The translations under genes were made by a program, and so were the position numbers. The notes beneath the pieces were generated by a model. The model searched no databases. It was not told where the DNA came from and saw nothing but the letters and a program-made list of their open reading frames with translations. This document shows positions 1 through 64,000 of a DNA stretch of 64,000 bases, one piece after another. Source of the DNA: an uncultured Microthrixaceae bacterium (GTDB lineage: Bacteria; Actinomycetota; Acidimicrobiia; Acidimicrobiales; Acidimicrobilacustridaceae); contig CAWEJD010000003.1 of NCBI GenBank assembly GCA_963809335.1, positions 1,592 through 65,591 of the forward strand, given 5' to 3'. Every line of letters begins with the position of its first letter. Within the stretch, counting starts at the first letter, position 1.

Positions 1-4251
<4,251 letters not shown>

Positions 4252-4275
4252 ACGGCTGCTCGGATGATCGGCTGA

Positions 4276-4803
4276 TCAGAACGCGGTGAAGCACCAGGGT
4301 TGGGTCCGCGACTGGCTCGGGCCCACGTCGTTGGCCCAGAACGTGGCCACGACGCAGTTCTGCCCGGCCGGCCACTGCTCGAACACCTTGCCCGGGCCCG
4401 GCTGGAACAGCACCTCGTCGAGCCCGCTGACCCGGGTGAGCTGGTCCTCGGGGATGGCGACGCCGTTGACCGCCAGGTCGGCGCTGTAGCCCGTCTGCAG
4501 GTCGATGCCGATCTGGTCCTGCTGCAGGATCTTGGCGTTCTTCGCCGGGATCAGCTGCTCGATCACCCCTCCGGCCAGACCGCCCGAGCTCTCGCTGCTG
4601 CTCTGGGACACCACGTAGACGCCGATGCTCGCCACGAGGATGAGCACGCCGAGCAGGATCTTGACCGGGAGGGGGATGACCTGCCACATGCCCGGCGCCC
4701 GGGTGGGAGGCCGGGGCGAGCCGTCGTCGGATTCGGCGTCGATCAGGAAGCCGTCGGGCCCCACGTCGTCGCGGTAGGTGCCGAAGTCCCCGGAGTCGCT
4801 CAC
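4276..4803 (-). CDS. hypothetical membrane-anchored protein
   Basis: Intact 175-aa ORF with G/C-rich third codon positions and one TM helix (VKILLGVLILVASIGVYVV). I recognise no family. It is divergent from the kinase gene. Confidence 0.55.
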   Translation of the reverse strand: MSDSGDFGTYRDDVGPDGFLIDAESDDGSPRPPTRAPGMWQVIPLPVKILLGVLILVASIGVYVVSQSSSESSGGLAGGVIEQLIPAKNAKILQQDQIGIDLQTGYSADLAVNGVAIPEDQLTRVSGLDEVLFQPGPGKVFEQWPAGQNCVVATFWANDVGPSQSRTQPWCFTAF

Positions 4804-4883
4804 GGCGCCATTGTGCCCGGGTGGGGTGGGTTTGTCCGACTGGTGCCCCGAAGAACACCGGCGTAACTACTAGCCTGTCGTCC

Positions 4884-7053
4884 GTGGCGCTCTCCCGGCT
4901 GACCGATCGCGTCGGGCAGGTCCTGTCCGACCGCTATCGACTGCTCGCGCCCATCGGCACCGGCGCGTCGGCGTCGGTCTACCTGGCCGACGACGTCACC
5001 CTGCGCCGCCGGGTGGCGGTGAAGATCCTGCACGATGCCCTGTCGGGCGACGAGGCGTTCCTCCGGCGGTTCCGGGCCGAGGCCCAGGCCGCGGCCGCCC
5101 TCAACCACCCGAACATCATGTCGGTGTTCGACTGGGGCCACGACGACGTGCCGTTCCTCGTCACCGAGTACCTCGGCGGCGGCAGCCTGCGCACCATGCT
5201 CGACAACGGGCGGGTGCTGACCCAGGCCCAGGCCCTGATGGTCGGGCTCGAGGCCTCGCGCGGGCTCGACTACGCCCATCGCCGGGGGTTCGTGCATCGC
5301 GACATCAAGCCGGCGAACCTGCTGTTCGACGAGGAGGCCCGGCTGCGCATCGCCGACTTCGGCCTGGCCCGGGCGCTGGCCGAGGCGGCCTGGACCGAGC
5401 CGCAGGGCGCGGTGCTGGGGACGGCCCGCTACGCCTCGCCCGAGCAGGCCCGGGGTGAGCCGCTCGACGGTCGCTCGCGACGTGTACTCGCTGGCGCTGG
5501 TGCTGATCGAGGCGGTCACCGGCTCGGTGCCGTTCGCCACCGACACCACCATCGGCACCCTCATGGCGCGCGTCGATCGCCCGATCGCCGTGCCCGAGTC
5601 CCTCGGTCCGCTGCGCCCGGCGCTCGAGGCCGCGGGCGTGCCCGACCCGGCCGACCGGCCCGACGCGGCCGAGATGACCCGCATGCTCATGGCCGCGGCC
5701 GAGTTCCTCGACCGGCCCGAGCCCCTGGTGCTGGCCGGCACGATGGTGCACCACCACGACGTCGTGCCCGATCGCGACCCGACCGTGCTGCACCGCCCCG
5801 ACGGCGAGCCCGACATCATGAACGCGCCGCCGGGCACCGTCATCGACGGCATCCGCGTGATCCCCGACGGAAGCGACCTGCTGGCCGCCCCGCCCGGTAC
5901 CACCACCGACGGCATCCGGGTCATCCCCGACACGCCACCGGTCGTCGTCTTCGACGACACGGCCGACGTCGGCGGCGAATCGGGCGACGAGCCGCTGTCG
6001 CGCCGCGAGCGCCGACGGCGCAAGCGCGAGGCCGAGCAGGCCGCCGCCGCGGGCGCCCTCGTCGGGTTGGCGCCGCCGACGCTCGGTGACGACGACACCG
6101 GCGAGCGCGCCATCGGCGACGCCGACGGCCGCCCGCGTCGGCGCCGGCGCACCTGGACCATCGTCGTGCTCGTGGTCCTGCTGGTCGCCGCCCTCGGGGT
6201 GGGCGGTGCCGGCTACTGGTATCGCGAGATCCGCATCCCCACCTACGCGGCCCCGGCCCTCGTGGGCACGAACGTCGCCGACCTCGACGCGGCGATCGCG
6301 AGGGCGGTGGGGGATGACGGTGACGGCTTCACCGTCACCCAGGGCACCATCGCTCAGGACGGCACGGTGCCGGGCCAGATCCTGCTGCAGGACCCCGAGC
6401 CCGGTGTCCACATCCCCCAGGGGGGCGAGCTCAAGATCCTCGTCTCCACCGGGCCGCCACCGGTGCCGATCCCCACCGATCTGGTGGGCCTCTCCCTCGA
6501 GGACGCCACCAACCACCTCACCGCGGCCGGCCTGGCCCTCGGCGAGGTCACCCACGTGTTCGACGAGCAGGTCGACAAGGGCGTCGTGATGTCGGTCGAC
6601 GGTGGCTTCGTCGGCGGGGCCCAGGTGCCGAAGACGACGGCCATCCCGCTCACCGTGTCCGACGGGCCCAAGCCCCGGGTGGTGCCGCAGAACCTCGAGG
6701 GCAAGACGGTGGCCGAGGCCACGGCTGCGCTCGACACGATCGGCCTACGGGTCTCCACGACCCAGGAGTCGAGCGACACGGTCGAGGCCGGCAAGGTCAT
6801 CCGGGTCCCGTCGGAGGGCCAGACCGTCCCGCGGGGATCGACCGTGGCCCTGGTCGTGTCCAGCGGGCCGCCGACGGTCGCCATCCCATCGGTCAAGGGC
6901 ATGTCGCTGACCGACGCGGCGGCCGCCCTGCAGGCCGCCGGCCTCACGGTGAGCGGCACCCAGGGCTCGCCGCTCGGCCGGGTGCAGGGCACCAACCCGG
7001 CGGCCGGCACGGTCGTGCGCCGAGGGACGCCGGTCGTCATCATCACCGGCTAG
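4884..7053 (+). CDS. pknB: Ser/Thr protein kinase with four C-terminal PASTA domains; one frameshift as sequenced
   Basis: Kinase motifs HRDIKPANLL, DFGLAR and GTARYASPEQ, one TM helix (WTIVVLVVLLVAALGVGGAGYW), then four PASTA repeats. Start is GTG 4884, preceded by TAGCCT plus 7 nt. Frame switch near 5465. Confidence 0.9.
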
Positions 7054-7120
7054 CCCGACGAGCCCGGCCAGCCCCGCTGGCCCCGATCGGCCCGCGCCCC
7101 GGTCGTGGCCGGGTTCGATC

Positions 7121-8720
7121 GTGGGGCGCCGCGACCGGTACCCTCGCCCGGTGACGCACGATCGGGCTGACTCCGAGCTGATCTTCGAGGCGCCCGGCGT
7201 CGACGAGGTGGCCGTCGTCCCCTGGCCGCTGCTCTGGCGGGAGCGGGTGGGCCGGCGGGCCGAGCGGCACGACAAGTACCCGTGGATGGTGCTGGTCGCC
7301 GCCCTCTTCGGCCTGTTCTCGGTGGGCTTCACCATCACCATCCTCAGCACGTCCCTCGGCGTGATCTCCGACGACCTGCACGCCACCGAGAGCACCCTCA
7401 CCTGGGTGATCACCGGGCCGATCCTGGCCTACGCGGTGCTGGGGCCGGCGGCCGGCAAGCTCGGCGACGTCTTCGGCTCCCGGCGCGTCTACCTGCTGAG
7501 CCTGGTCGGGCGTGGCGACCTTCGCCGGGCTCACCGCGCTGGCCTGGAGCGGCTGGTCGCTCATCCTGTTCCGGGTGCTCGGCGCGGGCGTCGGCGCGGC
7601 CACCGGCCCGGCGTCGCTGGCCATGATCAACAAGCTGTTCCCGCGCGAGCGACGGGCCCAGGCCCTCGGCTACTGGTCGCTGGTCGCGGCCGGTGGCCCG
7701 GTCATCGGCGTGGTGATCGGTGGTCCCATCGTCGAGGCCTACGGCTGGCGCTGGATCTTCATCGGCCAGGTGCCGATGGCGCTGCTCGCCCTGGTCGTCG
7801 GGTTCTTCGTGCTGCCCGAGACCGACCGCCACGAGCGCACGCCGTTCGACGTGGCCGGCTCGGTGCTGCTCGGCGCGGGTGTGGGCGCGGCGTTGGTGGG
7901 GCTCAACCGAGGCCCGGCCATGGGCTGGTCGAGCCCGTTCGTCGTCGCCATGTTCGTGCTGTCGGTGGTGCTCCTGGTGTGGTTCGTCCTGGTCGAGCGC
8001 TCGACCGACCATCCGCTGATCCCGCTGCCGTACTTCCGCCGCCGCAACTTCGCCTTCCCCATCGTGAACCAGTTCTTCACCAACTTCGCCTACATGGGCG
8101 GGTTCATCGTCACGCCCTTCCTGCTGGAGAACGTGCTCGGCTACGGCCCGGCCCACACCGGCCTGCTGTCGATCGCCCGGCCCCTCGCGTTCTCGATCGC
8201 CGGGTCCCATCGCCGGCTACCTCACGGTGAAGGTCGGGGAGCGGACGAACGCGGTGGCCGGCGCCCTCTTCATCGTGGGGTCGATGGTGGCGCTGTCGAC
8301 GGTCGGGGTCGGTACCTCCGATCTGGTGATCATCGGTGCTCTGGCCCTGTCGGGCGTCGGCATGGGCACCGCCTCACCGGCATTGGCCGCGGCCATCGCC
8401 AACTCGGTCGACGAGAAGGACCTCGGCGTGGTGAGCGCGGCCCAGCAGATGGTCGCCCAGGTCGGCGTGGTGGCCGGCATCCAGATCCTGCTCACGGTGC
8501 AGCAGGCGCGGGAGCCGGTGGCCGGCGCCGCCGCGTCGTACCACACCACCTACCTGGTCGGCGCGGCGGTGGCGATGGTCGGCGCGGTGTGCGCCCTGTT
8601 CGTGCGGAACACGCCCCGCGGCGGGGACGCGACCGGGCCGGGACGCGAGCCGAGCGCCCCGCAGGGCGCCCGGGTCGACCAGTTCGAGGTGTCCGCGAGC
8701 TCAGGCGGTCATGTCCTTGA
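7121..8720 (+). CDS. MFS transporter (EmrB/QacA-like); frameshifted as sequenced, 3' end uncertain
   Basis: Multiple TM segments and MFS motifs (GKLGDVFGSRRVY, LFRVLGAGVGAATGPAS) spread over three frames, with switches near 7505 and 8215. No clean stop exists in the last frame. The nearest stop, in an alternative frame, is at 8718-8720. Confidence 0.78.
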
Positions 8721-9108
8721 TCTTCTGCGCCAGCTCGACGGCGCCGGGGTCGGGAGCGGTCTGCTGCATGGCCATCAGCTTGGTCATGTCGCCCTGGACC
8801 TTGATCTTGCCGGCCATGAAGGCCTGCATGCCGGCCTGCGGGTTCTGCTCGACGAAGATCGCCTTGGCCGTGTCGTAGTCGACGGTGACGGTGAGGTCGG
8901 GGTTCTCGATGTGGCCGAGGTCCATCTTCAGCTCGCCGTCGGAGGTGTCCATGTGGGCGAGGATGTCCTCGCCGTTCTTGAACGGCGCGCCGGTGATGAC
9001 CTGGTTCATGCGGATCACGTGGGCCGGAGGGGTGGCCGGGGAACCAGCCTCGTCACGGAGGCGGGAGGCCTCGGTCATCCACTCTTCGGTCAGGAATTCG
9101 TACGGCAC
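8701..9108 (-). CDS. SCP2 sterol-binding-domain protein
   Basis: Intact 135-aa ORF. The C-terminal GMQAFMAGKIKVQGDMTKLMAM is the typical SCP2 signature. Confidence 0.8.
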   Translation of the reverse strand: MPYEFLTEEWMTEASRLRDEAGSPATPPAHVIRMNQVITGAPFKNGEDILAHMDTSDGELKMDLGHIENPDLTVTVDYDTAKAIFVEQNPQAGMQAFMAGKIKVQGDMTKLMAMQQTAPDPGAVELAQKIKDMTA

Positions 9109-9169
9109 AGCACAGCTCCTTGAGTCGGTGCCCGGTCGGTTGGCGATCGGGAACTACAGGTGTGGCGAG

Positions 9170-9222
9170 GGGTGCGCGCACCCTACATCGCACGATCGCG
9201 CGTCGCTTGACCAAGCGGTCAA
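9170..9222. promoter_or_regulatory. two palindromes in the SCP2/ferredoxin divergent region
   Basis: GGGTGCGCGCACCC (9170-9183) is a 14-bp perfect palindrome. TTGACC-AAGC-GGTCAA lies at 9207-9222. Confidence 0.35.
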
Positions 9223-9251
9223 GCAATGACGGCCACGGCTATGGTGACGGC

Positions 9252-9572
9252 GTGCCCGATGCCCCGGCCGCCGCGGCCAACCGCACCGACCGGCTCGAGA
9301 GCCGGGAACGCAATCCCAAGTGGCAGCACGTGCCGCTGCGCATCGACATGTCGATCTGCATCAACTGCGACACGTGCATCCGTCACTGCCCGCCGCAGTT
9401 CGGCGCGATCTTCAACCACGGCATCGACGTGATCATCATCCCGGAGCTGTGCTCGGGGTGTGGCAAGTGCCTCGATCCGTGCCCGGTCGACTGCATCTAT
9501 GACGACCCCGACTGGAAGCCGGCGCCGGCCGACTGGTGGGAGGAGCCCGACCTCGACGATCCCTACCGCTGA
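9252..9572 (+). CDS. 2x[4Fe-4S] ferredoxin (start uncertain)
   Basis: Two CxxCxxCxxxCP motifs (CINCDTCIRHCP, CSGCGKCLDPCP). The ORF is open from 9120. Candidate starts are GTG 9252 and ATG 9348. Confidence 0.72.
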   Translation: MPDAPAAAANRTDRLESRERNPKWQHVPLRIDMSICINCDTCIRHCPPQFGAIFNHGIDVIIIPELCSGCGKCLDPCPVDCIYDDPDWKPAPADWWEEPDLDDPYR

Positions 9573-10078
9573 CGCGGTGGTCGCTCGAGCGGGATGATCT
9601 CGTGGCCGACGACCCGGCCGTCGGTCAGCGTGAGCCAACCCATCGTCGGATCGGGTTGACGGCGACGCTGCGTCGGCGAGCCGGGGTTGAACAGGCGCTG
9701 GCCCTGATCGCTCCGATGGTCGACCGGCTCGTGGCTGTGGCCGAACACGACGAGGTCGGCGGTGGGGAACCAACGGTGCAGGCGCCGCTCGCGACCCGCT
9801 CGAGTGCCCGAGTCGTGGACCATGGCGATCTCGGTGCCGGCGAGGTCGACCGTCAGCCGCTCGGGCACGACGTCGCGCAGCAGGTGGTCGTTGTTGCCGA
9901 GGACGACGTGGAGCGGCGCGAGGGCCCGGAGCTCGTCGAGCAGCTCCGGTGAGGTGACGTCGCCGGCGTGCAGGATGACGTCCGCGTCGCGCAGCCGGGC
10001 CCAGACGTCGTCGGGCAGCGTGCGCCCGGCGGCGACGTGGGTGTCGGCGAGGACGGCGACCTGGAGCATCGAGGCCAT
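9563..10078 (-). CDS. metallophosphoesterase (YfcE/MJ0936-like)
   Basis: This is the C-terminal 172 aa of the 716-aa track ORF: MASMLQVAVLADTHV..., GDVTS, GNND, GHSH. The upstream part of that ORF is antisense to the amidohydrolase gene. Confidence 0.8.
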   Translation of the reverse strand: MASMLQVAVLADTHVAAGRTLPDDVWARLRDADVILHAGDVTSPELLDELRALAPLHVVLGNNDHLLRDVVPERLTVDLAGTEIAMVHDSGTRAGRERRLHRWFPTADLVVFGHSHEPVDHRSDQGQRLFNPGSPTQRRRQPDPTMGWLTLTDGRVVGHEIIPLERPPRQR

Positions 10079-10144
10079 CGCACCAGCATGGCGTGGGATA
10101 CTCCGTCCGGCCGGCCCCGCCGGCCGATCGCAGGGGGAGAGCAC

Positions 10145-11353
10145 ATGCCGTACAGCACCGTCGGGCTCGTCCACGATGCGGACGCCCACATCATGGAGCC
10201 ACCGTCGTGGCTCCGCGACCACGCCGACCCCGGGGTGCGGGAGCGGATCGAGCCGCTGCGCTACGCGGGCGGCAACGAGCTGCGCCAGACCGGCGATCCC
10301 GACGAGCAGCTCCGCGACCTCGAGCGGGCGTTCGAGAGGCTGGCCGAGCGGCACCGCAGCGACGAGTACCGGGCCGTCGAGGAAGCCGAGATCATGGCCC
10401 GCAAGAACTTCGCCGCCACCGGATCGTTCCTGGCCGAGGACCGGCCGCGCGCCCTCGACCTGCTCGGGTTCTCGAGCCAACTCGTGTTCAACACGTTCCA
10501 CAACCGTCGACTCCGTGACTGGGAGCACGGGGGTGACCTCGACCTGGCGTACGGGGCGGCCCGGGCCCACAACCGGGGGATGGTCGAGTTCTGCTCGGTC
10601 GATCCGCGCCTGCTGCCCTCGTGCTACGTGCCGCTGGTCGATTTCGAGCGGGCCGACGCCATGGCCGCCGAGGCCATTGGTATGGGCGCGGCCGCGCTGC
10701 TCGTGGCGTCGGGGTGCCCGCCGGGGCATTCGCCCAGCCACATCGCTCTCGACCCGGTGTGGGCACGGGCCCAGGAGGCCGGCATCCCGATCGTGTTCCA
10801 CGTCGGGGGGACCGGCGACCTGATCGAGCCCGGGTACTTCGACAACGGCCTGCCGGTGCCGCCCGACTTCCACGGGGGCGAGGAGAACTTCCGCTCGGTC
10901 GACTACATGGGCATCCCCAACCCGCCGGCGCAGACGCTGGCGACGATGATCTTCGACGGCGTGCTCGACCGGTTCCCGCGGCTCATGATCGGGGTGATCG
11001 AGCAGGGGGCGATCTGGGTGCCGTCGTGGACGCGGCAGATGGAGTCGGCCTTCGACGCGTTCGGCCGGCACGAGGAGCGGTTGCAGGGCCTCTCGATGCG
11101 GCCCACCGAATTCGTGCGCCGACAGGTGCGGTTCACGCCGTACCCGACCGAGGACGTGGGGTGGATCGTGGCCCAGGCCGGGCCGGAGGTGTGCTTGTTC
11201 TCCTCCGACTACCCGCACGTCGAAGGGGGGCGGCGGCCGATCGAGCGGTTCGAGGCGTCGCTCGGGGATGCGTCCGAGGAGGTGCGCAGCCGGTTCTACC
11301 GGGACAACTTCATCGAACTGATGGGGTCGGCCGCCGCCCCGCTCCCGGTCTGA
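10145..11353 (+). CDS. amidohydrolase-2 family metal-dependent hydrolase
   Basis: Intact ORF. Start is ATG 10145 after GGGGGAGAG. Carries the SSDYPHVEG motif typical of Amidohydro_2 (ACMSD-like) proteins. Confidence 0.8.
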   Translation: MPYSTVGLVHDADAHIMEPPSWLRDHADPGVRERIEPLRYAGGNELRQTGDPDEQLRDLERAFERLAERHRSDEYRAVEEAEIMARKNFAATGSFLAEDRPRALDLLGFSSQLVFNTFHNRRLRDWEHGGDLDLAYGAARAHNRGMVEFCSVDPRLLPSCYVPLVDFERADAMAAEAIGMGAAALLVASGCPPGHSPSHIALDPVWARAQEAGIPIVFHVGGTGDLIEPGYFDNGLPVPPDFHGGEENFRSVDYMGIPNPPAQTLATMIFDGVLDRFPRLMIGVIEQGAIWVPSWTRQMESAFDAFGRHEERLQGLSMRPTEFVRRQVRFTPYPTEDVGWIVAQAGPEVCLFSSDYPHVEGGRRPIERFEASLGDASEEVRSRFYRDNFIELMGSAAAPLPV

Positions 11354-11409
11354 CTCCTCGACCTCGACCCGCGCCCCCTTCGCCCCGCCGCACCCTGTTC
11401 GTCCGGCGC

Positions 11410-11443
11410 GCCCTTCGGCACCGAATCGGCGCCGATTCGGTGC
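11410..11443. repeat. palindromic repeat copy, right arm truncated
   Basis: GCCCTTCGGCACCGAATCGGCGCCGATTCGGTGC, followed directly by AGGTTGACAGAAC. Confidence 0.85.
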
Positions 11444-11500
11444 AGGTTGACAGAACGCGCGGTCCGCCCCGAGAGCGCCGGTCAGGTTGACAGAACATCG

Positions 11501-11532
11501 CGACGAATCGGTACCGAATCGTCGCCGAGGGG
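11501..11532. repeat. palindromic repeat copy, left arm truncated
   Basis: CGACGAATCGGTACCGAATCGTCGCCGAGGGG, preceded by CAGGTTGACAGAAC. Confidence 0.75.
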
Positions 11533-11583
11533 CATCGCGGGCACTTAGGGTGGTGGCTCGACCGGCGAACTCGGGGTGGGCTG

Positions 11584-11982
11584 ATGGCGATCTGGACCCG
11601 GCGAGCGGGCGGCGCCGATTCGGTGAGCCCGATCGAGCACCAGGTGATCGACGACCTCGCCGCGCCGGGCGCCGATGCCGACGCCCTGATCGCGGAGACG
11701 CTCGCCGAGGCACGCACCCACGCCAGGGTGGCCCGCAACCGGGCCGACGAGGTCGTGATCGGGTTCACGCTCGGTGCCGAGGTCGACGCCCTCACGACCG
11801 ACATCGCCCGATTCGAGCGCGGCGGGGACGATCGGGCGGACCTGCTGGCGGTCCGTGAGCTCGATGCCCGGGCCCGCCACCTGGGCAACGAAGCCCTGGC
11901 TCAACAGCGCAAGAACGGCGTCCGGACCGTCACCGGCCTGGCCGGGATCTACCTGAGCACCGAACCGCCGCGGGAGCGGTGA
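11584..11982 (+). CDS. hypothetical protein (N-terminus overlaps a repeat fragment; start uncertain)
   Basis: Intact 132-aa ORF with strongly G/C-biased third positions. Residues GADSV derive from a half copy of the palindromic repeat. An alternative start is GTG near 11623. Confidence 0.45.
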   Translation: MAIWTRRAGGADSVSPIEHQVIDDLAAPGADADALIAETLAEARTHARVARNRADEVVIGFTLGAEVDALTTDIARFERGGDDRADLLAVRELDARARHLGNEALAQQRKNGVRTVTGLAGIYLSTEPPRER

Positions 11983-13470
11983 TCAGGCGGACGGCCGGGC
12001 CCGCACGTCGTGCAGCGCCACGGCGATCGGTTCCTCGCTCGACAGGGGCGTCGGGAGCCAGACCGTGAGACCCGACGAACCGGCTTCGAAGCGCAGGGTC
12101 TCGCCGTCGAGGCCCGTGACCCTCGTCGTGGGCGTGGCCTCGACCTCGGCCAGCCGGACCTCGCCGTCGCCGGGCGGGGCCCCCTCAGGCCGGCGGATCA
12201 ACGCGAACACGGTCGTGTCCCGGGCCGTGTAGCGGACCTCGGCACCACCCGCACCGCCACCGCCATCCACACCACCGCTCGGGTGCACCCACGGCCGGGT
12301 GGCGAACAGGGCGCCGCCCACCGAATCGGTGAAGGTGGCGAGCCAGTCGAGGCGCCGGGTCTGGGCCTCGGCGATGGTCGCATCGACACCCCTCGGCCCG
12401 ACGTTCAGCAGCAGGTTGCCGCCCTTGGCCACGATGTCGGCCAGCGACCACACCAGCTCGGCCCGCCCGAGGAACAGCTCCTCGCGGGACGCGTCGTTGT
12501 GGCCGAAGCTGCGGTCGATGCCACGGACGCACTCCCAGGGGGTCGGCTGCACCGAGTCGAACACCGTGTACTCGGGCGTGCGGACGTCGAACATCGGCGG
12601 CTTGGGCGGGACGATGCCCTTGTCCGCCGCCGCGGACCGGGCCGCCAACCGGTCGAGCATCCGGCGGGCCGGTGGTGTGCGGGCCAGCTCCCACGCCGGT
12701 GACCACGGCATGAAGCGGTCGTTGACCACGCCGTCGGGCACGGCCCGGTAGTACGACTCGAGCATCGTTGCGAGTCGGGCGGCCGGCGCCGGCCACGAGA
12801 TGTCGTTCCACAGCACGCTGGGTCGGTAGCGCTCCACGAGCTCGCCGACGTGGGCCTCGGCATAGTCGACGTACTCCCCGCGGGGCTGGGCGGCCAGCAG
12901 GTCGCTGAAGGTGCCGATCGGCCGGTCGTTGAACGTCCAGTCGAGCCCGCCCGAGTAGTAGACGCCGAAGCGCAGGCCGACCCGACGCACCGCATCGGCC
13001 AGCTCGCCCACGACATCCCGCGAGCTGTGGAAGCCGGGCACGTGGGGATTGGGCACGTCGGTGGGCCACAGGCAGTAGCCGTCGTGGTGCTTGGTCACCA
13101 GCACGACGTAGCGGGCGCCGGTGGCCGCGAACCGCGCCGCCCACTCGTCGGGGTCCCAGGTGGTGAGCCCGGCCTCCCAGTCGGCCGCGAAGTCACGGTA
13201 GGGCCGGTCGCCCCAGACCTCGGCGTGGTGCTGCGCCGCCGGGCTCTCCGGGAACCGCAGCGAGTTCTCGTACCACTCGGCGTAGGGCGACCAGGCCATG
13301 GCGTGGGGATCGTTGCGGGCCATCAGCTCGCCGATCTCGACGTCGACCGGGGCGAAGGCGGCGACCGAGGCCGGCGTCCAGTGGACGAAGATGCCGAGCT
13401 TGGCGTCGCGCCACCAGGCCGGGACCTCGTGGTGGCGTACGCGGCGGATGCGTCGGCGGTCGGACGGCAT
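11983..13470 (-). CDS. alpha-L-fucosidase (GH29)
   Basis: Intact 495-aa ORF with the GH29 signatures KLGIFVHWTPASV, YVVLVTKHHDGYCLWPT and VLWNDISWP. Confidence 0.85.
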   Translation of the reverse strand: MPSDRRRIRRVRHHEVPAWWRDAKLGIFVHWTPASVAAFAPVDVEIGELMARNDPHAMAWSPYAEWYENSLRFPESPAAQHHAEVWGDRPYRDFAADWEAGLTTWDPDEWAARFAATGARYVVLVTKHHDGYCLWPTDVPNPHVPGFHSSRDVVGELADAVRRVGLRFGVYYSGGLDWTFNDRPIGTFSDLLAAQPRGEYVDYAEAHVGELVERYRPSVLWNDISWPAPAARLATMLESYYRAVPDGVVNDRFMPWSPAWELARTPPARRMLDRLAARSAAADKGIVPPKPPMFDVRTPEYTVFDSVQPTPWECVRGIDRSFGHNDASREELFLGRAELVWSLADIVAKGGNLLLNVGPRGVDATIAEAQTRRLDWLATFTDSVGGALFATRPWVHPSGGVDGGGGAGGAEVRYTARDTTVFALIRRPEGAPPGDGEVRLAEVEATPTTRVTGLDGETLRFEAGSSGLTVWLPTPLSSEEPIAVALHDVRARPSA

Positions 13471-13559
13471 CGCCGGACCCTACTGAATCGGACCTGTCCC
13501 GGTCGGCCCGGTCGGCCCGGTCGATTCGGCTGCGGGAGGGGTCGACGGCGCCATCTACG

Positions 13560-13871
13560 ATGACCGCCATGTCCGAACGCATCACCCGCGACGACGTCGC
13601 GCACGTGGCCACGCTCGCCAAGTTGGCGCTCACCGACGCCGAGCTCGACGAGTTCACCCACCAGCTCGCCGCCGTGCTGGACCATGCGGCCGATGTCGAG
13701 GCGCTCGACGTCGACGACGTCCCCCCCACCGCCCATCCCTACCCGCTCGCCAACGTGCTGCGGGCCGACGTGGTGACCCCGACCCTCGATCGTGACGAGG
13801 TCCTCGCCCAGGCCCCGGCCGCGGCCGATGGCCGCTTCGCCGTCCCCGCCATCCTGGGGGAGGAGCCGTGA
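13560..13871 (+). CDS. gatC: Asp/Glu-tRNA amidotransferase subunit C
   Basis: Intact 103-aa ORF (ITRDDVAHVATLAKLALTDAELDEFTHQL). Its stop overlaps the gatA start (GTGA at 13868). Confidence 0.9.
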   Translation: MTAMSERITRDDVAHVATLAKLALTDAELDEFTHQLAAVLDHAADVEALDVDDVPPTAHPYPLANVLRADVVTPTLDRDEVLAQAPAAADGRFAVPAILGEEP

Positions 13872-15381
13872 GCGGCACGGAGCCCTCGTCGTCTCCCTCG
13901 CCCGCCGGGCCCCCTCCGCTGGGCTCGGCCGCGTCGATCGCGGCCGCCGTCCGGGCCGGCGAGCGCAGCGCACGCGAGGTCGTCGACGCTGCACCTCGCC
14001 CGCATCGAGCAGCACGAGCCCGACATCCACGCGTTCAACCTGGTGCTGGCCGACGAGGCCCGGGCGGCGGCCGATGCCGTCGACCGCCGCGTCGCCGCGG
14101 GCGACGACCCGGGCCCGCTGGCCGGGGTGCCGGTCGCCCTGAAGGACAACCTGTGCACCCGGGGCATCCCCACCACGTGCAGCTCGCGCATCCTCGAGGG
14201 CTGGCGCCCGCCCTACGACGCCACCGTCGTCGACCTGCTCGCCGAGGCCGGTGCGGTCGCCATCGGCAAGACCAACCTCGACGAGTTCGCCATGGGCAGC
14301 TCCACCGAGAACTCGGCCTTCGGACCCACCCGCAACCCCCACGACCCGGGCTGCGTCCCCGGCGGCTCGTCGGGTGGCAGCGCGGCCGCCGTCGCCGCCG
14401 GGTTCGTGCCCGGTCTCGCTCGGCTCGGACACCGGCGGGTCGATCCGCCAGCCGGCCGCCCTCTGCGGGGTGGTCGGGCTCAAGCCCACCTACGGCCTGG
14501 TGTCGCGCTACGGGCTGATCGCCTTCGCGTCGTCGCTCGACCAGATCGGCCCGTTCTCGACCACCGTCGCCGACGCGGCGCTCCTGCTCGACGTGATCGC
14601 CGGCCACGACCCGCTCGACTCGACGTCGATCCCCGAGCCGGTGCCCTCCTACACCGAGGCGCTGGGCGACGGGGTGGCCGGGCTGCGCATCGGCCTGATC
14701 ACCGAGCTCATGGGCGAGGGCATCGCCCCCGACGTCGCGGCCCGGGTGCGCGAGGCGGCCGCCGCGCTCGAGGCCGCCGGCGCCATCGTGGGCGAGGCCT
14801 CGATCCCGGCCGCGACCTACGGGCTGTCGGCCTACTACCTGATCGCGCCGGCCGAGGCGTCGAGCAACCTGGCCCGCTACGACGGGGTGCGCTACGGCCT
14901 GCGGGTCGACGCCCCGACCACCGGCGAGATGATGACCGCCACCCGCACCGCCGGGTTCGGCGACGAGGTCAAGCGGCGCATCATGCTCGGCACCTACGCC
15001 CTGTCGGCCGGCTACTACGACGCCTACTACGGCAAGGCGCTGAAGGTCCGCACGCTGATCATCCGCGACTTCGCCGCGGCCTACGAGCAGTTCGACCTGC
15101 TGCTGTCCCCGACGTCGCCGACCACCGCGTTCCGGTTCGGCGACAAGACCGCCGACCCGCTGAGCATGTACCTCAACGACGTGTGCACCATCCCCACCAA
15201 CCTGTCCGGCGATGCCGCGGTGTCGGTGCCCTTCGGCACGGGCGACGACGGCATGCCGGTCGGCGTGCAGCTGCTGGCCCCGGCGCTCGGCGAGGTCACC
15301 ATGCTGCGGGCCGCCGCCGTGCTCGAGGCGGCCGCGCCGCCCCCGGCCTCGCCCCGCGCCGTCGAGGAGGTCGCCCGATGA
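13868..15381 (+). CDS. gatA: Asp/Glu-tRNA amidotransferase subunit A; frameshifted as sequenced
   Basis: Amidase signature [12 protein letters not shown] and [15 protein letters not shown]. Frame switches near 13995 and 14415. The stop overlaps the gatB start (ATGA at 15378). Confidence 0.92.
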
Positions 15382-16843
15382 GCGCCGCTGATCATCACCA
15401 GCCCCTCGACCGGCGCCGAGTGGGAGGTCGTCATCGGCCTCGAGGTGCACGCCGAGCTGGCCACCGCCACCAAGATGTTCAGCGGGGCACCCAACCAGTT
15501 CGGCGGCGAGCCCAACACCAACATCGACCCGGTCACCCTGGGCCTGCCCGGCTCGCTGCCGGTGGTCAACCGGGCCGCGGTCGAGCTCGGCATCCGCGTC
15601 GGGACTGGCCCTGCACTGCGACGTGCGCCGCTCGACCTTCGCCCGGAAGAACTACTTCTACCCGGACATGCCGAAGGACTACCAGATCAGCCAGTTCGAC
15701 GAGCCGCTCAACGTCGAGGGCTGGCTCGAGCTGCCCGACGGCACGCGGATCGGCATCGAGCGGGCCCACCTCGAGGAGGACACCGGCAAGTCGAGCCACC
15801 AGGGCGGCGACGGGCGCATCCACGGCGCCGAGTCGTCCCTCGTCGACTACAACCGGGCCGGCGTGCCGCTGATCGAGATCGTGGGCGAGCCCGACCTGCG
15901 CTCGGCCGACGATGCCCGCGCCTACGTGAGCGAGCTGCGGGCCATCCTCGTGGCCATCGGCGCCTCCGACGGGAAGATGGAGGAGGGCTCGATGCGGGTC
16001 GACGCCAACGTGTCGGTCCGACCCGCTCGGCACCGACGAGCTCGGGCTGCGCTGCGAGATCAAGAACGTGAACTCGCTGCGGTCGCTGGTGCGGGCCATC
16101 GAGTTCGAGGCCCGTCGTCAGGTCGACGTCCTCGATGCCGGCGAGCGAGTGCGCCAGGAGACCCGCCACTGGGACGAGGAGGCCGGACGCACCCGCGCCG
16201 GCCGCTCGAAGGAGGGCGCCGAGGACTACCGCTACTTCCTCGAGCCCGACCTCGTGGTCATCGACCCGTCGCCCGAGTGGATCGCCGAGATCGAGGCCGC
16301 CCTGCCGGTGCTGCCGGCCGAGCGACGGGCCCGGCTGGCCGCCGCCGCCGGGCGTGTCTCCGGCCGATGTGGCCATCCACGTCGACCGCGGCCTCGACGA
16401 CCTGGCGATGGGGGCCATCGAGGCGGGCGCCGACCCGGGGCGGGTGCTGACCCACGTCGAGCACAACCTGGCCGTCGACGGAGCCGACGACCCTCGACGT
16501 GGCCCACTTCACCGAACTGGTCCGCCTCGAGCTCGACGGCAAGCTCACCGCCACGCAGGCCAAGACGGTGCTGGCCGAGATGGTCGAGACCGGTCAGGCG
16601 CCCGAGGTCATCGCCAAGGCCCACGGCTTCGAGGCCATGGACACCGCCGACCTCGAAGCCGTCGTCGACGGCGTCATCGCGGCCAACCCCGACGACTGGG
16701 CCGAGTTCGTGGCCGCCGACGACAAGGGCAAGATCAAGAAGCTGAGCGGCTTCTTCATCGGGCAGATCATGGCCGCGACCAAGGGCCAGGCCGACGGCAA
16801 GGCCGTCAACCTGCTGCTCAACCAGCGACGGGCCGGAGCCTGA
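15378..16843 (+). CDS. gatB: Asp/Glu-tRNA amidotransferase subunit B; frameshifted as sequenced
   Basis: Recognisable pieces: [39 protein letters not shown] and a C-terminal GatB/YqeY domain. Pieces lie in all three frames, with switches near 15415, 15605, 16030, 16345 and 16495. Confidence 0.92.
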
Positions 16844-16917
16844 CGAGCTGCTGAAATCCTTCTTTGGGGCCACGCTGTGTGATCTCACATACGGTTTGTG
16901 CTCAAATGTGTCGATAC

Positions 16918-16938
16918 GTTCTCACGGATAGTGAGAAC
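16918..16938. promoter_or_regulatory. 21-bp palindrome upstream of the lipoprotein/PI-PLC genes
   Basis: GTTCTCAC-GGATA-GTGAGAAC has perfect 8-bp arms and no T-tract. It lies 17 nt upstream of ATG 16955 in a locally AT-richer spacer. A second small palindrome, TGTGA-TC-TCACA, lies near 16878-16889. Confidence 0.45.
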
Positions 16939-16954
16939 ACGACTGGGAGATGTC

Positions 16955-17527
16955 ATGACATTGAAGAAGTCTGGGGCCGTTGTCGTCGCGCTGTTGCTGA
17001 CCTTCGCCGTGGTCGGCTGCGGCAGCAAGAAGGACGACAGCGCCAGCAACACCGACGCCGCCGGCTCGGCCGAGAAGCAGTCCGAGAGCAACTCCGACGC
17101 CAGCACCACGAGCACCGCGAAGGACTCCTCGTCGACCACGTCGGGTTCCAACGGGCTGAACAGCCTCAACGACATCACCGGCGGCCAGCTGGGTGACTGC
17201 CTCAGCGCGTCGCTGGCCTACGCCTCGCTGGTGCTCGAGCCGCTCGGGTTCATGGGCGGCGCCACCCAGGAGCAGATCGACAAGTTCGAGCAGGACACCA
17301 AGGACCTCGAGGCCAAGATCCCCGATGCGCTGAAGGACGACTTCGAGACCGTGGCGACCGCGTACAAGGCCTACGGCGAGGCGATCAAGGACATCGACTT
17401 CAGCGACCTCCTCAACCCCGACACGCAGCAGAAGGTCGAGGACGCCAGCAAGAAGCTCGACGACCCCGACGTGAAGGCGGCCCAGGACCGGATCCAGGCC
17501 TACTTCGACACCAACTGCGGGAACTGA
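16955..17527 (+). CDS. putative lipoprotein (hypothetical)
   Basis: Start is ATG 16955 after GGGAGA. Signal peptide with lipobox LTFAVVGC, then an S/T/D-rich linker and a helical domain. Confidence 0.62.
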   Translation: MTLKKSGAVVVALLLTFAVVGCGSKKDDSASNTDAAGSAEKQSESNSDASTTSTAKDSSSTTSGSNGLNSLNDITGGQLGDCLSASLAYASLVLEPLGFMGGATQEQIDKFEQDTKDLEAKIPDALKDDFETVATAYKAYGEAIKDIDFSDLLNPDTQQKVEDASKKLDDPDVKAAQDRIQAYFDTNCGN

Positions 17528-17635
17528 CCGCCCGCCCGGTCCCGCCCCTGGCGCCACCCGTCCCGTGAGGTGGCCGAGGTCGTGATGTGCGACACTCGGC
17601 CCTCACGGGAGCAGGGCACACGTCCAGGGGGGACC

Positions 17636-18862
17636 ATGCACACGAGACGGCTCGCGATCGGCATCGGCGCGGTGGTGATGGTGCTGGGGGGCCTCCTGGC
17701 GCCGCCGGCGAGCGCCACGACCACGGCCGCCTCGTGCCGCGGGGTGAGCGAGGCCACCGGCACCGGGCTCGACGCCCGGCCGATGCGGGCGGTGCAGCTG
17801 CGCCGGTGCCTGCGGCTCAACCAGGTGCAGTCCCTCGGGACGCACAACTCCTACCACGGCCCGACGACGCCCGAGATCCTCGACGTGCTGCGGGGGCTCG
17901 ACCCGGCCTCGGCCGACTCGCTCGAGTACTCGCATCCGCCCCTGCCCGACCAGTTCGAGAACGAGGGCATCCGCCAGATCGAGCTCGACGTGTTCGCCGA
18001 CCCGGCCGGCGGCCTCTACTCGAAGCGTCCGGCGCTGACCGCCCTCGGCCTGCCCAACCCGACGCCTCCCGAGCTGCTCCAGCCCGGCTTCAAGGTGCTC
18101 CACATCCAGGACGTCGACTTCAACTCCACCTGCCTGACCTTCGTCATCTGCCTCACCGAGGTGAAGGCGTGGTCCGACGCCCATCCCCGCCACGTGCCGA
18201 TCGCCATCCTGGTCGAGCTCAAGGACGACCCGATCCCGGACCCGTTCAACCTGGGCTTCGTGACGCCGATCCCGATCGACGGCCCCCAGCTCGACGCGGT
18301 CGATGCGGAGATCCGCTCGGTCTTCTCCGAGGACGAGATGATCACGCCCGACGACGTGCGGGGCGGCCACCCGACGCTCGAGTCGGCCGTGCTGAGCGGC
18401 ACCGGGTGGCCGACGCTGGCCGAATCGCAGGGCAAGGTCCTGTTCCTGATGGACAACGCGTCCAAACGCGACCTGTACCGGGCCGGCCGGCCGTCACTCG
18501 AGGGGCGGGTGCTGTTCACCAACGCCACGCCGGGCTCGCCCGACGCCGCGTTCGTCGAGATGAACGACCCGGTCGGCAACACCGCCGAGATCCAGGAGCT
18601 CGTGCGGGACGGCTACGTGGTGCGCACCCGGGCCGACGCCGACACGGTCCAGGCCCGGACGGGTGACACGACGATGCGCGATGCGTCCATCGCCAGCGGG
18701 GCGCAGTGGGTCAGCACCGATTACCCGGTCGCCGGCAGCTCGATCTGGACGGACTACTTCGCGACGATCCCCGACGGGGACCCCAGCCGGTGCAACCCGG
18801 TGAACACCGGCCCCCGCTGTCGCAACGACCTGCTCGAGCCGTTCCGGGTGGGGCGTCCGTAG
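17636..18862 (+). CDS. secreted PI-PLC-like phosphodiesterase (Ca2+-dependent PI-PLC C1-like)
   Basis: Intact ORF. Start is ATG 17636 after AGGGGGG. Has a signal peptide, and LNQVQSLGTHNSYH is typical of the PLC-like phosphodiesterase X-domain. Confidence 0.68.
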   Translation: MHTRRLAIGIGAVVMVLGGLLAPPASATTTAASCRGVSEATGTGLDARPMRAVQLRRCLRLNQVQSLGTHNSYHGPTTPEILDVLRGLDPASADSLEYSHPPLPDQFENEGIRQIELDVFADPAGGLYSKRPALTALGLPNPTPPELLQPGFKVLHIQDVDFNSTCLTFVICLTEVKAWSDAHPRHVPIAILVELKDDPIPDPFNLGFVTPIPIDGPQLDAVDAEIRSVFSEDEMITPDDVRGGHPTLESAVLSGTGWPTLAESQGKVLFLMDNASKRDLYRAGRPSLEGRVLFTNATPGSPDAAFVEMNDPVGNTAEIQELVRDGYVVRTRADADTVQARTGDTTMRDASIASGAQWVSTDYPVAGSSIWTDYFATIPDGDPSRCNPVNTGPRCRNDLLEPFRVGRP

Positions 18863-18928
18863 CGGTCTGGGCCCGGCCGACCGATATCGGGTCGCGATGG
18901 ATCAGGGCGAGGGTCTAGAACGGCAGGC

Positions 18929-20159
18929 ATGGATCTCTCGGTACGACAGCTCGGGCCCGACGACTTCGACGCCGCCATGCGAACCGATGAGGCCGCCTTC
19001 TCGGAGGTGGTGAAGCCCGAGCACCGCGAGCAGGCCCGGGCCCTGATCGACTGGTCGCGGATGTTCGGCGCCTTCGACGGTGCCGAGCTGTGCGGCACCG
19101 CCGGCGCCTACGCGTTCGAGGTGACGTTGCCGGGCGGGGCGGTCGTGCCGGCATCGGGGGTGACCGCCGTGGGCGTGCTGCCCACGCATCGTCGCCGAGG
19201 CGTGCTCCGATCGCTGATGGATCGCCAGCTCGAGGATGTGGCCGAGCGAGGGGAGTGCGTCGCCCTGCTGACCGCGTCGGAGGCCACGATCTACCGGCGC
19301 TTCGGCTACGGCGTGGCCTGCGTGTACCGGTCGGTCGAGGTCGACCGGTCCCGTGCGTCGTTCGTGACCCGTCGCCCGGACGTCGGATCCGACCGGCCGA
19401 TGCGACTGCTGTCGCCGGACGAGGCCGTCGAGCGGGCGCCCGCGTGGTTCGACGCCTACCGCCGCTCGTGGCCGGGCGAGGTCAGTCGGCCGGCGTCGTG
19501 GTGGCCGTACGTGTTCGGCGAGAAGGAGACGTGGCGGGGCGGCGGGCCGCAGTTCGTGGTGGCCGTCGAGGACACCGACGACCGGCCCGGCGGGTACGCG
19601 ATCTACCGGGTCACCGACGGTCCGGGTCCTGGCGACCGCAAGCTCCGGGTCCGCGAGCTGGTGGCCGCCGACGAGGGAGTGCGCGAGCAGCTGTGGCGGT
19701 ACCTGTTCGGGGTCGACCTGGTCACCGTCATCGACGCCGACCTCGGCGTGGACGACCCGCTGCGCTGGCGGCTGACGGACTTCCGCGCCATGCGGGTGAC
19801 CGGGGAGCGCGACTTCCTGTGGGCCCGGGTGGTCGATCCGGTGGCCGCCCTCGCCGCTCGGCGCTACGAACGGGAGGCCGAGCTGGTCGTCGAGGTGATC
19901 GACGACACGCGGCCCGGCGGTTCCGGTCGCTACTCGGTGGCCGGTGGCCCCGGTGGCGCCACGTGCGAGAGGACCTCGGCGGCGGCCGGACCTGGCGATG
20001 GACGTGGCCGAGCTCGGGTCGCTGCTCCTCGGCGGGGCGTCGGCGCGGGTGCTGGGCGCCGCCGGTCGGATCGACGAGCGCTCGCCCGGGGCGTTGGCTG
20101 TCGCCGACGGCTTCTTCGGCTCGACCTCGGCCCGCCCGGCCTGCCTCACCCAGTTCTGA
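18929..20159 (+). CDS. Eis-like GNAT N-acetyltransferase; one frameshift as sequenced
   Basis: About 410 aa with a GNAT core (VGVLPTHRRRGVLRSLM) and an Eis-type C-terminal extension. Frame switch near 19975. Confidence 0.72.
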
Positions 20160-20164
20160 CCCGT

Positions 20165-20204
20165 CCTTTCGGCACCGAATCGGTACCGATTCGGTGCCGA
20201 AGGG
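20165..20204. repeat. palindromic repeat copy (archetype)
   Basis: CCTTTCGGCACCGAATCGGTACCGATTCGGTGCCGAAGGG contains a perfect 34-bp palindrome centred on GGTACC. It lies between the convergent Eis-like and MATE genes. Confidence 0.92.
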
Positions 20205-20222
20205 CGGCGAAGAGGGGGGCGG

Positions 20223-21560
20223 TCAGCGCTCGGCGCCGGTGATGGCCCATCCGTGACCGGCCCACCGAATCCCGAGCGTCACCATCCGAGCTGCGATGAA
20301 CACGAACAGCGCGGCCCACAGCCACCCGATCCCGAGACCGAGCACAGGGACGGCGAGCGCGCACGGCAGGAACGCGACGAACGACACGACCATGGCCCCG
20401 GCGAGGTACCGCAGGTCGCCGGCGCCGATGAGCAGGCCGTCGAGCACGAACACCACACCGCAGACGGGCTGCATCAGACCGACGAGCACCAGCACGAACG
20501 CGGCGACACCCGCCACCGAGGCGTCGCTCGTGAAGACGTGGGGCAGCACGGTTCGCAGCGCCAGGGTCGCGACGCCCAGCACGACGCCGGCGACGACGCC
20601 CCACTCGAGCATCCGCCGCCCCGACCGCCGGGCCGAGGCCTCGTCGCCCGCGCCGAGGTAGCGGCCGATCAGCGCCTGGCCGGCGATGGCGATGGCGTCG
20701 AGCGTCAGGGCCAGGAAGCTCCAGATCTGGAACGCGATCTGATGGGCGGCCAGCGCCACCGTGCCGAGGCGGGCGGCGACCGCGGTGGCGACGAGGAACG
20801 AACCCTGGAGCGCGGCGGTCCGGACGAACAGGTCACCGCCGACCACGGCCAGCCGCCGCAGCGTCGCCCCGTGCGGGCCCAGTCGCACCGAATGGGACCG
20901 CACGGCCCGTCCGACCCAGATGACGTAGACGGTGGCCGCTCCGATCTGGGCCACGACCGTGGCCCACGCCGACGCCCCGATGCCGAACCCGAGGCCGTAG
21001 ATGAGCACCACCTCGAGCACGAGGTTGCCGACCGACGACACGACCGCCACCACCAGCGGGGTCGTGGTGTCCTGCAGCCCGCGCAGGTACCCGGTGCCGG
21101 CCAGCACGACGAGGGTCGCCGGCACCCCGAACAGGCTGATCCGCAGGTACACCAGCGCGTTGTCCCGCACGGCTCCGGTCGCCCCCAACAGCTCGACCAG
21201 CGGCACCGCGAAGATCTGCCCGAGCACGACCAGCAGCACGCCGACCACGAAGGCCAGCCACACGCCCTGCACCGCCTGGTGCGCCGCCCGCTCCTCGTCG
21301 CCGGCACCCAGCAGTCGGGCCACGGCCCCCGTGGTTCCGTAGGCCAGGAAGATGAACAGCGAGTAGCCGATGAGCAGCACGCTGCTGGCGATGGCCAGGC
21401 CGGCGAGCTGATCGGTCCCGAGGTGCCCGACGACCGCGGTGTCGGTCAGGATGTAGAGCGGCTCGGCGACCAGCGCCCCCAACGCCGGGAGCGCGAGGCG
21501 CAGGATCTCGGTGTCGTGGGGATCCCGGCGGAACGGTGAGCGCTCGACCGGGTTCAGGCC
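20223..21560 (-). CDS. MATE family efflux transporter (DinF-like); start codon not resolved
   Basis: Twelve-TM MATE pattern (EILRLALPALGALVAEPLYILTDTAVVGHLG). There is no ATG or GTG upstream of the conserved N-terminus before the stop of the preceding gene at 21554. Confidence 0.78.
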   Translation of the reverse strand, partial: GLNPVERSPFRRDPHDTEILRLALPALGALVAEPLYILTDTAVVGHLGTDQLAGLAIASSVLLIGYSLFIFLAYGTTGAVARLLGAGDEERAAHQAVQGVWLAFVVGVLLVVLGQIFAVPLVELLGATGAVRDNALVYLRISLFGVPATLVVLAGTGYLRGLQDTTTPLVVAVVSSVGNLVLEVVLIYGLGFGIGASAWATVVAQIGAATVYVIWVGRAVRSHSVRLGPHGATLRRLAVVGGDLFVRTAALQGSFLVATAVAARLGTVALAAHQIAFQIWSFLALTLDAIAIAGQALIGRYLGAGDEASARRSGRRMLEWGVVAGVVLGVATLALRTVLPHVFTSDASVAGVAAFVLVLVGLMQPVCGVVFVLDGLLIGAGDLRYLAGAMVVSFVAFLPCALAVPVLGLGIGWLWAALFVFIAARMVTLGIRWAGHGWAITGAER

Positions 21561-22297
21561 ACGTCCTGTCGGCTCAGCCGCCGCGTGGTGTAGGCGAGGG
21601 CGACGAAGGCCACCACGCAGGGCACCACCCAGCGCCACGGGGCCGAGATCTGGGCCAGCCGTAGCGTGACGCCGGTGACCGACGACAGCGTCGACCGGCC
21701 GTAGGACCGCACCGCCAGGCGGGCCGCGGTCGAGTTGCCGTTGGCGACGAACCCCTCCCAGATCAGGATGTAGAGCAGCCCCCAGGGCAGGGCCCGCTTG
21801 ACCCGGAGCCCGAGCGCCACGAAGAGCCCCGTGTAGCCGACCATCGAGATGGTCACCCCGGCGACGGTGCCGACGACCAGCGAGCCGCCGGCCCCGGTGA
21901 GCGACGCGGCGATGATCAGCGGGATCGTCACCAGGGGCCACGTGACGGTGAACGAGGCCAGCGCCGCCGCTCCGGCCAGCTTCCACCGGGCCACGGGACG
22001 CAACCACAGGTAGACGAGCGTGCTGTCCTCGTTGAGCTCGCCCAGCGACGCCGACGCGAACACCAGCGTCGCCACCGGCACCAGCACCGACAGGCCCAGG
22101 CGGTCGATGAAGAAGGTGCCGTCGCGGATGGGATCGAAGACGTCGGCGTGCCCGATGGCGAACCCGACGATCACCGCGACCAGGCCCATGGCGCTCAGGC
22201 TGAGCACTCGGGCCCTGGTCACCTGGGTGCTGAGCATGAGGCGGTACAGGGCGACGAACGCTCCAGGCGTCGGCGTCCGGGTCGTCGAGGCGCTCAT
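21554..22297 (-). CDS. ABC-2 type transporter permease
   Basis: 247-aa polytopic ORF. Its ATG at 22297 overlaps the stop of the upstream ATPase gene (ATGA). Confidence 0.7.
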   Translation of the reverse strand: MSASTTRTPTPGAFVALYRLMLSTQVTRARVLSLSAMGLVAVIVGFAIGHADVFDPIRDGTFFIDRLGLSVLVPVATLVFASASLGELNEDSTLVYLWLRPVARWKLAGAAALASFTVTWPLVTIPLIIAASLTGAGGSLVVGTVAGVTISMVGYTGLFVALGLRVKRALPWGLLYILIWEGFVANGNSTAARLAVRSYGRSTLSSVTGVTLRLAQISAPWRWVVPCVVAFVALAYTTRRLSRQDVA

Positions 22298-23256
22298 CGG
22301 CCGACCAGGTAGCGGAAGACGCTCTCGAGGTCGTCGTCGAGCGGGCTGACCTCGTAGAGGTGGGCACCGACCGTGCGGGCCACCTCGGCCACCGCCCGAC
22401 GGAACTGGCTCACCTGATCGGTCTCGAGCACGGCGCTGTGCTCGTCCTCGAGCTCGAGACCCATGACGACGCCCCGGTCGAGCAGGCCGCCGGCGACGGC
22501 CCGAGCCCGGTCGCTGCGCACGCGGATGCGGTGGGGGCGATCGTCCATGAGCTCGCGGATGGCCCGGAAGTCGCCCTCGGCGGCCAGTCGACCCTGCACC
22601 ATGACCAGGACGCGCGACCCGAAGCGCTCCACCTCGTCGAGCACGTGGCTGGACACGATCACGCACTTGCCGGCCGCTCCGAGCCGCTGGAACAACTCGA
22701 TCATGTGCAGCCGCTGGCGGGGGTCGAGCCCGGTGAGGGGCTCGTCGAGCACGATCACGTCGGGGTCGTGGACGATGGCCTGGGCCACCTTGACCCGCTG
22801 GCGCATCCCCTTGGAGTAGGTGCTCGTCGGCCGGTTGTCGTCGACCGGCATCTCCACTACATCGAGCGCGGCCACCGCCGCCCCGTCGGGATCGTCGAGG
22901 CCCTGCAGCACCCCGGCGAGGCGGACGAACTCGAAGGCCGTCAACGTCTCGAACACGACCTCCTGCTGGGGGACGAGCCCGATCCGGCGGGTCAGGGCCA
23001 GGTCGCGTCTCGGGTCGCCGCCGAGGATCCGCACCGTCCCCCGGGCCGGCGCGGTGAGCCCGCACAGCATCCGGAGCATGGTCGACTTCCCCGCCCCGTT
23101 GGGCCCGAGCAGCGCAGTGACCCCCCGGTCGACCCGGAACGACACGTCGGAGACGGCCACCAGGTCGCCGAACCACTTCGACGCGCCGGTCACCTCGATC
23201 GGCCAGGGCGGCGCCCCGATTCCCGCGCCCGCCTCGGCCTCGGCCACGGCGCTCAC
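22294..23256 (-). CDS. ABC transporter ATP-binding protein
   Basis: Walker A GPNGAGKST, signature YSKGMRQR and Walker B VIVLDEP. Proposed start is GTG 23256. As sequenced it is in frame with the upstream permease. Confidence 0.85.
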   Translation of the reverse strand: MSAVAEAEAGAGIGAPPWPIEVTGASKWFGDLVAVSDVSFRVDRGVTALLGPNGAGKSTMLRMLCGLTAPARGTVRILGGDPRRDLALTRRIGLVPQQEVVFETLTAFEFVRLAGVLQGLDDPDGAAVAALDVVEMPVDDNRPTSTYSKGMRQRVKVAQAIVHDPDVIVLDEPLTGLDPRQRLHMIELFQRLGAAGKCVIVSSHVLDEVERFGSRVLVMVQGRLAAEGDFRAIRELMDDRPHRIRVRSDRARAVAGGLLDRGVVMGLELEDEHSAVLETDQVSQFRRAVAEVARTVGAHLYEVSPLDDDLESVFRYLVGR

Positions 23257-24165
23257 CGGCTCACGCCGGATGTGCTGGTAGCGGAACCGGACGAAGATCG
23301 CGCACCCGACGGTGATGACGAGGTAGGCCACGACCATGGTGGCGGTGGAGGTGTGGGCCGCGCTCGGGGAGATGAAGCCGGGGCGTTGACCGTAGAGGCG
23401 CCCCACCAGCTCCATCGGCAGGTAGGGGAGGTTCACCACGAACAGCGACGGCGACGAGCCGGTGTTGACGAGCGTCTCGCCGACCACGGCCGATCCGATC
23501 ATCACGAGGACGAACGCGGCGGACGCCGCGGCGCGCCGGGTGGTGGTGCTGGCGATGGCGAGCGAGAGCGATCCGGGGAGGGCCGCGACGATGACGCCGC
23601 CGACGATCACCCTCCACAGCACGCCGACGAAGGCGGTGAAATCGGCGGGCCCGGCGCCGGCGATGGTGCGAGCGACCAGCATGAAGACCGGCGGGCCGAG
23701 GGTCACCAGCGAGAGGAGGAACGCGACCGCCGCGGCTTTGGCGATCAGATAGGTGTCGCGGTCGAGCGGCGAGGCCAGGTAGAGCCCGAGCAGGCCCGAA
23801 CGCCGATCGGTGCACAGGGCCTCGGGCACGGCGAGGGCGGCGAAGATGAGGATGGCGGCCCACACGTAGAGGTAGAACTCGGCGTAGGACGGGATGACCT
23901 GGTTGATGTCCACGCCGTTGCGCTGGAAGCGCTCTTTGAGCAGGGCGGCGATGCCCACGAAGGCGATGGCCGGCACGTAGGCGATGAAGATGGCGCCGAA
24001 CGGGAGGATCTTGTTCCAGAACGTGCGCTTCAGGCCGAGGACGCGCTGGACGGTGTGGCGCACGAGGCTGCGCATGGCGCCCCGCGCCCCCCGGCGGGGA
24101 CCGTCGTAGGAGCGGTAGCCGCGCTCGAGGATCCGGGCGCCGCCTCCGCCCGCAGCCAAGGTCAC
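23253..24165 (-). CDS. ABC-2 type transporter permease (reads through into the ATPase as sequenced)
   Basis: N-terminal ~300 aa of the 623-aa track ORF, with six predicted TM segments. Its GTG start at 24165 overlaps the stop of the upstream ATPase (GTGA). Confidence 0.62.
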
Positions 24166-25130
24166 GTGCCGACCTCCAGGAACACGTCCTCGAGGCTGAC
24201 CGTGCGGTTGGTCAGGCGACGGAGCCCGGCGCCGCTGTCGGCCAGCGCGTCTCGCACGATGTCGTAGAGCTCGTCATCGGCCGACCCGCCGGCGCTGGTG
24301 ACCACCAGCCGCGAGCCGTCGATCGCCACGTGGTTCCCTCTGGCCCGCAGGACGTCGGCCAACGCCTCGGCCTGCTCGTCGACCTCGACCAGCAGCCCGC
24401 GGTCGGCCCCCGTGAGCTCGGAGATCGGCCCCGAGGCCACGACCTCGCCGCCGGCGAGGATGACCGCGTTGTCGCAGACCCGCTCGACCTCCTCCAGCAG
24501 GTGCGAGGACAGGATGATGTCGATGCCGAACTCCGTCCCGACCCGCCTGATGAGCGCCAGCATGTCGTCGCGCTGCACGGGGTCGAGGCCGTCGGTCGGC
24601 TCGTCGAGCAGGACGAGCTGGGGGTCGTGGGCGATGGCCTGGGCCAGCTTGACCCGCTGGCGCTGCCCGGTCGACATGGTGCCGATGGGACGGAAGCGCT
24701 CCTCACCCAGCCCGACCTGCCAGAGGGCGTCGCTCGCCCGGCCGGTGGCCTCTCGGTGGGGGAGCCCGTGGACCTCGGCGATGTGGCGGACGAGGTCCTG
24801 GGCGGTGGTGTCGGCCGGCAGGGTGTGGTGCTCGGGGGAGTAGCCCACGCGTTCACGCACCGCCGCCCCGGCGTGCACCGGGTCGAGCCCGAGGACGGCC
24901 AGCGTGCCCTCGGTGGGGCGGTGCAGACCGAGCATCATGCCGAGCAGGGTGGTCTTGCCGGCGCCGTTGCTGCCGAGCAGGCCGGTGACGCCACGGTGGA
25001 TGGTGAAGGTGGCGCCGGAGAGCGCGGTGACCGAGCCCCAGCGCTTGACGATGCCCTGACCGACGACCACCTCGTCGGCGCGCGGCGAGCGTTCGATCGA
25101 TGCCCCGCTCGGATCGCTGTGGTCGGCCAT
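24162..25130 (-). CDS. ABC transporter ATP-binding protein
   Basis: Start is ATG 25130 (MADHSD). Carries Walker [10 protein letters not shown], signature MSTGQRQR and Walker B LVLLDEP. Confidence 0.85.
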
Positions 25131-25157
25131 CGCGGGACGAGCGTAACCTCTGACCCC

Positions 25158-26855
25158 ATGAGCGACGGCCCACACGACAACACCATGAAGCCTCGATCGT
25201 GGGAGGTGACCGACGGGTTCGAGCGAGCGCCGGCCCGGGCCATGCTGCGCGCCGTCGGCATGACCGACGACGACTGGGACAAGCCCCAGATCGGCGTCGC
25301 CTCGTCGTGGAACGAGGTCACGCCCTGCAACCTGCCGCTCGACCGCCTGGCCAAGCAGGCCAAGGAGGGTGTGCGGCGGGCCGGCGGCTTCCCGTTCGAG
25401 TTCAACACCATCGCGGTGAGCGACGGCATCTCGATGGGTCACGAGGGGATGCGGGCCTCGCTCGTGAGCCGGGAGATCATCGCCGACTCGGTCGAGACGG
25501 TGATGCACGCCGAGCGCTTCGACGGGCTCGTCGCCTTCGCCGGCTGCGACAAGTCCCTGCCCGGGCATGCTCATGGCCGCGGCCCGGCTCAACCTGCCAG
25601 CGGTGTTCCTCTACGGCGGATCGATCCTGCCGGGCCACCGCAACGGCGTGGCGCTCGACATCACCAGCGTGTTCGAGGCGGTCGGTGCGTGCGCGGCGGG
25701 CACGCTGACCGAGAACGAGCTCGGTGAGATCGAGATGCAGGCCTGCCCCACCGAGGGATCGTGCGCCGGCATGTTCACGGCCAACACCATGGCGTCGATC
25801 GGCGAGGCGCTCGGCATGTCCCTGCCCGGGTCGGCGTCGCCCCCGGCCGTCGACCGGCGCCGGGACGACTTCGCCCGAGCCAGCGGTCAGGCGGTGATCC
25901 GCCTGCTCGAGCTGGGCCTGCGGCCCCGTCAGATCATGACCAAGGAGGCCTTCGAGAACGCCATCGCGGTCACGATGGCCCTCGGTGGTTCCACCAACGC
26001 GGTGCTGCACCTCCTGGCCATCGCCAACGAGGCCCGGGTCGATCTGCAGCTCGACGACTTCAACCGGGTCGCGGCCCGGGTGCCCCACATCGCCGACACC
26101 AAGCCACATGGCCGCTACCACATGAGTCGACATCGATCGCATCGGGGGCATCCCGGTGGTGATGAAAGAGCTGCTCGACGCGGGCCTGATCCACGGCGAC
26201 TGCCTCACGGTGACCGGTCGCACGGTGGCCGAGAACCTGGCCGAGATCTCCCCGCCACCGCCGGACGGCGCGGTCGTGCACCGGCTGTCGGACCCGATCC
26301 ACGCGCTCGGCGGCATCGCGGTGCTCACCGGCTCGCTGGCGCCCAAGGGAGCGGTGGTCAAGATCGCCGGCATCGACTTCGACCGGTTCGAGGGCGTTGC
26401 CCGGGTGTTCGACGGCGAGGCGGCCGCCATGGAGGACATCCTCGCCGGCCGGATCAACGCCGGTGACGTCGTCGTCATCCGCTACGAGGGCCCCAAGGGC
26501 GGCCCGGGCATGCGCGAGATGCTGGCCGTCACCGGTGCGATGAAGGGCGTGGGACGTGGCGGCGACGCCGCGCTCATCACCGACGGCCGGTTCTCGGGCG
26601 GCACGCACGGGTTCTGCATCGGCCACGTCGCGCCTGAGGCGGTCGACGGGGGGCCGATCGCGTTCGTGGCCGAGGGCGATCGCATCGTGATCGACGTGGT
26701 CGCCCACACCATCGACCTGCTCGTCGATGAGGCCGAGCTCGAGCGCCGTCGAGGCGAGTGGAAGCTGCCCGAGCCCCGCTACACGACGGGCGTGCTGGCC
26801 AAGTACGCCGGCGTTGGCCCAGGGTGCCGAGCGGGGGGCCATCACCGAGGCCTGA
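25158..26855 (+). CDS. ilvD: dihydroxy-acid dehydratase; frameshifted as sequenced
   Basis: Motifs [22 protein letters not shown], and [21 protein letters not shown]. Frame switches near 25560, 26135 and 26815. Stop TGA at 26853-26855. Confidence 0.92.
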
Positions 26856-26871
26856 CCACGTCGGTGACGTC

Positions 26872-26913
26872 GCCCCTCGGCGCCGATTCGGTACCGAATC
26901 GGCGCTGAAGGGC
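26872..26913. repeat. palindromic repeat copy
   Basis: GCCCCTCGGCGCCGATTCGGTACCGAATCGGCGCTGAAGGGC, 17 nt after the ilvD stop. The inner 9-mers are in the flipped arrangement. Confidence 0.9.
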
Positions 26914-26979
26914 CGGCGGGTCCACGGGTGGGGGCTTTCGGGTTGCCGAACCTGGGCCGCGCATGGCACGCTGTCCCCC

Positions 26980-27018
26980 GTGAACCCCACTGTCTCGATT
27001 CTCGTGGTACTCACCTAG
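26980..27018 (+). CDS. putative ilvB leader peptide VNPTVSILVVLT (12 codons)
   Basis: GTG AAC CCC ACT GTC TCG ATT CTC GTG GTA CTC ACC TAG. Six of the 12 codons are Val/Ile/Leu, several of them A/T-ending codons that look rare here. It is followed directly by two hairpins and a T-tract, 170 nt upstream of ilvB. Confidence 0.6.
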   Translation: MNPTVSILVVLT

Positions 27019-27050
27019 CGCACGCCGTCTCTTCCCCTGCGTGCGCACCC

Positions 27051-27087
27051 TCGACCTCCCCAGCGGGAGGTCGATTGCGTTTTCGGG
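27051..27087 (+). terminator. intrinsic terminator of the ilvB attenuator
   Basis: TCGACCTCCC-CAGC-GGGAGGTCGA forms a 10-bp perfect stem, followed by TTGCGTTTTCGGG. An 8-bp hairpin GCGCACGC(N13)GCGTGCGC at 27018-27046 precedes it and starts in the leader stop codon. Confidence 0.6.
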
Positions 27088-27104
27088 ATCGGGTCCTGCC
27101 CGTC

Positions 27105-27152
27105 CACCGAATCGACACCGAATCGCCGCCGCACCGAATCCGCACCGAATCG
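27105..27152 (+). repeat. four direct CACCGAATC half-site repeats in the ilvB 5' UTR
   Basis: CACCGAATC occurs at 27105, 27116, 27132 and 27143. The motif equals the inner half-site of the palindromic repeat. Confidence 0.85.
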
Positions 27153-27189
27153 CCGCATCCGCAGAACCGCACCCCGTGAGGAACCCACG

Positions 27190-28931
27190 ATGAAACTCGA
27201 TGGTGGACAAGCCCTGATCAAGAGCCTGGAGATGGAGGGGGTCGAGACGATCTTCGGCCTGCCCGGCGGCGCCATCCTGCCGGTGTACGACCCGATCATC
27301 GATTCGCCGATCCGCCACATCCTCGTGCGCCACGAGCAGGGCGCCGGCCACATGGCCGAGGGCTACGCCCACGCCACCGGTCGTCCGGGTGTCGCCATGG
27401 TGACGAGCGGACCGGGCGCGACGAACATCGTCACGCCGCTCGCCGACGCCTACATGGACTCGGTGCCCATGGTGGTCATCACCGGGCAGGTCCCGACGTC
27501 GGCGCTCGGCACCGACGCCTTCCAGGAAGCGGACATCACCGGCATCACCATGGGGATCACCAAGCACAACTTCCTGGTCACCTCGGCCCAGGACATCCCT
27601 CGGGCGATCCGAGAGGCGTTCCACATCGCCACGACCGGCCGTCCCGGCCCGGTGCTGGTCGACATCCCGAAGGACATCGTCGACCCGCAGAACCCCAACT
27701 CGGCCATGGAGTGGTACTGGCCCGACTCGGTCGACCTGCCCGGCTACCACCCGGTCACCAAGGGCGATCCCGCGATGATCCGCAAGGCGGCCGAGCTGAT
27801 CCTGGCGTCGGAGCGACCGGTGATCTACGCCGGCGGCGGCATCCTGAAGGCCCGGGCGGCCGAGGCGCTGCGCGCGCTGGCCGAGCTGTGCGACATCCAC
27901 GTCGTCACGACGCTCATGGCCCGAGGGGCGTTCCCCGACGACCACCCGCTCTGCCTGGGGATGCCCGGCATGCACGGCAACTACACCGCGGTGACCTCGA
28001 TGCAGGAGGCCGACCTGCTGATCGCGCTCGGCAGCCGGTTCGACGACCGGGTCACCGGCAAGGTCGGCGACGTTCGCGCCCGAGGCCAAGATCATCCACG
28101 TCGACATCGACCCGGCCGAGCTGGGCAAGGTCCGCCGACCCGACGCCGGCATCGCCGGCGACTGCCGGCTCGTCATCGAGGAGCTGATCACGGCGATCCG
28201 TGACCTCGGCGGGCCGAACGCCCAACCCGACCGCTCGGCGTGGAAGTCGCCGCATCAGCGGTTGGCAGGAGCGGTTCCCGCTCACCTACGAGATGAGCGA
28301 GCCGGGCGAGCTGCTGAAGCCGCAGTACGTGCTCGAGACCCTGCGGGACAACACCCCCGACGACTGCATCGTGGCGTCGGGCGTCGGCCAGCACCAGATG
28401 TGGACGAGCCAGCACTGGAAGTTCAACCACCCCTACACGTGGGTGAACTCGGGCGGCCTCGGCACGATGGGCTTCTCGGTGCCGGCGGCCATCGGGGCCA
28501 AGGTCGGTCGTCCCGACCGGATGGTCTGGGCCATCGACGGCGACGGTTGCTTCCAGATGACGGCCCAGGAGCTGGTCACCGCGGCGAGCGAGCGGATCCC
28601 GGTCAAGATCGCCATCCTCAACAACGCCTACCTCGGCATGGTGCGCCAGTGGCAGGAGATGTTCTACGAGGAGCGCTACTCGGAGGTGTACCTCTCGCCC
28701 GATCTGCCGGACTACAAGATGTGGGCCGAGGCCATGGGCTGCATCGGCATGCGGGTCGAGTCGCCCGAGGAGGTCCTGCCCGCCATCGAGAAGGCGAACG
28801 AGATCGACGACCGGCCGGTCGTCATCGACTTCCGCACCGATGCCCGGGAGAAGGTGTACCCGATGGTCCCGTCCGGGAAGTCGAACAGCGAGATCGTCGT
28901 CGATCCGTCCCAGGGCGAGGGAGGTCGATGA
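27190..28931 (+). CDS. ilvB: acetolactate synthase large subunit; frameshifted as sequenced
   Basis: [34 protein letters not shown] and the ThDP motif [16 protein letters not shown]...IDGDGCFQM. Frame switches near 28070 and 28255. RBS GAGGA at 27177-27181. Confidence 0.93.
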
Positions 28932-29467
28932 CCGTGGCGACCTCCAAGCACCACATCCTCACCGTGCTGGTCGAGAACAAGCCCGGCGTGCTCACCCGGG
29001 TGGCCGGTCTGTTCGCCCGACGCGGCTTCAACATCGTCTCGCTGGCGGTGGCGCCGACCGACGACGAGCGGTTCAGCCGCATCACGGTCGTCGTCGACGT
29101 GGAGTCGGCGCCGCTCGAGCAGGTGGTCAAGCAGCTCGACAAGCTGGTCAACGTGGTGAAGATCACCGAGCTGGCCCCCGGCGATTCGGTGCAGCGCGAG
29201 CTGCTGCTGGCGACGGTGGCGGCGACGCCGGAGATCCGGGGGCAGATCATCGAGTTGGTCGGCGTGTTCGAGGGTCGTATTCTCGGCGTCGGCCCGGACG
29301 AGCTGACCATCTCCCTCGATGGATCGCCGGAGAAGGTGAACGACTTCGAGCAGATGATCAGGCCCTACGGCATCGTGGCGCTGCAGCGCACCGGGCGGGT
29401 CGCGCTGCCCAAGCTCGGCCGACGTCAGGCTCCGCAGTTGCGCGGTGTCGACGCCGAGGCTTCTTGA
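28928..29467 (+). CDS. ilvN: acetolactate synthase small (regulatory) subunit
   Basis: Intact ORF. The ATG overlaps the ilvB stop (ATGA). ACT-domain sequence [28 protein letters not shown]. Confidence 0.92.
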
Positions 29468-30613
<1,146 letters not shown>

Positions 30614-30663
30614 CGGCTCGGCCCTCCACGGCATGAATTCCGACTAGACGGGTCAACTTTTAA

Positions 30664-30676
30664 CGACCTAAGGTCG
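30664..30676. promoter_or_regulatory. palindrome overlapping the putative metY -10 box
   Basis: CGACCT-A-AGGTCG contains TAAGGT (30669-30674). TAGACG lies 18 nt upstream (30645-30650). The element sits in the AT-richer spacer between ilvC and metY. Confidence 0.4.
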
Positions 30677-30715
30677 CTTCGCGCACTGATCGCCACCGCC
30701 GCGGAGGAGCTAGCC

Positions 30716-32032
30716 ATGCCCGAGAACGACTGGGGATTCGAAACCCGTCAGATCCACGCCGGACAGGAGCCGGACTCGAGCACCAACGCCCGGGCCGTTC
30801 CCATCTACCAGACGACCTCGTACACGTTCCGCGACACCTCCCATGCCGCCAACCTGTTCGCGCTCGGCGAGATCGGCAACATCTACACCCGAATCATGAA
30901 CCCGACCCAGGGTGTGTTCGAGGCTCGGATCGCCAGCCTGGAAGGCGCGACCCAGACGGCGGTGGGACTGCCCGGTGCCCTGGCCACGGCCAGCGGCCAG
31001 TCGGCGGAGACGCTGGCGATCCTCAACCTGGCCGAGGCGGGCAGCCACATCGTGGCATCCGCTGCGCTCTACGGCGGCACCTACAACCTCTTGCACTACA
31101 CGCTGCCCAAGATCGGTATCGAGACGACCTTCATCACCGATCCCGACAACCTCGACGAGTGGAGGGCGGCCGTTCGGCCCAACACCAAGGCCTTCTACGG
31201 CGAGACCATCGGCAACCCCCGCAACGACGTGCTCGACATCGAGGGCGTGTCGGCCGTGGCTCACGAGAACGGCGTGCCGCTTATCGTCGACAACACGGTG
31301 GCGTCGCCTTACCTGATGCGGCCGCTCGAGTGGGGAGCCGACATCGTCGTGCACTCGGCCACCAAGTTCATCGGTGGGCACGGCACGTCGATCGGCGGGA
31401 TCATCGTCGACGGCGGCTCGTTCGACTTCAGCGCCGGCGACAAGTTCCCGCAGTTCACCGAACCCGATCCCAGCTACCACGGTCTCGCCTATTGGCCGGC
31501 CCTCGGACCGGGCTCGTACATCATCAAGGCTCGGGTGCAACTGCTGCGTGACATCGGTGCAGCGATCACGCCGTTCAACTCGTTCCTGTTCCTGCAGGGG
31601 CTCGAGACGCTCAGCCTCCGGATGGAGCGCCACATCGCCAACGCCCGCGTGGTGGCGGCGTTCCTCGAGGCGCACGATCAGGTGGAACGGGTGCAGTACG
31701 CCGGGCTTCCGGGCTCGCCCTGGTTCGATCGGGCCGAGCGCTACAGCGGCGGGCGGGGAGCGGGATCGGTGCCGGCGTTCATCATCGAGGGCGGCCGAGA
31801 CGCCGGCCAGCGCTTCGTCGAGGGACTCCAGTTGCACAGCCACGTTGCCAACATCGGCGATGTCCGCAGCCTGGTGATCCACCCGGCATCGACCACCCAC
31901 TCCCAGCTGAGCGACGAGGAGCAGATGACCACGGGCGTCGAGCCCGGTTTGGTGCGGCTCTCGGTCGGGCTGGAGTCGATCGATGACATCATCGCCGATC
32001 TCGAGGCAGGGTTCCGAGCCGCCAAGGGTTGA
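30716..32032 (+). CDS. metY: O-acetylhomoserine sulfhydrylase (PLP-dependent)
   Basis: Intact 438-aa ORF with RBS GGAGGAG. The PLP-lysine region is HSATKFIGGHGTSIGG, typical of the Cys/Met-metabolism PLP family. Confidence 0.9.
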   Translation: MPENDWGFETRQIHAGQEPDSSTNARAVPIYQTTSYTFRDTSHAANLFALGEIGNIYTRIMNPTQGVFEARIASLEGATQTAVGLPGALATASGQSAETLAILNLAEAGSHIVASAALYGGTYNLLHYTLPKIGIETTFITDPDNLDEWRAAVRPNTKAFYGETIGNPRNDVLDIEGVSAVAHENGVPLIVDNTVASPYLMRPLEWGADIVVHSATKFIGGHGTSIGGIIVDGGSFDFSAGDKFPQFTEPDPSYHGLAYWPALGPGSYIIKARVQLLRDIGAAITPFNSFLFLQGLETLSLRMERHIANARVVAAFLEAHDQVERVQYAGLPGSPWFDRAERYSGGRGAGSVPAFIIEGGRDAGQRFVEGLQLHSHVANIGDVRSLVIHPASTTHSQLSDEEQMTTGVEPGLVRLSVGLESIDDIIADLEAGFRAAKG

Positions 32033-32069
32033 CGAGCTGGCCGGTGCAGGCCACCACCGCTGAGGATCC

Positions 32070-32731
32070 TCACGCTCGACGGGGTCGACGGTCGCATCGC
32101 GGCTGAGGTCGGCCTCGATCTCCTCGGTGGACGGAGCAGGGTCGCGCCATGGTCCGATGTTGGCGGGATCGCCGAAGCGGCCGCGGCGCGGACGGAAGCC
32201 CGGGTCGGCCTCGTAGACGCCGCGCTCGACGCGCCGCGCCCGTCCCTTGGTGATCTCGTAGCGCATGGCGTCGGCGAGAGCCTTGACCGGTGAGGCCGAA
32301 TCGATGCCGTAGCCGTAGAGGTGCAGCAGCGAGTGCAACTCGGTGAGCGGCTGCGCACCATGGCGGCGGAGGATGGCGACGCACGACGAGCGGAGCGCTC
32401 GGCCACCGAGGTAGTGGTGGTCCGCGGGGAGGGGGCGGAGGGGTGGTTGGCCGTGCACGGTCGGTCGCCGACCGTGGTAGTGGGGCACCACAGGCCACAG
32501 TTCGTCGCGCAGGTCCTCGAGCTCGTCGACGATCTCCACTCGTGCGGCGTGCAGCTCGAGGAGGGCCTGGTCCTGCACGCGAAGTCGTTCGAGCAGGTGG
32601 AGGCGACGCTCGTGGAGACGTTCGAAGCCGATGCCGGAGAGCCCGGAGGCGAGGCGGTTGAGCAGGAGACCGTCCTGGGGGCGGGGAATCGCCCGGTCAT
32701 ACGGCAGCGATCGGTGTTCGGTGCGGGCCAC
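32070..32731 (-). CDS. hypothetical protein with coiled-coil N-terminus and possible winged-helix C-terminus; 3' end unresolved
   Basis: Start is GTG 32731, 9 nt after GAGGGA. Third positions are G/C-rich. The frame has no stop until 30710, antisense through metY, so the true end is unknown. 32070 is the nearest stop, in an adjacent frame. Confidence 0.4.
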
Positions 32732-32895
32732 GGATGCAGCTCCCTCGTGGTGCGAGTGCTGGAGGGCGCCGTCGTGGCTGCCGAGCGTCGGGTCAAGTCT
32801 GCTCGGGGGGTGTGACAGTGAAGGCCCACGGTCCGGTCGATTCGATCGGTCGAAGGCCGGCTGCCTGAGGGGCTCCAACCACTGACGATGTTGCT

Positions 32896-32937
32896 GCCCT
32901 TCAGCACCGAATCGGTACCGAATCGGCGCTGAAGGGC
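32896..32937. repeat. palindromic repeat copy
   Basis: GCCCTTCAGCACCGAATCGGTACCGAATCGGCGCTGAAGGGC. The 10-bp outer arms are perfect and the inner 9-mers are direct. Confidence 0.9.
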
Positions 32938-32990
32938 GACCGGAAACGTGGGTGGACGGTCGGTTGAGGGACGGCCCGACGATCCAGCCG

Positions 32991-34727
32991 TCAGCTCTGG
33001 GGAGCGGCCGGGGGGTGGACCTCGTAGAGGAACACGGCGAGCGGCTCGGATCCGCGAGCCCCGGCCGGACGCCGCCGACCGTGTTCCCGCTGAAGCGGAA
33101 CGGCCAGGACTTGACCACCGTCGCCGCGTCGGCAGTCTCTCCACCCCACAGCCCCCGAATGAACGCGTCGATCTCCGGATCCCGGTCGTCGACGGGTGAC
33201 CCGTGGTTCACGATGCCGGTGAGCCCACGGTCGGCGAGGAACGCTCCCACCGTCCCGTCGTGGCCGGCGTCGTAGTACGCCACCGAGTTGGCGACCCCGT
33301 CGAGATTGATGACCGGGCGTCGCGCGTAGTAGCCCACGACCCCCGCGTCCCACGATGCCAGGACGGCGTCATCGGGCAGGTTCGCGTCGATCCACTCTCC
33401 GGCCGCACGGTTGGCCTTCTCGATCGATCGGAGATCGGGATCGGCGAACGCCTTCGACTGGATCACGAGTGCGACCAGCAACGGGGCGAAGAGGATCGCC
33501 ACGACAGGCGCCAGCGACCGCACCGTCGACCCGTTCGCCGGGGCCTCCAAAGCCGCAGCCTCGACGAAGTCAGCCACTCCCAGCACGACCAGGAACAGTG
33601 CGTACAGCGCGATCGGGCAGTAGTACCAGAGCCACTGCTGGGTCTGGAGCACCTGGTAGTAGGCAACCAGCACGACGCAGAAGCCGGCGAACCACGCGGT
33701 CGCGGCGGCGAAGGCACCTGAGCGGCGGAACCGACCACGACGGGGCACTCCCCGACGGCACCGCGTCCACCCGAGCCGGCCCACGCCCAGGGCGAGGCCC
33801 ACGACCACGGCCATCGTGATCGCTCGGCCCGGCGTGAACGTCGCCCGCTTCACCATCCCGCTGATCTGCAGCGTGATCCCGAACATCACCCGGTTCGAGA
33901 GCAGGTAGACCGCCAGGGTCAGCGCAGGCAGTGCGAAGAGCTCGAGCATCGGACGCACGGCTCGGCGTCCGAGCGGTCGAACTTCGGTCAGCACCCACAG
34001 CCCCAGCGCGCCGACCAGGAGCACCGAATCGGTGCGGCCGAGGATGATCAGCGAGAGCAGGACCGACGTCGCGAGCCGGGTTCCGCTCGAGCCCTCGGTC
34101 AGCCATCGCCCGCGCCGTCGTGCCGCCAGCCACAACAAGGCGGCATCGAGCACCACGAGCACCCCGGACTCGAGACCGTTGGCGAAGATCTTGACGAAGA
34201 AGGGGTTGCCGCCCACGAGCACCAATGCACTTGCCACCAAGCGCCGTGCACCACCGAGCCGCACCGCCGTCCGAGCCGTCGCCCGAACCGTCATCGTCTC
34301 CACCTCCTCGGGCCCGCAGTCGTTGCCAACCCCCGATCGCTCGTCCGGCGGTCAGCGCCACCAGCACGAGCGCGCCGCCGTAGCAGAGCACCTGCACGGC
34401 GAGCAGCACCCGCACCGCCCCGGTTCCGTCCAGACCGGCCCAGAAGACCGGCACCGCGACGAGCATCCACAGCGGGTGGTAGCCGTTCGTCGGGTCGATG
34501 CCGTCGAAGGTCGAGCCATGGCCATGGGCCACGTTGCGGGCGATGCCGAAGTAGTAGAACGCGTCGTCGAAGGTCAGCGCGAACGGCGCATCGCGCCAGA
34601 CCAGCACGATCGCCAGCCACACGGCGGTGACACCGAGAGCGCACATCACCAGGACCCGGGTCGGGCCGCCGGCAGCTCCGCGACCGTTGCGAGCGCTCGT
34701 GGAGGTGATCTGTTGCTCGGCCGTCAT
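32991..34727 (-). CDS. polytopic membrane protein, GT-C (ArnT/PMT-like) glycosyltransferase fold suspected; frameshifted as sequenced
   Basis: The N-terminus (FDDAFYYFGIARNVAHGHGSTFDGIDPTNGYHPLW) resembles GT-C glycosyltransferases. About 10 or more TM segments are followed by a soluble C-terminal domain. Frame switches near 34300 and 33060. Stop at 32991-32993. Confidence 0.55.
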
Positions 34728-34734
34728 GCTCGGG

Positions 34735-36451
34735 TCACATCGTCTCCGCGAAGCTCACCTCGCCCTCGCCGCGAAGCACGTTCTTCAACAGCTTGCCCGA
34801 CGCGTTGCGGGGGAGCTTGTCATGGGTCAGTTCCACGTAGGCCGGAACCTTGAAGTTGGCCAGGGCTTCGGCGACCCACGCTCGGACATCGGCCTCGGTC
34901 AGTCCTGAACCATCGACCAGTTGCACGACGGCCTTGACCTCCTCGCCCAACTCGAGGTGGGGCACGCCGATCACGGCCGCATCGGCGATCTCGGGATGCT
35001 CGACCAGGCGCTGCTCGATCTCGACGCAGTAGATGTTCTCCCCGCCCCGGATGATCATGTCCTTGGCCCGGTCAGTGATGTAGAGGTAACCGTCCTCGTC
35101 GACCCGGCCGATGTCACCGGTGTGCAGCCAGCCGTCGATCACCGTCTCGGCGGTGGCCTCCGGCTTCCCCCAGTACCCCGGCATGATGATCGGCCCCCGG
35201 ATGAGCACCTCGCCGGTCGCTCCCTGGGCCACCTCGGCCCCCGACGCGTCGGCGATGCGGATCTCGACGACCGGCACCGGCGGACCCACCGACGTCGGCT
35301 TCTCGAGGGCATCGCGCCCGCTGATCACCGTGGCGACCGAGCTCGACTCGGTCAGCCCGTACGCGTTGCTCGTGCTCGTCACGTTCGGGAACGTCTCCCG
35401 GACCATCCGCTGCATCTCGTCAGCCGAGGGCGACCCGCCGAATGCCACCGAGGTGACGCTCGACGTGTCGTAGGCATGGCGGTCGGGGAACTCGCACACC
35501 CGCCACACCATCGTCGGCACGGTCGCCCAGATGGTCACCTTCTCGTCCTCGATGAGCCTGAGCGCCTTGTCCGGCTCGAAGCGCCCGGCGGGGATCACCA
35601 GCTTCAACCCTCCGAGCGTGCCGACCACCAGGCTCGAGTGGCAGCCCGACACGTGGAACAACGGCGAGGTCAGCAGCGCGGTCGTCTGGCCGGCATCGGG
35701 AGCGGCGGCCGTGTCCGGCGCCATCATCCCGATCGCCACCGTGTTGAAGATCGTGTTCTGCAGGTTGGCGATCATGTTCCGGTGCGACGAGATCGCGCCC
35801 TTGGGCCGGCCCGTCGTCCCGCTCGTGTAGAAGATGACGGCGTAGTCGGCCTCGTCGATCGCCACGTCGGGGAACACCGGGCGTCGGCGCCGTGGTGAGC
35901 TCGTCGAATCGGTGGAGGCGAGGGTCGCTGCCGAACTCGGACGGGTCGGCGTCGATGAGGAACACCACCTCGAGGTCCGGGAGCTGGTCGAGCGCGTCGG
36001 CGATGCGCTCGAAACGACCCCGATCGACCACGAGCACCCGCGCCCCGCTGTCCTGCAGCCCGTAGATGATCTCGTCGGTCTTCCACCATCCGTTGAGGCC
36101 GACGAGGATCGCTCCCAGGTCGACGGTGCCCCAGAAGCTCAGGCACCATTCGGGATTGTTGGCCGACAGCACCGCGACCCGGTCGCCGTGACCGACGCCG
36201 AACCGGTCGCGCATCGTGGCCGAGACCGAGTTGGCCAGCTGGAAGAACTCCGAGAAGCCGATGCGACGGTCTCCGTAGACGATGAACGGTTGCTCGTCGC
36301 CCCGTAGGGCCGCGATCTCGCCGACCGAGCGGAGATGGGGCAGCCGGTCCTTGTAGACGCGCAGCTCGTGGCCGTCGATCATCTCCGTCGTGACCTCGAA
36401 CGCCCCGCCGGGTCCGATCAGGCTCGCCCGAACTTCGGCCAGTGTCGTCAT
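34735..36451 (-). CDS. acyl-CoA synthetase / AMP-dependent ligase; one frameshift as sequenced
   Basis: AMP-binding motif YTSGTTGRPKG, plus GYWGKPEAT, TGDIG and a C-terminal PRNASGKLLK. Start is ATG 36451 after GGGGGAAG. Frame switch near 35880. Confidence 0.85.
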
Positions 36452-36579
36452 GCTTCCCCCTGTAGACCAACTCGTCTGGACCAGCTCGTCGAGCCGCCCA
36501 TCTGGTGTGGCCCAGGGGCAGTCTGCCCGATGGAGCCGGCCGACCGCTCCGCCTGGAGCAGCCGTTGTCCGGAGGGCGA

Positions 36580-37715
<1,136 letters not shown>

Positions 37716-37760
37716 CGCTGCAACTATCGCGGCCGAGCCCACTCGTGACGAAATCGGTTC

Positions 37761-37800
37761 CCCTTCGGCACCGAATCGGTATCGATTCGGTGCCGAAGGG
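37761..37800. repeat. palindromic repeat copy in the serC/aspC divergent region
   Basis: CCCTTCGGCACCGAATCGGTATCGATTCGGTGCCGAAGGG. Confidence 0.92.
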
Positions 37801-37866
37801 CTCCGCCACGCCGGTGGCGGGGCGCTAGCGTCGGCTCGCCACCCCCGACCCCGGAGCATCCACCGC

Positions 37867-39077
37867 ATGACCACCGAGCGAATCTCCCGCCGAGTCGGCG
37901 CCATCACCGAATCCGCCACGCTCGCGGTCGACGCCCGGGCCAAGGCCCTGAAGGCGGCCGGTGAGCCAGTCATCGGCTTCGGTGCCGGCGAACCCGACTT
38001 CGCCACCCCGGACCACATCGTCGAGGCGGCCGTCGTCGCCTGCCGCGACCCGAAGAACCACCGCTACTCACCCGCCGGCGGCCTTCCCGAGCTCAAGGAC
38101 GCCATCGTCGGCCAAGACCCTTCGGGACTCGGGCTACGAGGTGCTCCCCGGCCAGGTGCTGGTCACCAACGGCGGCAAGCACGCCGTCTACAACACCTTC
38201 GAGGCCCTGCTCAACCCGGGCGACGAGGTCCTGCTGCCGGCGCCGTACTGGACGACCTACCCCGAACCGATCGCCCTCGCCGGCGGCACGTCGGTCGTCC
38301 TCCCCACCGACGAGTCCACCGGCTTCCGGGTCACCGTCGAGCAGCTCGAAGCGGCCCGCACGCCTGCCACCAAGGCGCTGGTGTTCGTCTCGCCGTCGAA
38401 CCCGACCGGTGCGGTCTACCCCGAGGCCGAGGTGCGGGCCATCGGCGAGTGGGCCGTCGAGCACGGCATCTGGGTCGTCACCGACGAGATCTACGAGCAC
38501 CTCACCTACGGCGACCACACGTTCCACTCGATGCCGACGCTGGTGCCCGAGCTGGCCGACACCTGCGTCGTGCTCAACGGCGTGGCCAAGACCTACGCCA
38601 TGACCGGCTGGCGGGTCGGCTGGATGATCGGTCCGGCCGACGTGATCAAGGCCGCCACCAACCTCCAGTCGCACTCCACCTCCAACGTGGCCAACGTGTC
38701 GCCAGCGGGCCGCCCTGGCCGCGGTCGCCGGCGACCTCGACGCCGTGGCCATGATGCGATCGGCCTTCGACCGCCGCCGGCGCACCATCCACCGCATGCT
38801 CAACGAGATCCCCGGCGTGAGCTGCCTCGAACCCGAGGGCGCCTTCTACGCGTTCCCGTCGTTCAAGGACGTGCTCGGACGCGAGATCGCCGGGCATCGC
38901 CCGACCAGCACGACCGAGCTGGCCGAGGTCATCCTCGACGAGGCCAAGGTCGCCATCGTGCCGGGTGAGGCCTTCGACGCCCCCGGCTACGCCCGGCTGT
39001 CGTTCGCCCTCGGCGACGACGACCTCGCCGAGGGGATCGAACGGATCGGTCAGCTCCTGGCCTCAGCTCGCGACTGA
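37867..39077 (+). CDS. aspC: aspartate/aromatic aminotransferase (class I); frameshifted as sequenced
   Basis: Motifs [23 protein letters not shown] and [16 protein letters not shown] (PLP lysine). Frame switches near 38105 and 38705. Confidence 0.87.
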
Positions 39078-39089
39078 GCCGGGGCCACC

Positions 39090-41179
39090 GTGACCAACGA
39101 CGCCCCGTACGGCTCCTGGCCGTCGCCGATCACCGCCGACGCTGGTGGTCGCCGGCGCCGTCGGACTCGGCGACTGTCGCGTGGGCGACGACGACGTCTG
39201 GTGGTCCGAGTCCCGACCCGAGCAGGCCGGCCGGATCGCCGTGGTGCGCCACCGTCCCGGCGGGGGGACGGTCGAGGCTTTCGGCGAGGACTTCTCGGCC
39301 CGCACCCGGGTGCACGAGTACGGCGGCGGCGCGTGGTGGCTGCACGACGACACGCTCTTCTTCACCAACGCCGCCGACCAGCGCCTCTACCGGGTCGATC
39401 CCGACGCCGAGCCCGGGATCGTTCGCCGATCCCGTCGCCCTGACGCCGGAACCGGCCGTGCCGATGGCCGACCGCTACGCCGACGGCGTGCTCACCGTCG
39501 ACGGCCGCTGGGTGATCTGCGTCCGCGAGCGCCACGACGGGCCCGACGTGCGCAACGAGCTGGTGGCCATCGAGGCCCAGCGCGGCGGCGAGCCGGTCGT
39601 CGTCGTCTCCGGGCCCGACTTCGTCGCCGCCCCCGGGTGAGCCCCGACGGGCGCCGGCTGTGCTGGCTGCAGTGGAACCACCCCGACATGCCGTGGGACG
39701 GCACCGAGCTGTGGGTCGCCGAGCTCGACGACGCCGACGTCCTCGAGGTCACCGACGCCCGCCGGATCGCCGGCAGTCGCACCGAATCGATCACCCAGCC
39801 CGAGTGGCACCCCGACGGCAGCCTCTGGTTCGTGTCCGATCGCACCGACTGGTGGAACCTGTACCGAATCGGTGCCGATTCGTTGCCGAAGGGCGCGGCC
39901 CGCACGGTCGCGCGGCCGCACCGCGGGCCCGGACGTGGCCGCCCCGACCCGGCGCCCGAGCCCACCCGGATCGGTACGATCCAGGGCGACATCGGCGTCC
40001 CGGCCTGGGTGTTCGCCCAGAGCCGCTACGCCTTCCTCCCCGACGGCCGCGTGGCTGTCGCCTACACCGCCGACGGCGTCGACCACCTCGCGGTGATCGA
40101 CGACCCGGCGCGACCCGCCGACGACCCGGGCGCGACCCGTCCGACCCGGCCTCACCGGCGGTCGTCGATGTCCCCACGCCGTTCACCACGCTCTCGTCGT
40201 TGCGGGCCTACGGCCACGGCCTCGCCATGATCGCCGGCTCGCCGACCTCCGAGCCCGTCGTCGCCCTCGCCGACCTGCCCCCGCACGGCCACGCCACCAT
40301 CGCCGCGGTGCAACCGGCCCGCGACCTCGGCCTCGACCCGGCCTGGTTCTCCGTCCCCGAGCCGCTCGACGTGCCCACCACCGGCGGAGCCGTCACCCAC
40401 GCCCTCTACTACCCGCCGACGCATCCCGAGGCCCACGGCCCGAGCGACGCCGCGCCGCCGCTGCGTCGTGATGATCCACGGCGGTCCCACGTCGGCCGCC
40501 CGGCCGCAGCTCAGCCTCGCCCTGCAGTTCTGGACCTCCCGGGGCTTCGCCGTCGCCGACGTGAACTACCGGGGCAGCTCCGGCTACGGCCGGGCCTACC
40601 GCGGGCCTGCTCGACGGGCAGTGGGGCATCGCCGACGTCGACGACTGCGTCGCCGTCGCCGAGCACCTGGTGGCCGAGGGTCGGGTCGACCCCGACCGAC
40701 TGGCGATCCGCGGCGGCAGCGCCGGTGGCTTCACCGCCCTGTGCGCCCTCACCTTCCACGATCGGTTCGCGGCCGGCGCCAGCCTGTACGGCGTCGCCGA
40801 CCTCGAGGCCCTGGCCCGCGACACCCACAAGTTCGAGGCGCGCTACCTCGACTCACTCGTCGGGCCCTACCCGGCCGAGCGCGACCGCTACGTCGAGCGG
40901 TCACCCATCCACCACGTCGACCAACTCGACCGCCCGGTCATCGTGCTCCAGGGGCTCGAGGACGAGGTCGTCCCGCCCGCCCAGTCCGAGATGATCGTCG
41001 ATGCCCTCCGGGCCAAGGGCGTGCCGGTCGCCTACCTCGCCTTCGAGGGAGAGCAGCACGGGTTCCGCCAGGCCGCCAACATCCGGCGTGCGCTCGAGGC
41101 CGAGCTGTACTTCTACAGTCGGGTTTTCGGCTTCGAACCCTGGGATCCGATCGACCCGGTGCCGATAGACAACCTCTGA
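39090..41179 (+). CDS. S9 prolyl-oligopeptidase-family serine peptidase (beta-propeller + alpha/beta hydrolase); frameshifted as sequenced
   Basis: N-terminal YGSWPSPIT, propeller repeats, nucleophile motif GGSAGGF, and C-terminal FEGEQHGFR. At least five frame switches. Contains a repeat copy at 39861-39894. Confidence 0.85.
39861..39894. repeat. palindromic repeat copy inside the S9 peptidase CDS (5' arm degenerate)
   Basis: GTACCGAATCGGTGCCGATTCGTTGCCGAAGGGC, translated in frame as [11 protein letters not shown]. Confidence 0.8.
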
Positions 41180-41194
41180 GGTGAGGAGGTACCC

Positions 41195-41524
41195 ATGGAA
41201 CCGGCCGGCATGACGATCATCGAGCACTACGGGACGCCCGAGGCGGCCCAGGCCCAGGCCTCCCTCCTGGTCGAGCGCGGGGTCGGCGCCACCGTCGAGC
41301 CCGAGACCGCAACCGGAGCCTTCTCGCTCGCCGTGCTCGACGATGACGCCGAACGGGCCCGCGAGCTGCTCGGCCTCACCCAGACCGAGCGTCAGGAGCT
41401 CTCGGAGGTCGACCTCATCAAGGCCAACCGCCCGTGGCTCGTTCCCGTGCTGCTGGTCGCGGTCGCCCTGTTCGTCATCCCGGTCCTGGCCTTCCTGATC
41501 GCCTTCAAGCTCTCGGGCGGCTGA
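41195..41524 (+). CDS. hypothetical small membrane protein
   Basis: Intact 109-aa ORF with a soluble N-terminal domain and a C-terminal TM helix (WLVPVLLVAVALFVIPVLAFLIAF). Confidence 0.5.
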   Translation: MEPAGMTIIEHYGTPEAAQAQASLLVERGVGATVEPETATGAFSLAVLDDDAERARELLGLTQTERQELSEVDLIKANRPWLVPVLLVAVALFVIPVLAFLIAFKLSGG

Positions 41525-41593
41525 TCCGCGACGGGGACGGCTCGTGGGCTCATCGGGTTGGCGGGCGGGACGGCCGAGCGGTCAGGATGAGGC

Positions 41594-43163
41594 ATGGCCC
41601 GCATCCTTGTCACCGAACCGATCGCCGAGGGCGGACTCGATCGGCTCCGCGCCGCCGGACATGACGTCGACGTCCAGATCGGGTCGTCCCCGGAGGAGCT
41701 GCTCGACCTGGTGAAGGGGGCCCAGGCGCTCATCATCCGCTCCGCCACCACCGTCACCGACGAGGTCCTGGCCGCCGGAACCGACCTGGTCGTGGTGGGA
41801 CGGGCCGGCATCGGGCTCGACAACGTCGACGTGCCCACCGCCACCGCCCGCGGCGTCATGGTCGTCAACGCGCCGCAGTCGAACATCCTGTCGGCGGCCG
41901 AGCACACCATGGCGCTGCTGCTCGCCCAGGCCCGCAACATCCCCCAGGCCCACGCCGCCCTCGTGGCCGGTCGGTGGGAGCGGTCCCGCTGGACCGGCGT
42001 CGAGCTCAGCGACAAGACCCTCGGCATCATCGGGCTCGGCCGCATCGGCAAGCTGGTGGCCCAGCGGGCCCTGGCCTTCGGCATGCGTCTCGTCGCCTAC
42101 GACCCGTTCGTGTCAGCCGACCGGGCCCGCCAGATGAGCGTCGAGCTGGTCGACCTCGACACCCTCATGGCGGTGTCGGACTTCGTCTCGATCCACGTGG
42201 TCAAGACCCCCGAGACCATCGGGCTGATCAACGCCGAGCTGCTGGCCAAGGCCAAGCCGGGCATCCGCATCATCAACGTCGGGCGCGGCGGCATCATCGA
42301 CGAGCCGGCCCTGGCCGAGGCCATCCGCTCGGGTCACGTCGGCGGCGCCGCCATCGACGTGTTCACCAAGGAGCCGACGACCGAGTCGCCCCTGTTCGAG
42401 CTCGAGTCGGTCGTGGTCACCCCGCACCTCGGTGCCAGCACCCACGAGGCCCAGGACAAGGCCGGCGACACCATCGCCGAGCAGGTCGGCCTGGCGCTGG
42501 CCGGGGACTTCGTACCGTTCGCGGTGAACGTGGCCGCGGGCGAGGCGTCCGAGACGGTGCGGCCGTTCCTGCCGCTGGCCGAGCGACTCGGCGAGCTCTT
42601 CGCCTCGCTGGCCCTCGACGGCAGCGCCGCCCTCGACATCGAGTACCAGGGCCAGATCGCCGGCTACGACACCCGCATCCTCACCCTCTCGCTGCTCAAG
42701 GGCTACTTCGGGCGCATCAGCGACGAGCCGGTCTCCTACGTGAACGCCCCGAAGCTCGCGGCCGAGAGCGGCATGCAGATCCGCGAGACGGCCACGACCA
42801 CCGCCCAGGACTACGTCAACCTCGTCACCATCCGCGGCGGCGACCACGCCCTGGCCGGCACCCTCGTCGGGCCTGCGGGGCGAGGCCCGCATCGTCATGG
42901 TCGACGACCACACGGTCGACCTGCCCCCCGCCCGCCACATGGTCGTGGTCCGCAACGACGACCGCCCCGGCATGATCGGCGCCGTCGGCCAGTTGCTCGG
43001 CGAGGCCGGCATCAACATCGCCGACATGGACGTCGGCCAGTCCGCCGCCGGCGTGTCGGCGCTGATGGTCCTGGCCACCTCGCAGTCGGTGCCACCCGAG
43101 GTCGTCGACCGGCTCGCGGCCACCGACGGCATCGTGTCGGTGCACGCGGTCGAGCTCAGCTGA
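41594..43163 (+). CDS. serA: D-3-phosphoglycerate dehydrogenase (with ASB/ACT C-terminal domains); one frameshift as sequenced
   Basis: NAD-binding motif GIIGLGRIGKLVAQRA, catalytic region, and ACT domain VVVRNDDRPGMIGAVGQLLGEAGINI. Frame switch near 42870. Confidence 0.92.
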
Positions 43164-43336
43164 CCGCTCCGGCCCGTTCCAACCCGCTCCGGCCCGCGCC
43201 TCATCGGCCGAACGGCTCATTGATGTAGGTCGTCCGGCCCGTTTCCCCGGCCGTGGCTCAGTCGACGAACGCCGAACGCCGACGCTGCTAGCAGCACGTC
43301 GTCCCTGGTGGGGGGCCTGCGAGAGGAGCATCGTCG

Positions 43337-45329
43337 GTGGCTCTGGATCCGATCCAGATCGATGAAGTGCCCGTCCCCCTTCTCGAGGTCCGGGATGGGG
43401 TCGTGCGGCGCGCCTCGGCGATGGCCGACGGCCATGCTCGTCCCGGCCTCCGAGGACGGGGTGGACGGCCGCCCGGCGGTCGCCGTGGGGCAGCGCCTCG
43501 TCGATCTGGTCGCGGAGCCCGACCGTCCGGCGCTCGAGGAGGTGCTCGTCCCGGGCCCGGCCCGGCGTTCCGGTGACGAGCTCGATCGGTCACCCGCGAT
43601 CTCGCCGTGCGCCTGATCGGTCCGCCGAGCCGGCCGGTCACGCTCTCGATCACCGACACCGACGACGCCCAGCTCGTGGGCCTCCGCGACCAGTCGACCG
43701 AGCGCCGGCTGGCCGCGGTGATCGATGCCGTCGCCGACTCGACCCTGCTGCTCGACGCCGACGGCCGGCTGCTGTGGCAGTCCGACGCGTTGGCCGCCCG
43801 CGTGCCGGGCGGCCGGGCCAATCTCGGCACCCACCCGGTCGAGCGCCTCCATCCCGAGGACCTCCCGCTGGTGCTCGAGAACTTCGCCGAGCTGGCCCGC
43901 CGCCCCACCGGTCGGGTCAGCCAGGTCGTGCGTTCGCGGGCCGTCGACGACGACGACGTGTGGCAGCTGATCGAGCTCATCGGTGCGGGCCGGCCCGATC
44001 ATCCGGACCTCGGTGGCGTGGTGGTGCAGGTGCGCAACCTCGACGAGGGCGCGGAGCTCGAGTCGGTGGCCCACACCGACGGGCCGCTCATGTCGCTGGC
44101 CGAGGCCGCCCCGATCGGCATCCTGTTGATGAACCACGCCGAGGTGGTGGTCTACGCCAATCGCGCCAGCCGGGACCTGCTGGGCCTCCTGGAGACCGAC
44201 GACGCCACTCGCTGGCGTGAGCGCGTGGCCCCGTCGCACCGCGGCCTGATCGACGCCATGATCACCGCCGGCCTGGCCGCCGCCGATCCGGTCACGACCA
44301 CCGCGCCGTTCACCCGACCCGAGGGCTCGGCCCATTGGCTCCGCGTCCGCGTCGCTCCCCATCTCGGGGCCAGCGGCCAGGTGCGTCGGCGTGATCGCCG
44401 CCCTCGAGGACGTCACCGCCGAGGTCGAGGCCCGCGGCCGAGTCCGAGCGGCTGCTGCAGATGCTCGACGCCACGTCGGACTTCGTGGCCGTCTTCAAGC
44501 CGACCGGCGAGATCCTCCACACCAACGTCGCGCTCGCAACAGGTGCTCGAGCGGCTCGAGCGCGAGGGCGGCTCCGGACGCCTCGTCGACCTCCTCGGCG
44601 AGGCCAGCCGGGACCGGTTCCTCGCCGGAGCGGTGGGGGAGTTGGAGGGACGGGACCACTGGGAGGGCGAGATGGAGATCCAGGTGGGCGGGGGGCGCAC
44701 GATCCCCGTGTCGGCCCTGGGGTGGTCCGTCGTGACGAGGAGGGCGCGCTCGACTGGATCGCCATGGTCGCCCGGGACATCTCCGCGCAGAAGGACGCCC
44801 AGGAGGTCCTGCGCCGCATGGCCACCATCGACCACCTCACCGGTCTGGCCAACCGGGCGCTGTTCACCGAGCAGCTGGACGAGGCGGCCGAGGCGAGCCA
44901 GCGGTCGGGCCGGCCGCTGGCCCTGCTGTTCTGCGACCTCGATCGGTTCAAGGAGGTCAACGACCGCCACGGCCACGCGGTCGGCGACGCCGTGCTGCGA
45001 ACCATCGCCGACCGCCTGCAGGAGATCACGCGCGGAGGGCGACCTGGCGGCGCGGGTCGGCGGCGACGAGTTCGTGATCCTGTGCCAGGGCGTCACCGAC
45101 TCCGAGGTGCTGGCCGCGCTGGCCGAGCGCATCATCGACTCGATCGACCAGCCCATCGAGGCCGGCGACGCCGTGGTCAAGGTCGGCATCTCGATCGGGA
45201 TCGCGGTGGCCGGACGGGCAAGCGATGTCGACGGCGATCGCCTGCTGATCGTGAGCCGACCAGGCCATGTACCGGGCCAAGGCCACCGGCGGCAACCGCT
45301 ACCGCATCCTGGCCGACGGGCCCCGGTAG
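43337..45329 (+). CDS. multi-PAS diguanylate cyclase (GGDEF); frameshifted as sequenced
   Basis: PAS-like segments precede a GGDEF domain ([35 protein letters not shown]). Start is GTG 43337 after GAGAGGAG. At least six frame switches. Stop TAG at 45327-45329. Confidence 0.78.
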
Positions 45330-45376
45330 GCGCCTCGACGGCGGGTCGGCTCGGGCCAGCTGGTCAGGCCGGGCGG

Positions 45377-45974
45377 TCAGGCCTGGGCGCTGGGCTTCCA
45401 GGCCGGGCGACGGCCTCGTAGTCGGCGATGGCCTCGGTCGTGGGCCAGGGTGATGCCGATGTCGTCGAGGCCCTGCAGGAAGCGCTCGCGGGTCGCGTCG
45501 TCGAGGGGGAAGCGCGACCTCGAGCCCGATGGCCGGCGCGGCCAGGGTGCGGGCGCGACGTCGATGGTGATCTCGAGGGCGGGGTCGGCCTCGACCGCGC
45601 GCAGGAGCTGCGCGCCGACCTCGGGCGTCGACCTGCACCGGGACCAGCCCGTTCTTGGTGCAGTTGTTGCGGAAGATGTCGGCGAACCGGGGCGAGATCA
45701 CCGCCTGGAAGCCGTAGTCCATGATCGCCCACACGGCGTGCTCACGCGACGAGCCGGTGCCGAAGTTCGGCCCGGCCACGAGGATGTTGGCCCCGGTGTA
45801 GTGCTCGTGGTTGAGCACGAAGTCGCGGTCGTCGCGCCACTCGGAGAAGAGCCCGGCGCCGAACCCGGTGCGCTCGACCCGCTTGAGCCAGTCGCTGGGG
45901 ATGATCTGGTCGGTGTCGACGTCGGAGCGGTCGAGCGGCACGGCGGTGCCGGTGACGACGATGACGGGTTCCAT
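45377..45974 (-). CDS. leuD: 3-isopropylmalate dehydratase small subunit; frameshifted as sequenced
   Basis: Motifs [12 protein letters not shown] and [16 protein letters not shown]. About three frame switches in the 3' half. The likely stop is at 45377-45379 (tail ...[10 protein letters not shown]). Confidence 0.88.
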
Positions 45975-46001
45975 GGGGGATGTCCTCTCTTCGGGCCGGG
46001 T

Positions 46002-47400
46002 TCAGGCCAGGTCGGCGGGAGCGGCGAAGGTGCCGGCGATGGCGGTGGCGGCGGCGACGGCCGGCGACACCAGGTGGGTGCGCCCGCCGCGGCCCTGGCG
46101 GCCCTCGAAGTTGCGGTTGCTGGTGGACGCGGCCCGCTCGCCGACCGACAGCTTGTCGGGGTTCATGGCCAGGCACATCGAGCAGCCCGGCTCGCGCCAG
46201 TCGAAGCCGGCGGCGGTGAAGATCCGGTCGAGGCCCTCCTGCCTCGGCCTGGGCCTTCACCCGGAACGACCCGGGCACGACCATGGCCCGCATGCCCGCG
46301 CTGACCTGCCGGCCCTCGGCCACCGCGGCCGCGGCGCGCAGGTCCTCGATGCGGCCGTTGGTGCACGAGCCGATGAACACCGTGTCGACCGGGACGTCGC
46401 GCAGCGGGGTGCCGGCGGTCAGGCCCATGTACTCGAGCGCCCGGGCGGCCGACTCGCGGGCGCTGGGGTCGTCGAACGAATCCGGGTCGGGCACGGCTCC
46501 GCTGAGCTCGATCACCTGGGCCGGGTTGGTGCCCCACGACACGAACGGCTCGAGGGTCGAGGCGTCGAGCACGACCTCCTTGTCGAACGTCGCGCCGTCG
46601 TCGGTGGCGAGCCGGCGCCAGGCCTCGACGGCCCGGTCCCACGCGTCGCCGGTGGGGGCGTGGCGGCGGCCCTTCAGGTAGTCGAAGGTGACGTCGTCGG
46701 GGGCGATCAGCCCGGCCTTGGCCCCGGCCTCGATCGACATGTTGCAGACGGTCATGCGGCCCTCCATCGACAGCGCCCGGATGGCCGAGCCGCGGTACTC
46801 GATGATCGAGCCGATGCCGCCGCCGGTGCCGATGGTGCCGATGATGGCGAGGATCAGGTCCTTGGCCGTCACGCCGGCCGGCAGCTCGCCCTCGACGGTG
46901 ATGGCCATGGTGCCGGGCCGGCTCTGGGGCAGCGTCTGGGTGGCGAGGACGTGCTCGACCTCGCTGGTGCCGATGCCGAAGGCCAGCGCGCCGAACGCGC
47001 CGTGGGTGGAGGTGTGGCTGTCGCCGCAGACGATGGTCATGCCCGGCTGGGTCAGGCCCTGCTCGGGGCCGATGATGTGGACGATGCCCTGGTCGGGGTT
47101 GCCCATCGGGTACTCGGTGATGCCGAACTCGGCGCAGTTGGCCCGCAGGACCTCGACCTGCTTGCGCGAGATCGGGTCGGCGATGGGCTGGTCGATGTCG
47201 GCGGTGGGGACGTTGTGGTCCTCGGTGGCGACGGTGAGGTCGGGCCGGCGGACCGTGCGGCCGGCGAGGCGGAGCCCGTCGAAGGCCTGCGGCGAGGTGA
47301 CCTCGTGGACGAGGTGGAGGTCGATGTAGAGCAGGTCGGGCTCGCCCTCGGCTGCCCGGACGAGGTGGTCGTCCCAGATCTTCTCGCTGAGCGTCTTCAC
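46002..47400 (-). CDS. leuC: 3-isopropylmalate dehydratase large subunit; one frameshift as sequenced
   Basis: Start is GTG 47400 after GAAGGGA. Motifs [34 protein letters not shown], and C-terminal NRNFEGRQG in a second frame. Frame switch near 46250. Confidence 0.92.
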
Positions 47401-47450
47401 GAGGGTCCCTTCTGCCGGTTCTCGGCCCGGATGCTTGCTATCTCACTATT

Positions 47451-47466
47451 CAAGATTCTAATCTTG
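47451..47466. promoter_or_regulatory. candidate LtbR operator overlapping the divergent leuC and ltbR -10 boxes
   Basis: CAAGATT-CT-AATCTTG has perfect 7-bp arms in an unusually AT-rich 70-bp intergenic region. It contains TAGAAT (minus strand, leuC side) and TAATCT (plus strand, 6 nt before the ltbR ATG). Confidence 0.55.
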
Positions 47467-47470
47467 CCGT

Positions 47471-48173
47471 ATGGGATCGAGTGTAAGCGGGGTCGGGGTC
47501 GTCGACAAGGCGATGGCCATCCTCGGAGCGGTCGAGCGGTCACCGAGGTCGCTCGGGGAGCTGGTGGAGGCGACCGGCTACTCGCGGGCGACCGCGCACC
47601 GGCTGGCGGTGGCACTCGAGGTGCACGGGCTGGTGCGGCGCGACGAGGACGGACGCTTCACGCTGGGGGTGCGCCTCATCGCGCTCGGTCGGGCCGCCGC
47701 GGAGGGGATCCCGCTGGCCGAGGCGGCGCTGCCGGCGCTGACCGCGCCTGCGCGACGAAACCGGCGAATCGGTGCAGCTGTACGTGCGAGAGGGGGATCG
47801 GCGGGTCTGCATCGCCGCCCTCGAGTCGCCGCACGGCCTGCGGACGATCGTGCCGATGGGGGCGTCGTTGCCCCTCGACGTCGGCTCGGCCGGCGCCATC
47901 CTCTCGGTGCCCTTCAGCACCGAATCGGTACCGAATCGGCGCCGATGGGCCGAGAGCGTGGGGGAGCGGGAGGCGGGGGTGGCCTCGGTGAGCGCCGGCG
48001 TGCTCGACCCCGACGGCACCGCGGTCGCCGCCGTCAGCGTCTCGGGGCCGATCGAGCGCACGACCCGCCAGCCCGGTGCCCGCTACGGCGACGCCGTCGT
48101 CGCCGCCGCCCGCAGCATCGAGCAGGCCGCCGGTCTGGCCGACGGCGGCCCGGCCGCCGCACCGCCGTCGTGA
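47471..48173 (+). CDS. ltbR: IclR-family regulator, LtbR-like by position (divergent from leuCD); one frameshift and an in-frame repeat copy
   Basis: N-terminal wHTH (VDKAMAILGAVERSPRSLGELVEATGYSRATAHRLAVALE) and effector domain ESVGEREAGVASVSAGV. Frame switch near 47755. The repeat lies at 47909-47950. Confidence 0.78.
47909..47950. repeat. palindromic repeat copy inside the ltbR CDS (14 codons, in frame)
   Basis: GCCCTTCAGCACCGAATCGGTACCGAATCGGCGCCGATGGGC, translated as PFSTESVPNRRRW. Confidence 0.88.
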
Positions 48174-48203
48174 CGGAGACGCCCTAGGCTCCCTGACGCA
48201 TGG

Positions 48204-49831
48204 ATGAGAGCCTGGCCCATGGGTGAGAACCTGGCGGCCGTCGACATCGGCACCAACTCCATCCACCTGGTCGTGGCCCGCTTCGACGACGACGGCCACT
48301 TCGAGGTGATCGCCGACGAGAAGGAGGCCGTCCGCCTCGGCTCGAGCGGCGGCGACATGAAGGAGCTGGCCCCTGACGCCATCGACCGGGGCATCGCCGC
48401 GCTGACCCGGTTCCGCCAGGTCGCCGACATCTCCTCGGCCCCGATGAGCGCGGTCGCCACCAGCGCCGTGCGCGAGGCCGAGAACGCCGAGGAGTTCATC
48501 CGCCGGGCCCGCGACGAGGCCGACGTCGACGTCGAGGTCATCTCGGGGGTCGAGGAGGCCCGGCTCATCCACCTCGGCGTCCTGCAGGCCGTCCCCGTGT
48601 TCGAACGTCGCCTGCTGCTGATCGACATCGGCGGCGGCAGCACCGAGGTCCTGCTCGGGCTGAAGGGGCGAGACCCTCGCGGTCCGCAGCTTCAAGCTCG
48701 GTGCCATCCGCCTGTCCCGGCGGTTCTTCAAGACCGACCGCCTGCATCCGGGCGCGGTCGACGCCTGCCGCCGGTTCGTGCGGTCGATGCTCGCCCCGAT
48801 GGCCCGCGACGTCGAGCGGCTCGGCTTCGAGGTGGCCGTCGGCAGCTCCGGCACCATCGAGTCGGTGGTGGCCATGGCCCACGCCCAGCGCCGGCACGAG
48901 CCCACCCCCCGCTCGCTCACCAACGCCACCGTCACCCGCAAGGAGGTCGAGGCGGTCGTCAAGCGGCTGGCCGGGGCGGCCACCGTCGGCAAGCGTCGCG
49001 AGCTCCCCGGGCTCGAGCCGGACCGGGCCGACATCATCCTCGGCGGCGCCATCATCCTCGAGCAGGCCATGGCCCTGTTCCGGATCGACGAGCTGGTCGT
49101 GTCCGACTACGCGCTGCGCGAGGGCGCCCTGCTCGACGCGTTCCAGCGACGGCACGGCGCGGCCCTGCACCACCTGCACGACCTGCGTCGGCGCAGCGTC
49201 GTCCGCCTGGCCGAGATGATGGACGAGGAGCCCGAGCACTCGGCCCACGTGGCCGTGCTCGCCCTCGAGCTGTTCGACGGCACCGAGCGCTACCACCGCC
49301 TCGGCGACGACGCCCGCGAGCTGCTGGAGGCGGCCGCCCTGCTGGCCAACGTGGGCCTGTTCGTCTCGCACAGCAAGCACCACAAGCACACCTACTACGT
49401 GATCCGGAACTCCGATCACCTCTCGGGCTTCACCGACCACGAGATCGAGATGGTGGCCCTCGTCGCCCGCTACCACCGCAAGAGCGCGCCCTCGGCCAAG
49501 CACGCCGAGTTCGCCGCGCTCCGGCCGTCCGACCAGGACACCGTCCGGGCCCTCGCCGGCATCCTGCGGGTGGCCATCGGGCTCGACCGGACCCACGCCG
49601 GGCTGGTCACCGCGGTGCGCTGCTCCCGGCGAGGGCAAGGCGCTCGTCATCGAGGCCGAGTCACGCCCCGGCGCCGACCTGGGCCTCGAGCTCTACACCG
49701 CCAACGAGCGCAAGGCCCTGCTCGAGGAGGTCATCGGCCGACCGGTGCGGATCGAGGCCCTCGATCCCGCCGTCGATCCCGCCGGCGCCCCTGCCGAGCC
49801 GCCGTCCGAGCAGCTCGATCAGCCGGCCTGA
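48204..49831 (+). CDS. ppx: exopolyphosphatase / guanosine pentaphosphate phosphohydrolase family; frameshifted as sequenced
   Basis: Motifs AAVDIGTNSIHLVVA and DIGGGSTE, with an HD-type C-terminal region (HSKHHKHTYYVIRNS). Frame switches near 48665 and 49625. Confidence 0.85.
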
Positions 49832-50700
49832 CGCCCTCGTTCCCGTCCCCTCGCCACGACCGAGTCGCAGGCCTCGAGCAGGGCGGGGAGGAACACCTCG
49901 GGATCGGTGCCGCACACGCCGTGGTCGCCGGGCACCGGGTGCACCGTCGCCCCCGTGACCTCGGCGAGCCGTCGCTGGCGATGGGGTGGCACGACGGAGT
50001 CGTACTCGGTCACGACCACCGCCACCGGGAGGTCGACGCCGCCGATCCACTCGTGCGACGAGAAGCCGGCCAGGGCCTGGCCCGCCTCCACCACCATCCG
50101 GGTGTCGTTCTGGATCACCTGCTGGCGGGCCCACCGACCGAACTCGGACCGGTCGAAGCGCGCGTCGAGCAACCGGCTGCCGACGGAGCGCTGCACCCGA
50201 CGGGGGGTGGCCCGGACGATGAGCGACGCCATGCCCGCCATCGACGCCATGGCCCGTCCGCCTCGGCCGCTCGTGCCGAAGTTCCGGCTGGTCGCGCACA
50301 GGACCAGGCCGTCGACCCGCTCGGGGTGCCGCCGCCACACGAGCTGGGCGATCGGCCCGCCCATCGAGTAGCCGACGGGGATGATCCGGTCGATCCCCAG
50401 CTCGTCGGCCAGGGCCACGACGTCGTCGGCGCAGTCCTCGAGTCGGAACCGTCGCCAGGTGCGGATGCCCCGACCGTGGCCCCGGTGGTCGAGGGCCACC
50501 ACGTTGACGTGACGGGCCAGCGGCTCGAAGGCGGCGAACCAGTTGAGCGCGGCGTTGACCGTCCAGCCGTGGAGCAGCACGACCGTCGGCGCCCCGGGCG
50601 GCCCGTCGATCCCGCGAACGAACGTCGTGCCCCGGCCCGGCAGCTCGACCGGGCGACCGGGCGGCAGGCCGGTGGGGTCGGGCACCACATCGCCGCTCAC
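49819..50700 (-). CDS. alpha/beta hydrolase
   Basis: Motifs VVLLHGW, DHRGHGRG and nucleophile elbow GYSMGG. The likely start is GTG 50700, because the longer ORF start would overlap greA. The 3' end overlaps ppx by 13 nt. Confidence 0.75.
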   Translation of the reverse strand: MSGDVVPDPTGLPPGRPVELPGRGTTFVRGIDGPPGAPTVVLLHGWTVNAALNWFAAFEPLARHVNVVALDHRGHGRGIRTWRRFRLEDCADDVVALADELGIDRIIPVGYSMGGPIAQLVWRRHPERVDGLVLCATSRNFGTSGRGGRAMASMAGMASLIVRATPRRVQRSVGSRLLDARFDRSEFGRWARQQVIQNDTRMVVEAGQALAGFSSHEWIGGVDLPVAVVVTEYDSVVPPHRQRRLAEVTGATVHPVPGDHGVCGTDPEVFLPALLEACDSVVARGRERGRQAG

Positions 50701-50713
50701 GACCCGTGCTCCG

Positions 50714-51181
50714 TCAGGCCTCGATGTCGATGATCTCGACCTTGAGCACGCCGCCCGGTGCCTCGAAGTCGACCACGTCACCGATGGCCCGGCCGAGCAG
50801 GGCGGACCCCAGCGGCGAGCCCGGGGACACCACGTCGAGCTCGTCGTGGCGCTCCTCGATCGAGCCGATGAGGAAGGTCTCGGGTTCGTCGTCGCCCTCG
50901 TAGGTGATGGTGACGATCGAGCCCGTCTGCACGTGGTCGCTCTCGGTCACGTCGACGATCTCGCAGTCGAGCAGCACGGCGGCCAGGTGGTTGATCCGGG
51001 CCTCCATCTTGCCCTGCTCCTCCTTGGCGGCGTGGTAGTCGCCGTTCTCCTTGAGGTCGCCGAGCTCGCGGGCCGCCTGGATCTTGCGGGCGATGTCGGT
51101 ACGGCCGTGCGACACGAGGTTGTCGTGCTCGGCCCTCAGCCGGTCGTACGCCGTTTGGGAGAGGTGATGGATGTCAGCCAC
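50714..51181 (-). CDS. greA: transcription elongation factor GreA
   Basis: Intact 155-aa ORF containing ARELGDLKENGDYHAAKEEQG. Confidence 0.93.
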   Translation of the reverse strand: MADIHHLSQTAYDRLRAEHDNLVSHGRTDIARKIQAARELGDLKENGDYHAAKEEQGKMEARINHLAAVLLDCEIVDVTESDHVQTGSIVTITYEGDDEPETFLIGSIEERHDELDVVSPGSPLGSALLGRAIGDVVDFEAPGGVLKVEIIDIEA

Positions 51182-51208
51182 GGCGCCATGGTAGCGAGCA
51201 CCCGTCGA

Positions 51209-52168
51209 TCACCCTGCGGCGGCGGTGACCTCGATGGCGATCTTCTGGTCCGGCCGCTCGTCGATCGGCCCCTGCAGCAGGCGGAACAGGATGTCGCCCG
51301 AGGCCTCGAGGCTCGAGGCCGCCGGCAGGATCTGGGTGAGGTCGGTCTGCTGGGTGCCGGACCCGTCGATGTGGAAGGCCAGCAGCTCGGCGGTGACCCC
51401 GGCGGGCAGCCCGGCGAAGGGCACCGGTCCCAGGGGGGCGGTCTGGGCGTACTTCAGCTCCAGGTCGATCTTGTTGGTGGTCAGGTGGGTCAGCGACACG
51501 GAGTAGGTGGCCGAGGAGTTGAGCCCGTCGAAGTCGAGCGACACCGGAACCTTCCAGACCGCTCCCTCGCCGACCGGCTCGGTCGGGAAGCTGAGGATCA
51601 GCTGCTGGAGGCTGTTGCTCAGCCGGGCGAGCCACAGCGTGGCGACGGCGTCGAGCCCCGGCGGCGGGTCGGCGTGGAACGATGTCACCGTCCCCGTCGG
51701 TCGCATGGCGAGCGACCCGGTGACGCCGACGAGCGACCGGAACGAGGCCTGGGCCTGGGCCGCCACGGCCGCGGTCGTCGCGCTCGTGTCGATCGTGATC
51801 GATGCGAACCGGAACGTGCCCCGGATCGTGCCGTCGGGATCGACGGCGTCGACGGTGGTGGTGACCTCGGCGGTGATCGGCGGCACCGCGACCGGACCGC
51901 TCCCCGCGTAGCTCGACGCGTAGCTGGTGTGCTCGACGTAGGACACCTTGGTCTGGAAGCTGGCGCCCACCGCCGGGTGGAACCGCAGCTGCCGGCGGGG
52001 CTCCGAGCCGTTGTAGACGTCGGTGGCCGACGACGGCACGGTGTCGAGCGGCAGCGTGTCGGCCGTGGTCGAAGTCGAGGTCGGCGCCGACGAGGCGTGC
52101 GTGCGGCCTGAGCTGCACGCCACCAGCGCGGCGCAGAGGGCCAGCGCCACGACCACACCCAGGACCAT
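51209..52168 (-). CDS. putative lipoprotein (hypothetical)
   Basis: Intact ORF. Signal peptide with lipobox MVLGVVVALALCAALVAC, followed by an S/T-rich linker. An alternative GTG start lies at 52186. Confidence 0.6.
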   Translation of the reverse strand: MVLGVVVALALCAALVACSSGRTHASSAPTSTSTTADTLPLDTVPSSATDVYNGSEPRRQLRFHPAVGASFQTKVSYVEHTSYASSYAGSGPVAVPPITAEVTTTVDAVDPDGTIRGTFRFASITIDTSATTAAVAAQAQASFRSLVGVTGSLAMRPTGTVTSFHADPPPGLDAVATLWLARLSNSLQQLILSFPTEPVGEGAVWKVPVSLDFDGLNSSATYSVSLTHLTTNKIDLELKYAQTAPLGPVPFAGLPAGVTAELLAFHIDGSGTQQTDLTQILPAASSLEASGDILFRLLQGPIDERPDQKIAIEVTAAAG

Positions 52169-52248
52169 CCGCCGTCGTCGCGCCACGGACGGGATCCTAG
52201 ATGCCTGCCAGGTTGACGAACGCAGACCGCGCCAGCACACTGTGCGGA

Positions 52249-52290
52249 GTGTTCGACACCTCACCTGCCGACATCATCATCATCGACTAG
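52249..52290 (+). CDS. putative leader peptide VFDTSPADIIIID (13 codons, four consecutive Ile codons)
   Basis: GTG TTC GAC ACC TCA CCT GCC GAC ATC ATC ATC ATC GAC TAG. The stop abuts a 10-bp hairpin (52289-52315) and a terminator, about 70 nt upstream of leuB. Confidence 0.55.
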   Translation: MFDTSPADIIIID

Positions 52291-52320
52291 CGCGCACCAC
52301 GTGGTGGTGTGCGCTCCTGA

Positions 52321-52350
52321 CCGTCCACTCCGGTGGGCGGTTTTCTCGTT
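52321..52350 (+). terminator. intrinsic terminator of the leuB-ilvE-cimA attenuator
   Basis: CCGTCCAC-TCCG-GTGGGCGG forms an 8-bp stem with one G-U pair, followed by TTTTCTCGTT. It ends 3 nt before the leuB RBS GGGAG. Confidence 0.6.
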
Positions 52351-52359
52351 CTAGGGAGC

Positions 52360-53370
52360 ATGTCCGTGCCTGACCAGTCCAACAGCTCGCAGCCCCACCG
52401 CGTCGGGGTCATCGGCGGCGACGGCATCGGCCCCGAGGTCATCGCCGAGGCCCTGAAGGTCGTCGCCGCGGCCGGGGTCGAGCTCGACACCGTCGACTAC
52501 GACCTCGGCGGCGCCCGCTACCTGCGCGACGGCGTGGTGCTCACCGATGAGATCGTCGAGGAGTGGCGGGGTCTCGACGCGCTGCTGGTCGGGGCCGTCG
52601 GCACCCCCGACGTGCCCCCGGGGCTGATCGAGCGGGGTCTGCTGCTGAAGATGCGCTTCGACCTCGACCTCTACATCAACCAGCGCCCCTTCGTGGCCCC
52701 CGACGGGAGCCACGACTTCATCGTGATCCGCGAGAACACCGAGGGCACCTACGCGGGCGAGGGCGGGTTCCTGCGCAAGGGCACGCCCCACGAGGTCGCC
52801 ACGCAGGGATCGGTCAACACCCGCATGGGCGTCGAGCGCTGCGTCCGCTACGCCTTCGAACTGGCCCGCAGCCGCCCCCGCCGCCACCTCACGCTGGTGC
52901 ACAAGACCAACGTGCTCACCTTCGCCGGCGACCTGTGGGAGCGGACCTTCGACGAGGTCGCGGCCGAGTTCCCCGACGTCTCCACCGGCTACAACCACGT
53001 CGACGCCGCCTGCATCTACTTCGTGCAGTCGCCCGGTCAGTACGACGTCATCGTCACCGACAACCTGTTCGGCGACATCCTCACCGACCTCGGCGGGGCC
53101 GTCTCCGGCGGCATCGGCCTGGCGTCGTCGGGCAACCTCAACCCGGCCCGCACGGGCCCGTCGATGTTCGAGCCGGTGCACGGCTCGGCCCCCGACATCG
53201 CCGGCCAGCAGAAGGCCAACCCGGTCGCCGCCATCCTGTCGGCCACCATGATGCTCGAGTACCTGGGCGAGGCCGATGCCGCCGCCCGCATCCGCAAGGC
53301 GTGCGCCGACACCTCGTCGCTCGTCGGCTCCACGTCCGAGGTCGGCGACCTCGTCGTCAACCGTCTCTGA
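52360..53370 (+). CDS. leuB: 3-isopropylmalate dehydrogenase
   Basis: Intact ORF with [13 protein letters not shown] and [12 protein letters not shown]. Start is ATG 52360 or GTG 52366; the latter is better spaced from GGGAG. Confidence 0.93.
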
Positions 53371-53382
53371 GGGGATCATCCC

Positions 53383-54300
53383 ATGGCCATCACACCCACC
53401 GACAAGATCTGGATGAACGGCGAGCTCGTCGACTGGGACGCGGCCCAGATCCACATCCTCACCCACACCCTGCACTACGGCATGGGCGTGTTCGAGGGGG
53501 TGCGGGCCTACGAGACCGAGGACGGGCCGGCGGTGTTCCGCCTCACCGAGCACATCGAGCGGCTGTTCAACTCGGCCCGCATCATGATGATGGACATCCC
53601 CTACACGGTCGACGAGCTGGTCGCCGCCACCCGGGAGGTGGTGCGGGCGTCCGGGCTGCCGTCGTGCTACATCCGGCCGATCGCCTACTACGGCTACGGC
53701 GAGATGGGCCTGAACACCATCCCGTGCTCGGTCGACGTGGCCATCGCCTGCTGGCCGTGGGGGGCGTACCTGGGCGACGATGCGCTGTCCAAGGGCGTGC
53801 GCATGAAGATCTCGTCGTGGGTGCGCCACGACCACAACACCATGCCGCCGGCGTCGAAGACCACCGGCAACTACGTCAACTCGTCGCTGGCCAAGGTCGA
53901 GGCCCTCAAGGCCGGCTACGACGAGGCCATCATGCTCAGCCCGCAGGGGTTCGTGAGCGAGTGCACCGGCGAGAACATCTTCGCGGCGCGCGACGGCGTG
54001 CTGATCACCCCGCCGATCGCGGCCGGCGCCCTCGAGGGCATCACCCAGGACTCGGTCATGACCATCGCCCGTGACCTCGGCTTCGAGACCCGCTTCGACT
54101 ACCTCACCCGCAGCGACCTCTACGTCTGCGAGGAGATGTTCGTGTGCGGCACCGCGGCCGAGGTCAGCGCGGTGAACTCGGTCGACGACCGCCCGATCTA
54201 CTGCCCCGGGCCCATGACCGCGGCCATCGCATCGGAGTACGGCAAGGCCGTGCGCGGCCAGGTCGACCGCTACAAGAACTGGCTCGACTATGTCGAGTGA
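53383..54300 (+). CDS. ilvE: branched-chain amino acid aminotransferase (class IV)
   Basis: Intact 305-aa ORF with [30 protein letters not shown] and [10 protein letters not shown]. Confidence 0.93.
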
Positions 54301-55899
54301 CGCCGGCGGTCCCGACCTCGGTCGAGATCTTCGACACGACGCTGCGCGACGGCGCGCAGTTCGAGGGCATCTCGCTCACGGTCGAGGACAAGCTCCGCGT
54401 CGCCGAGCAGCTCGACTGGCTCGGCGTCCGCTGGATCGAGGGCGGCTATCCGCAGGCCAACCCGAAGGACGCCGAGTTCTTCACCCGGGCCCCGAAGGAG
54501 CTGAAGCTGTCGACCGCCGAGCTGCTGGCGTTCGGCTCGACCCGGCGCCCGGCCGGCAAGGTCGACGTCGACCCCACCCTCGAGGCGTTGGTGCGAGGCC
54601 GAGACCTCGACGGTGTGCATCGTGGGCAAGAGCTGGGACTTCCACGTCACCGAGGCGCTGCAGACCACCCTCGACGAGGGCGTGGCCATGGTGGGCGAGT
54701 CGGTGCAGTTCCTGAAGGACGCAGGCCGTCGGGTGTTCTTCGACGCCGAGCACTTCTTCGACGGCTACAAGGCCAACCCCGAGTACGCCCTGCGGGTGCT
54801 CGAGGCCGCCGCGGCCAACGGGGCCGACTGCGTGGTGCTGTGCGACACCAACGGCGGATCGCTGCCTCACGAGGTGCAGCGGATCACGAGCGAGGTCACC
54901 GCCTACCTCGGGTCGGTGCCGGTCGGCATCCACACCCAGAACGACTCCGGCTGCGCGGTCGCCAACTCGATCGCCGCCGTGCTCGGCGGCGCCAGCCAGG
55001 TGCAGGGCACGATCAACGGCTACGGCGAGCGCACCGGCAACGCCAACCTGATGACGGTCATCCCCGACCTCACCCTCAAGCTCGGCATCGCCACCCTGCC
55101 GGAGGGTCGGCTCGAGCGGCTGACCGCGGTCAGCCGCCACGTCGCCGAGCTGGTGAACCTGCCGCCCCACCCCGCCGATCCGTTCGTCGGCACCTCCGCG
55201 TTCGCCCACAAGGGCGGCCTGCACACCTCGGCACTCGGACGGGCGGGCGGCGCCACCTACGAGCACATCGACCCGACCGCGGTCGGCAACCACACCCGGG
55301 TGCTGGTGTCCGATCTCGGTGGCCGGGCCGGCATGTCGATGAAGGCCCGCGAGCTGGGCGTCGACCTCGACGACCGGGCCGCCGGGGTGCTGAGCGAGGA
55401 GCTGAAGCAGCTCGAGTCGCGGGGCTGGCTGTTCGAGGCGGCCGACGCGTCGCTCGAGCTGCTGATGCGCCGGGCCGCCGGGTGGGAGCACGACTTCTTC
55501 GACGTCGAGGCCTATCGGGTGACCTCCTATCACCGCGAGGGGCCGGTCATGCCCGTCGACGAGGTCGAGGTCACCGTCGAGGCCACCGTGAAGCTGTGGA
55601 TCGACGGCCAGCGCATCGCCGCGGTGGGGGAGGGCAACGGCCCCATCAACGCCCTCGACGTGGCCGTGCGGGCCGCGCTGAACGGGCGCTACCCGGCGCT
55701 CGAGCGCATCCACCTCACCGACTTCAAGGTGCGGGTGCTCGACGGGGGTGCGGCCACCGGCGCCGTGGTGCGGGTGCTCATCGACTCGACCAACGGCGAC
55801 GACGTGTGGACCACCGTCGGGGTCGACACCAACGTGATCGAGGCCGCCTGGCGGGCGCTGATCGACTCGTTCGTCTACGGCCTGCTGCACACCTCGTAG
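54297..55899 (+). CDS. cimA: citramalate synthase (LeuA/CimA family, short form with LeuA-dimer domain); one frameshift as sequenced
   Basis: The GTG start overlaps the ilvE stop (GTGA). Motifs [11 protein letters not shown] and [13 protein letters not shown], with a C-terminal regulatory domain. About 530 aa, distinct from the long LeuA at the window start. Frame switch near 54605. Confidence 0.82.
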
Positions 55900-55910
55900 G
55901 CTGGGTGGCG

Positions 55911-56484
55911 ATGGCTGCTCCGGAGTACGTCCCCCATCCCCCGACCGACAAGCCCCGCGTCTACGAGTCCCCGCCGTGGGACGGCGAGGCGTGGCTGGCC
56001 GACCGACCGGGCGAGCTCGTCCGGGCGCCAGCCGCTCGGGCCCCGGCTGGGCTACCCCGGCCCCGACCAGGGCTACGCCATCAAGCTGGCCAACGGCTTC
56101 GACGACCGGCTGGTGCTGGCCCCGGGGGAGCACGCCGAGGACGTCAAGGCCGGGTGCACCGCGGTGGCGCTCAAGCGGGCGTCGCTGTTCGGCCGGGCGC
56201 CGATGGTGCACGACCTGACCGCCGCGTTCACCATCTGGGGCTTCCTCGCCGAGGCCGACGCCGAGCTGGTGCGGCTGCGCAAGCCGCTGTTCGAAGAGGT
56301 GTCGAGCGTCCACCACTACATGGAGCGCCGCAAGGTCGCCGATCTCGTGCCGCAGGCGGTGCTGCGGCTGCGCCACCAGGAGATCGCCAAGATCGCGGCG
56401 CAGGACTGGCGGGCGTTCTTCAAGCGCCGCTCGGCCGCCACGCCGGCCGCAGCGCCACCCGCGCCGGCCCCCGCCGCGGGCTGA
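55911..56484 (+). CDS. hypothetical protein; one frameshift as sequenced
   Basis: Start is ATG 55911. Third positions are G/C-rich. Pieces lie in two frames, with a switch near 56025. I recognise no family. Confidence 0.5.
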
Positions 56485-56485
56485 C

Positions 56486-57344
56486 GTGCAGCGCACCACG
56501 GTCGCGGTCGACGACCCCGAGGTCGGGCCGCTCCGGTTCGACGCCGTGGTCGAGGGCGATCCCTCGGGCGAGCCGGTGCTGCTGCTGCACGGCTTCCCCG
56601 AGACGTCGCAGTCGTGGAACCACCAGGTGCCGGCGCTGGTCGAGGCCGGCTACCGCGTGGTGGCCCCCGACCAGCGGGGCTACTCGCCCGGGGCGCGCCC
56701 TGCGCAACCGTCGGCGTACCGCTCAGATCGGCTCGTGGCCGACGTGTTGGCGATGGCCGATGCGCTCGGGTATCGACCGGTTCCACCTGGTCGGTCACGA
56801 CTGGGGAGGGGCGGTCGCCTGGCAGGTGGCCGGGCGCCATCCCGATCGGTTGCGCACGCTGACGGTGATCTCGACCCCGCACCCGGCGGCATTCGGTGCC
56901 GCTCTGGCCGGCGAGGGCGGGTCGGACCAGGCGGACCGCTCGGGCTACATGGAGTTCTTCCGGACCGAGGGCAGCGAGCAGGTGATGCTGGCCGATGACG
57001 CCGGCCTGCTGAAGCTGGTGTACCTGGGCAGCGGGTTGACCGAGCAGGAGGCGGCTCCGTACCTCGAGGCCATGTCGACGCCCGAGGCGCTGGGCGCGGC
57101 GCTCAACTGGTACCGGGCGGCGGACATCACGTTGGTCGACGGGCTCGGGCCGATCGTGGCGCCGACGCTCTACATCTGGAGCACGAACGACGTGGCTCTC
57201 GGCCGGGAGGCGGCGGAGGCGACCGCTCGATTCGTCGAGGGGCCCTACCGGTTCGAGGAGCTCGACGGCGTCGACCACTGGGTGGCCGAGCACGCACCGG
57301 ATTCGGTGAACGCGCTGCTGCTCGAGCATCTCGGCGGGTCGTAG
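56486..57344 (+). CDS. alpha/beta hydrolase (epoxide-hydrolase-like); one frameshift as sequenced
   Basis: Motifs [24 protein letters not shown] and HLVGHDWGG. Frame switch near 56770. Confidence 0.8.
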
Positions 57345-57400
57345 CCGGCCGGCCACCTGGGGTGGCCGTGCCCCCGCCATCGGGGCTCATCCACCCCCAG

Positions 57401-57446
57401 CTGCCCTTCGGCACCGAATCGGCGCCGATTCGGTGCCAAAGGGCAG
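57401..57446. repeat. palindromic repeat copy (extended arms)
   Basis: CTGCCCTTCGGCACCGAATCGGCGCCGATTCGGTGCCAAAGGGCAG, between the convergent hydrolase and L,D-transpeptidase genes. Confidence 0.92.
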
Positions 57447-57635
57447 CCGGGGGATCCAGGTGTCGCTCGATCGGTCAGGGGAACGCGGCCCGGCGCGCAG
57501 GATTCGGCCCGCCGAATCCGCAGTCGCCGAATCCGTCGAATCGTCGACGATCCGTCGCACCCAGTCGGTCGCACCGGATCCGTCGCGCCGTCGGTCGCCG
57601 GATCGTCGCGCCGATCGCGATCGGCCGCCGCGCGC

Positions 57636-58474
57636 TCAGGCGGCGATCGTGATCGGCGTGCCAGCGGGCATCTGGTCGGCCAGCATCTGGTCGATGGCGT
57701 CGGGCATGCGCACGCACCCGTTCGACGCCTGCGTCCCGATCAGCTCGGGCTGGTTCGTCCCGTGGAACGCGAGCTGGGGCAGGCCCCCGTCGAACGAGTC
57801 GAGCGACTCCGAGTAGCCGTTGAGGGCGAGGATCCACGGTCCGTAGGCCCCGCCGGCGCTCTTCTGGATCTTCTCGGCGAGGTAGAAGGTGCCGACCGGC
57901 GTGAAGGTGGCGTCCTTGCCGATCACGACGTCGGTCTCGGCCACGAGCCGATCGCCGTCCCACGCCTTGAGGTGGAACGACGACTTCACCAGTTCGATGT
58001 GGGTGTGGGTCTCGCTCAACGTGACGTCGGACCGCTTGATCCAGCCCTCGGTGTGGTTGGGACGGGCCTGCAGCGCCACCTTCAGCCAGTCGCCGTCGTC
58101 CTCGGTCACCACGAACACCAGCGGGTTCTTGAAGTAGGTCGGGTTCTCGTAGGTGTACCCGTCGTCGGTCTTGGCCATGCCGGCCGAGTTCAGCCCCTTG
58201 CGGGGAATCGCCGCGCAGCTCGCCCCGTGGCGAAGGCTGCGTCGGTGGCGGTGACGGGCGTGACCGCGGTGTCCGGCCGGGCCTCGTACACGTGCACCTC
58301 GGGCACGGTGGCGGTGGCGATGACGGTGCGCCACGGGTCGGGGGCACCGGTCGTGGCCGTCGACGCCTCGGTGGCGGCCGGCCCGTCGGCCTCGGACTTG
58401 TTGCCGCTGCACGCGGCGACCGGCAACAGCACCGCGAAGAGGACGGCCAGCAGGAGTGGGAGGCGACGACGCAC
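57636..58474 (-). CDS. L,D-transpeptidase lipoprotein (YkuD domain); one frameshift as sequenced
   Basis: Signal peptide and lipobox RRRLPLLLAVLFAVLLPVAAC, with catalytic motif HGTNQPELIGTQASNGCVRM. Frame switch near 58215. Confidence 0.8.
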
Positions 58475-58581
58475 GGGGGACGAGCGTAGTCAGCCCGCCC
58501 TCTGGACTAGGCGCGGCTCCCGCCGGGTAGATGAGGACCGTCACACGATCCGATCGTCGGATCCGACCAGAGGAGATCATC

Positions 58582-58734
58582 ATGACCGTTGGAGCCGCTC
58601 TCGCCGTTATCGTCGTCGGTGTCCTGATCGCGGTGTTCCTGCAGCCGACGATCGGCCTGATCGTGGCCGCCATCGGCGTGGTGGGCCTGATCCTCGCCCT
58701 GGTCAGCACCAGCCGAGGCCGCGCCCGCATCTAG
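58582..58734 (+). CDS. hypothetical small two-TM protein
   Basis: Start is ATG 58582, 7 nt after GAGGAG. The 50-aa product is almost entirely hydrophobic (MTVGAALAVIVVGVLIAVFLQPTIGLIVAAIGVVGLILALV). Confidence 0.4.
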   Translation: MTVGAALAVIVVGVLIAVFLQPTIGLIVAAIGVVGLILALVSTSRGRARI

Positions 58735-58826
58735 GCGTCACCGCACCACCGCACGCCACACCGGACGCCCCTGACGTCGGCGGCAGGCGACCCGGAACGG
58801 GTGGGACCTCCCACTACGCTCGCCGG

Positions 58827-60250
58827 GTGCCTGCCGCCGACGTCCGCGTCCGATTCGCCCCCTCGCCAACGGGCTACCTCCACATCGGCGGGGCCCGGAC
58901 CGCCCTCTTCAACTGGCTCTTCGCCCGCCACACCGGCGGCCAGATGCTGCTGCGCATCGAGGACACCGACGCCGAGCGCAGCCAGCCCGAGCTGATCGAG
59001 GCCATCTTCACCGCCCTCGACTGGCTCGGCATCGACTTCGACGGCGAGCCCGTCCACCAGAGCGACCGACTGGCCGACCACATCGCCGCGGCCGAGCGCC
59101 TGCTGGCCGAGGGCAAGGCCTACCGGTGCGACTGCACCCAGGACGCGGTCAAGGCCCGCCACGAGCAGGCCGGCGGCCCGCCCGGCTACGACGGCTTCTG
59201 CCGCGACCGTGACGTCCAGCCCGGTCCCGGCGTGGTCGTGCGGTTCCGCACCCCCGACGAGGGCACCACCTCGTTCACCGACCTGGTCCGGGGCGAGGTG
59301 TCCTTCGAGAACGCCAACCTCGAGGACTTCGTCATCGTCCGCAGCTCCGGGCTGCCCATGTTCCTCGTGGCCAACGCGGTCGACGACGCGGCCATGGGCA
59401 TCACCCACATCGTCCGCGGCGAGGATCTCATCAACGTCACGCCCAAGGTGCTGCTGCTCCGCCAGGCCCTCGGCATCGACGACGTCCCCGTGTTCGCCCA
59501 CCTCCCGCTCATCGTCAACGAGCAGCGCAAGAAGCTGTCCAAGCGTCGCGACGACGTCTCCGTCGGCGACTACATCGACCGCGGCTACCTGCCCGAGGCC
59601 ATGGTCAACTACCTCGCCACCCTGGGGTGGGGAGCGCCCGACGGCGTCGAGATCCGCCCGCTGGCCGAGATCATCGAGCTGTTCCGGCTCGAGGACGTCA
59701 ACGCCTCGAGCGCCTTCTTCGACCTCAAGAAGCTGGCCCACTTCAACGGCGAGTACATCCGGGCCCTCCCGGTCGACGACTTCATCGAGCGGGCCCAGCC
59801 GTGGCTGCACGGCCCCGACGCCCCGTGGGCCGCGAACCCGGCGCGTTCGACGCCGACGTCTTCGCCGCCCTCGCCCCGCTGGTGCAGGAGCGGGTGAAGC
59901 GCCTCGACGAGGTGCCGGGCTACGTCGACTTCCTGTTCCTCGACGAGCCCCCGGTCGACGACGACTCGTGGCAGAAGGTCATGGTCAAGGGCCACGACCG
60001 CGCCGTGCTGGTGCTCGACGCGACCATCGACCTGCTCGCCGACCCCGACCTCGACTGGACCCCGGCGGCCATCAACGACGCGGTCATCGGGTGGATCGAT
60101 GCCAACGAGCTCAGCCGCAGCAAGGACCAGGCCCCGATCCGGGTGGCGGTCACCGGCCGAACCGTCGGGCCACCCCTCTGGGAGTCGCTGGCCGCGCTCG
60201 GCCGTGATCGCACCCTTGATCGACTGCGGTCCGCTCGCGCCCGACTCTGA
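58827..60250 (+). CDS. gltX: glutamyl-tRNA synthetase; one frameshift as sequenced
   Basis: HIGH motif PSPTGYLHIGGARTA and KMSKS-type motif KLSKR. Start is GTG 58827. Frame switch near 59830. Confidence 0.92.
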
Positions 60251-60268
60251 GCCGATGGTGGTCCGACC

Positions 60269-64000: not shown

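Follow-up and report, generated by a model that had tools for sequence, protein, structure and literature searches.

The window, by which we mean the whole stretch of 64,000 nucleotides that was analysed, comes from an uncultured Microthrixaceae bacterium and contains the gene block ilvD-ilvBNC-serA-leuCD, along with the other genes named below. The assembly of this window is rich in indels.

A 42-bp palindromic repeat in the window

At 12 places the window carries significant copies, 7 full and 5 partial, of a 42-bp palindromic DNA repeat with the consensus GCCCTTCRGCR-CCGAWTCGG-YR-CCGAWTCGG-YGCYGAAGGGC. The copies were recovered by an HMM search, the model being trained on the seven full copies. 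These seven (20164, 26872, 29473, 32896, 37760, 47909 and 57403) match the consensus with at most two mismatches, where no match is expected by chance in the window and 0 were obtained in shuffled sequence. The recurring palindromic family that had been proposed in the initial annotation is thereby established. The copies are given below, with L-numbers (L002, L241, etc.) as labels of loci in related genomes that were compared with the window.

11410..11443, no strand: left half of a composite element (left arm and two core units; HMM E=1e-10), with the amidohydrolase stop on one side and the next gene on the other; ortholog in L145
11501..11533, no strand: right half of the composite element (two units and right arm; HMM E=3e-7)
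20164..20205, no strand: full copy between a convergent GNAT/Eis-like gene and MatE gene; ortholog in L136
26872..26913, no strand: full copy (consensus match), 16 nt past the ilvD stop and upstream of the ilvB leader; site filled in L183, L051 and L241, empty in L114 and L242
27105..27152, plus strand: four direct CACCGAATCG units, spaced 11, 16 and 11 nt, made up of two HMM matches (27105-27130 and 27131-27152; E=5e-4, 8e-3), in the ilvB 5' UTR downstream of the attenuator terminator and before the ilvB ribosome-binding site; kept in L183, missing from L114
29473..29514, no strand: full copy (consensus match and fold) in the ilvN-ilvC spacer; site filled in L183 and L241, empty in L114, L239 and L242
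32896..32937, no strand: full copy past the stop of a minus-strand membrane-protein gene (~546 aa), convergent with metY; orthologs in L002, L183, L189, L202, L213, L234, L239 and L241
37760..37801, no strand: full copy (consensus match) in the divergent spacer of class-V and class-I/II aminotransferase genes; site filled in L002, L202 and L239, empty in L048, L099, L097, L018, L240 and L241
39863..39894, plus strand: partial copy (two units and right arm), in frame in an S9 peptidase/beta-propeller gene; present inside an intact 665-aa ORF of L130 and, with the same rare codons CGA, GGT and GAT, in L002, L048 and L240; the L099 ortholog is without it
47909..47950, plus strand: full copy, in frame in an IclR (NdgR/LtbR-like) gene, where it splits the IclR_C match and is translated as VPFSTESVPNRRRW, lengthening the protein by 4 aa net; missing from the IclR orthologs of L012 and L039
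57403..57444, no strand: full copy between convergent alpha/beta hydrolase and YkuD L,D-transpeptidase genes, with a palindrome that reaches 57394-57453; ortholog in L078

In the composite element the outer arms of the 11410 and 11501 halves pair mutually, and 11406-11537 folds at -66 kcal/mol; the equivalent in L145 is without the 13-bp-bracketed insert. Among the half-site fragments claimed earlier, 13494-13539 and 57500-57519 went undetected by the HMM even at E=10, and 11611-11625 is marginal (E ~0.09). The supposed fragment at 27105-27152 does consist of element units, but in the form of the direct ilvB 5' UTR array listed above. The copy at 32896, previously called co-directional, faces metY and its context is therefore convergent. 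Both copies that had been placed in coding sequences are indeed there, and in frame.

The element is built of TCGG-YR-CCGA decamers with a single W between them, so that the unit pitch is 11 bp; an equivalent description is that of CCGAWTCGG 9-mers with YR as the joint. The W positions in the 42-mer (5, 16, 27 and 38) are spaced by exactly 11 bp, and the linkers are always Y-R steps (TA 42, CG 21, TG 9, CA 9). Genome-specific arms close the whole element into a 19-21-bp stem. The 9-mer CCGAWTCGG occurs 19 times in the window versus 1.1 expected, and is not over-represented outside the elements. All window palindromes that are more than 83% complementary belong to the element family; the perfect 34-bp palindrome of the 20164 copy (20165 in the initial annotation) and the three arrangements of the inner 9-mers, both described before, can be seen directly in the sequence. 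The element lacks terminal repeats around an internal segment, the whole of it being one 42-bp palindrome, and direct repeats that could represent a target-site duplication were found beside none of the window copies.

Distribution among Acidimicrobiales and genomic context

Among the matches listed, the 20-bp core recurs in many metagenome-assembled genomes (MAGs) of the Acidimicrobiales, 69 of the 74 copies outside the window are intergenic, hits syntenic to the window are in about 12-fold excess, and 8 of the 10 metagenome contigs with true elements map back to the same 64-kb block. The elements are not an assembly artefact, since independent metagenome contigs have them at the orthologous sites as well. 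The genome as a whole is unlikely to have one copy per 6 kb: long MAG contigs have 2-4 exact cores per 0.4-4.7 Mb among the matches listed, and other element-bearing loci hold almost no copies beyond the one that brought them in. The copy number thus looks like tens per genome, concentrated in the ilv-leu block. Copies in tandem or in clusters are found in L097, L069, L029, L066 and L067, as well as at 11410/11501 in the window.

The contexts of 52 copies could be classified as convergent (22, or 42%), divergent (14, or 27%) or tandem (16), with convergent gene ends over-represented. In 23 of 63 cases the hairpin foot lies at most 40 nt past a stop codon, and the distances peak at 1-20 nt. At 79 non-syntenic loci the flanking genes belong to 106 Pfam families without a common theme.

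These data bear on the possibility that the element is an operator for a transcription factor of branched-chain amino-acid biosynthesis, such as the IclR/NdgR-like protein encoded in the window. Copies adjoin ilvD, ilvB, ilvN/ilvC, metY, aminotransferase and IclR/leuCD genes, and the hits in other genomes include a strong excess of loci that are syntenic to this block. Nevertheless, the flanking genes at the 79 non-syntenic loci show no amino-acid theme either, several window copies lie between convergent genes or in coding sequence, L242 has intact ilv genes and no elements, and control of ilvB is already accounted for by the leader-peptide attenuator. We consider such an operator very improbable indeed, in agreement with the earlier view that a single regulon fits poorly.

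No transposases occur among the top Pfam families of the flanking genes, and a phmmer search in which IS608 TnpA and E. coli RAYT sequences served as queries gave no match to a Y1 transposase (IS200/RAYT) among the 10,206 ORFs of the window and 236 loci, which is a weak test as it covered about 1.75 Mb only. Rfam scans of the window, both at the gathering threshold and at E<=5, matched no element, and the literature searched gave no description of the element, nor of any repeat family or cis-element of Acidimicrobiales. This agrees with the initial annotation, in which no named family was recognised.

Concerted evolution, turnover and folding

The arms are alike within a genome and differ from genome to genome; the outer clamp that had been reported as kept is so only within the window genome, and elsewhere the arms are different. 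The complementary fraction at offsets 4-7 from the core is 0.52-0.80 for a left arm with the right arms of other copies in the same genome, about the same as with its own partner (0.56-0.78), versus only 0.25-0.47 for arms from different genomes. Orthologous copies bear the arm type of their own genome, CCCTTCGG in the window and CCCATCGG in Microthrix. In L241 all three copies have the variant core TCGA-YG-TCGA; the arms there vary from copy to copy, with each arm pair self-complementary. The genome-specific arms and the lineage-specific core variant indicate concerted evolution: copies are homogenised within genomes, by gene conversion or re-copying.

Occupancy differs among relatives whose IlvN has similar identity to that of the window: L242 has none of the sites filled, L240 the coding copy alone, L239 two and L241 three, with all filled in the window. 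Relatives with at least 80% nucleotide identity share every copy position, which means no recent movement. In 16 orthologous pairs the elements are 83% identical and their flanks 68%, under an alignment scheme in which unrelated sequence scores 62%. Copies are thus gained and lost at orthologous sites, and they persist far longer than neutral DNA in conserved spacers.

The intergenic window copies have folding energies of -32 to -42 kcal/mol (z -6 to -9), in line with the earlier claim of a long hairpin in every full copy; the 47909 copy folds poorly (z -2.8). Over an alignment of 90 copies, 75% of cells are paired. In the same alignment the columns outside the arms are unconserved, and a conserved asymmetric tag (GTAG/CGTC) is absent, the element being symmetric. 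A terminator scan of 19000-38500 found the ilvB attenuator and 0 of the 5 elements present there, and no U/T tract follows the hairpins. It is quite unlikely, therefore, that the copies are ordinary factor-independent terminators or mRNA-stabilising hairpins that converged in sequence without a copying process. Their strong hairpins, the symmetric form that suits both transcripts of a convergent pair, the position of the hairpin foot 1-20 nt past many stop codons, and the lack of any other strong palindrome in the window besides the attenuator would all be in keeping with such a function. Independent terminators, however, would not share a 42-bp sequence within a genome or a 20-bp core across families, nor would their arms and core change in concert, and copies also occur in divergent spacers, a 5' UTR and coding sequence.

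The long hairpin stressed in the initial annotation is not what constrains the core, because the two central W bases do not co-vary (45 pairable versus 45 unpairable combinations; 40 versus 41 in a second tally). Departures from the arm consensus of a genome are mostly uncompensated, with 172 single changes versus 26 compensated doubles, so that selection on pairing in the individual copy is only weak. Each W base at a unit centre switches freely and without regard to the other, both between copies and between orthologs, and the CCGA/TCGG tetrads are fixed, where it should be noted that the apparent invariance of the core stems in part from searching with an exact core. The independent W bases, together with the 11-bp phasing, hint at recognition by a protein on duplex DNA.

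A somewhat unlikely explanation, which would account for this hint, is that the elements are arrays of duplex-DNA sites for a hypothetical protein conserved across the Acidimicrobiales, the hairpin potential being a by-product of symmetry. This protein might belong to the nucleoid-associated proteins, regulate globally or serve as a transcription roadblock, and would bind as dimers on 9/10-bp palindromic units one helical turn apart. Besides the fixed tetrads, it would explain the Y-R linkers throughout, the exact W spacing, and the existence of arrays without an overall palindrome, as in the ilvB 5' UTR and the three-unit arrays of L061, L069 and L038. It also fits the S9 peptidase copy, which has lost one arm and keeps both units in five genomes by means of rare A/T-ending codons, and the conservation of orthologous copies well above their flanks. 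On the other hand, the coding copy may be constrained by the encoded protein sequence, genome-shared arms need a co-evolving protein or a copying process anyway, and a single protein specificity is insufficient for the arms of L241, which differ per copy and are still self-complementary. Many copies, moreover, lie just past stop codons or at convergent gene pairs, and no candidate protein was identified in the analysis.

An extension of this idea is that the tetrads at 11-bp spacing form the recognition array of a hypothetical, order-conserved DNA-binding protein in a host system for chromosome organisation or insulation, instead of selfish REP-like DNA. The ilvD-ilvBNC-serA-leuCD block would then be a conserved hot spot of that system. 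The free W bases, Y-R linkers, direct arrays, above-flank conservation and about 12-fold syntenic excess fit this proposal, which we nevertheless regard as unlikely.

A proposed REP-like family with a modular build

The best explanation, to which we assign a probability of about one half, is that the element represents a family akin to REP/BIME, made up of short palindromic repeats that are non-coding and native to the Acidimicrobiales, homogenised within genomes and serving as a 3'-end stem-loop. Copying or homogenisation would proceed via an intermediate, either hairpin or duplex, that a protein encoded by the host recognises, and this protein may read the CCGA/TCGG tetrads, which hardly vary in the recovered copies. 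The transcribed stem-loop could act as a 3'-end structure and exonuclease barrier, possibly also as a bidirectional terminator without a U-tail, like E. coli REPs, which are exonuclease barriers and possible terminators. An argument against a 3'-end role is that the divergent promoter regions, 27% of the classifiable contexts, contain no transcript 3' end.

The initial annotation described dispersed, mostly intergenic palindromic repeats, and of the systems it mentioned REP/BIME (PU) is indeed closest in behaviour. The REP/PU sequences of enterobacteria have a species-specific consensus at conserved BIME locations. Both families consist of short, G+C-rich, imperfect palindromes that are extragenic with a bias to gene 3' ends, and both have a genome-specific consensus, partly conserved locations and occasional clusters; that the Acidimicrobiales element, too, works both as an RNA hairpin and as a binding site for protein is plausible. 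In contrast to REP/BIME, the element has yielded neither a GTAG/CGTC tag, nor polarity, nor, in the ~1.75 Mb sampled, a RAYT, and its copies probably number tens instead of hundreds. Its 11-bp phased modules, a core shared by at least two families of an order, and the concentration of copies in one conserved gene block are not features of REP/BIME. The element, built of 11-bp modules, thus shows REP-like behaviour with several REP hallmarks missing.

The earlier comparisons with MITEs, Correia and RPE elements cannot be upheld. Correia/NEMIS and other MITEs are also small, non-autonomous and intergenic and may alter transcripts, but they have terminal inverted repeats, an internal segment and target-site duplications, and measure 100-400 bp as compared to only 42 bp. 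As with RPE, some copies are in frame in genes and translated (the S9 peptidase and IclR copies are a multiple of 3 nt net); RPE, however, are 100-150 bp long, restricted to Rickettsia and mostly intragenic, whereas coding copies are the exception here. By analogy, MetJ metboxes and omega-repressor heptads also comprise 2-5 short symmetric units in helical register, direct or inverted, but such operators are located at promoters of a defined regulon, unlike an element that is mostly at 3' ends and has self-complementary arms. HIP1 (GCGATCGC) of cyanobacteria is likewise a short palindrome conserved across a large clade, its function still unknown (PMC5861425). It differs in being an 8-mer that occurs about once per gene and is mostly intragenic, whereas the 9-mer of the element is not over-represented elsewhere.

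The element is a lineage-diagnostic motif that could be used for genome typing, for locating transcript ends and for assessing MAG quality. The Acidimicrobiales, to which Microthrix belongs, abound in communities of soil, freshwater, marine and wastewater environments, and to our knowledge they have barely been studied genetically. The regular architecture of 11-bp phased units, free central bases and concertedly evolving arms and cores offers a clean system for testing ideas on REP sequences, and bears on the long-standing question whether short palindromic repeats owe their maintenance to a dedicated enzyme, to gene conversion or to selection for a host function. The concentration of copies in one conserved biosynthetic block provides a specific lead for follow-up.

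Elements in the window and their modular build

The consensus put forward in the initial annotation matched seven loci of the window on both strands with up to two mismatches, and gave no matches in shuffled sequence. The unit CCGAWTCGG occurs 19 times against an expectation of 1.1. An HMM trained on seven full copies recovered 12 significant segments when searched against the window, and all palindromes in the window that are more than 83% complementary belong to the element family.

Element segments recovered by the HMM (window positions)
11410-11443 and 11501-11533: two halves of a composite
20165-20205 (20164 by consensus): between convergent genes
26872-26913: begins 16 nt past the ilvD stop, placed via intact relatives
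27105-27130 and 27131-27152: ilvB 5' UTR, beyond the conserved leader peptide and attenuator
29473-29514: ilvN-ilvC spacer
32896-32937: beyond the stop codon of a membrane-protein gene on the minus strand, the gene facing metY
37761-37801 (37760 by consensus): between divergent aminotransferase genes
39863-39894: in frame in the S9 peptidase gene
47909-47950: in frame in the IclR gene
57403-57444: between convergent genes

The convergent (20164, 57403), divergent (37760) and two intragenic placements described earlier stand, but the copy at 32896 lies in a convergent context, towards metY, and is not at a co-directional junction. Among the proposed half-sites, 27105-27152 was recovered and 11611-11625 was marginal, whereas 13494-13539 and 57500-57519 were not recovered by the HMM. 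The claim that every full copy forms a long hairpin applies to the intergenic copies, with stems of 19-21 bp, -32 to -42 kcal/mol and z-scores of -6 to -9, but the two coding copies fold poorly. No direct repeats were found flanking the window copies. The halves of the 11410/11501 composite are separated by a 30-bp insert bracketed by a 13-bp direct repeat, AGGTTGACAGAAC (11444-11456 and 11487-11499); the equivalent in L145, a locus from another genome, has a single AGGTTGACAGAAC segment without the insert.

The gene-relative placement of the window copies was taken from intact relatives. The coding frame switches within ligA, ilvD, ilvB, ilvC, serA, IclR, the S9 peptidase and leuA (e.g. at 28070, 28250, about 42870 and about 47742), and ilvB carries two 1-nt insertions as compared to the intact gene of L183, which speaks for either many indels in the assembly or pseudogenes being widespread; with many indels, reading frames of the raw sequence are not trustworthy. 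Pfam identities include ilvD, ilvB, ilvN, ilvC, metY-like, aminotransferase, S9 peptidase, leuC, IclR regulator and leuA-like genes, while serA was assigned from its translation, without a family search. Such a gene block is known from other Actinomycetota. Matches to MAG contigs at 70-87% nucleotide identity assign the window to the order Acidimicrobiales, nearest to Microthrixaceae. The sole Rfam/ARAGORN match in the window is a tRNA-Gln (CTG) at 60949-61021. The ilvB leader, of a kind known from other actinobacteria, encodes a 12-codon peptide (VNPTVSILVVLT, then a stop) and an attenuator terminator (26980-27018, 27051-27084), of which the stem at 27051-27074 is followed by TTGCGTTTTC; the conservation of both reaches Iamiaceae (L114) and L242.

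The 42-mer can be written as gccc-T-TCGG-ca-CCGA-A-TCGG-ta-CCGA-T-TCGG-tg-CCGA-A-gggc, i.e. as three TCGG-YR-CCGA decamers with a single W between them, the W bases (positions 5, 16, 27 and 38) following one another at intervals of exactly 11 bp. Across 81 copies drawn from many genomes, linkers between units are Y-R without exception and the inner W pair is AT in 26, AA in 24, TT in 17 and TA in 14; in a 90-copy alignment the W position can pair in 45 copies but not in the other 45, and W bases switch between orthologous copies. Units also occur as three-unit arrays (L061, L069, L038), as four direct units 5' of ilvB (27105-27152) and in the composite made of two halves (11410/11501). The free W, the Y-R linkers, the direct-unit arrays and a strict phasing of 11 bp speak for recognition of the conserved tetrads in duplex DNA by a putative protein, and pairing in a long hairpin is the weaker explanation of tetrad conservation. 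A host system consisting purely of such binding arrays is ranked second as a reading of the family; we regard it as possible at rather low probability.

Distribution, arms and turnover of orthologous copies

The 20-bp core was found at no fewer than 114 loci in a genome scan, and about 65 of these, among the matches listed, are from Acidimicrobiales/Acidimicrobiia MAGs, including Microthrix, Microthrixaceae and Iamiaceae. There the core lies within extended palindromes; the extension is absent in most of the listed matches from other phyla. The invariance of the core is due in part to the exact core having been the search pattern. Three Nocardia species (L030 7337, L083 5920, L104 1846), outside the Acidimicrobiia, each have one perfect 32-bp palindrome sharing the core, cgacggCCGATTCGGYRCCGAATCGGccgtcg, located about 68 nt past a gene of about 700 aa in L083 and L104.

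Examples of genome-specific arms of the element
Window: GCCCTTCGGCA
Microthrix: CCCATCGGCA
One MAG group: CGTGCGGCA
SJ307: CCGCTCGCR
Iamiaceae/BC1.42: CCGTCGGCR

The complementarity of a left arm to the right arms of its sister copies in one genome is about equal to that with its own right arm, and much exceeds that between genomes. Most departures from the genome's arm consensus are uncompensated: single changes number 172, doubles without compensation 17 and compensated doubles 26. Pairing is not copy-specific. The core can vary by lineage as well: all three orthologous copies of one MAG, L241 (8036, 10534, 13964), carry CCGAWTCGA-YG-TCGAWTCGG, a symmetric G:C to A:T change also seen in L029 (887) and L087 (2356). 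The arms differ among the three L241 copies, and each arm pair is self-complementary.

Many of the retrieved loci are syntenic with the window, and their elements fall in the same spacers.

Orthologous sites (window position) in retrieved loci
26872: present in L183, L051, L241; absent from L114, L242
29473: present in L183, L241; absent from L114, L239, L242
32896: present in L002, L183, L189, L202, L213, L234, L239, L241
37760: present in L002, L202, L239; absent from L048, L099, L097, L018, L240, L241
57403: present in L078
20164: present in L136
11410/11501: present in L145

Iamiaceae loci have copies at sites that are empty in the window; for example, L114 has one past ilvC, and L097 has a triple copy where leuB and leuD converge. 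Orthologous elements have a mean identity of 83%, as compared to 68% for their flanks and 62% for unrelated sequence, and the contrast is also visible around 32896 in a seven-genome alignment. Orthologous copies bear the arm or core variant of their own genome, i.e. they undergo concerted evolution. Locus-specific arms common to L042 and L241 at ilvN-ilvC were considered and dropped, L042 being a different locus.

Two short blocks near elements are invariant in seven genomes: GGGTGTGACAG at 32808-32818, some 80 nt away from the element at 32896 in an otherwise unalignable spacer, where gene calls in relatives place a small ORF (75-99 aa), and ACTATCGCGG at 37723-37732, just 5' of the start of the minus-strand class-V aminotransferase gene and kept also in Iamiaceae, which may be the promoter of a leaderless transcript.

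Copies inside genes preserve the reading frame. An intact 665-aa S9-peptidase ORF in L130 runs through the element (..WWNL RRIGADSALKG...), where the L099 protein, without element, reads ..WWNLYRVDP----TG... In the window, L002, L048 and L240 the units of this copy are kept with the same codons CGA, GGT and GAT, which are rare in this G+C-rich genome (about 71% in the window). At the IclR copy, about 10 codons were swapped for 14 with the frame kept and W-A-E-S-V downstream intact; the orthologs in L012 and L039 are without the element.

Genomic position and the ilv-leu block

Of the 74 copies beyond the window among the matches listed, 69 are intergenic; the flanking genes converge at 22 copies, diverge at 14 and run in tandem at 16. 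A stop codon lies no more than 40 nt from the hairpin foot in 23 of 63 listed cases, a start codon in only six. Such 3' proximity is what plain terminators would have; a terminator scan of window 19000-38500 found no T-tail after any of its five elements, and we consider this explanation unlikely.

The spacing of about one copy per 6 kb proposed initially describes the window, with 10 copies in 64 kb, but the element is much sparser elsewhere: the 55 sites counted over 406 kb of non-syntenic loci are nearly all the very copies by which those loci were retrieved, and MAG contigs of 0.4-4.7 Mb have only two to four exact cores each among the matches listed. In syntenic loci, 15 sites were counted over 73 kb. 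Synteny with the window is seen at 12 of the roughly 65 Acidimicrobiales loci among the matches listed, and matches in the window-syntenic region are about 12-fold above its genome share. A metagenome scan with the window-specific arm gave about 110 of 120 listed matches that were coincidental, in coding sequence; of the ten contigs listed with true elements bearing this arm, eight are syntenic to the window. No elements were found in 40 kb around ligA in two relatives, nor in the initial 11 kb of the window. The 12-fold excess marks the ilv-leu block as an element hot spot across families. Each genome probably has tens of copies, with a concentration in this conserved block.

Loci contributing to the hot spot (window 11-58 kb)
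L002, L012, L018, L039, L048, L051, L058, L078, L097, L099, L113, L114, L130, L136, L145, L183, L189, L202, L213, L234

This concentration would suit a regulon of branched-chain amino-acid genes. The 79 flanking genes in non-syntenic loci represent 106 Pfam families without a theme, which agrees with the earlier judgement that an operator fits poorly, and such a regulon is very improbable.

Nature of the family

We rank first, at a probability of about 0.5, a family resembling the REP/BIME elements of enterobacteria. The likeness lies in palindromic, extragenic, 3'-proximal repeats with a genome-specific consensus and partly conserved locations, of which copies are gained and lost and clusters occur; unlike REP/BIME, the family fails the REP tag test, and the resemblance claimed earlier holds in part. 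Transposases were not among the leading Pfam families of the 79 flanking genes in non-syntenic loci. As candidates for a transposase or DNA-binding gene adjoining the elements, we rejected the conserved gene of about 546 aa beside 32896, which matches nothing in Pfam, NCBIfam or PDB and resembles a multi-pass membrane protein, and other neighbours, which encode acyl-CoA synthetase and aminotransferases.

Further proposals were discarded. Avoidance of GANTC methylation or restriction was rejected, since GAWTC is not depleted in the window and 28 of its 60 sites are simply within elements; so were a Xer/dif-like site or terminus region (no dif-like sequence and no GC-skew switch in the window) and a phage origin (only two IMG/VR matches to the core, neither with the extended palindrome). 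In line with the initial annotation, which recognised no named family, Rfam scans of the window, whether at the gathering threshold or at E<=5, gave nothing at the elements, and the motif is not described in the literature searched (Acidimicrobiia/Acidimicrobiales repeats, Microthrix REP, REP surveys and an Actinomarina preprint).

The REP-like reading is compatible with that of a binding array: the REPs of E. coli are both RNA hairpins and protein-binding sites.

Follow-up and report, generated by a model that had tools for sequence, protein, structure and literature searches.

The 42-bp segment at 47909-47950 of the DNA stretch analysed here (64 kb, hereafter the window) is very probably an old in-frame copy of a REP-like repeat, derived from an ancestral insertion and later kept palindromic. 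The repeat, whose consensus is GCCCTTCGGCACCGAATCGGTACCGATTCGGTGCCGAAGGGC and of which about ten copies lie within the window, is a lineage-specific REP-like hairpin family that has not been described before. In the proposed course of events, an ancestor of a large clade of Acidimicrobiales would have received a full-length copy in its LtbR-type IclR regulator, within a naturally variable surface loop that links the GSAG helix to the W-x-x-S-V-G-E-R-E strand. On its right side the copy would have merged with a native Trp codon through the TGGGC bases common to both. The protein would have tolerated the insertion because the inserted length is divisible by three and the loop is disordered in the structural model and variable in the alignment. 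The copy, unlike ordinary coding sequence, still behaves as a member of its repeat family.

The in-gene copy reads GCCCTTCAGCACCGAATCGGTACCGAATCGGCGCCGATGGGC and lies inside the ORF 47772-48173 (+), where the translated flanks are ...LPLDVGSAGAILSV and AESVGEREAGVASVSAGV. It begins at position three of a Val codon and stops after position two of an Ala codon, and, being 42 nt long, it leaves the reading frame unchanged. Fifteen of the 19 arm pairs can pair around a self-complementary GTAC centre, with an RNA minimum free energy of -22.9 kcal/mol (z = -2.9 versus shuffles). The 3' bases of the copy (..TGGGC) form the codon of the invariant Trp159 and the start of the codon that follows. A preliminary description had recognized a palindromic repeat in frame in the leuCD-divergent IclR-type regulator, and this stands. 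Its count of exactly 14 added codons does not, since the right end of the copy overlaps the Trp159 codon and there is therefore no clean gain of 14 codons. Likewise, the orthologue alignment proposed there as a test for an indel revealed a difference in loop length, but not a plain 14-codon indel: element-less relatives have 3-8 codons at the site, and the net gain is therefore about 6-11 codons.

Table 1. Copies of the repeat family and features around the regulator gene in the window.
Feature	Position	Strand	Basis or remark
Family copy, intergenic, right end degenerate	11410..11451	.	repeat search, coding signal, folding
Further partial family copy	11492-11533		
Family copy, intergenic between convergent coding signals	20164..20205	.	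-39.2 kcal/mol
Family copy immediately 3' of ilvD, 5' of ilvB leader	26872..26913	.	
Family copy 5' of ilvC, 3' of acetolactate-synthase genes	29473..29514	.	
Family copy closest to in-gene copy	32896..32937	.	40/42 identical, first 34 nt identical
Family copy, divergent intergenic region	37760..37801	.	orthologous L207:413; degenerate L084:368
Second in-frame copy (right half and centre), Peptidase_S9 gene	39856..39897	+	other element frame
leuD and leuC, divergent from regulator, each frameshifted in assembly	45380..47400	-	ORFs, tblastn, synteny
AT-rich stretch, leuC-IclR intergenic; likely promoter/operator	47437..47468	.	judged from sequence only
Regulator N-terminal part (HTH domain)	47471..47746	+	ATG 47471; L081 residues 1-91 = 47471-47743, frame 2, 95.6% identity (tblastn)
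Single 1-nt frameshift site, GACCGCGCCTGCGCGAC	47740..47756	+	one extra base vs L081
Regulator C-terminal part (IclR_C), holds element	47754..48173	+	L081 residues 95-225 = 47754-48146, frame 3, 94.7%
In-gene copy, read (V)PFSTESVPNRRRW(A), IclR effector domain	47909..47950	+	sequence, codon alignment, folding, model
Family copy between convergent hydrolase gene and YkuD gene	57403..57444	.	

In the window assembly a frameshift of 1 nt, located between 47743 and 47754, splits the regulator ORF, and removal of one C yields a 233-aa protein that is 93-94% identical to P0001. The repaired protein matched HTH_IclR (PF09339, E 4.9e-14) and IclR_C (PF01614, E 1.2e-20), and profile matches in the PDB included 2o0y and 1mkm. 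Corynebacterium LtbR is an IclR-type regulator encoded divergently from leuC-leuD. The window gene resembles it in length (both about 230 aa), in its HTH_IclR and IclR_C domains and in its divergence from leuC-leuD, an arrangement found in all loci examined, and by analogy it may control leucine genes.

Frameshifts, one or two in each, occur in six of 11 neighbouring genes and are therefore better explained by assembly indels than by gene decay. Their flanking segments reach 96% identity (94-96% in leuC, iclR, ppx and leuA) with no in-frame stops, and about 100 gaps, mostly of 1 nt, separate the window from L081 over 12 kb. Thus the frameshifts of the window are most likely assembly noise, and on comparison with relatives this most likely applies to the one near 47745, with the regulator intact in the organism. 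The preliminary description had allowed for a decayed pseudogene, in which case the regulator would be a dead gene, damaged both by the frameshift near 47745 and by the element. The coding sequence does occupy two frames in the window, yet this reading is very improbable: the gene has no stop codons and just one 1-nt indel, amino-acid identity is 94-96% on either side, and all 99 listed alignment-invariant family residues are intact. Furthermore, leuC, leuD, ppx, leuA and one more nearby gene show the same type of lesion, which is typical of assembly indels, and intact orthologues from independent assemblies carry the element. Even for an assembly clearly prone to single-base indel errors, the chance that a misassembly across a repeat placed the 42 bp in the gene, also raised in the preliminary description, is practically negligible. 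Independent assemblies, namely contigs drawn from NCBI MAGs, ENA, Logan and GTDB genomes, have this segment in the identical place, and the flanks are colinear with L081 across the site, the sole gap within the coding sequence being at 47744.

The repeat is built from 11-bp CCGAWTCGGNN units and the outer arms GCCCTTCGG/CCGAAGGGC. The 42-mer of the in-gene copy has four matches at <=3 mismatches in the window versus 0 expected (100 shuffles), its 20-nt core has 21 matches versus 0.01 expected, and the 9-mer CCGAWTCGG occurs 19 times versus 0.78 expected. A repeat search of the window returned families with 8-9 copies, and computed folding gave minimum free energies of family copies down to -42 kcal/mol. 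Two copies in the window are in convergent, three or four in tandem and one in divergent contexts, while two are in genes; the coding-frame signal falls at seven or eight copies, indicating that the family is mainly extragenic. The core CCGAWTCGG-NN-CCGAWTCGG is common to a wider superfamily in which the outer stems vary by lineage with complementarity kept, and a sister subtype lies in frame within an amine-oxidase-family ORF of L094. Related genomes were sampled as loci of 6-20 kb each. The bearers of the in-gene copy with enough flanking DNA (L081, L084, L086 and L207) have intergenic family copies too; no further family copies were seen in the 20 kb each of L083 and L085. The copy at 57403..57444 has orthologous copies at L084:19950 and L207:18931, and L081:12404 is a copy 3' of the leuA cluster in a similar position.

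The same palindrome occupies the same site in regulator orthologues of nine or more other assemblies of Acidimicrobiales. Its bearers are L081/L082, L083 (decayed), L084, L085, L086, L207, L208, L002, L209-211 and L212, and it is absent from L004, L010, L011, L017, L036 and the majority of L001-L080, where the loops are short and unrelated; L030 retains only a remnant of the element at the IclR site. The matches listed from the scan of genome contigs were mostly distant orthologues (57-80% identity), to which close ones were added singly. Orthologues with as little as about 72-75% protein identity share both palindrome and residues and, to judge from this distribution, the in-gene copy is neither recent nor private to this genome. 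The preliminary description had considered that distant orthologues without the repeat might carry the same residues; as far as could be checked, the distant orthologues that have these residues carry the palindrome as well.

The site is an indel-rich loop in the orthologue alignment. In the AlphaFold2 model (mean pLDDT 82.9), residues 149-155 fall below 50 between helix 138-145 and strand 159-164, so that the element-encoded residues are predicted to form a disordered surface loop, the point for which structure prediction had been suggested. It had also been supposed that this linker is usually longer in IclR proteins and that the element may have replaced native sequence. The former is true of the solved proteins 2o0y and 1mkm, which have about 22-28 more residues, but replacement is unsupported because the family orthologues, element-less ones included, are equally short (215-240 aa).

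A second in-frame copy, in the Peptidase_S9 gene, is conserved in L083, L084, L207 and L119 and absent from L085 and L086. The frame of the element differs by gene, giving ESVPNR in IclR and RIGADS in Peptidase_S9. In the element-less Peptidase_S9 of L086, the native TACCGCATCGG differs from the element's TACCGAATCGG at just one position of 11.

Among 115 homologues of the regulator, 34 retain the peptide, and a rough NJ tree (about 200 columns, poorly resolved) places motif-bearing orthologues in several clades among motif-less ones; a single ancient insertion therefore requires many losses. The decayed remnants in P0013, P0022 and P0032/L030 fit such losses but are no proof of them. An alternative is a hot spot before Trp159 that family copies entered several times in separate lineages, the native ..TGGGC resembling the element end. 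This would explain the patchy distribution on the tree and the match of in-gene copies to differing family subtypes by genome, and target-element homology is found at the Peptidase_S9 site as well. In addition, family copies lie directly downstream of the IclR gene in L030 and L053. We nevertheless regard recurrent insertion as unlikely, since position and frame are identical in every copy, with E-S-x-x-N-R-R before the Trp, and the remnants in P0013, P0022 and L030 are expected under loss and not under gain. The tree itself has poor resolution, and gene conversion accounts equally well for the matching of subtypes.

Evidence that the ancestral copy was later kept palindromic comes from the nucleotide level. 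Codon identity in the core is 0.94-1.0 compared to 0.53-0.62 in the remaining gene (permutation p = 0.0004-0.0025), and contiguous runs elsewhere in the gene all fall below the codon identity of the core. Every sequence compared keeps the codons GAA, GTA and AAT, whereas elsewhere this is true of 1 of 140 columns, and the core has a third-position G+C of 0.55, versus 0.91 elsewhere. Pairing extends to 81% of cells in the ten in-gene copies, compared to 22-46% with slid partners, and their covariation score was reached by none of 500 shuffles. Minimum free energies of -23 to -36 kcal/mol were obtained for nine of the ten; the tenth, from the divergent L212, has a weak fold (-17) that differs from the family hairpin. 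Together, the frozen synonymous sites, the retention of rare A/T-ending codons and the retained hairpin indicate that a DNA or RNA palindrome is maintained, and not the peptide alone.

At pair 10-39, C-G in five sequences is replaced by G-C in three, with Leu replaced by Val and Arg by Pro. Compensatory changes as a whole provide thin support, comprising three pairs with five cells altered on both sides, and the G-C state of pair 10-39 may be one inherited event. Counts of G-U versus A-C mismatches, which bear on whether the structure is RNA or DNA, were roughly balanced and favoured neither.

The in-gene copies also remain close to copies outside the gene. The L209 in-gene copy, which has the rare codons TTA and CAA, is 41/42 identical to an intergenic metagenome copy in L143, among the matches listed; metagenome copies were collected with a pattern of 16 fixed bases, and some of those of low G+C may be chance matches. 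An automatic detector of in-gene copies that relies on third-position G+C overlooked known ones, and no frequencies were drawn from it. The window in-gene copy is 38/42 identical to the orthologous copy in L081, next to 40/42 for its paralogue at 32896. Synonymous freezing could arise from selection on the hairpin or from repeated short-patch gene conversion with family copies, and a mix of the two is the reading we favour.

At the protein level, the in-gene copy encodes P-[FLV]-[GS]-x-E-S-V-P-N-R-R-R. Several replacements among orthologues (N to I, V to A, the pair R to P and L to V, VP to TS) appear to be by-products of keeping or restoring the symmetry of the palindrome or of a switch in family subtype. 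Eight of ten in-gene lineages have AAT (Asn) over the symmetric ATT (Ile), and this preference, with the invariance of Trp159, suggests that selection acts on the protein also. It could then be argued that the peptide alone (P-x-G-x-E-S-V-P-N-R-R-R-W) is selected, and that its likeness to the repeat in DNA is historical or that the family was seeded from the gene. The retention of the peptide in those 34 homologues and the Asn preference fit this argument, and the copy at 32896 has the in-gene asymmetry, so that the gene copy may have been the donor at least once. However, protein selection does not freeze synonymous sites or keep GAA, GTA, AAT, TTA and CAA in a genome with a third-position G+C of 0.91. 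The segment is also disordered in the model, the peptide is lost or scrambled in many close orthologues, and residue replacements track palindromic symmetry, while the shorter loop of element-less orthologues is the wider and probably ancestral state. Selection on the peptide alone is for these reasons quite improbable, and we retain the reading of an inserted repeat kept palindromic.

Several other identities were considered for the repeat. No copy scores as a T-tract terminator in a terminator/promoter scan of 26000-45900, and ordinary terminators were rejected. An operator of the regulator, or a signal of a branched-chain regulon, is unsupported, as copies flank genes for an amidohydrolase, an alpha-L-fucosidase, YkuD, an aminotransferase and Peptidase_S9. 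The operator reading is further weakened by the leuC-IclR intergenic region, which has a different, AT-rich stretch; its equivalent in L030 (9960-9996) is a palindrome. At gathering thresholds, Rfam matched only a tRNA (60949-61020) in the whole window, with no match at repeat copies, and BLAST of the consensus against the PLSDB plasmids gave no match.

It is possible, though rather doubtful, that the hairpin is a functional cis-element, in DNA or RNA, bound by a conserved trans-acting factor, and not selfish DNA. If this were true, in-gene copies would be dual-coding, with purifying selection acting on the nucleic acid itself, and upkeep of the hairpin would dictate residue changes in IclR/LtbR, Peptidase_S9 and the amine-oxidase-family enzyme. 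Related CACCGAATCG arrays adjoin the ilvB leader, and these CACCGAATCG arrays, with the regulator copy, could then place the genes concerned under a shared post-transcriptional or nucleoid-level control.

The family offers a tractable case for two questions: is it selection or gene conversion that keeps REP-like hairpins, and in what way do such elements create and reshape protein loops? Additionally, in-frame repeat segments should not be handled as errors by gene callers and pseudogene filters.

Among known systems, REP-REPIN elements (Bertels & Rainey 2011, PMC3116915) are one class for comparison. Like these, the window family is short, G+C-rich, hairpin-forming, multicopy and mostly intergenic, often 3' of genes or between convergent genes, and its copies stay at orthologous positions in related genomes. 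The 42-mer is also readable as two inverted 20-nt halves, as in a minimal REPIN. In several species REPs occasionally lie in frame within genes, and one end of a REP bears a conserved tetranucleotide, GTAG or CGTC (Di Nocera et al. 2013, PMC3733652). In contrast, the window family ends in GCCC.../...GGGC with no such tag, and neither GTAG/CGTC tags nor target-site duplications were present in the flanks of eight copies. A further difference is the almost perfect, strand-symmetric form of the window palindrome and the CCGAWTCGG unit that recurs within it with an 11-bp period. In REPIN-RAYT systems a cognate RAYT (Y1 transposase) gene is flanked by REPs of the same genome. All-against-all BLASTP of ORFs revealed no recurrent gene family, RAYT or transposase, within 2.5 kb of 27 metagenome copies, among the matches listed. 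Actinobacteria are unmentioned in the REP survey of Di Nocera et al. (2013, PMC3733652), and our literature searches returned nothing on such repeats in the class of the Acidimicrobiales.

The window element resembles MITEs in being a small non-coding repeat able to sit in ORFs, where it adds a peptide segment. Enterobacterial ERIC and Neisseria Correia elements are comparable small repeats. Bacterial MITEs in frame are known as the QMITEs of Coxiella (PMC5896051; reviewed in PMC10969869). Unlike MITEs of 70-300 bp with terminal inverted repeats, the window element is one hairpin throughout, and no target-site duplication is visible beside the eight copies inspected.

A parallel for the in-gene copies is provided by the Rickettsia palindromic elements (RPEs), an analogy already drawn in the preliminary description and an apt one, given the low-confidence loop in the model and the shorter loop in element-less orthologues. 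Ogata and colleagues in 2000, and Claverie and Ogata in 2003, are said to have found RPEs in frame in protein-coding genes. As with RPEs, the window family occurs in frame in conserved genes, is kept in orthologues (IclR, Peptidase_S9) and uses several frames of the element, and the encoded segment is predicted to lie outside the fold core, in a loop or at the surface. Size and taxon set the two apart, the window element being 42 bp compared to about 100-150 bp for the families RPE-1 to RPE-10 and belonging to another phylum, and most copies of the window family are intergenic. RPEs reportedly deteriorate after insertion (Amiri and colleagues, in 2002), whereas the window in-gene copy has strong synonymous conservation and a maintained hairpin. 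Our results thus extend in-frame palindromic repeats, best known from Rickettsia and some Proteobacteria, to an uncultured high-G+C lineage of the Acidimicrobiales and to a very small (42-bp) family; the unusual feature is an in-gene copy that is still recognisable and foldable in orthologues whose other synonymous sites have largely diverged.

The 42-bp repeat that the preliminary description had placed in frame inside the IclR/LtbR-type regulator divergent from leuC-leuD is confirmed as a member of a repeat family, present at the same site in orthologous genes. Copy-to-copy similarity is far above chance level: in the window, the in-gene 42-mer has four matches at <=3 mismatches against 0 expected, its 20-nt core has 21 against 0.01, the 9-mer CCGAWTCGG occurs 19 times against 0.78, and a repeat search returned families of 8-9 copies. 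The family consensus is a perfect palindrome, GCCCTTCGGCACCGAATCGGTACCGATTCGGTGCCGAAGGGC, readable as four units of 11 bp. In RNA folding, intergenic copies reach -32 to -42 kcal/mol and the in-gene copy -22.9 kcal/mol (z = -2.9). The coding signal drops at most window copies: one follows ilvD, one precedes ilvC, others lie between convergent genes, and a single one lies between divergent genes. Some intergenic copies are conserved in position: copy 57403 has counterparts in two related contigs, all in the hydrolase-YkuD spacer, a copy after the leuA cluster of L081 (the contig closest to the window) is similarly placed, and copy 37760 has one intact and one degenerate counterpart. A terminator scan showed that a T-tract terminator fits no copy. 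The Rfam scan of the window gave no match at repeat copies, its sole match being a tRNA gene. The flanks of the copies show neither a GTAG/CGTC tag nor a target duplication, no recurrent neighbouring gene was found, and no plasmid matched the repeat.

Coordinates of the repeat copies and of associated features in the window and in related contigs (L-numbers)
Feature	Position	Sequence or remark
Repeat copy	11410	intergenic
Repeat copy	11492	partial
Repeat copy	20164	
Repeat copy	26872	
Repeat copy	29473	
Repeat copy	32896-32937	intergenic
Repeat copy	37760	intergenic
Repeat copy	39856-39897	in frame, Peptidase_S9 gene
Repeat copy	47909-47950	in frame, regulator; GCCCTTCAGCACCGAATCGGTACCGAATCGGCGCCGATGGGC
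Repeat copy	57403	intergenic
Counterparts of 57403	L084:19950; L207:18931	
Copy after leuA cluster	L081:12404	
Counterparts of 37760	L207:413; L084:368	L084 degenerate
Same-site DNA	L081	GCCGCTCGGCGCCGAATCGGTACCGAATCGGCGCCGATGGGC
Same-site DNA	L084	ACCCTTCGGCGCCGAATCGGTGCCGATTCGGCGCCGATGGGC
Same-site DNA	L086	GCTCGTGGGCACAGAATCGGTACCGAATCGGCGCCCATGGGC
Same-site DNA	L207	CCCGGTCGGCACCGAATCGGTACCGAATCGGCGCCGATGGGC
Same-site DNA	L208	GCCGCCGGGCGTCGAATCGACATCGAATCGACGCCCAGGCGC
Same-site DNA	L209	GCCCTTAGGCGCCGAATCGGCGCCGATTCGGCGCCAATGGGC
Regulator ATG	47471	
Frameshift	47740-47756	GACCGCGCCTGCGCGAC
ORF with in-gene copy	47772-48173 (+)	
AT-rich stretch, leuC-IclR	47437-47468	candidate operator or promoter
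Equivalent leuC-IclR region	L030:9960-9996	palindrome CAGGACTGGACTCTCACTATATGAGATTCTAGTCTTG
Broken left arm	L083:10412-10522	extra 21 nt
Copies downstream of IclR gene	L030:10677-10712; L053:4250, 4354, 4416	
Small ORF, probable ilvB attenuator	26980-27084	
Terminator-like hairpin with T-run	27051-27084	
Direct units	27105-27154	four CACCGAATCG
Acetolactate-synthase start	27190	
tRNA gene	60949-61020	Rfam match

The element is translated as (V)PFSTESVPNRRRW(A), preceded by GSAGAILSV and followed by AESVGEREAGVASVSAGV. One extra base upstream shifts the regulator, reading resuming in another frame from about 47754; removing one C yields a protein of 233 aa that contains HTH_IclR and IclR_C domains and is 93-94% identical to P0001, named by NCBI as an IclR family transcriptional regulator of an Acidimicrobiales MAG. 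The gene order GGDEF - leuD - leuC <> IclR - ppx - hydrolase - greA - leuB - ilvE - leuA is largely kept in most related contigs. When L081 proteins were compared with the window by tblastn, six of 11 genes in 45380-56450 (leuD, leuC, iclR, ppx, leuA and one hypothetical gene) were split into 2-3 frames by 1-2 frameshifts each relative to the intact L081 orthologues, all without in-frame stops, and the five further genes were unbroken. Major segments of leuC, iclR, ppx and leuA retain 94-96% amino-acid identity to L081, and values for leuD, the hypothetical gene and the C-terminal tail of ppx are lower; the DNA is 91% identical, with ~100 gaps, mostly of 1 nt, across 12 kb. Because the shifts hit leucine-biosynthesis genes, which are essential and whose coding sequence is well conserved otherwise, they are best explained by assembly indel errors, and the regulator gene is presumably intact in vivo. 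The frameshifted leuA is also labelled leuA/cimA, and the Peptidase_S9 gene and ilvB likewise look split. The AT-rich stretch between leuC and the regulator is a candidate for the regulator's operator or promoter; the equivalent region of L030 holds a palindrome.

Orthologues of the regulator share the DNA palindrome, beyond the peptide alone, at the same site; a reading of the element as a local indel is not supported. Misassembly of the segment is ruled out by the independence of the NCBI, ENA, Logan and GTDB assemblies that supplied these copies. Intergenic family copies also occur in L081, L084, L086 and L207, loci with enough flanking DNA; L083 and L085 have none within 20 kb. The loop of the window's relatives contains [PV]-x-G-x-E-S-V-P-N-R-R-[RP]-W, and this motif or a close variant (ESAPIRRQ, ESTSNRR, ESISNRR, DSVPNRR) is found in 34 of 115 homologues. 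Most of the 80 Acidimicrobiales loci among the genome matches listed carry a short, unrelated loop, such as GSAGRVL-SGERSRTG-WIQSVGERE.

In the codon alignment, element-bearing genes have GAA TCG GTA CCG AAT CGG CGC CGA TGG in common, and element-less genes hold 3-8 codons at the site. Trp159 (TGG) is invariant in all aligned genes, and the palindrome's right end (..GATGGGC) therefore runs into native codons; the original count of exactly 14 added codons is not supported. Nor did the element replace native sequence, as had been proposed. The stretch from the GSAG helix to the G-[WY]-A strand is about 22-28 residues longer in the solved IclR proteins 2o0y and 1mkm, but the shortening relative to them is common to orthologues with and without the element, all of which are 215-240 aa. 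In an AlphaFold2 model built from a 29-sequence alignment (mean pLDDT 82.9), the only internal segment with pLDDT < 50 (residues 149-155) is where the element-encoded residues lie; it stands between helix 138-145 and strand 159-164, which begins at Trp159. The predicted structure fits a tolerated, disordered surface loop.

Constraint on the element is seen at the nucleotide level, at columns with an invariant amino acid and a degenerate codon. Pairwise codon identity is 0.94-1.0 in the core against 0.53-0.62 in the rest of the gene, and synonymous conservation of the core (permutation p = 0.0004-0.0025) reaches a value matched by no contiguous run elsewhere in the gene. Third-position G+C is 0.55 in the core and 0.91 in the rest; an A/T-ending codon is conserved in all sequences at three of seven core columns (GAA, GTA, AAT) against 1/140 elsewhere, and the L209 element uses TTA and CAA. 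For the 19-pair hairpin, 81% of cells are paired across ten in-gene copies, against 22-46% with partners slid, and the covariation score was reached by 0/500 shuffles. The synonymous sites are thus frozen and hairpin potential is retained; the cause of this maintenance we can only infer.

Several amino-acid replacements are those that palindrome logic would predict. The N to I replacement turns AAT into the symmetric ATT (L084, L209); that from V to A turns the centre GGTACC into GGCGCC, a variant that intergenic copies 11410 and 57403 also have; a C-G to G-C switch of pair 10-39 gives Leu/Arg to Val/Pro (L085, L086, L208); and VP to TS is CCGAATCGG to TCGAATCGA in both units (L208). This compensatory evidence is modest, comprising three pairs, and some changes are perhaps single inherited events. 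AAT (Asn) is preferred over ATT (Ile) in 8/10 in-gene copies against 2/7 full intergenic window copies, a contrast suggestive of some compromise with selection on the protein.

The in-gene copy is identical to intergenic copy 32896 over the first 34 nt and at 40/42 positions overall; it differs from the orthologous L081 copy at four. Copy 32896 shares the in-gene-type asymmetries (CAGC, the direct GAATCGG..GAATCGG arrangement and GCAC..GCGC), suggesting that the two have exchanged sequence and that the gene copy may have been the donor. Similarly, the L209 in-gene copy matches an intergenic metagenome copy of L143 at 41/42 positions, the T that makes the Trp codon being the sole difference. 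Such close matches to other family members suggest, and do not prove, concerted evolution via short-patch conversion.

In a rough NJ tree of the 115 homologues with the loop masked, motif-bearing sequences fall in several clades, mixed with motif-less ones. Some loops are decayed (APDPGRW in homologue P0013, AGAGSGPAARGW in P0022), and that of L030, GGA TCG GAG GCC GAT CGG CCC GAT TGG, looks like a decayed element. The likelier history is a single old insertion that then decayed repeatedly, because position and reading frame are invariant; recurrent insertion at a site homologous to the element's end is a possible alternative. L083 exemplifies decay with the reading frame kept: its left arm is broken by extra sequence encoding ASPSGKD, and its core carries a G to T substitution (CGT). 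In L030 and L053, family copies lie immediately downstream of the IclR gene, and a clear element is absent from the IclR loop.

The second in-frame copy, comprising centre and right half, uses a different element frame from the IclR copy. L083, L084, L207 and L119 have kept it, and L085 and L086 lack it; the native TACCGCATCGG of L086 matches the element at 10/11 positions. A TAC to CGC change in L084 and L119, which puts Arg in place of the conserved Tyr of WWNLYR, makes the arms symmetric.

Among the metagenome matches listed from a 20-nt core scan, sister subtypes on high-G+C contigs have the same inner 28 nt and different but mutually complementary outer arms, e.g. GTTGGCAC..GTGCCAAC and TCTGCAC..GTGCAGA. 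Across this superfamily (for example L094, L096, L126, L128, L169, L091, L148 and L176, among metagenome loci L087-L206), the inner GCRCCGAWTCGGNNCCGAWTCGGYGC is common, and the outer arms vary between contigs yet remain complementary. Tandem arrays of the 11-bp unit occur in L099, L121, L131, L141 and L200, and a copy in L094 reads in frame as NSLAPNRHRIGANARG within an amine-oxidase-family (protoporphyrinogen-oxidase-like) ORF. Some low-G+C matches may be due to chance.

Upstream of ilvB, a small ORF (GTG AAC CCC ACT GTC TCG ATT CTC GTG GTA CTC ACC TAG, MNPTVSILVVLT*) precedes a terminator-like hairpin, probably as a leader-peptide attenuator. Between it and the ilvB start codon stand four direct units, 11 to 16 bp apart, which share the 9-mer of the palindromic repeat core and whose hypothetical translation echoes the IclR loop peptide.

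The Rickettsia palindromic elements (RPEs) are an established case of in-frame palindromic repeats, and the proposed likeness of the in-gene copy to them is supported. Other established cases are REPs of several Proteobacteria and of Opitutus (PMC3733652) and Coxiella MITEs (PMC5896051). Our literature search found no description of such repeats for Acidimicrobiia. The window family behaves as a REP or minimal REPIN would, but lacks the GTAG/CGTC tag, one defining feature of REPs. What is less ordinary is the nucleotide-level maintenance of the in-gene copy across deep divergence.
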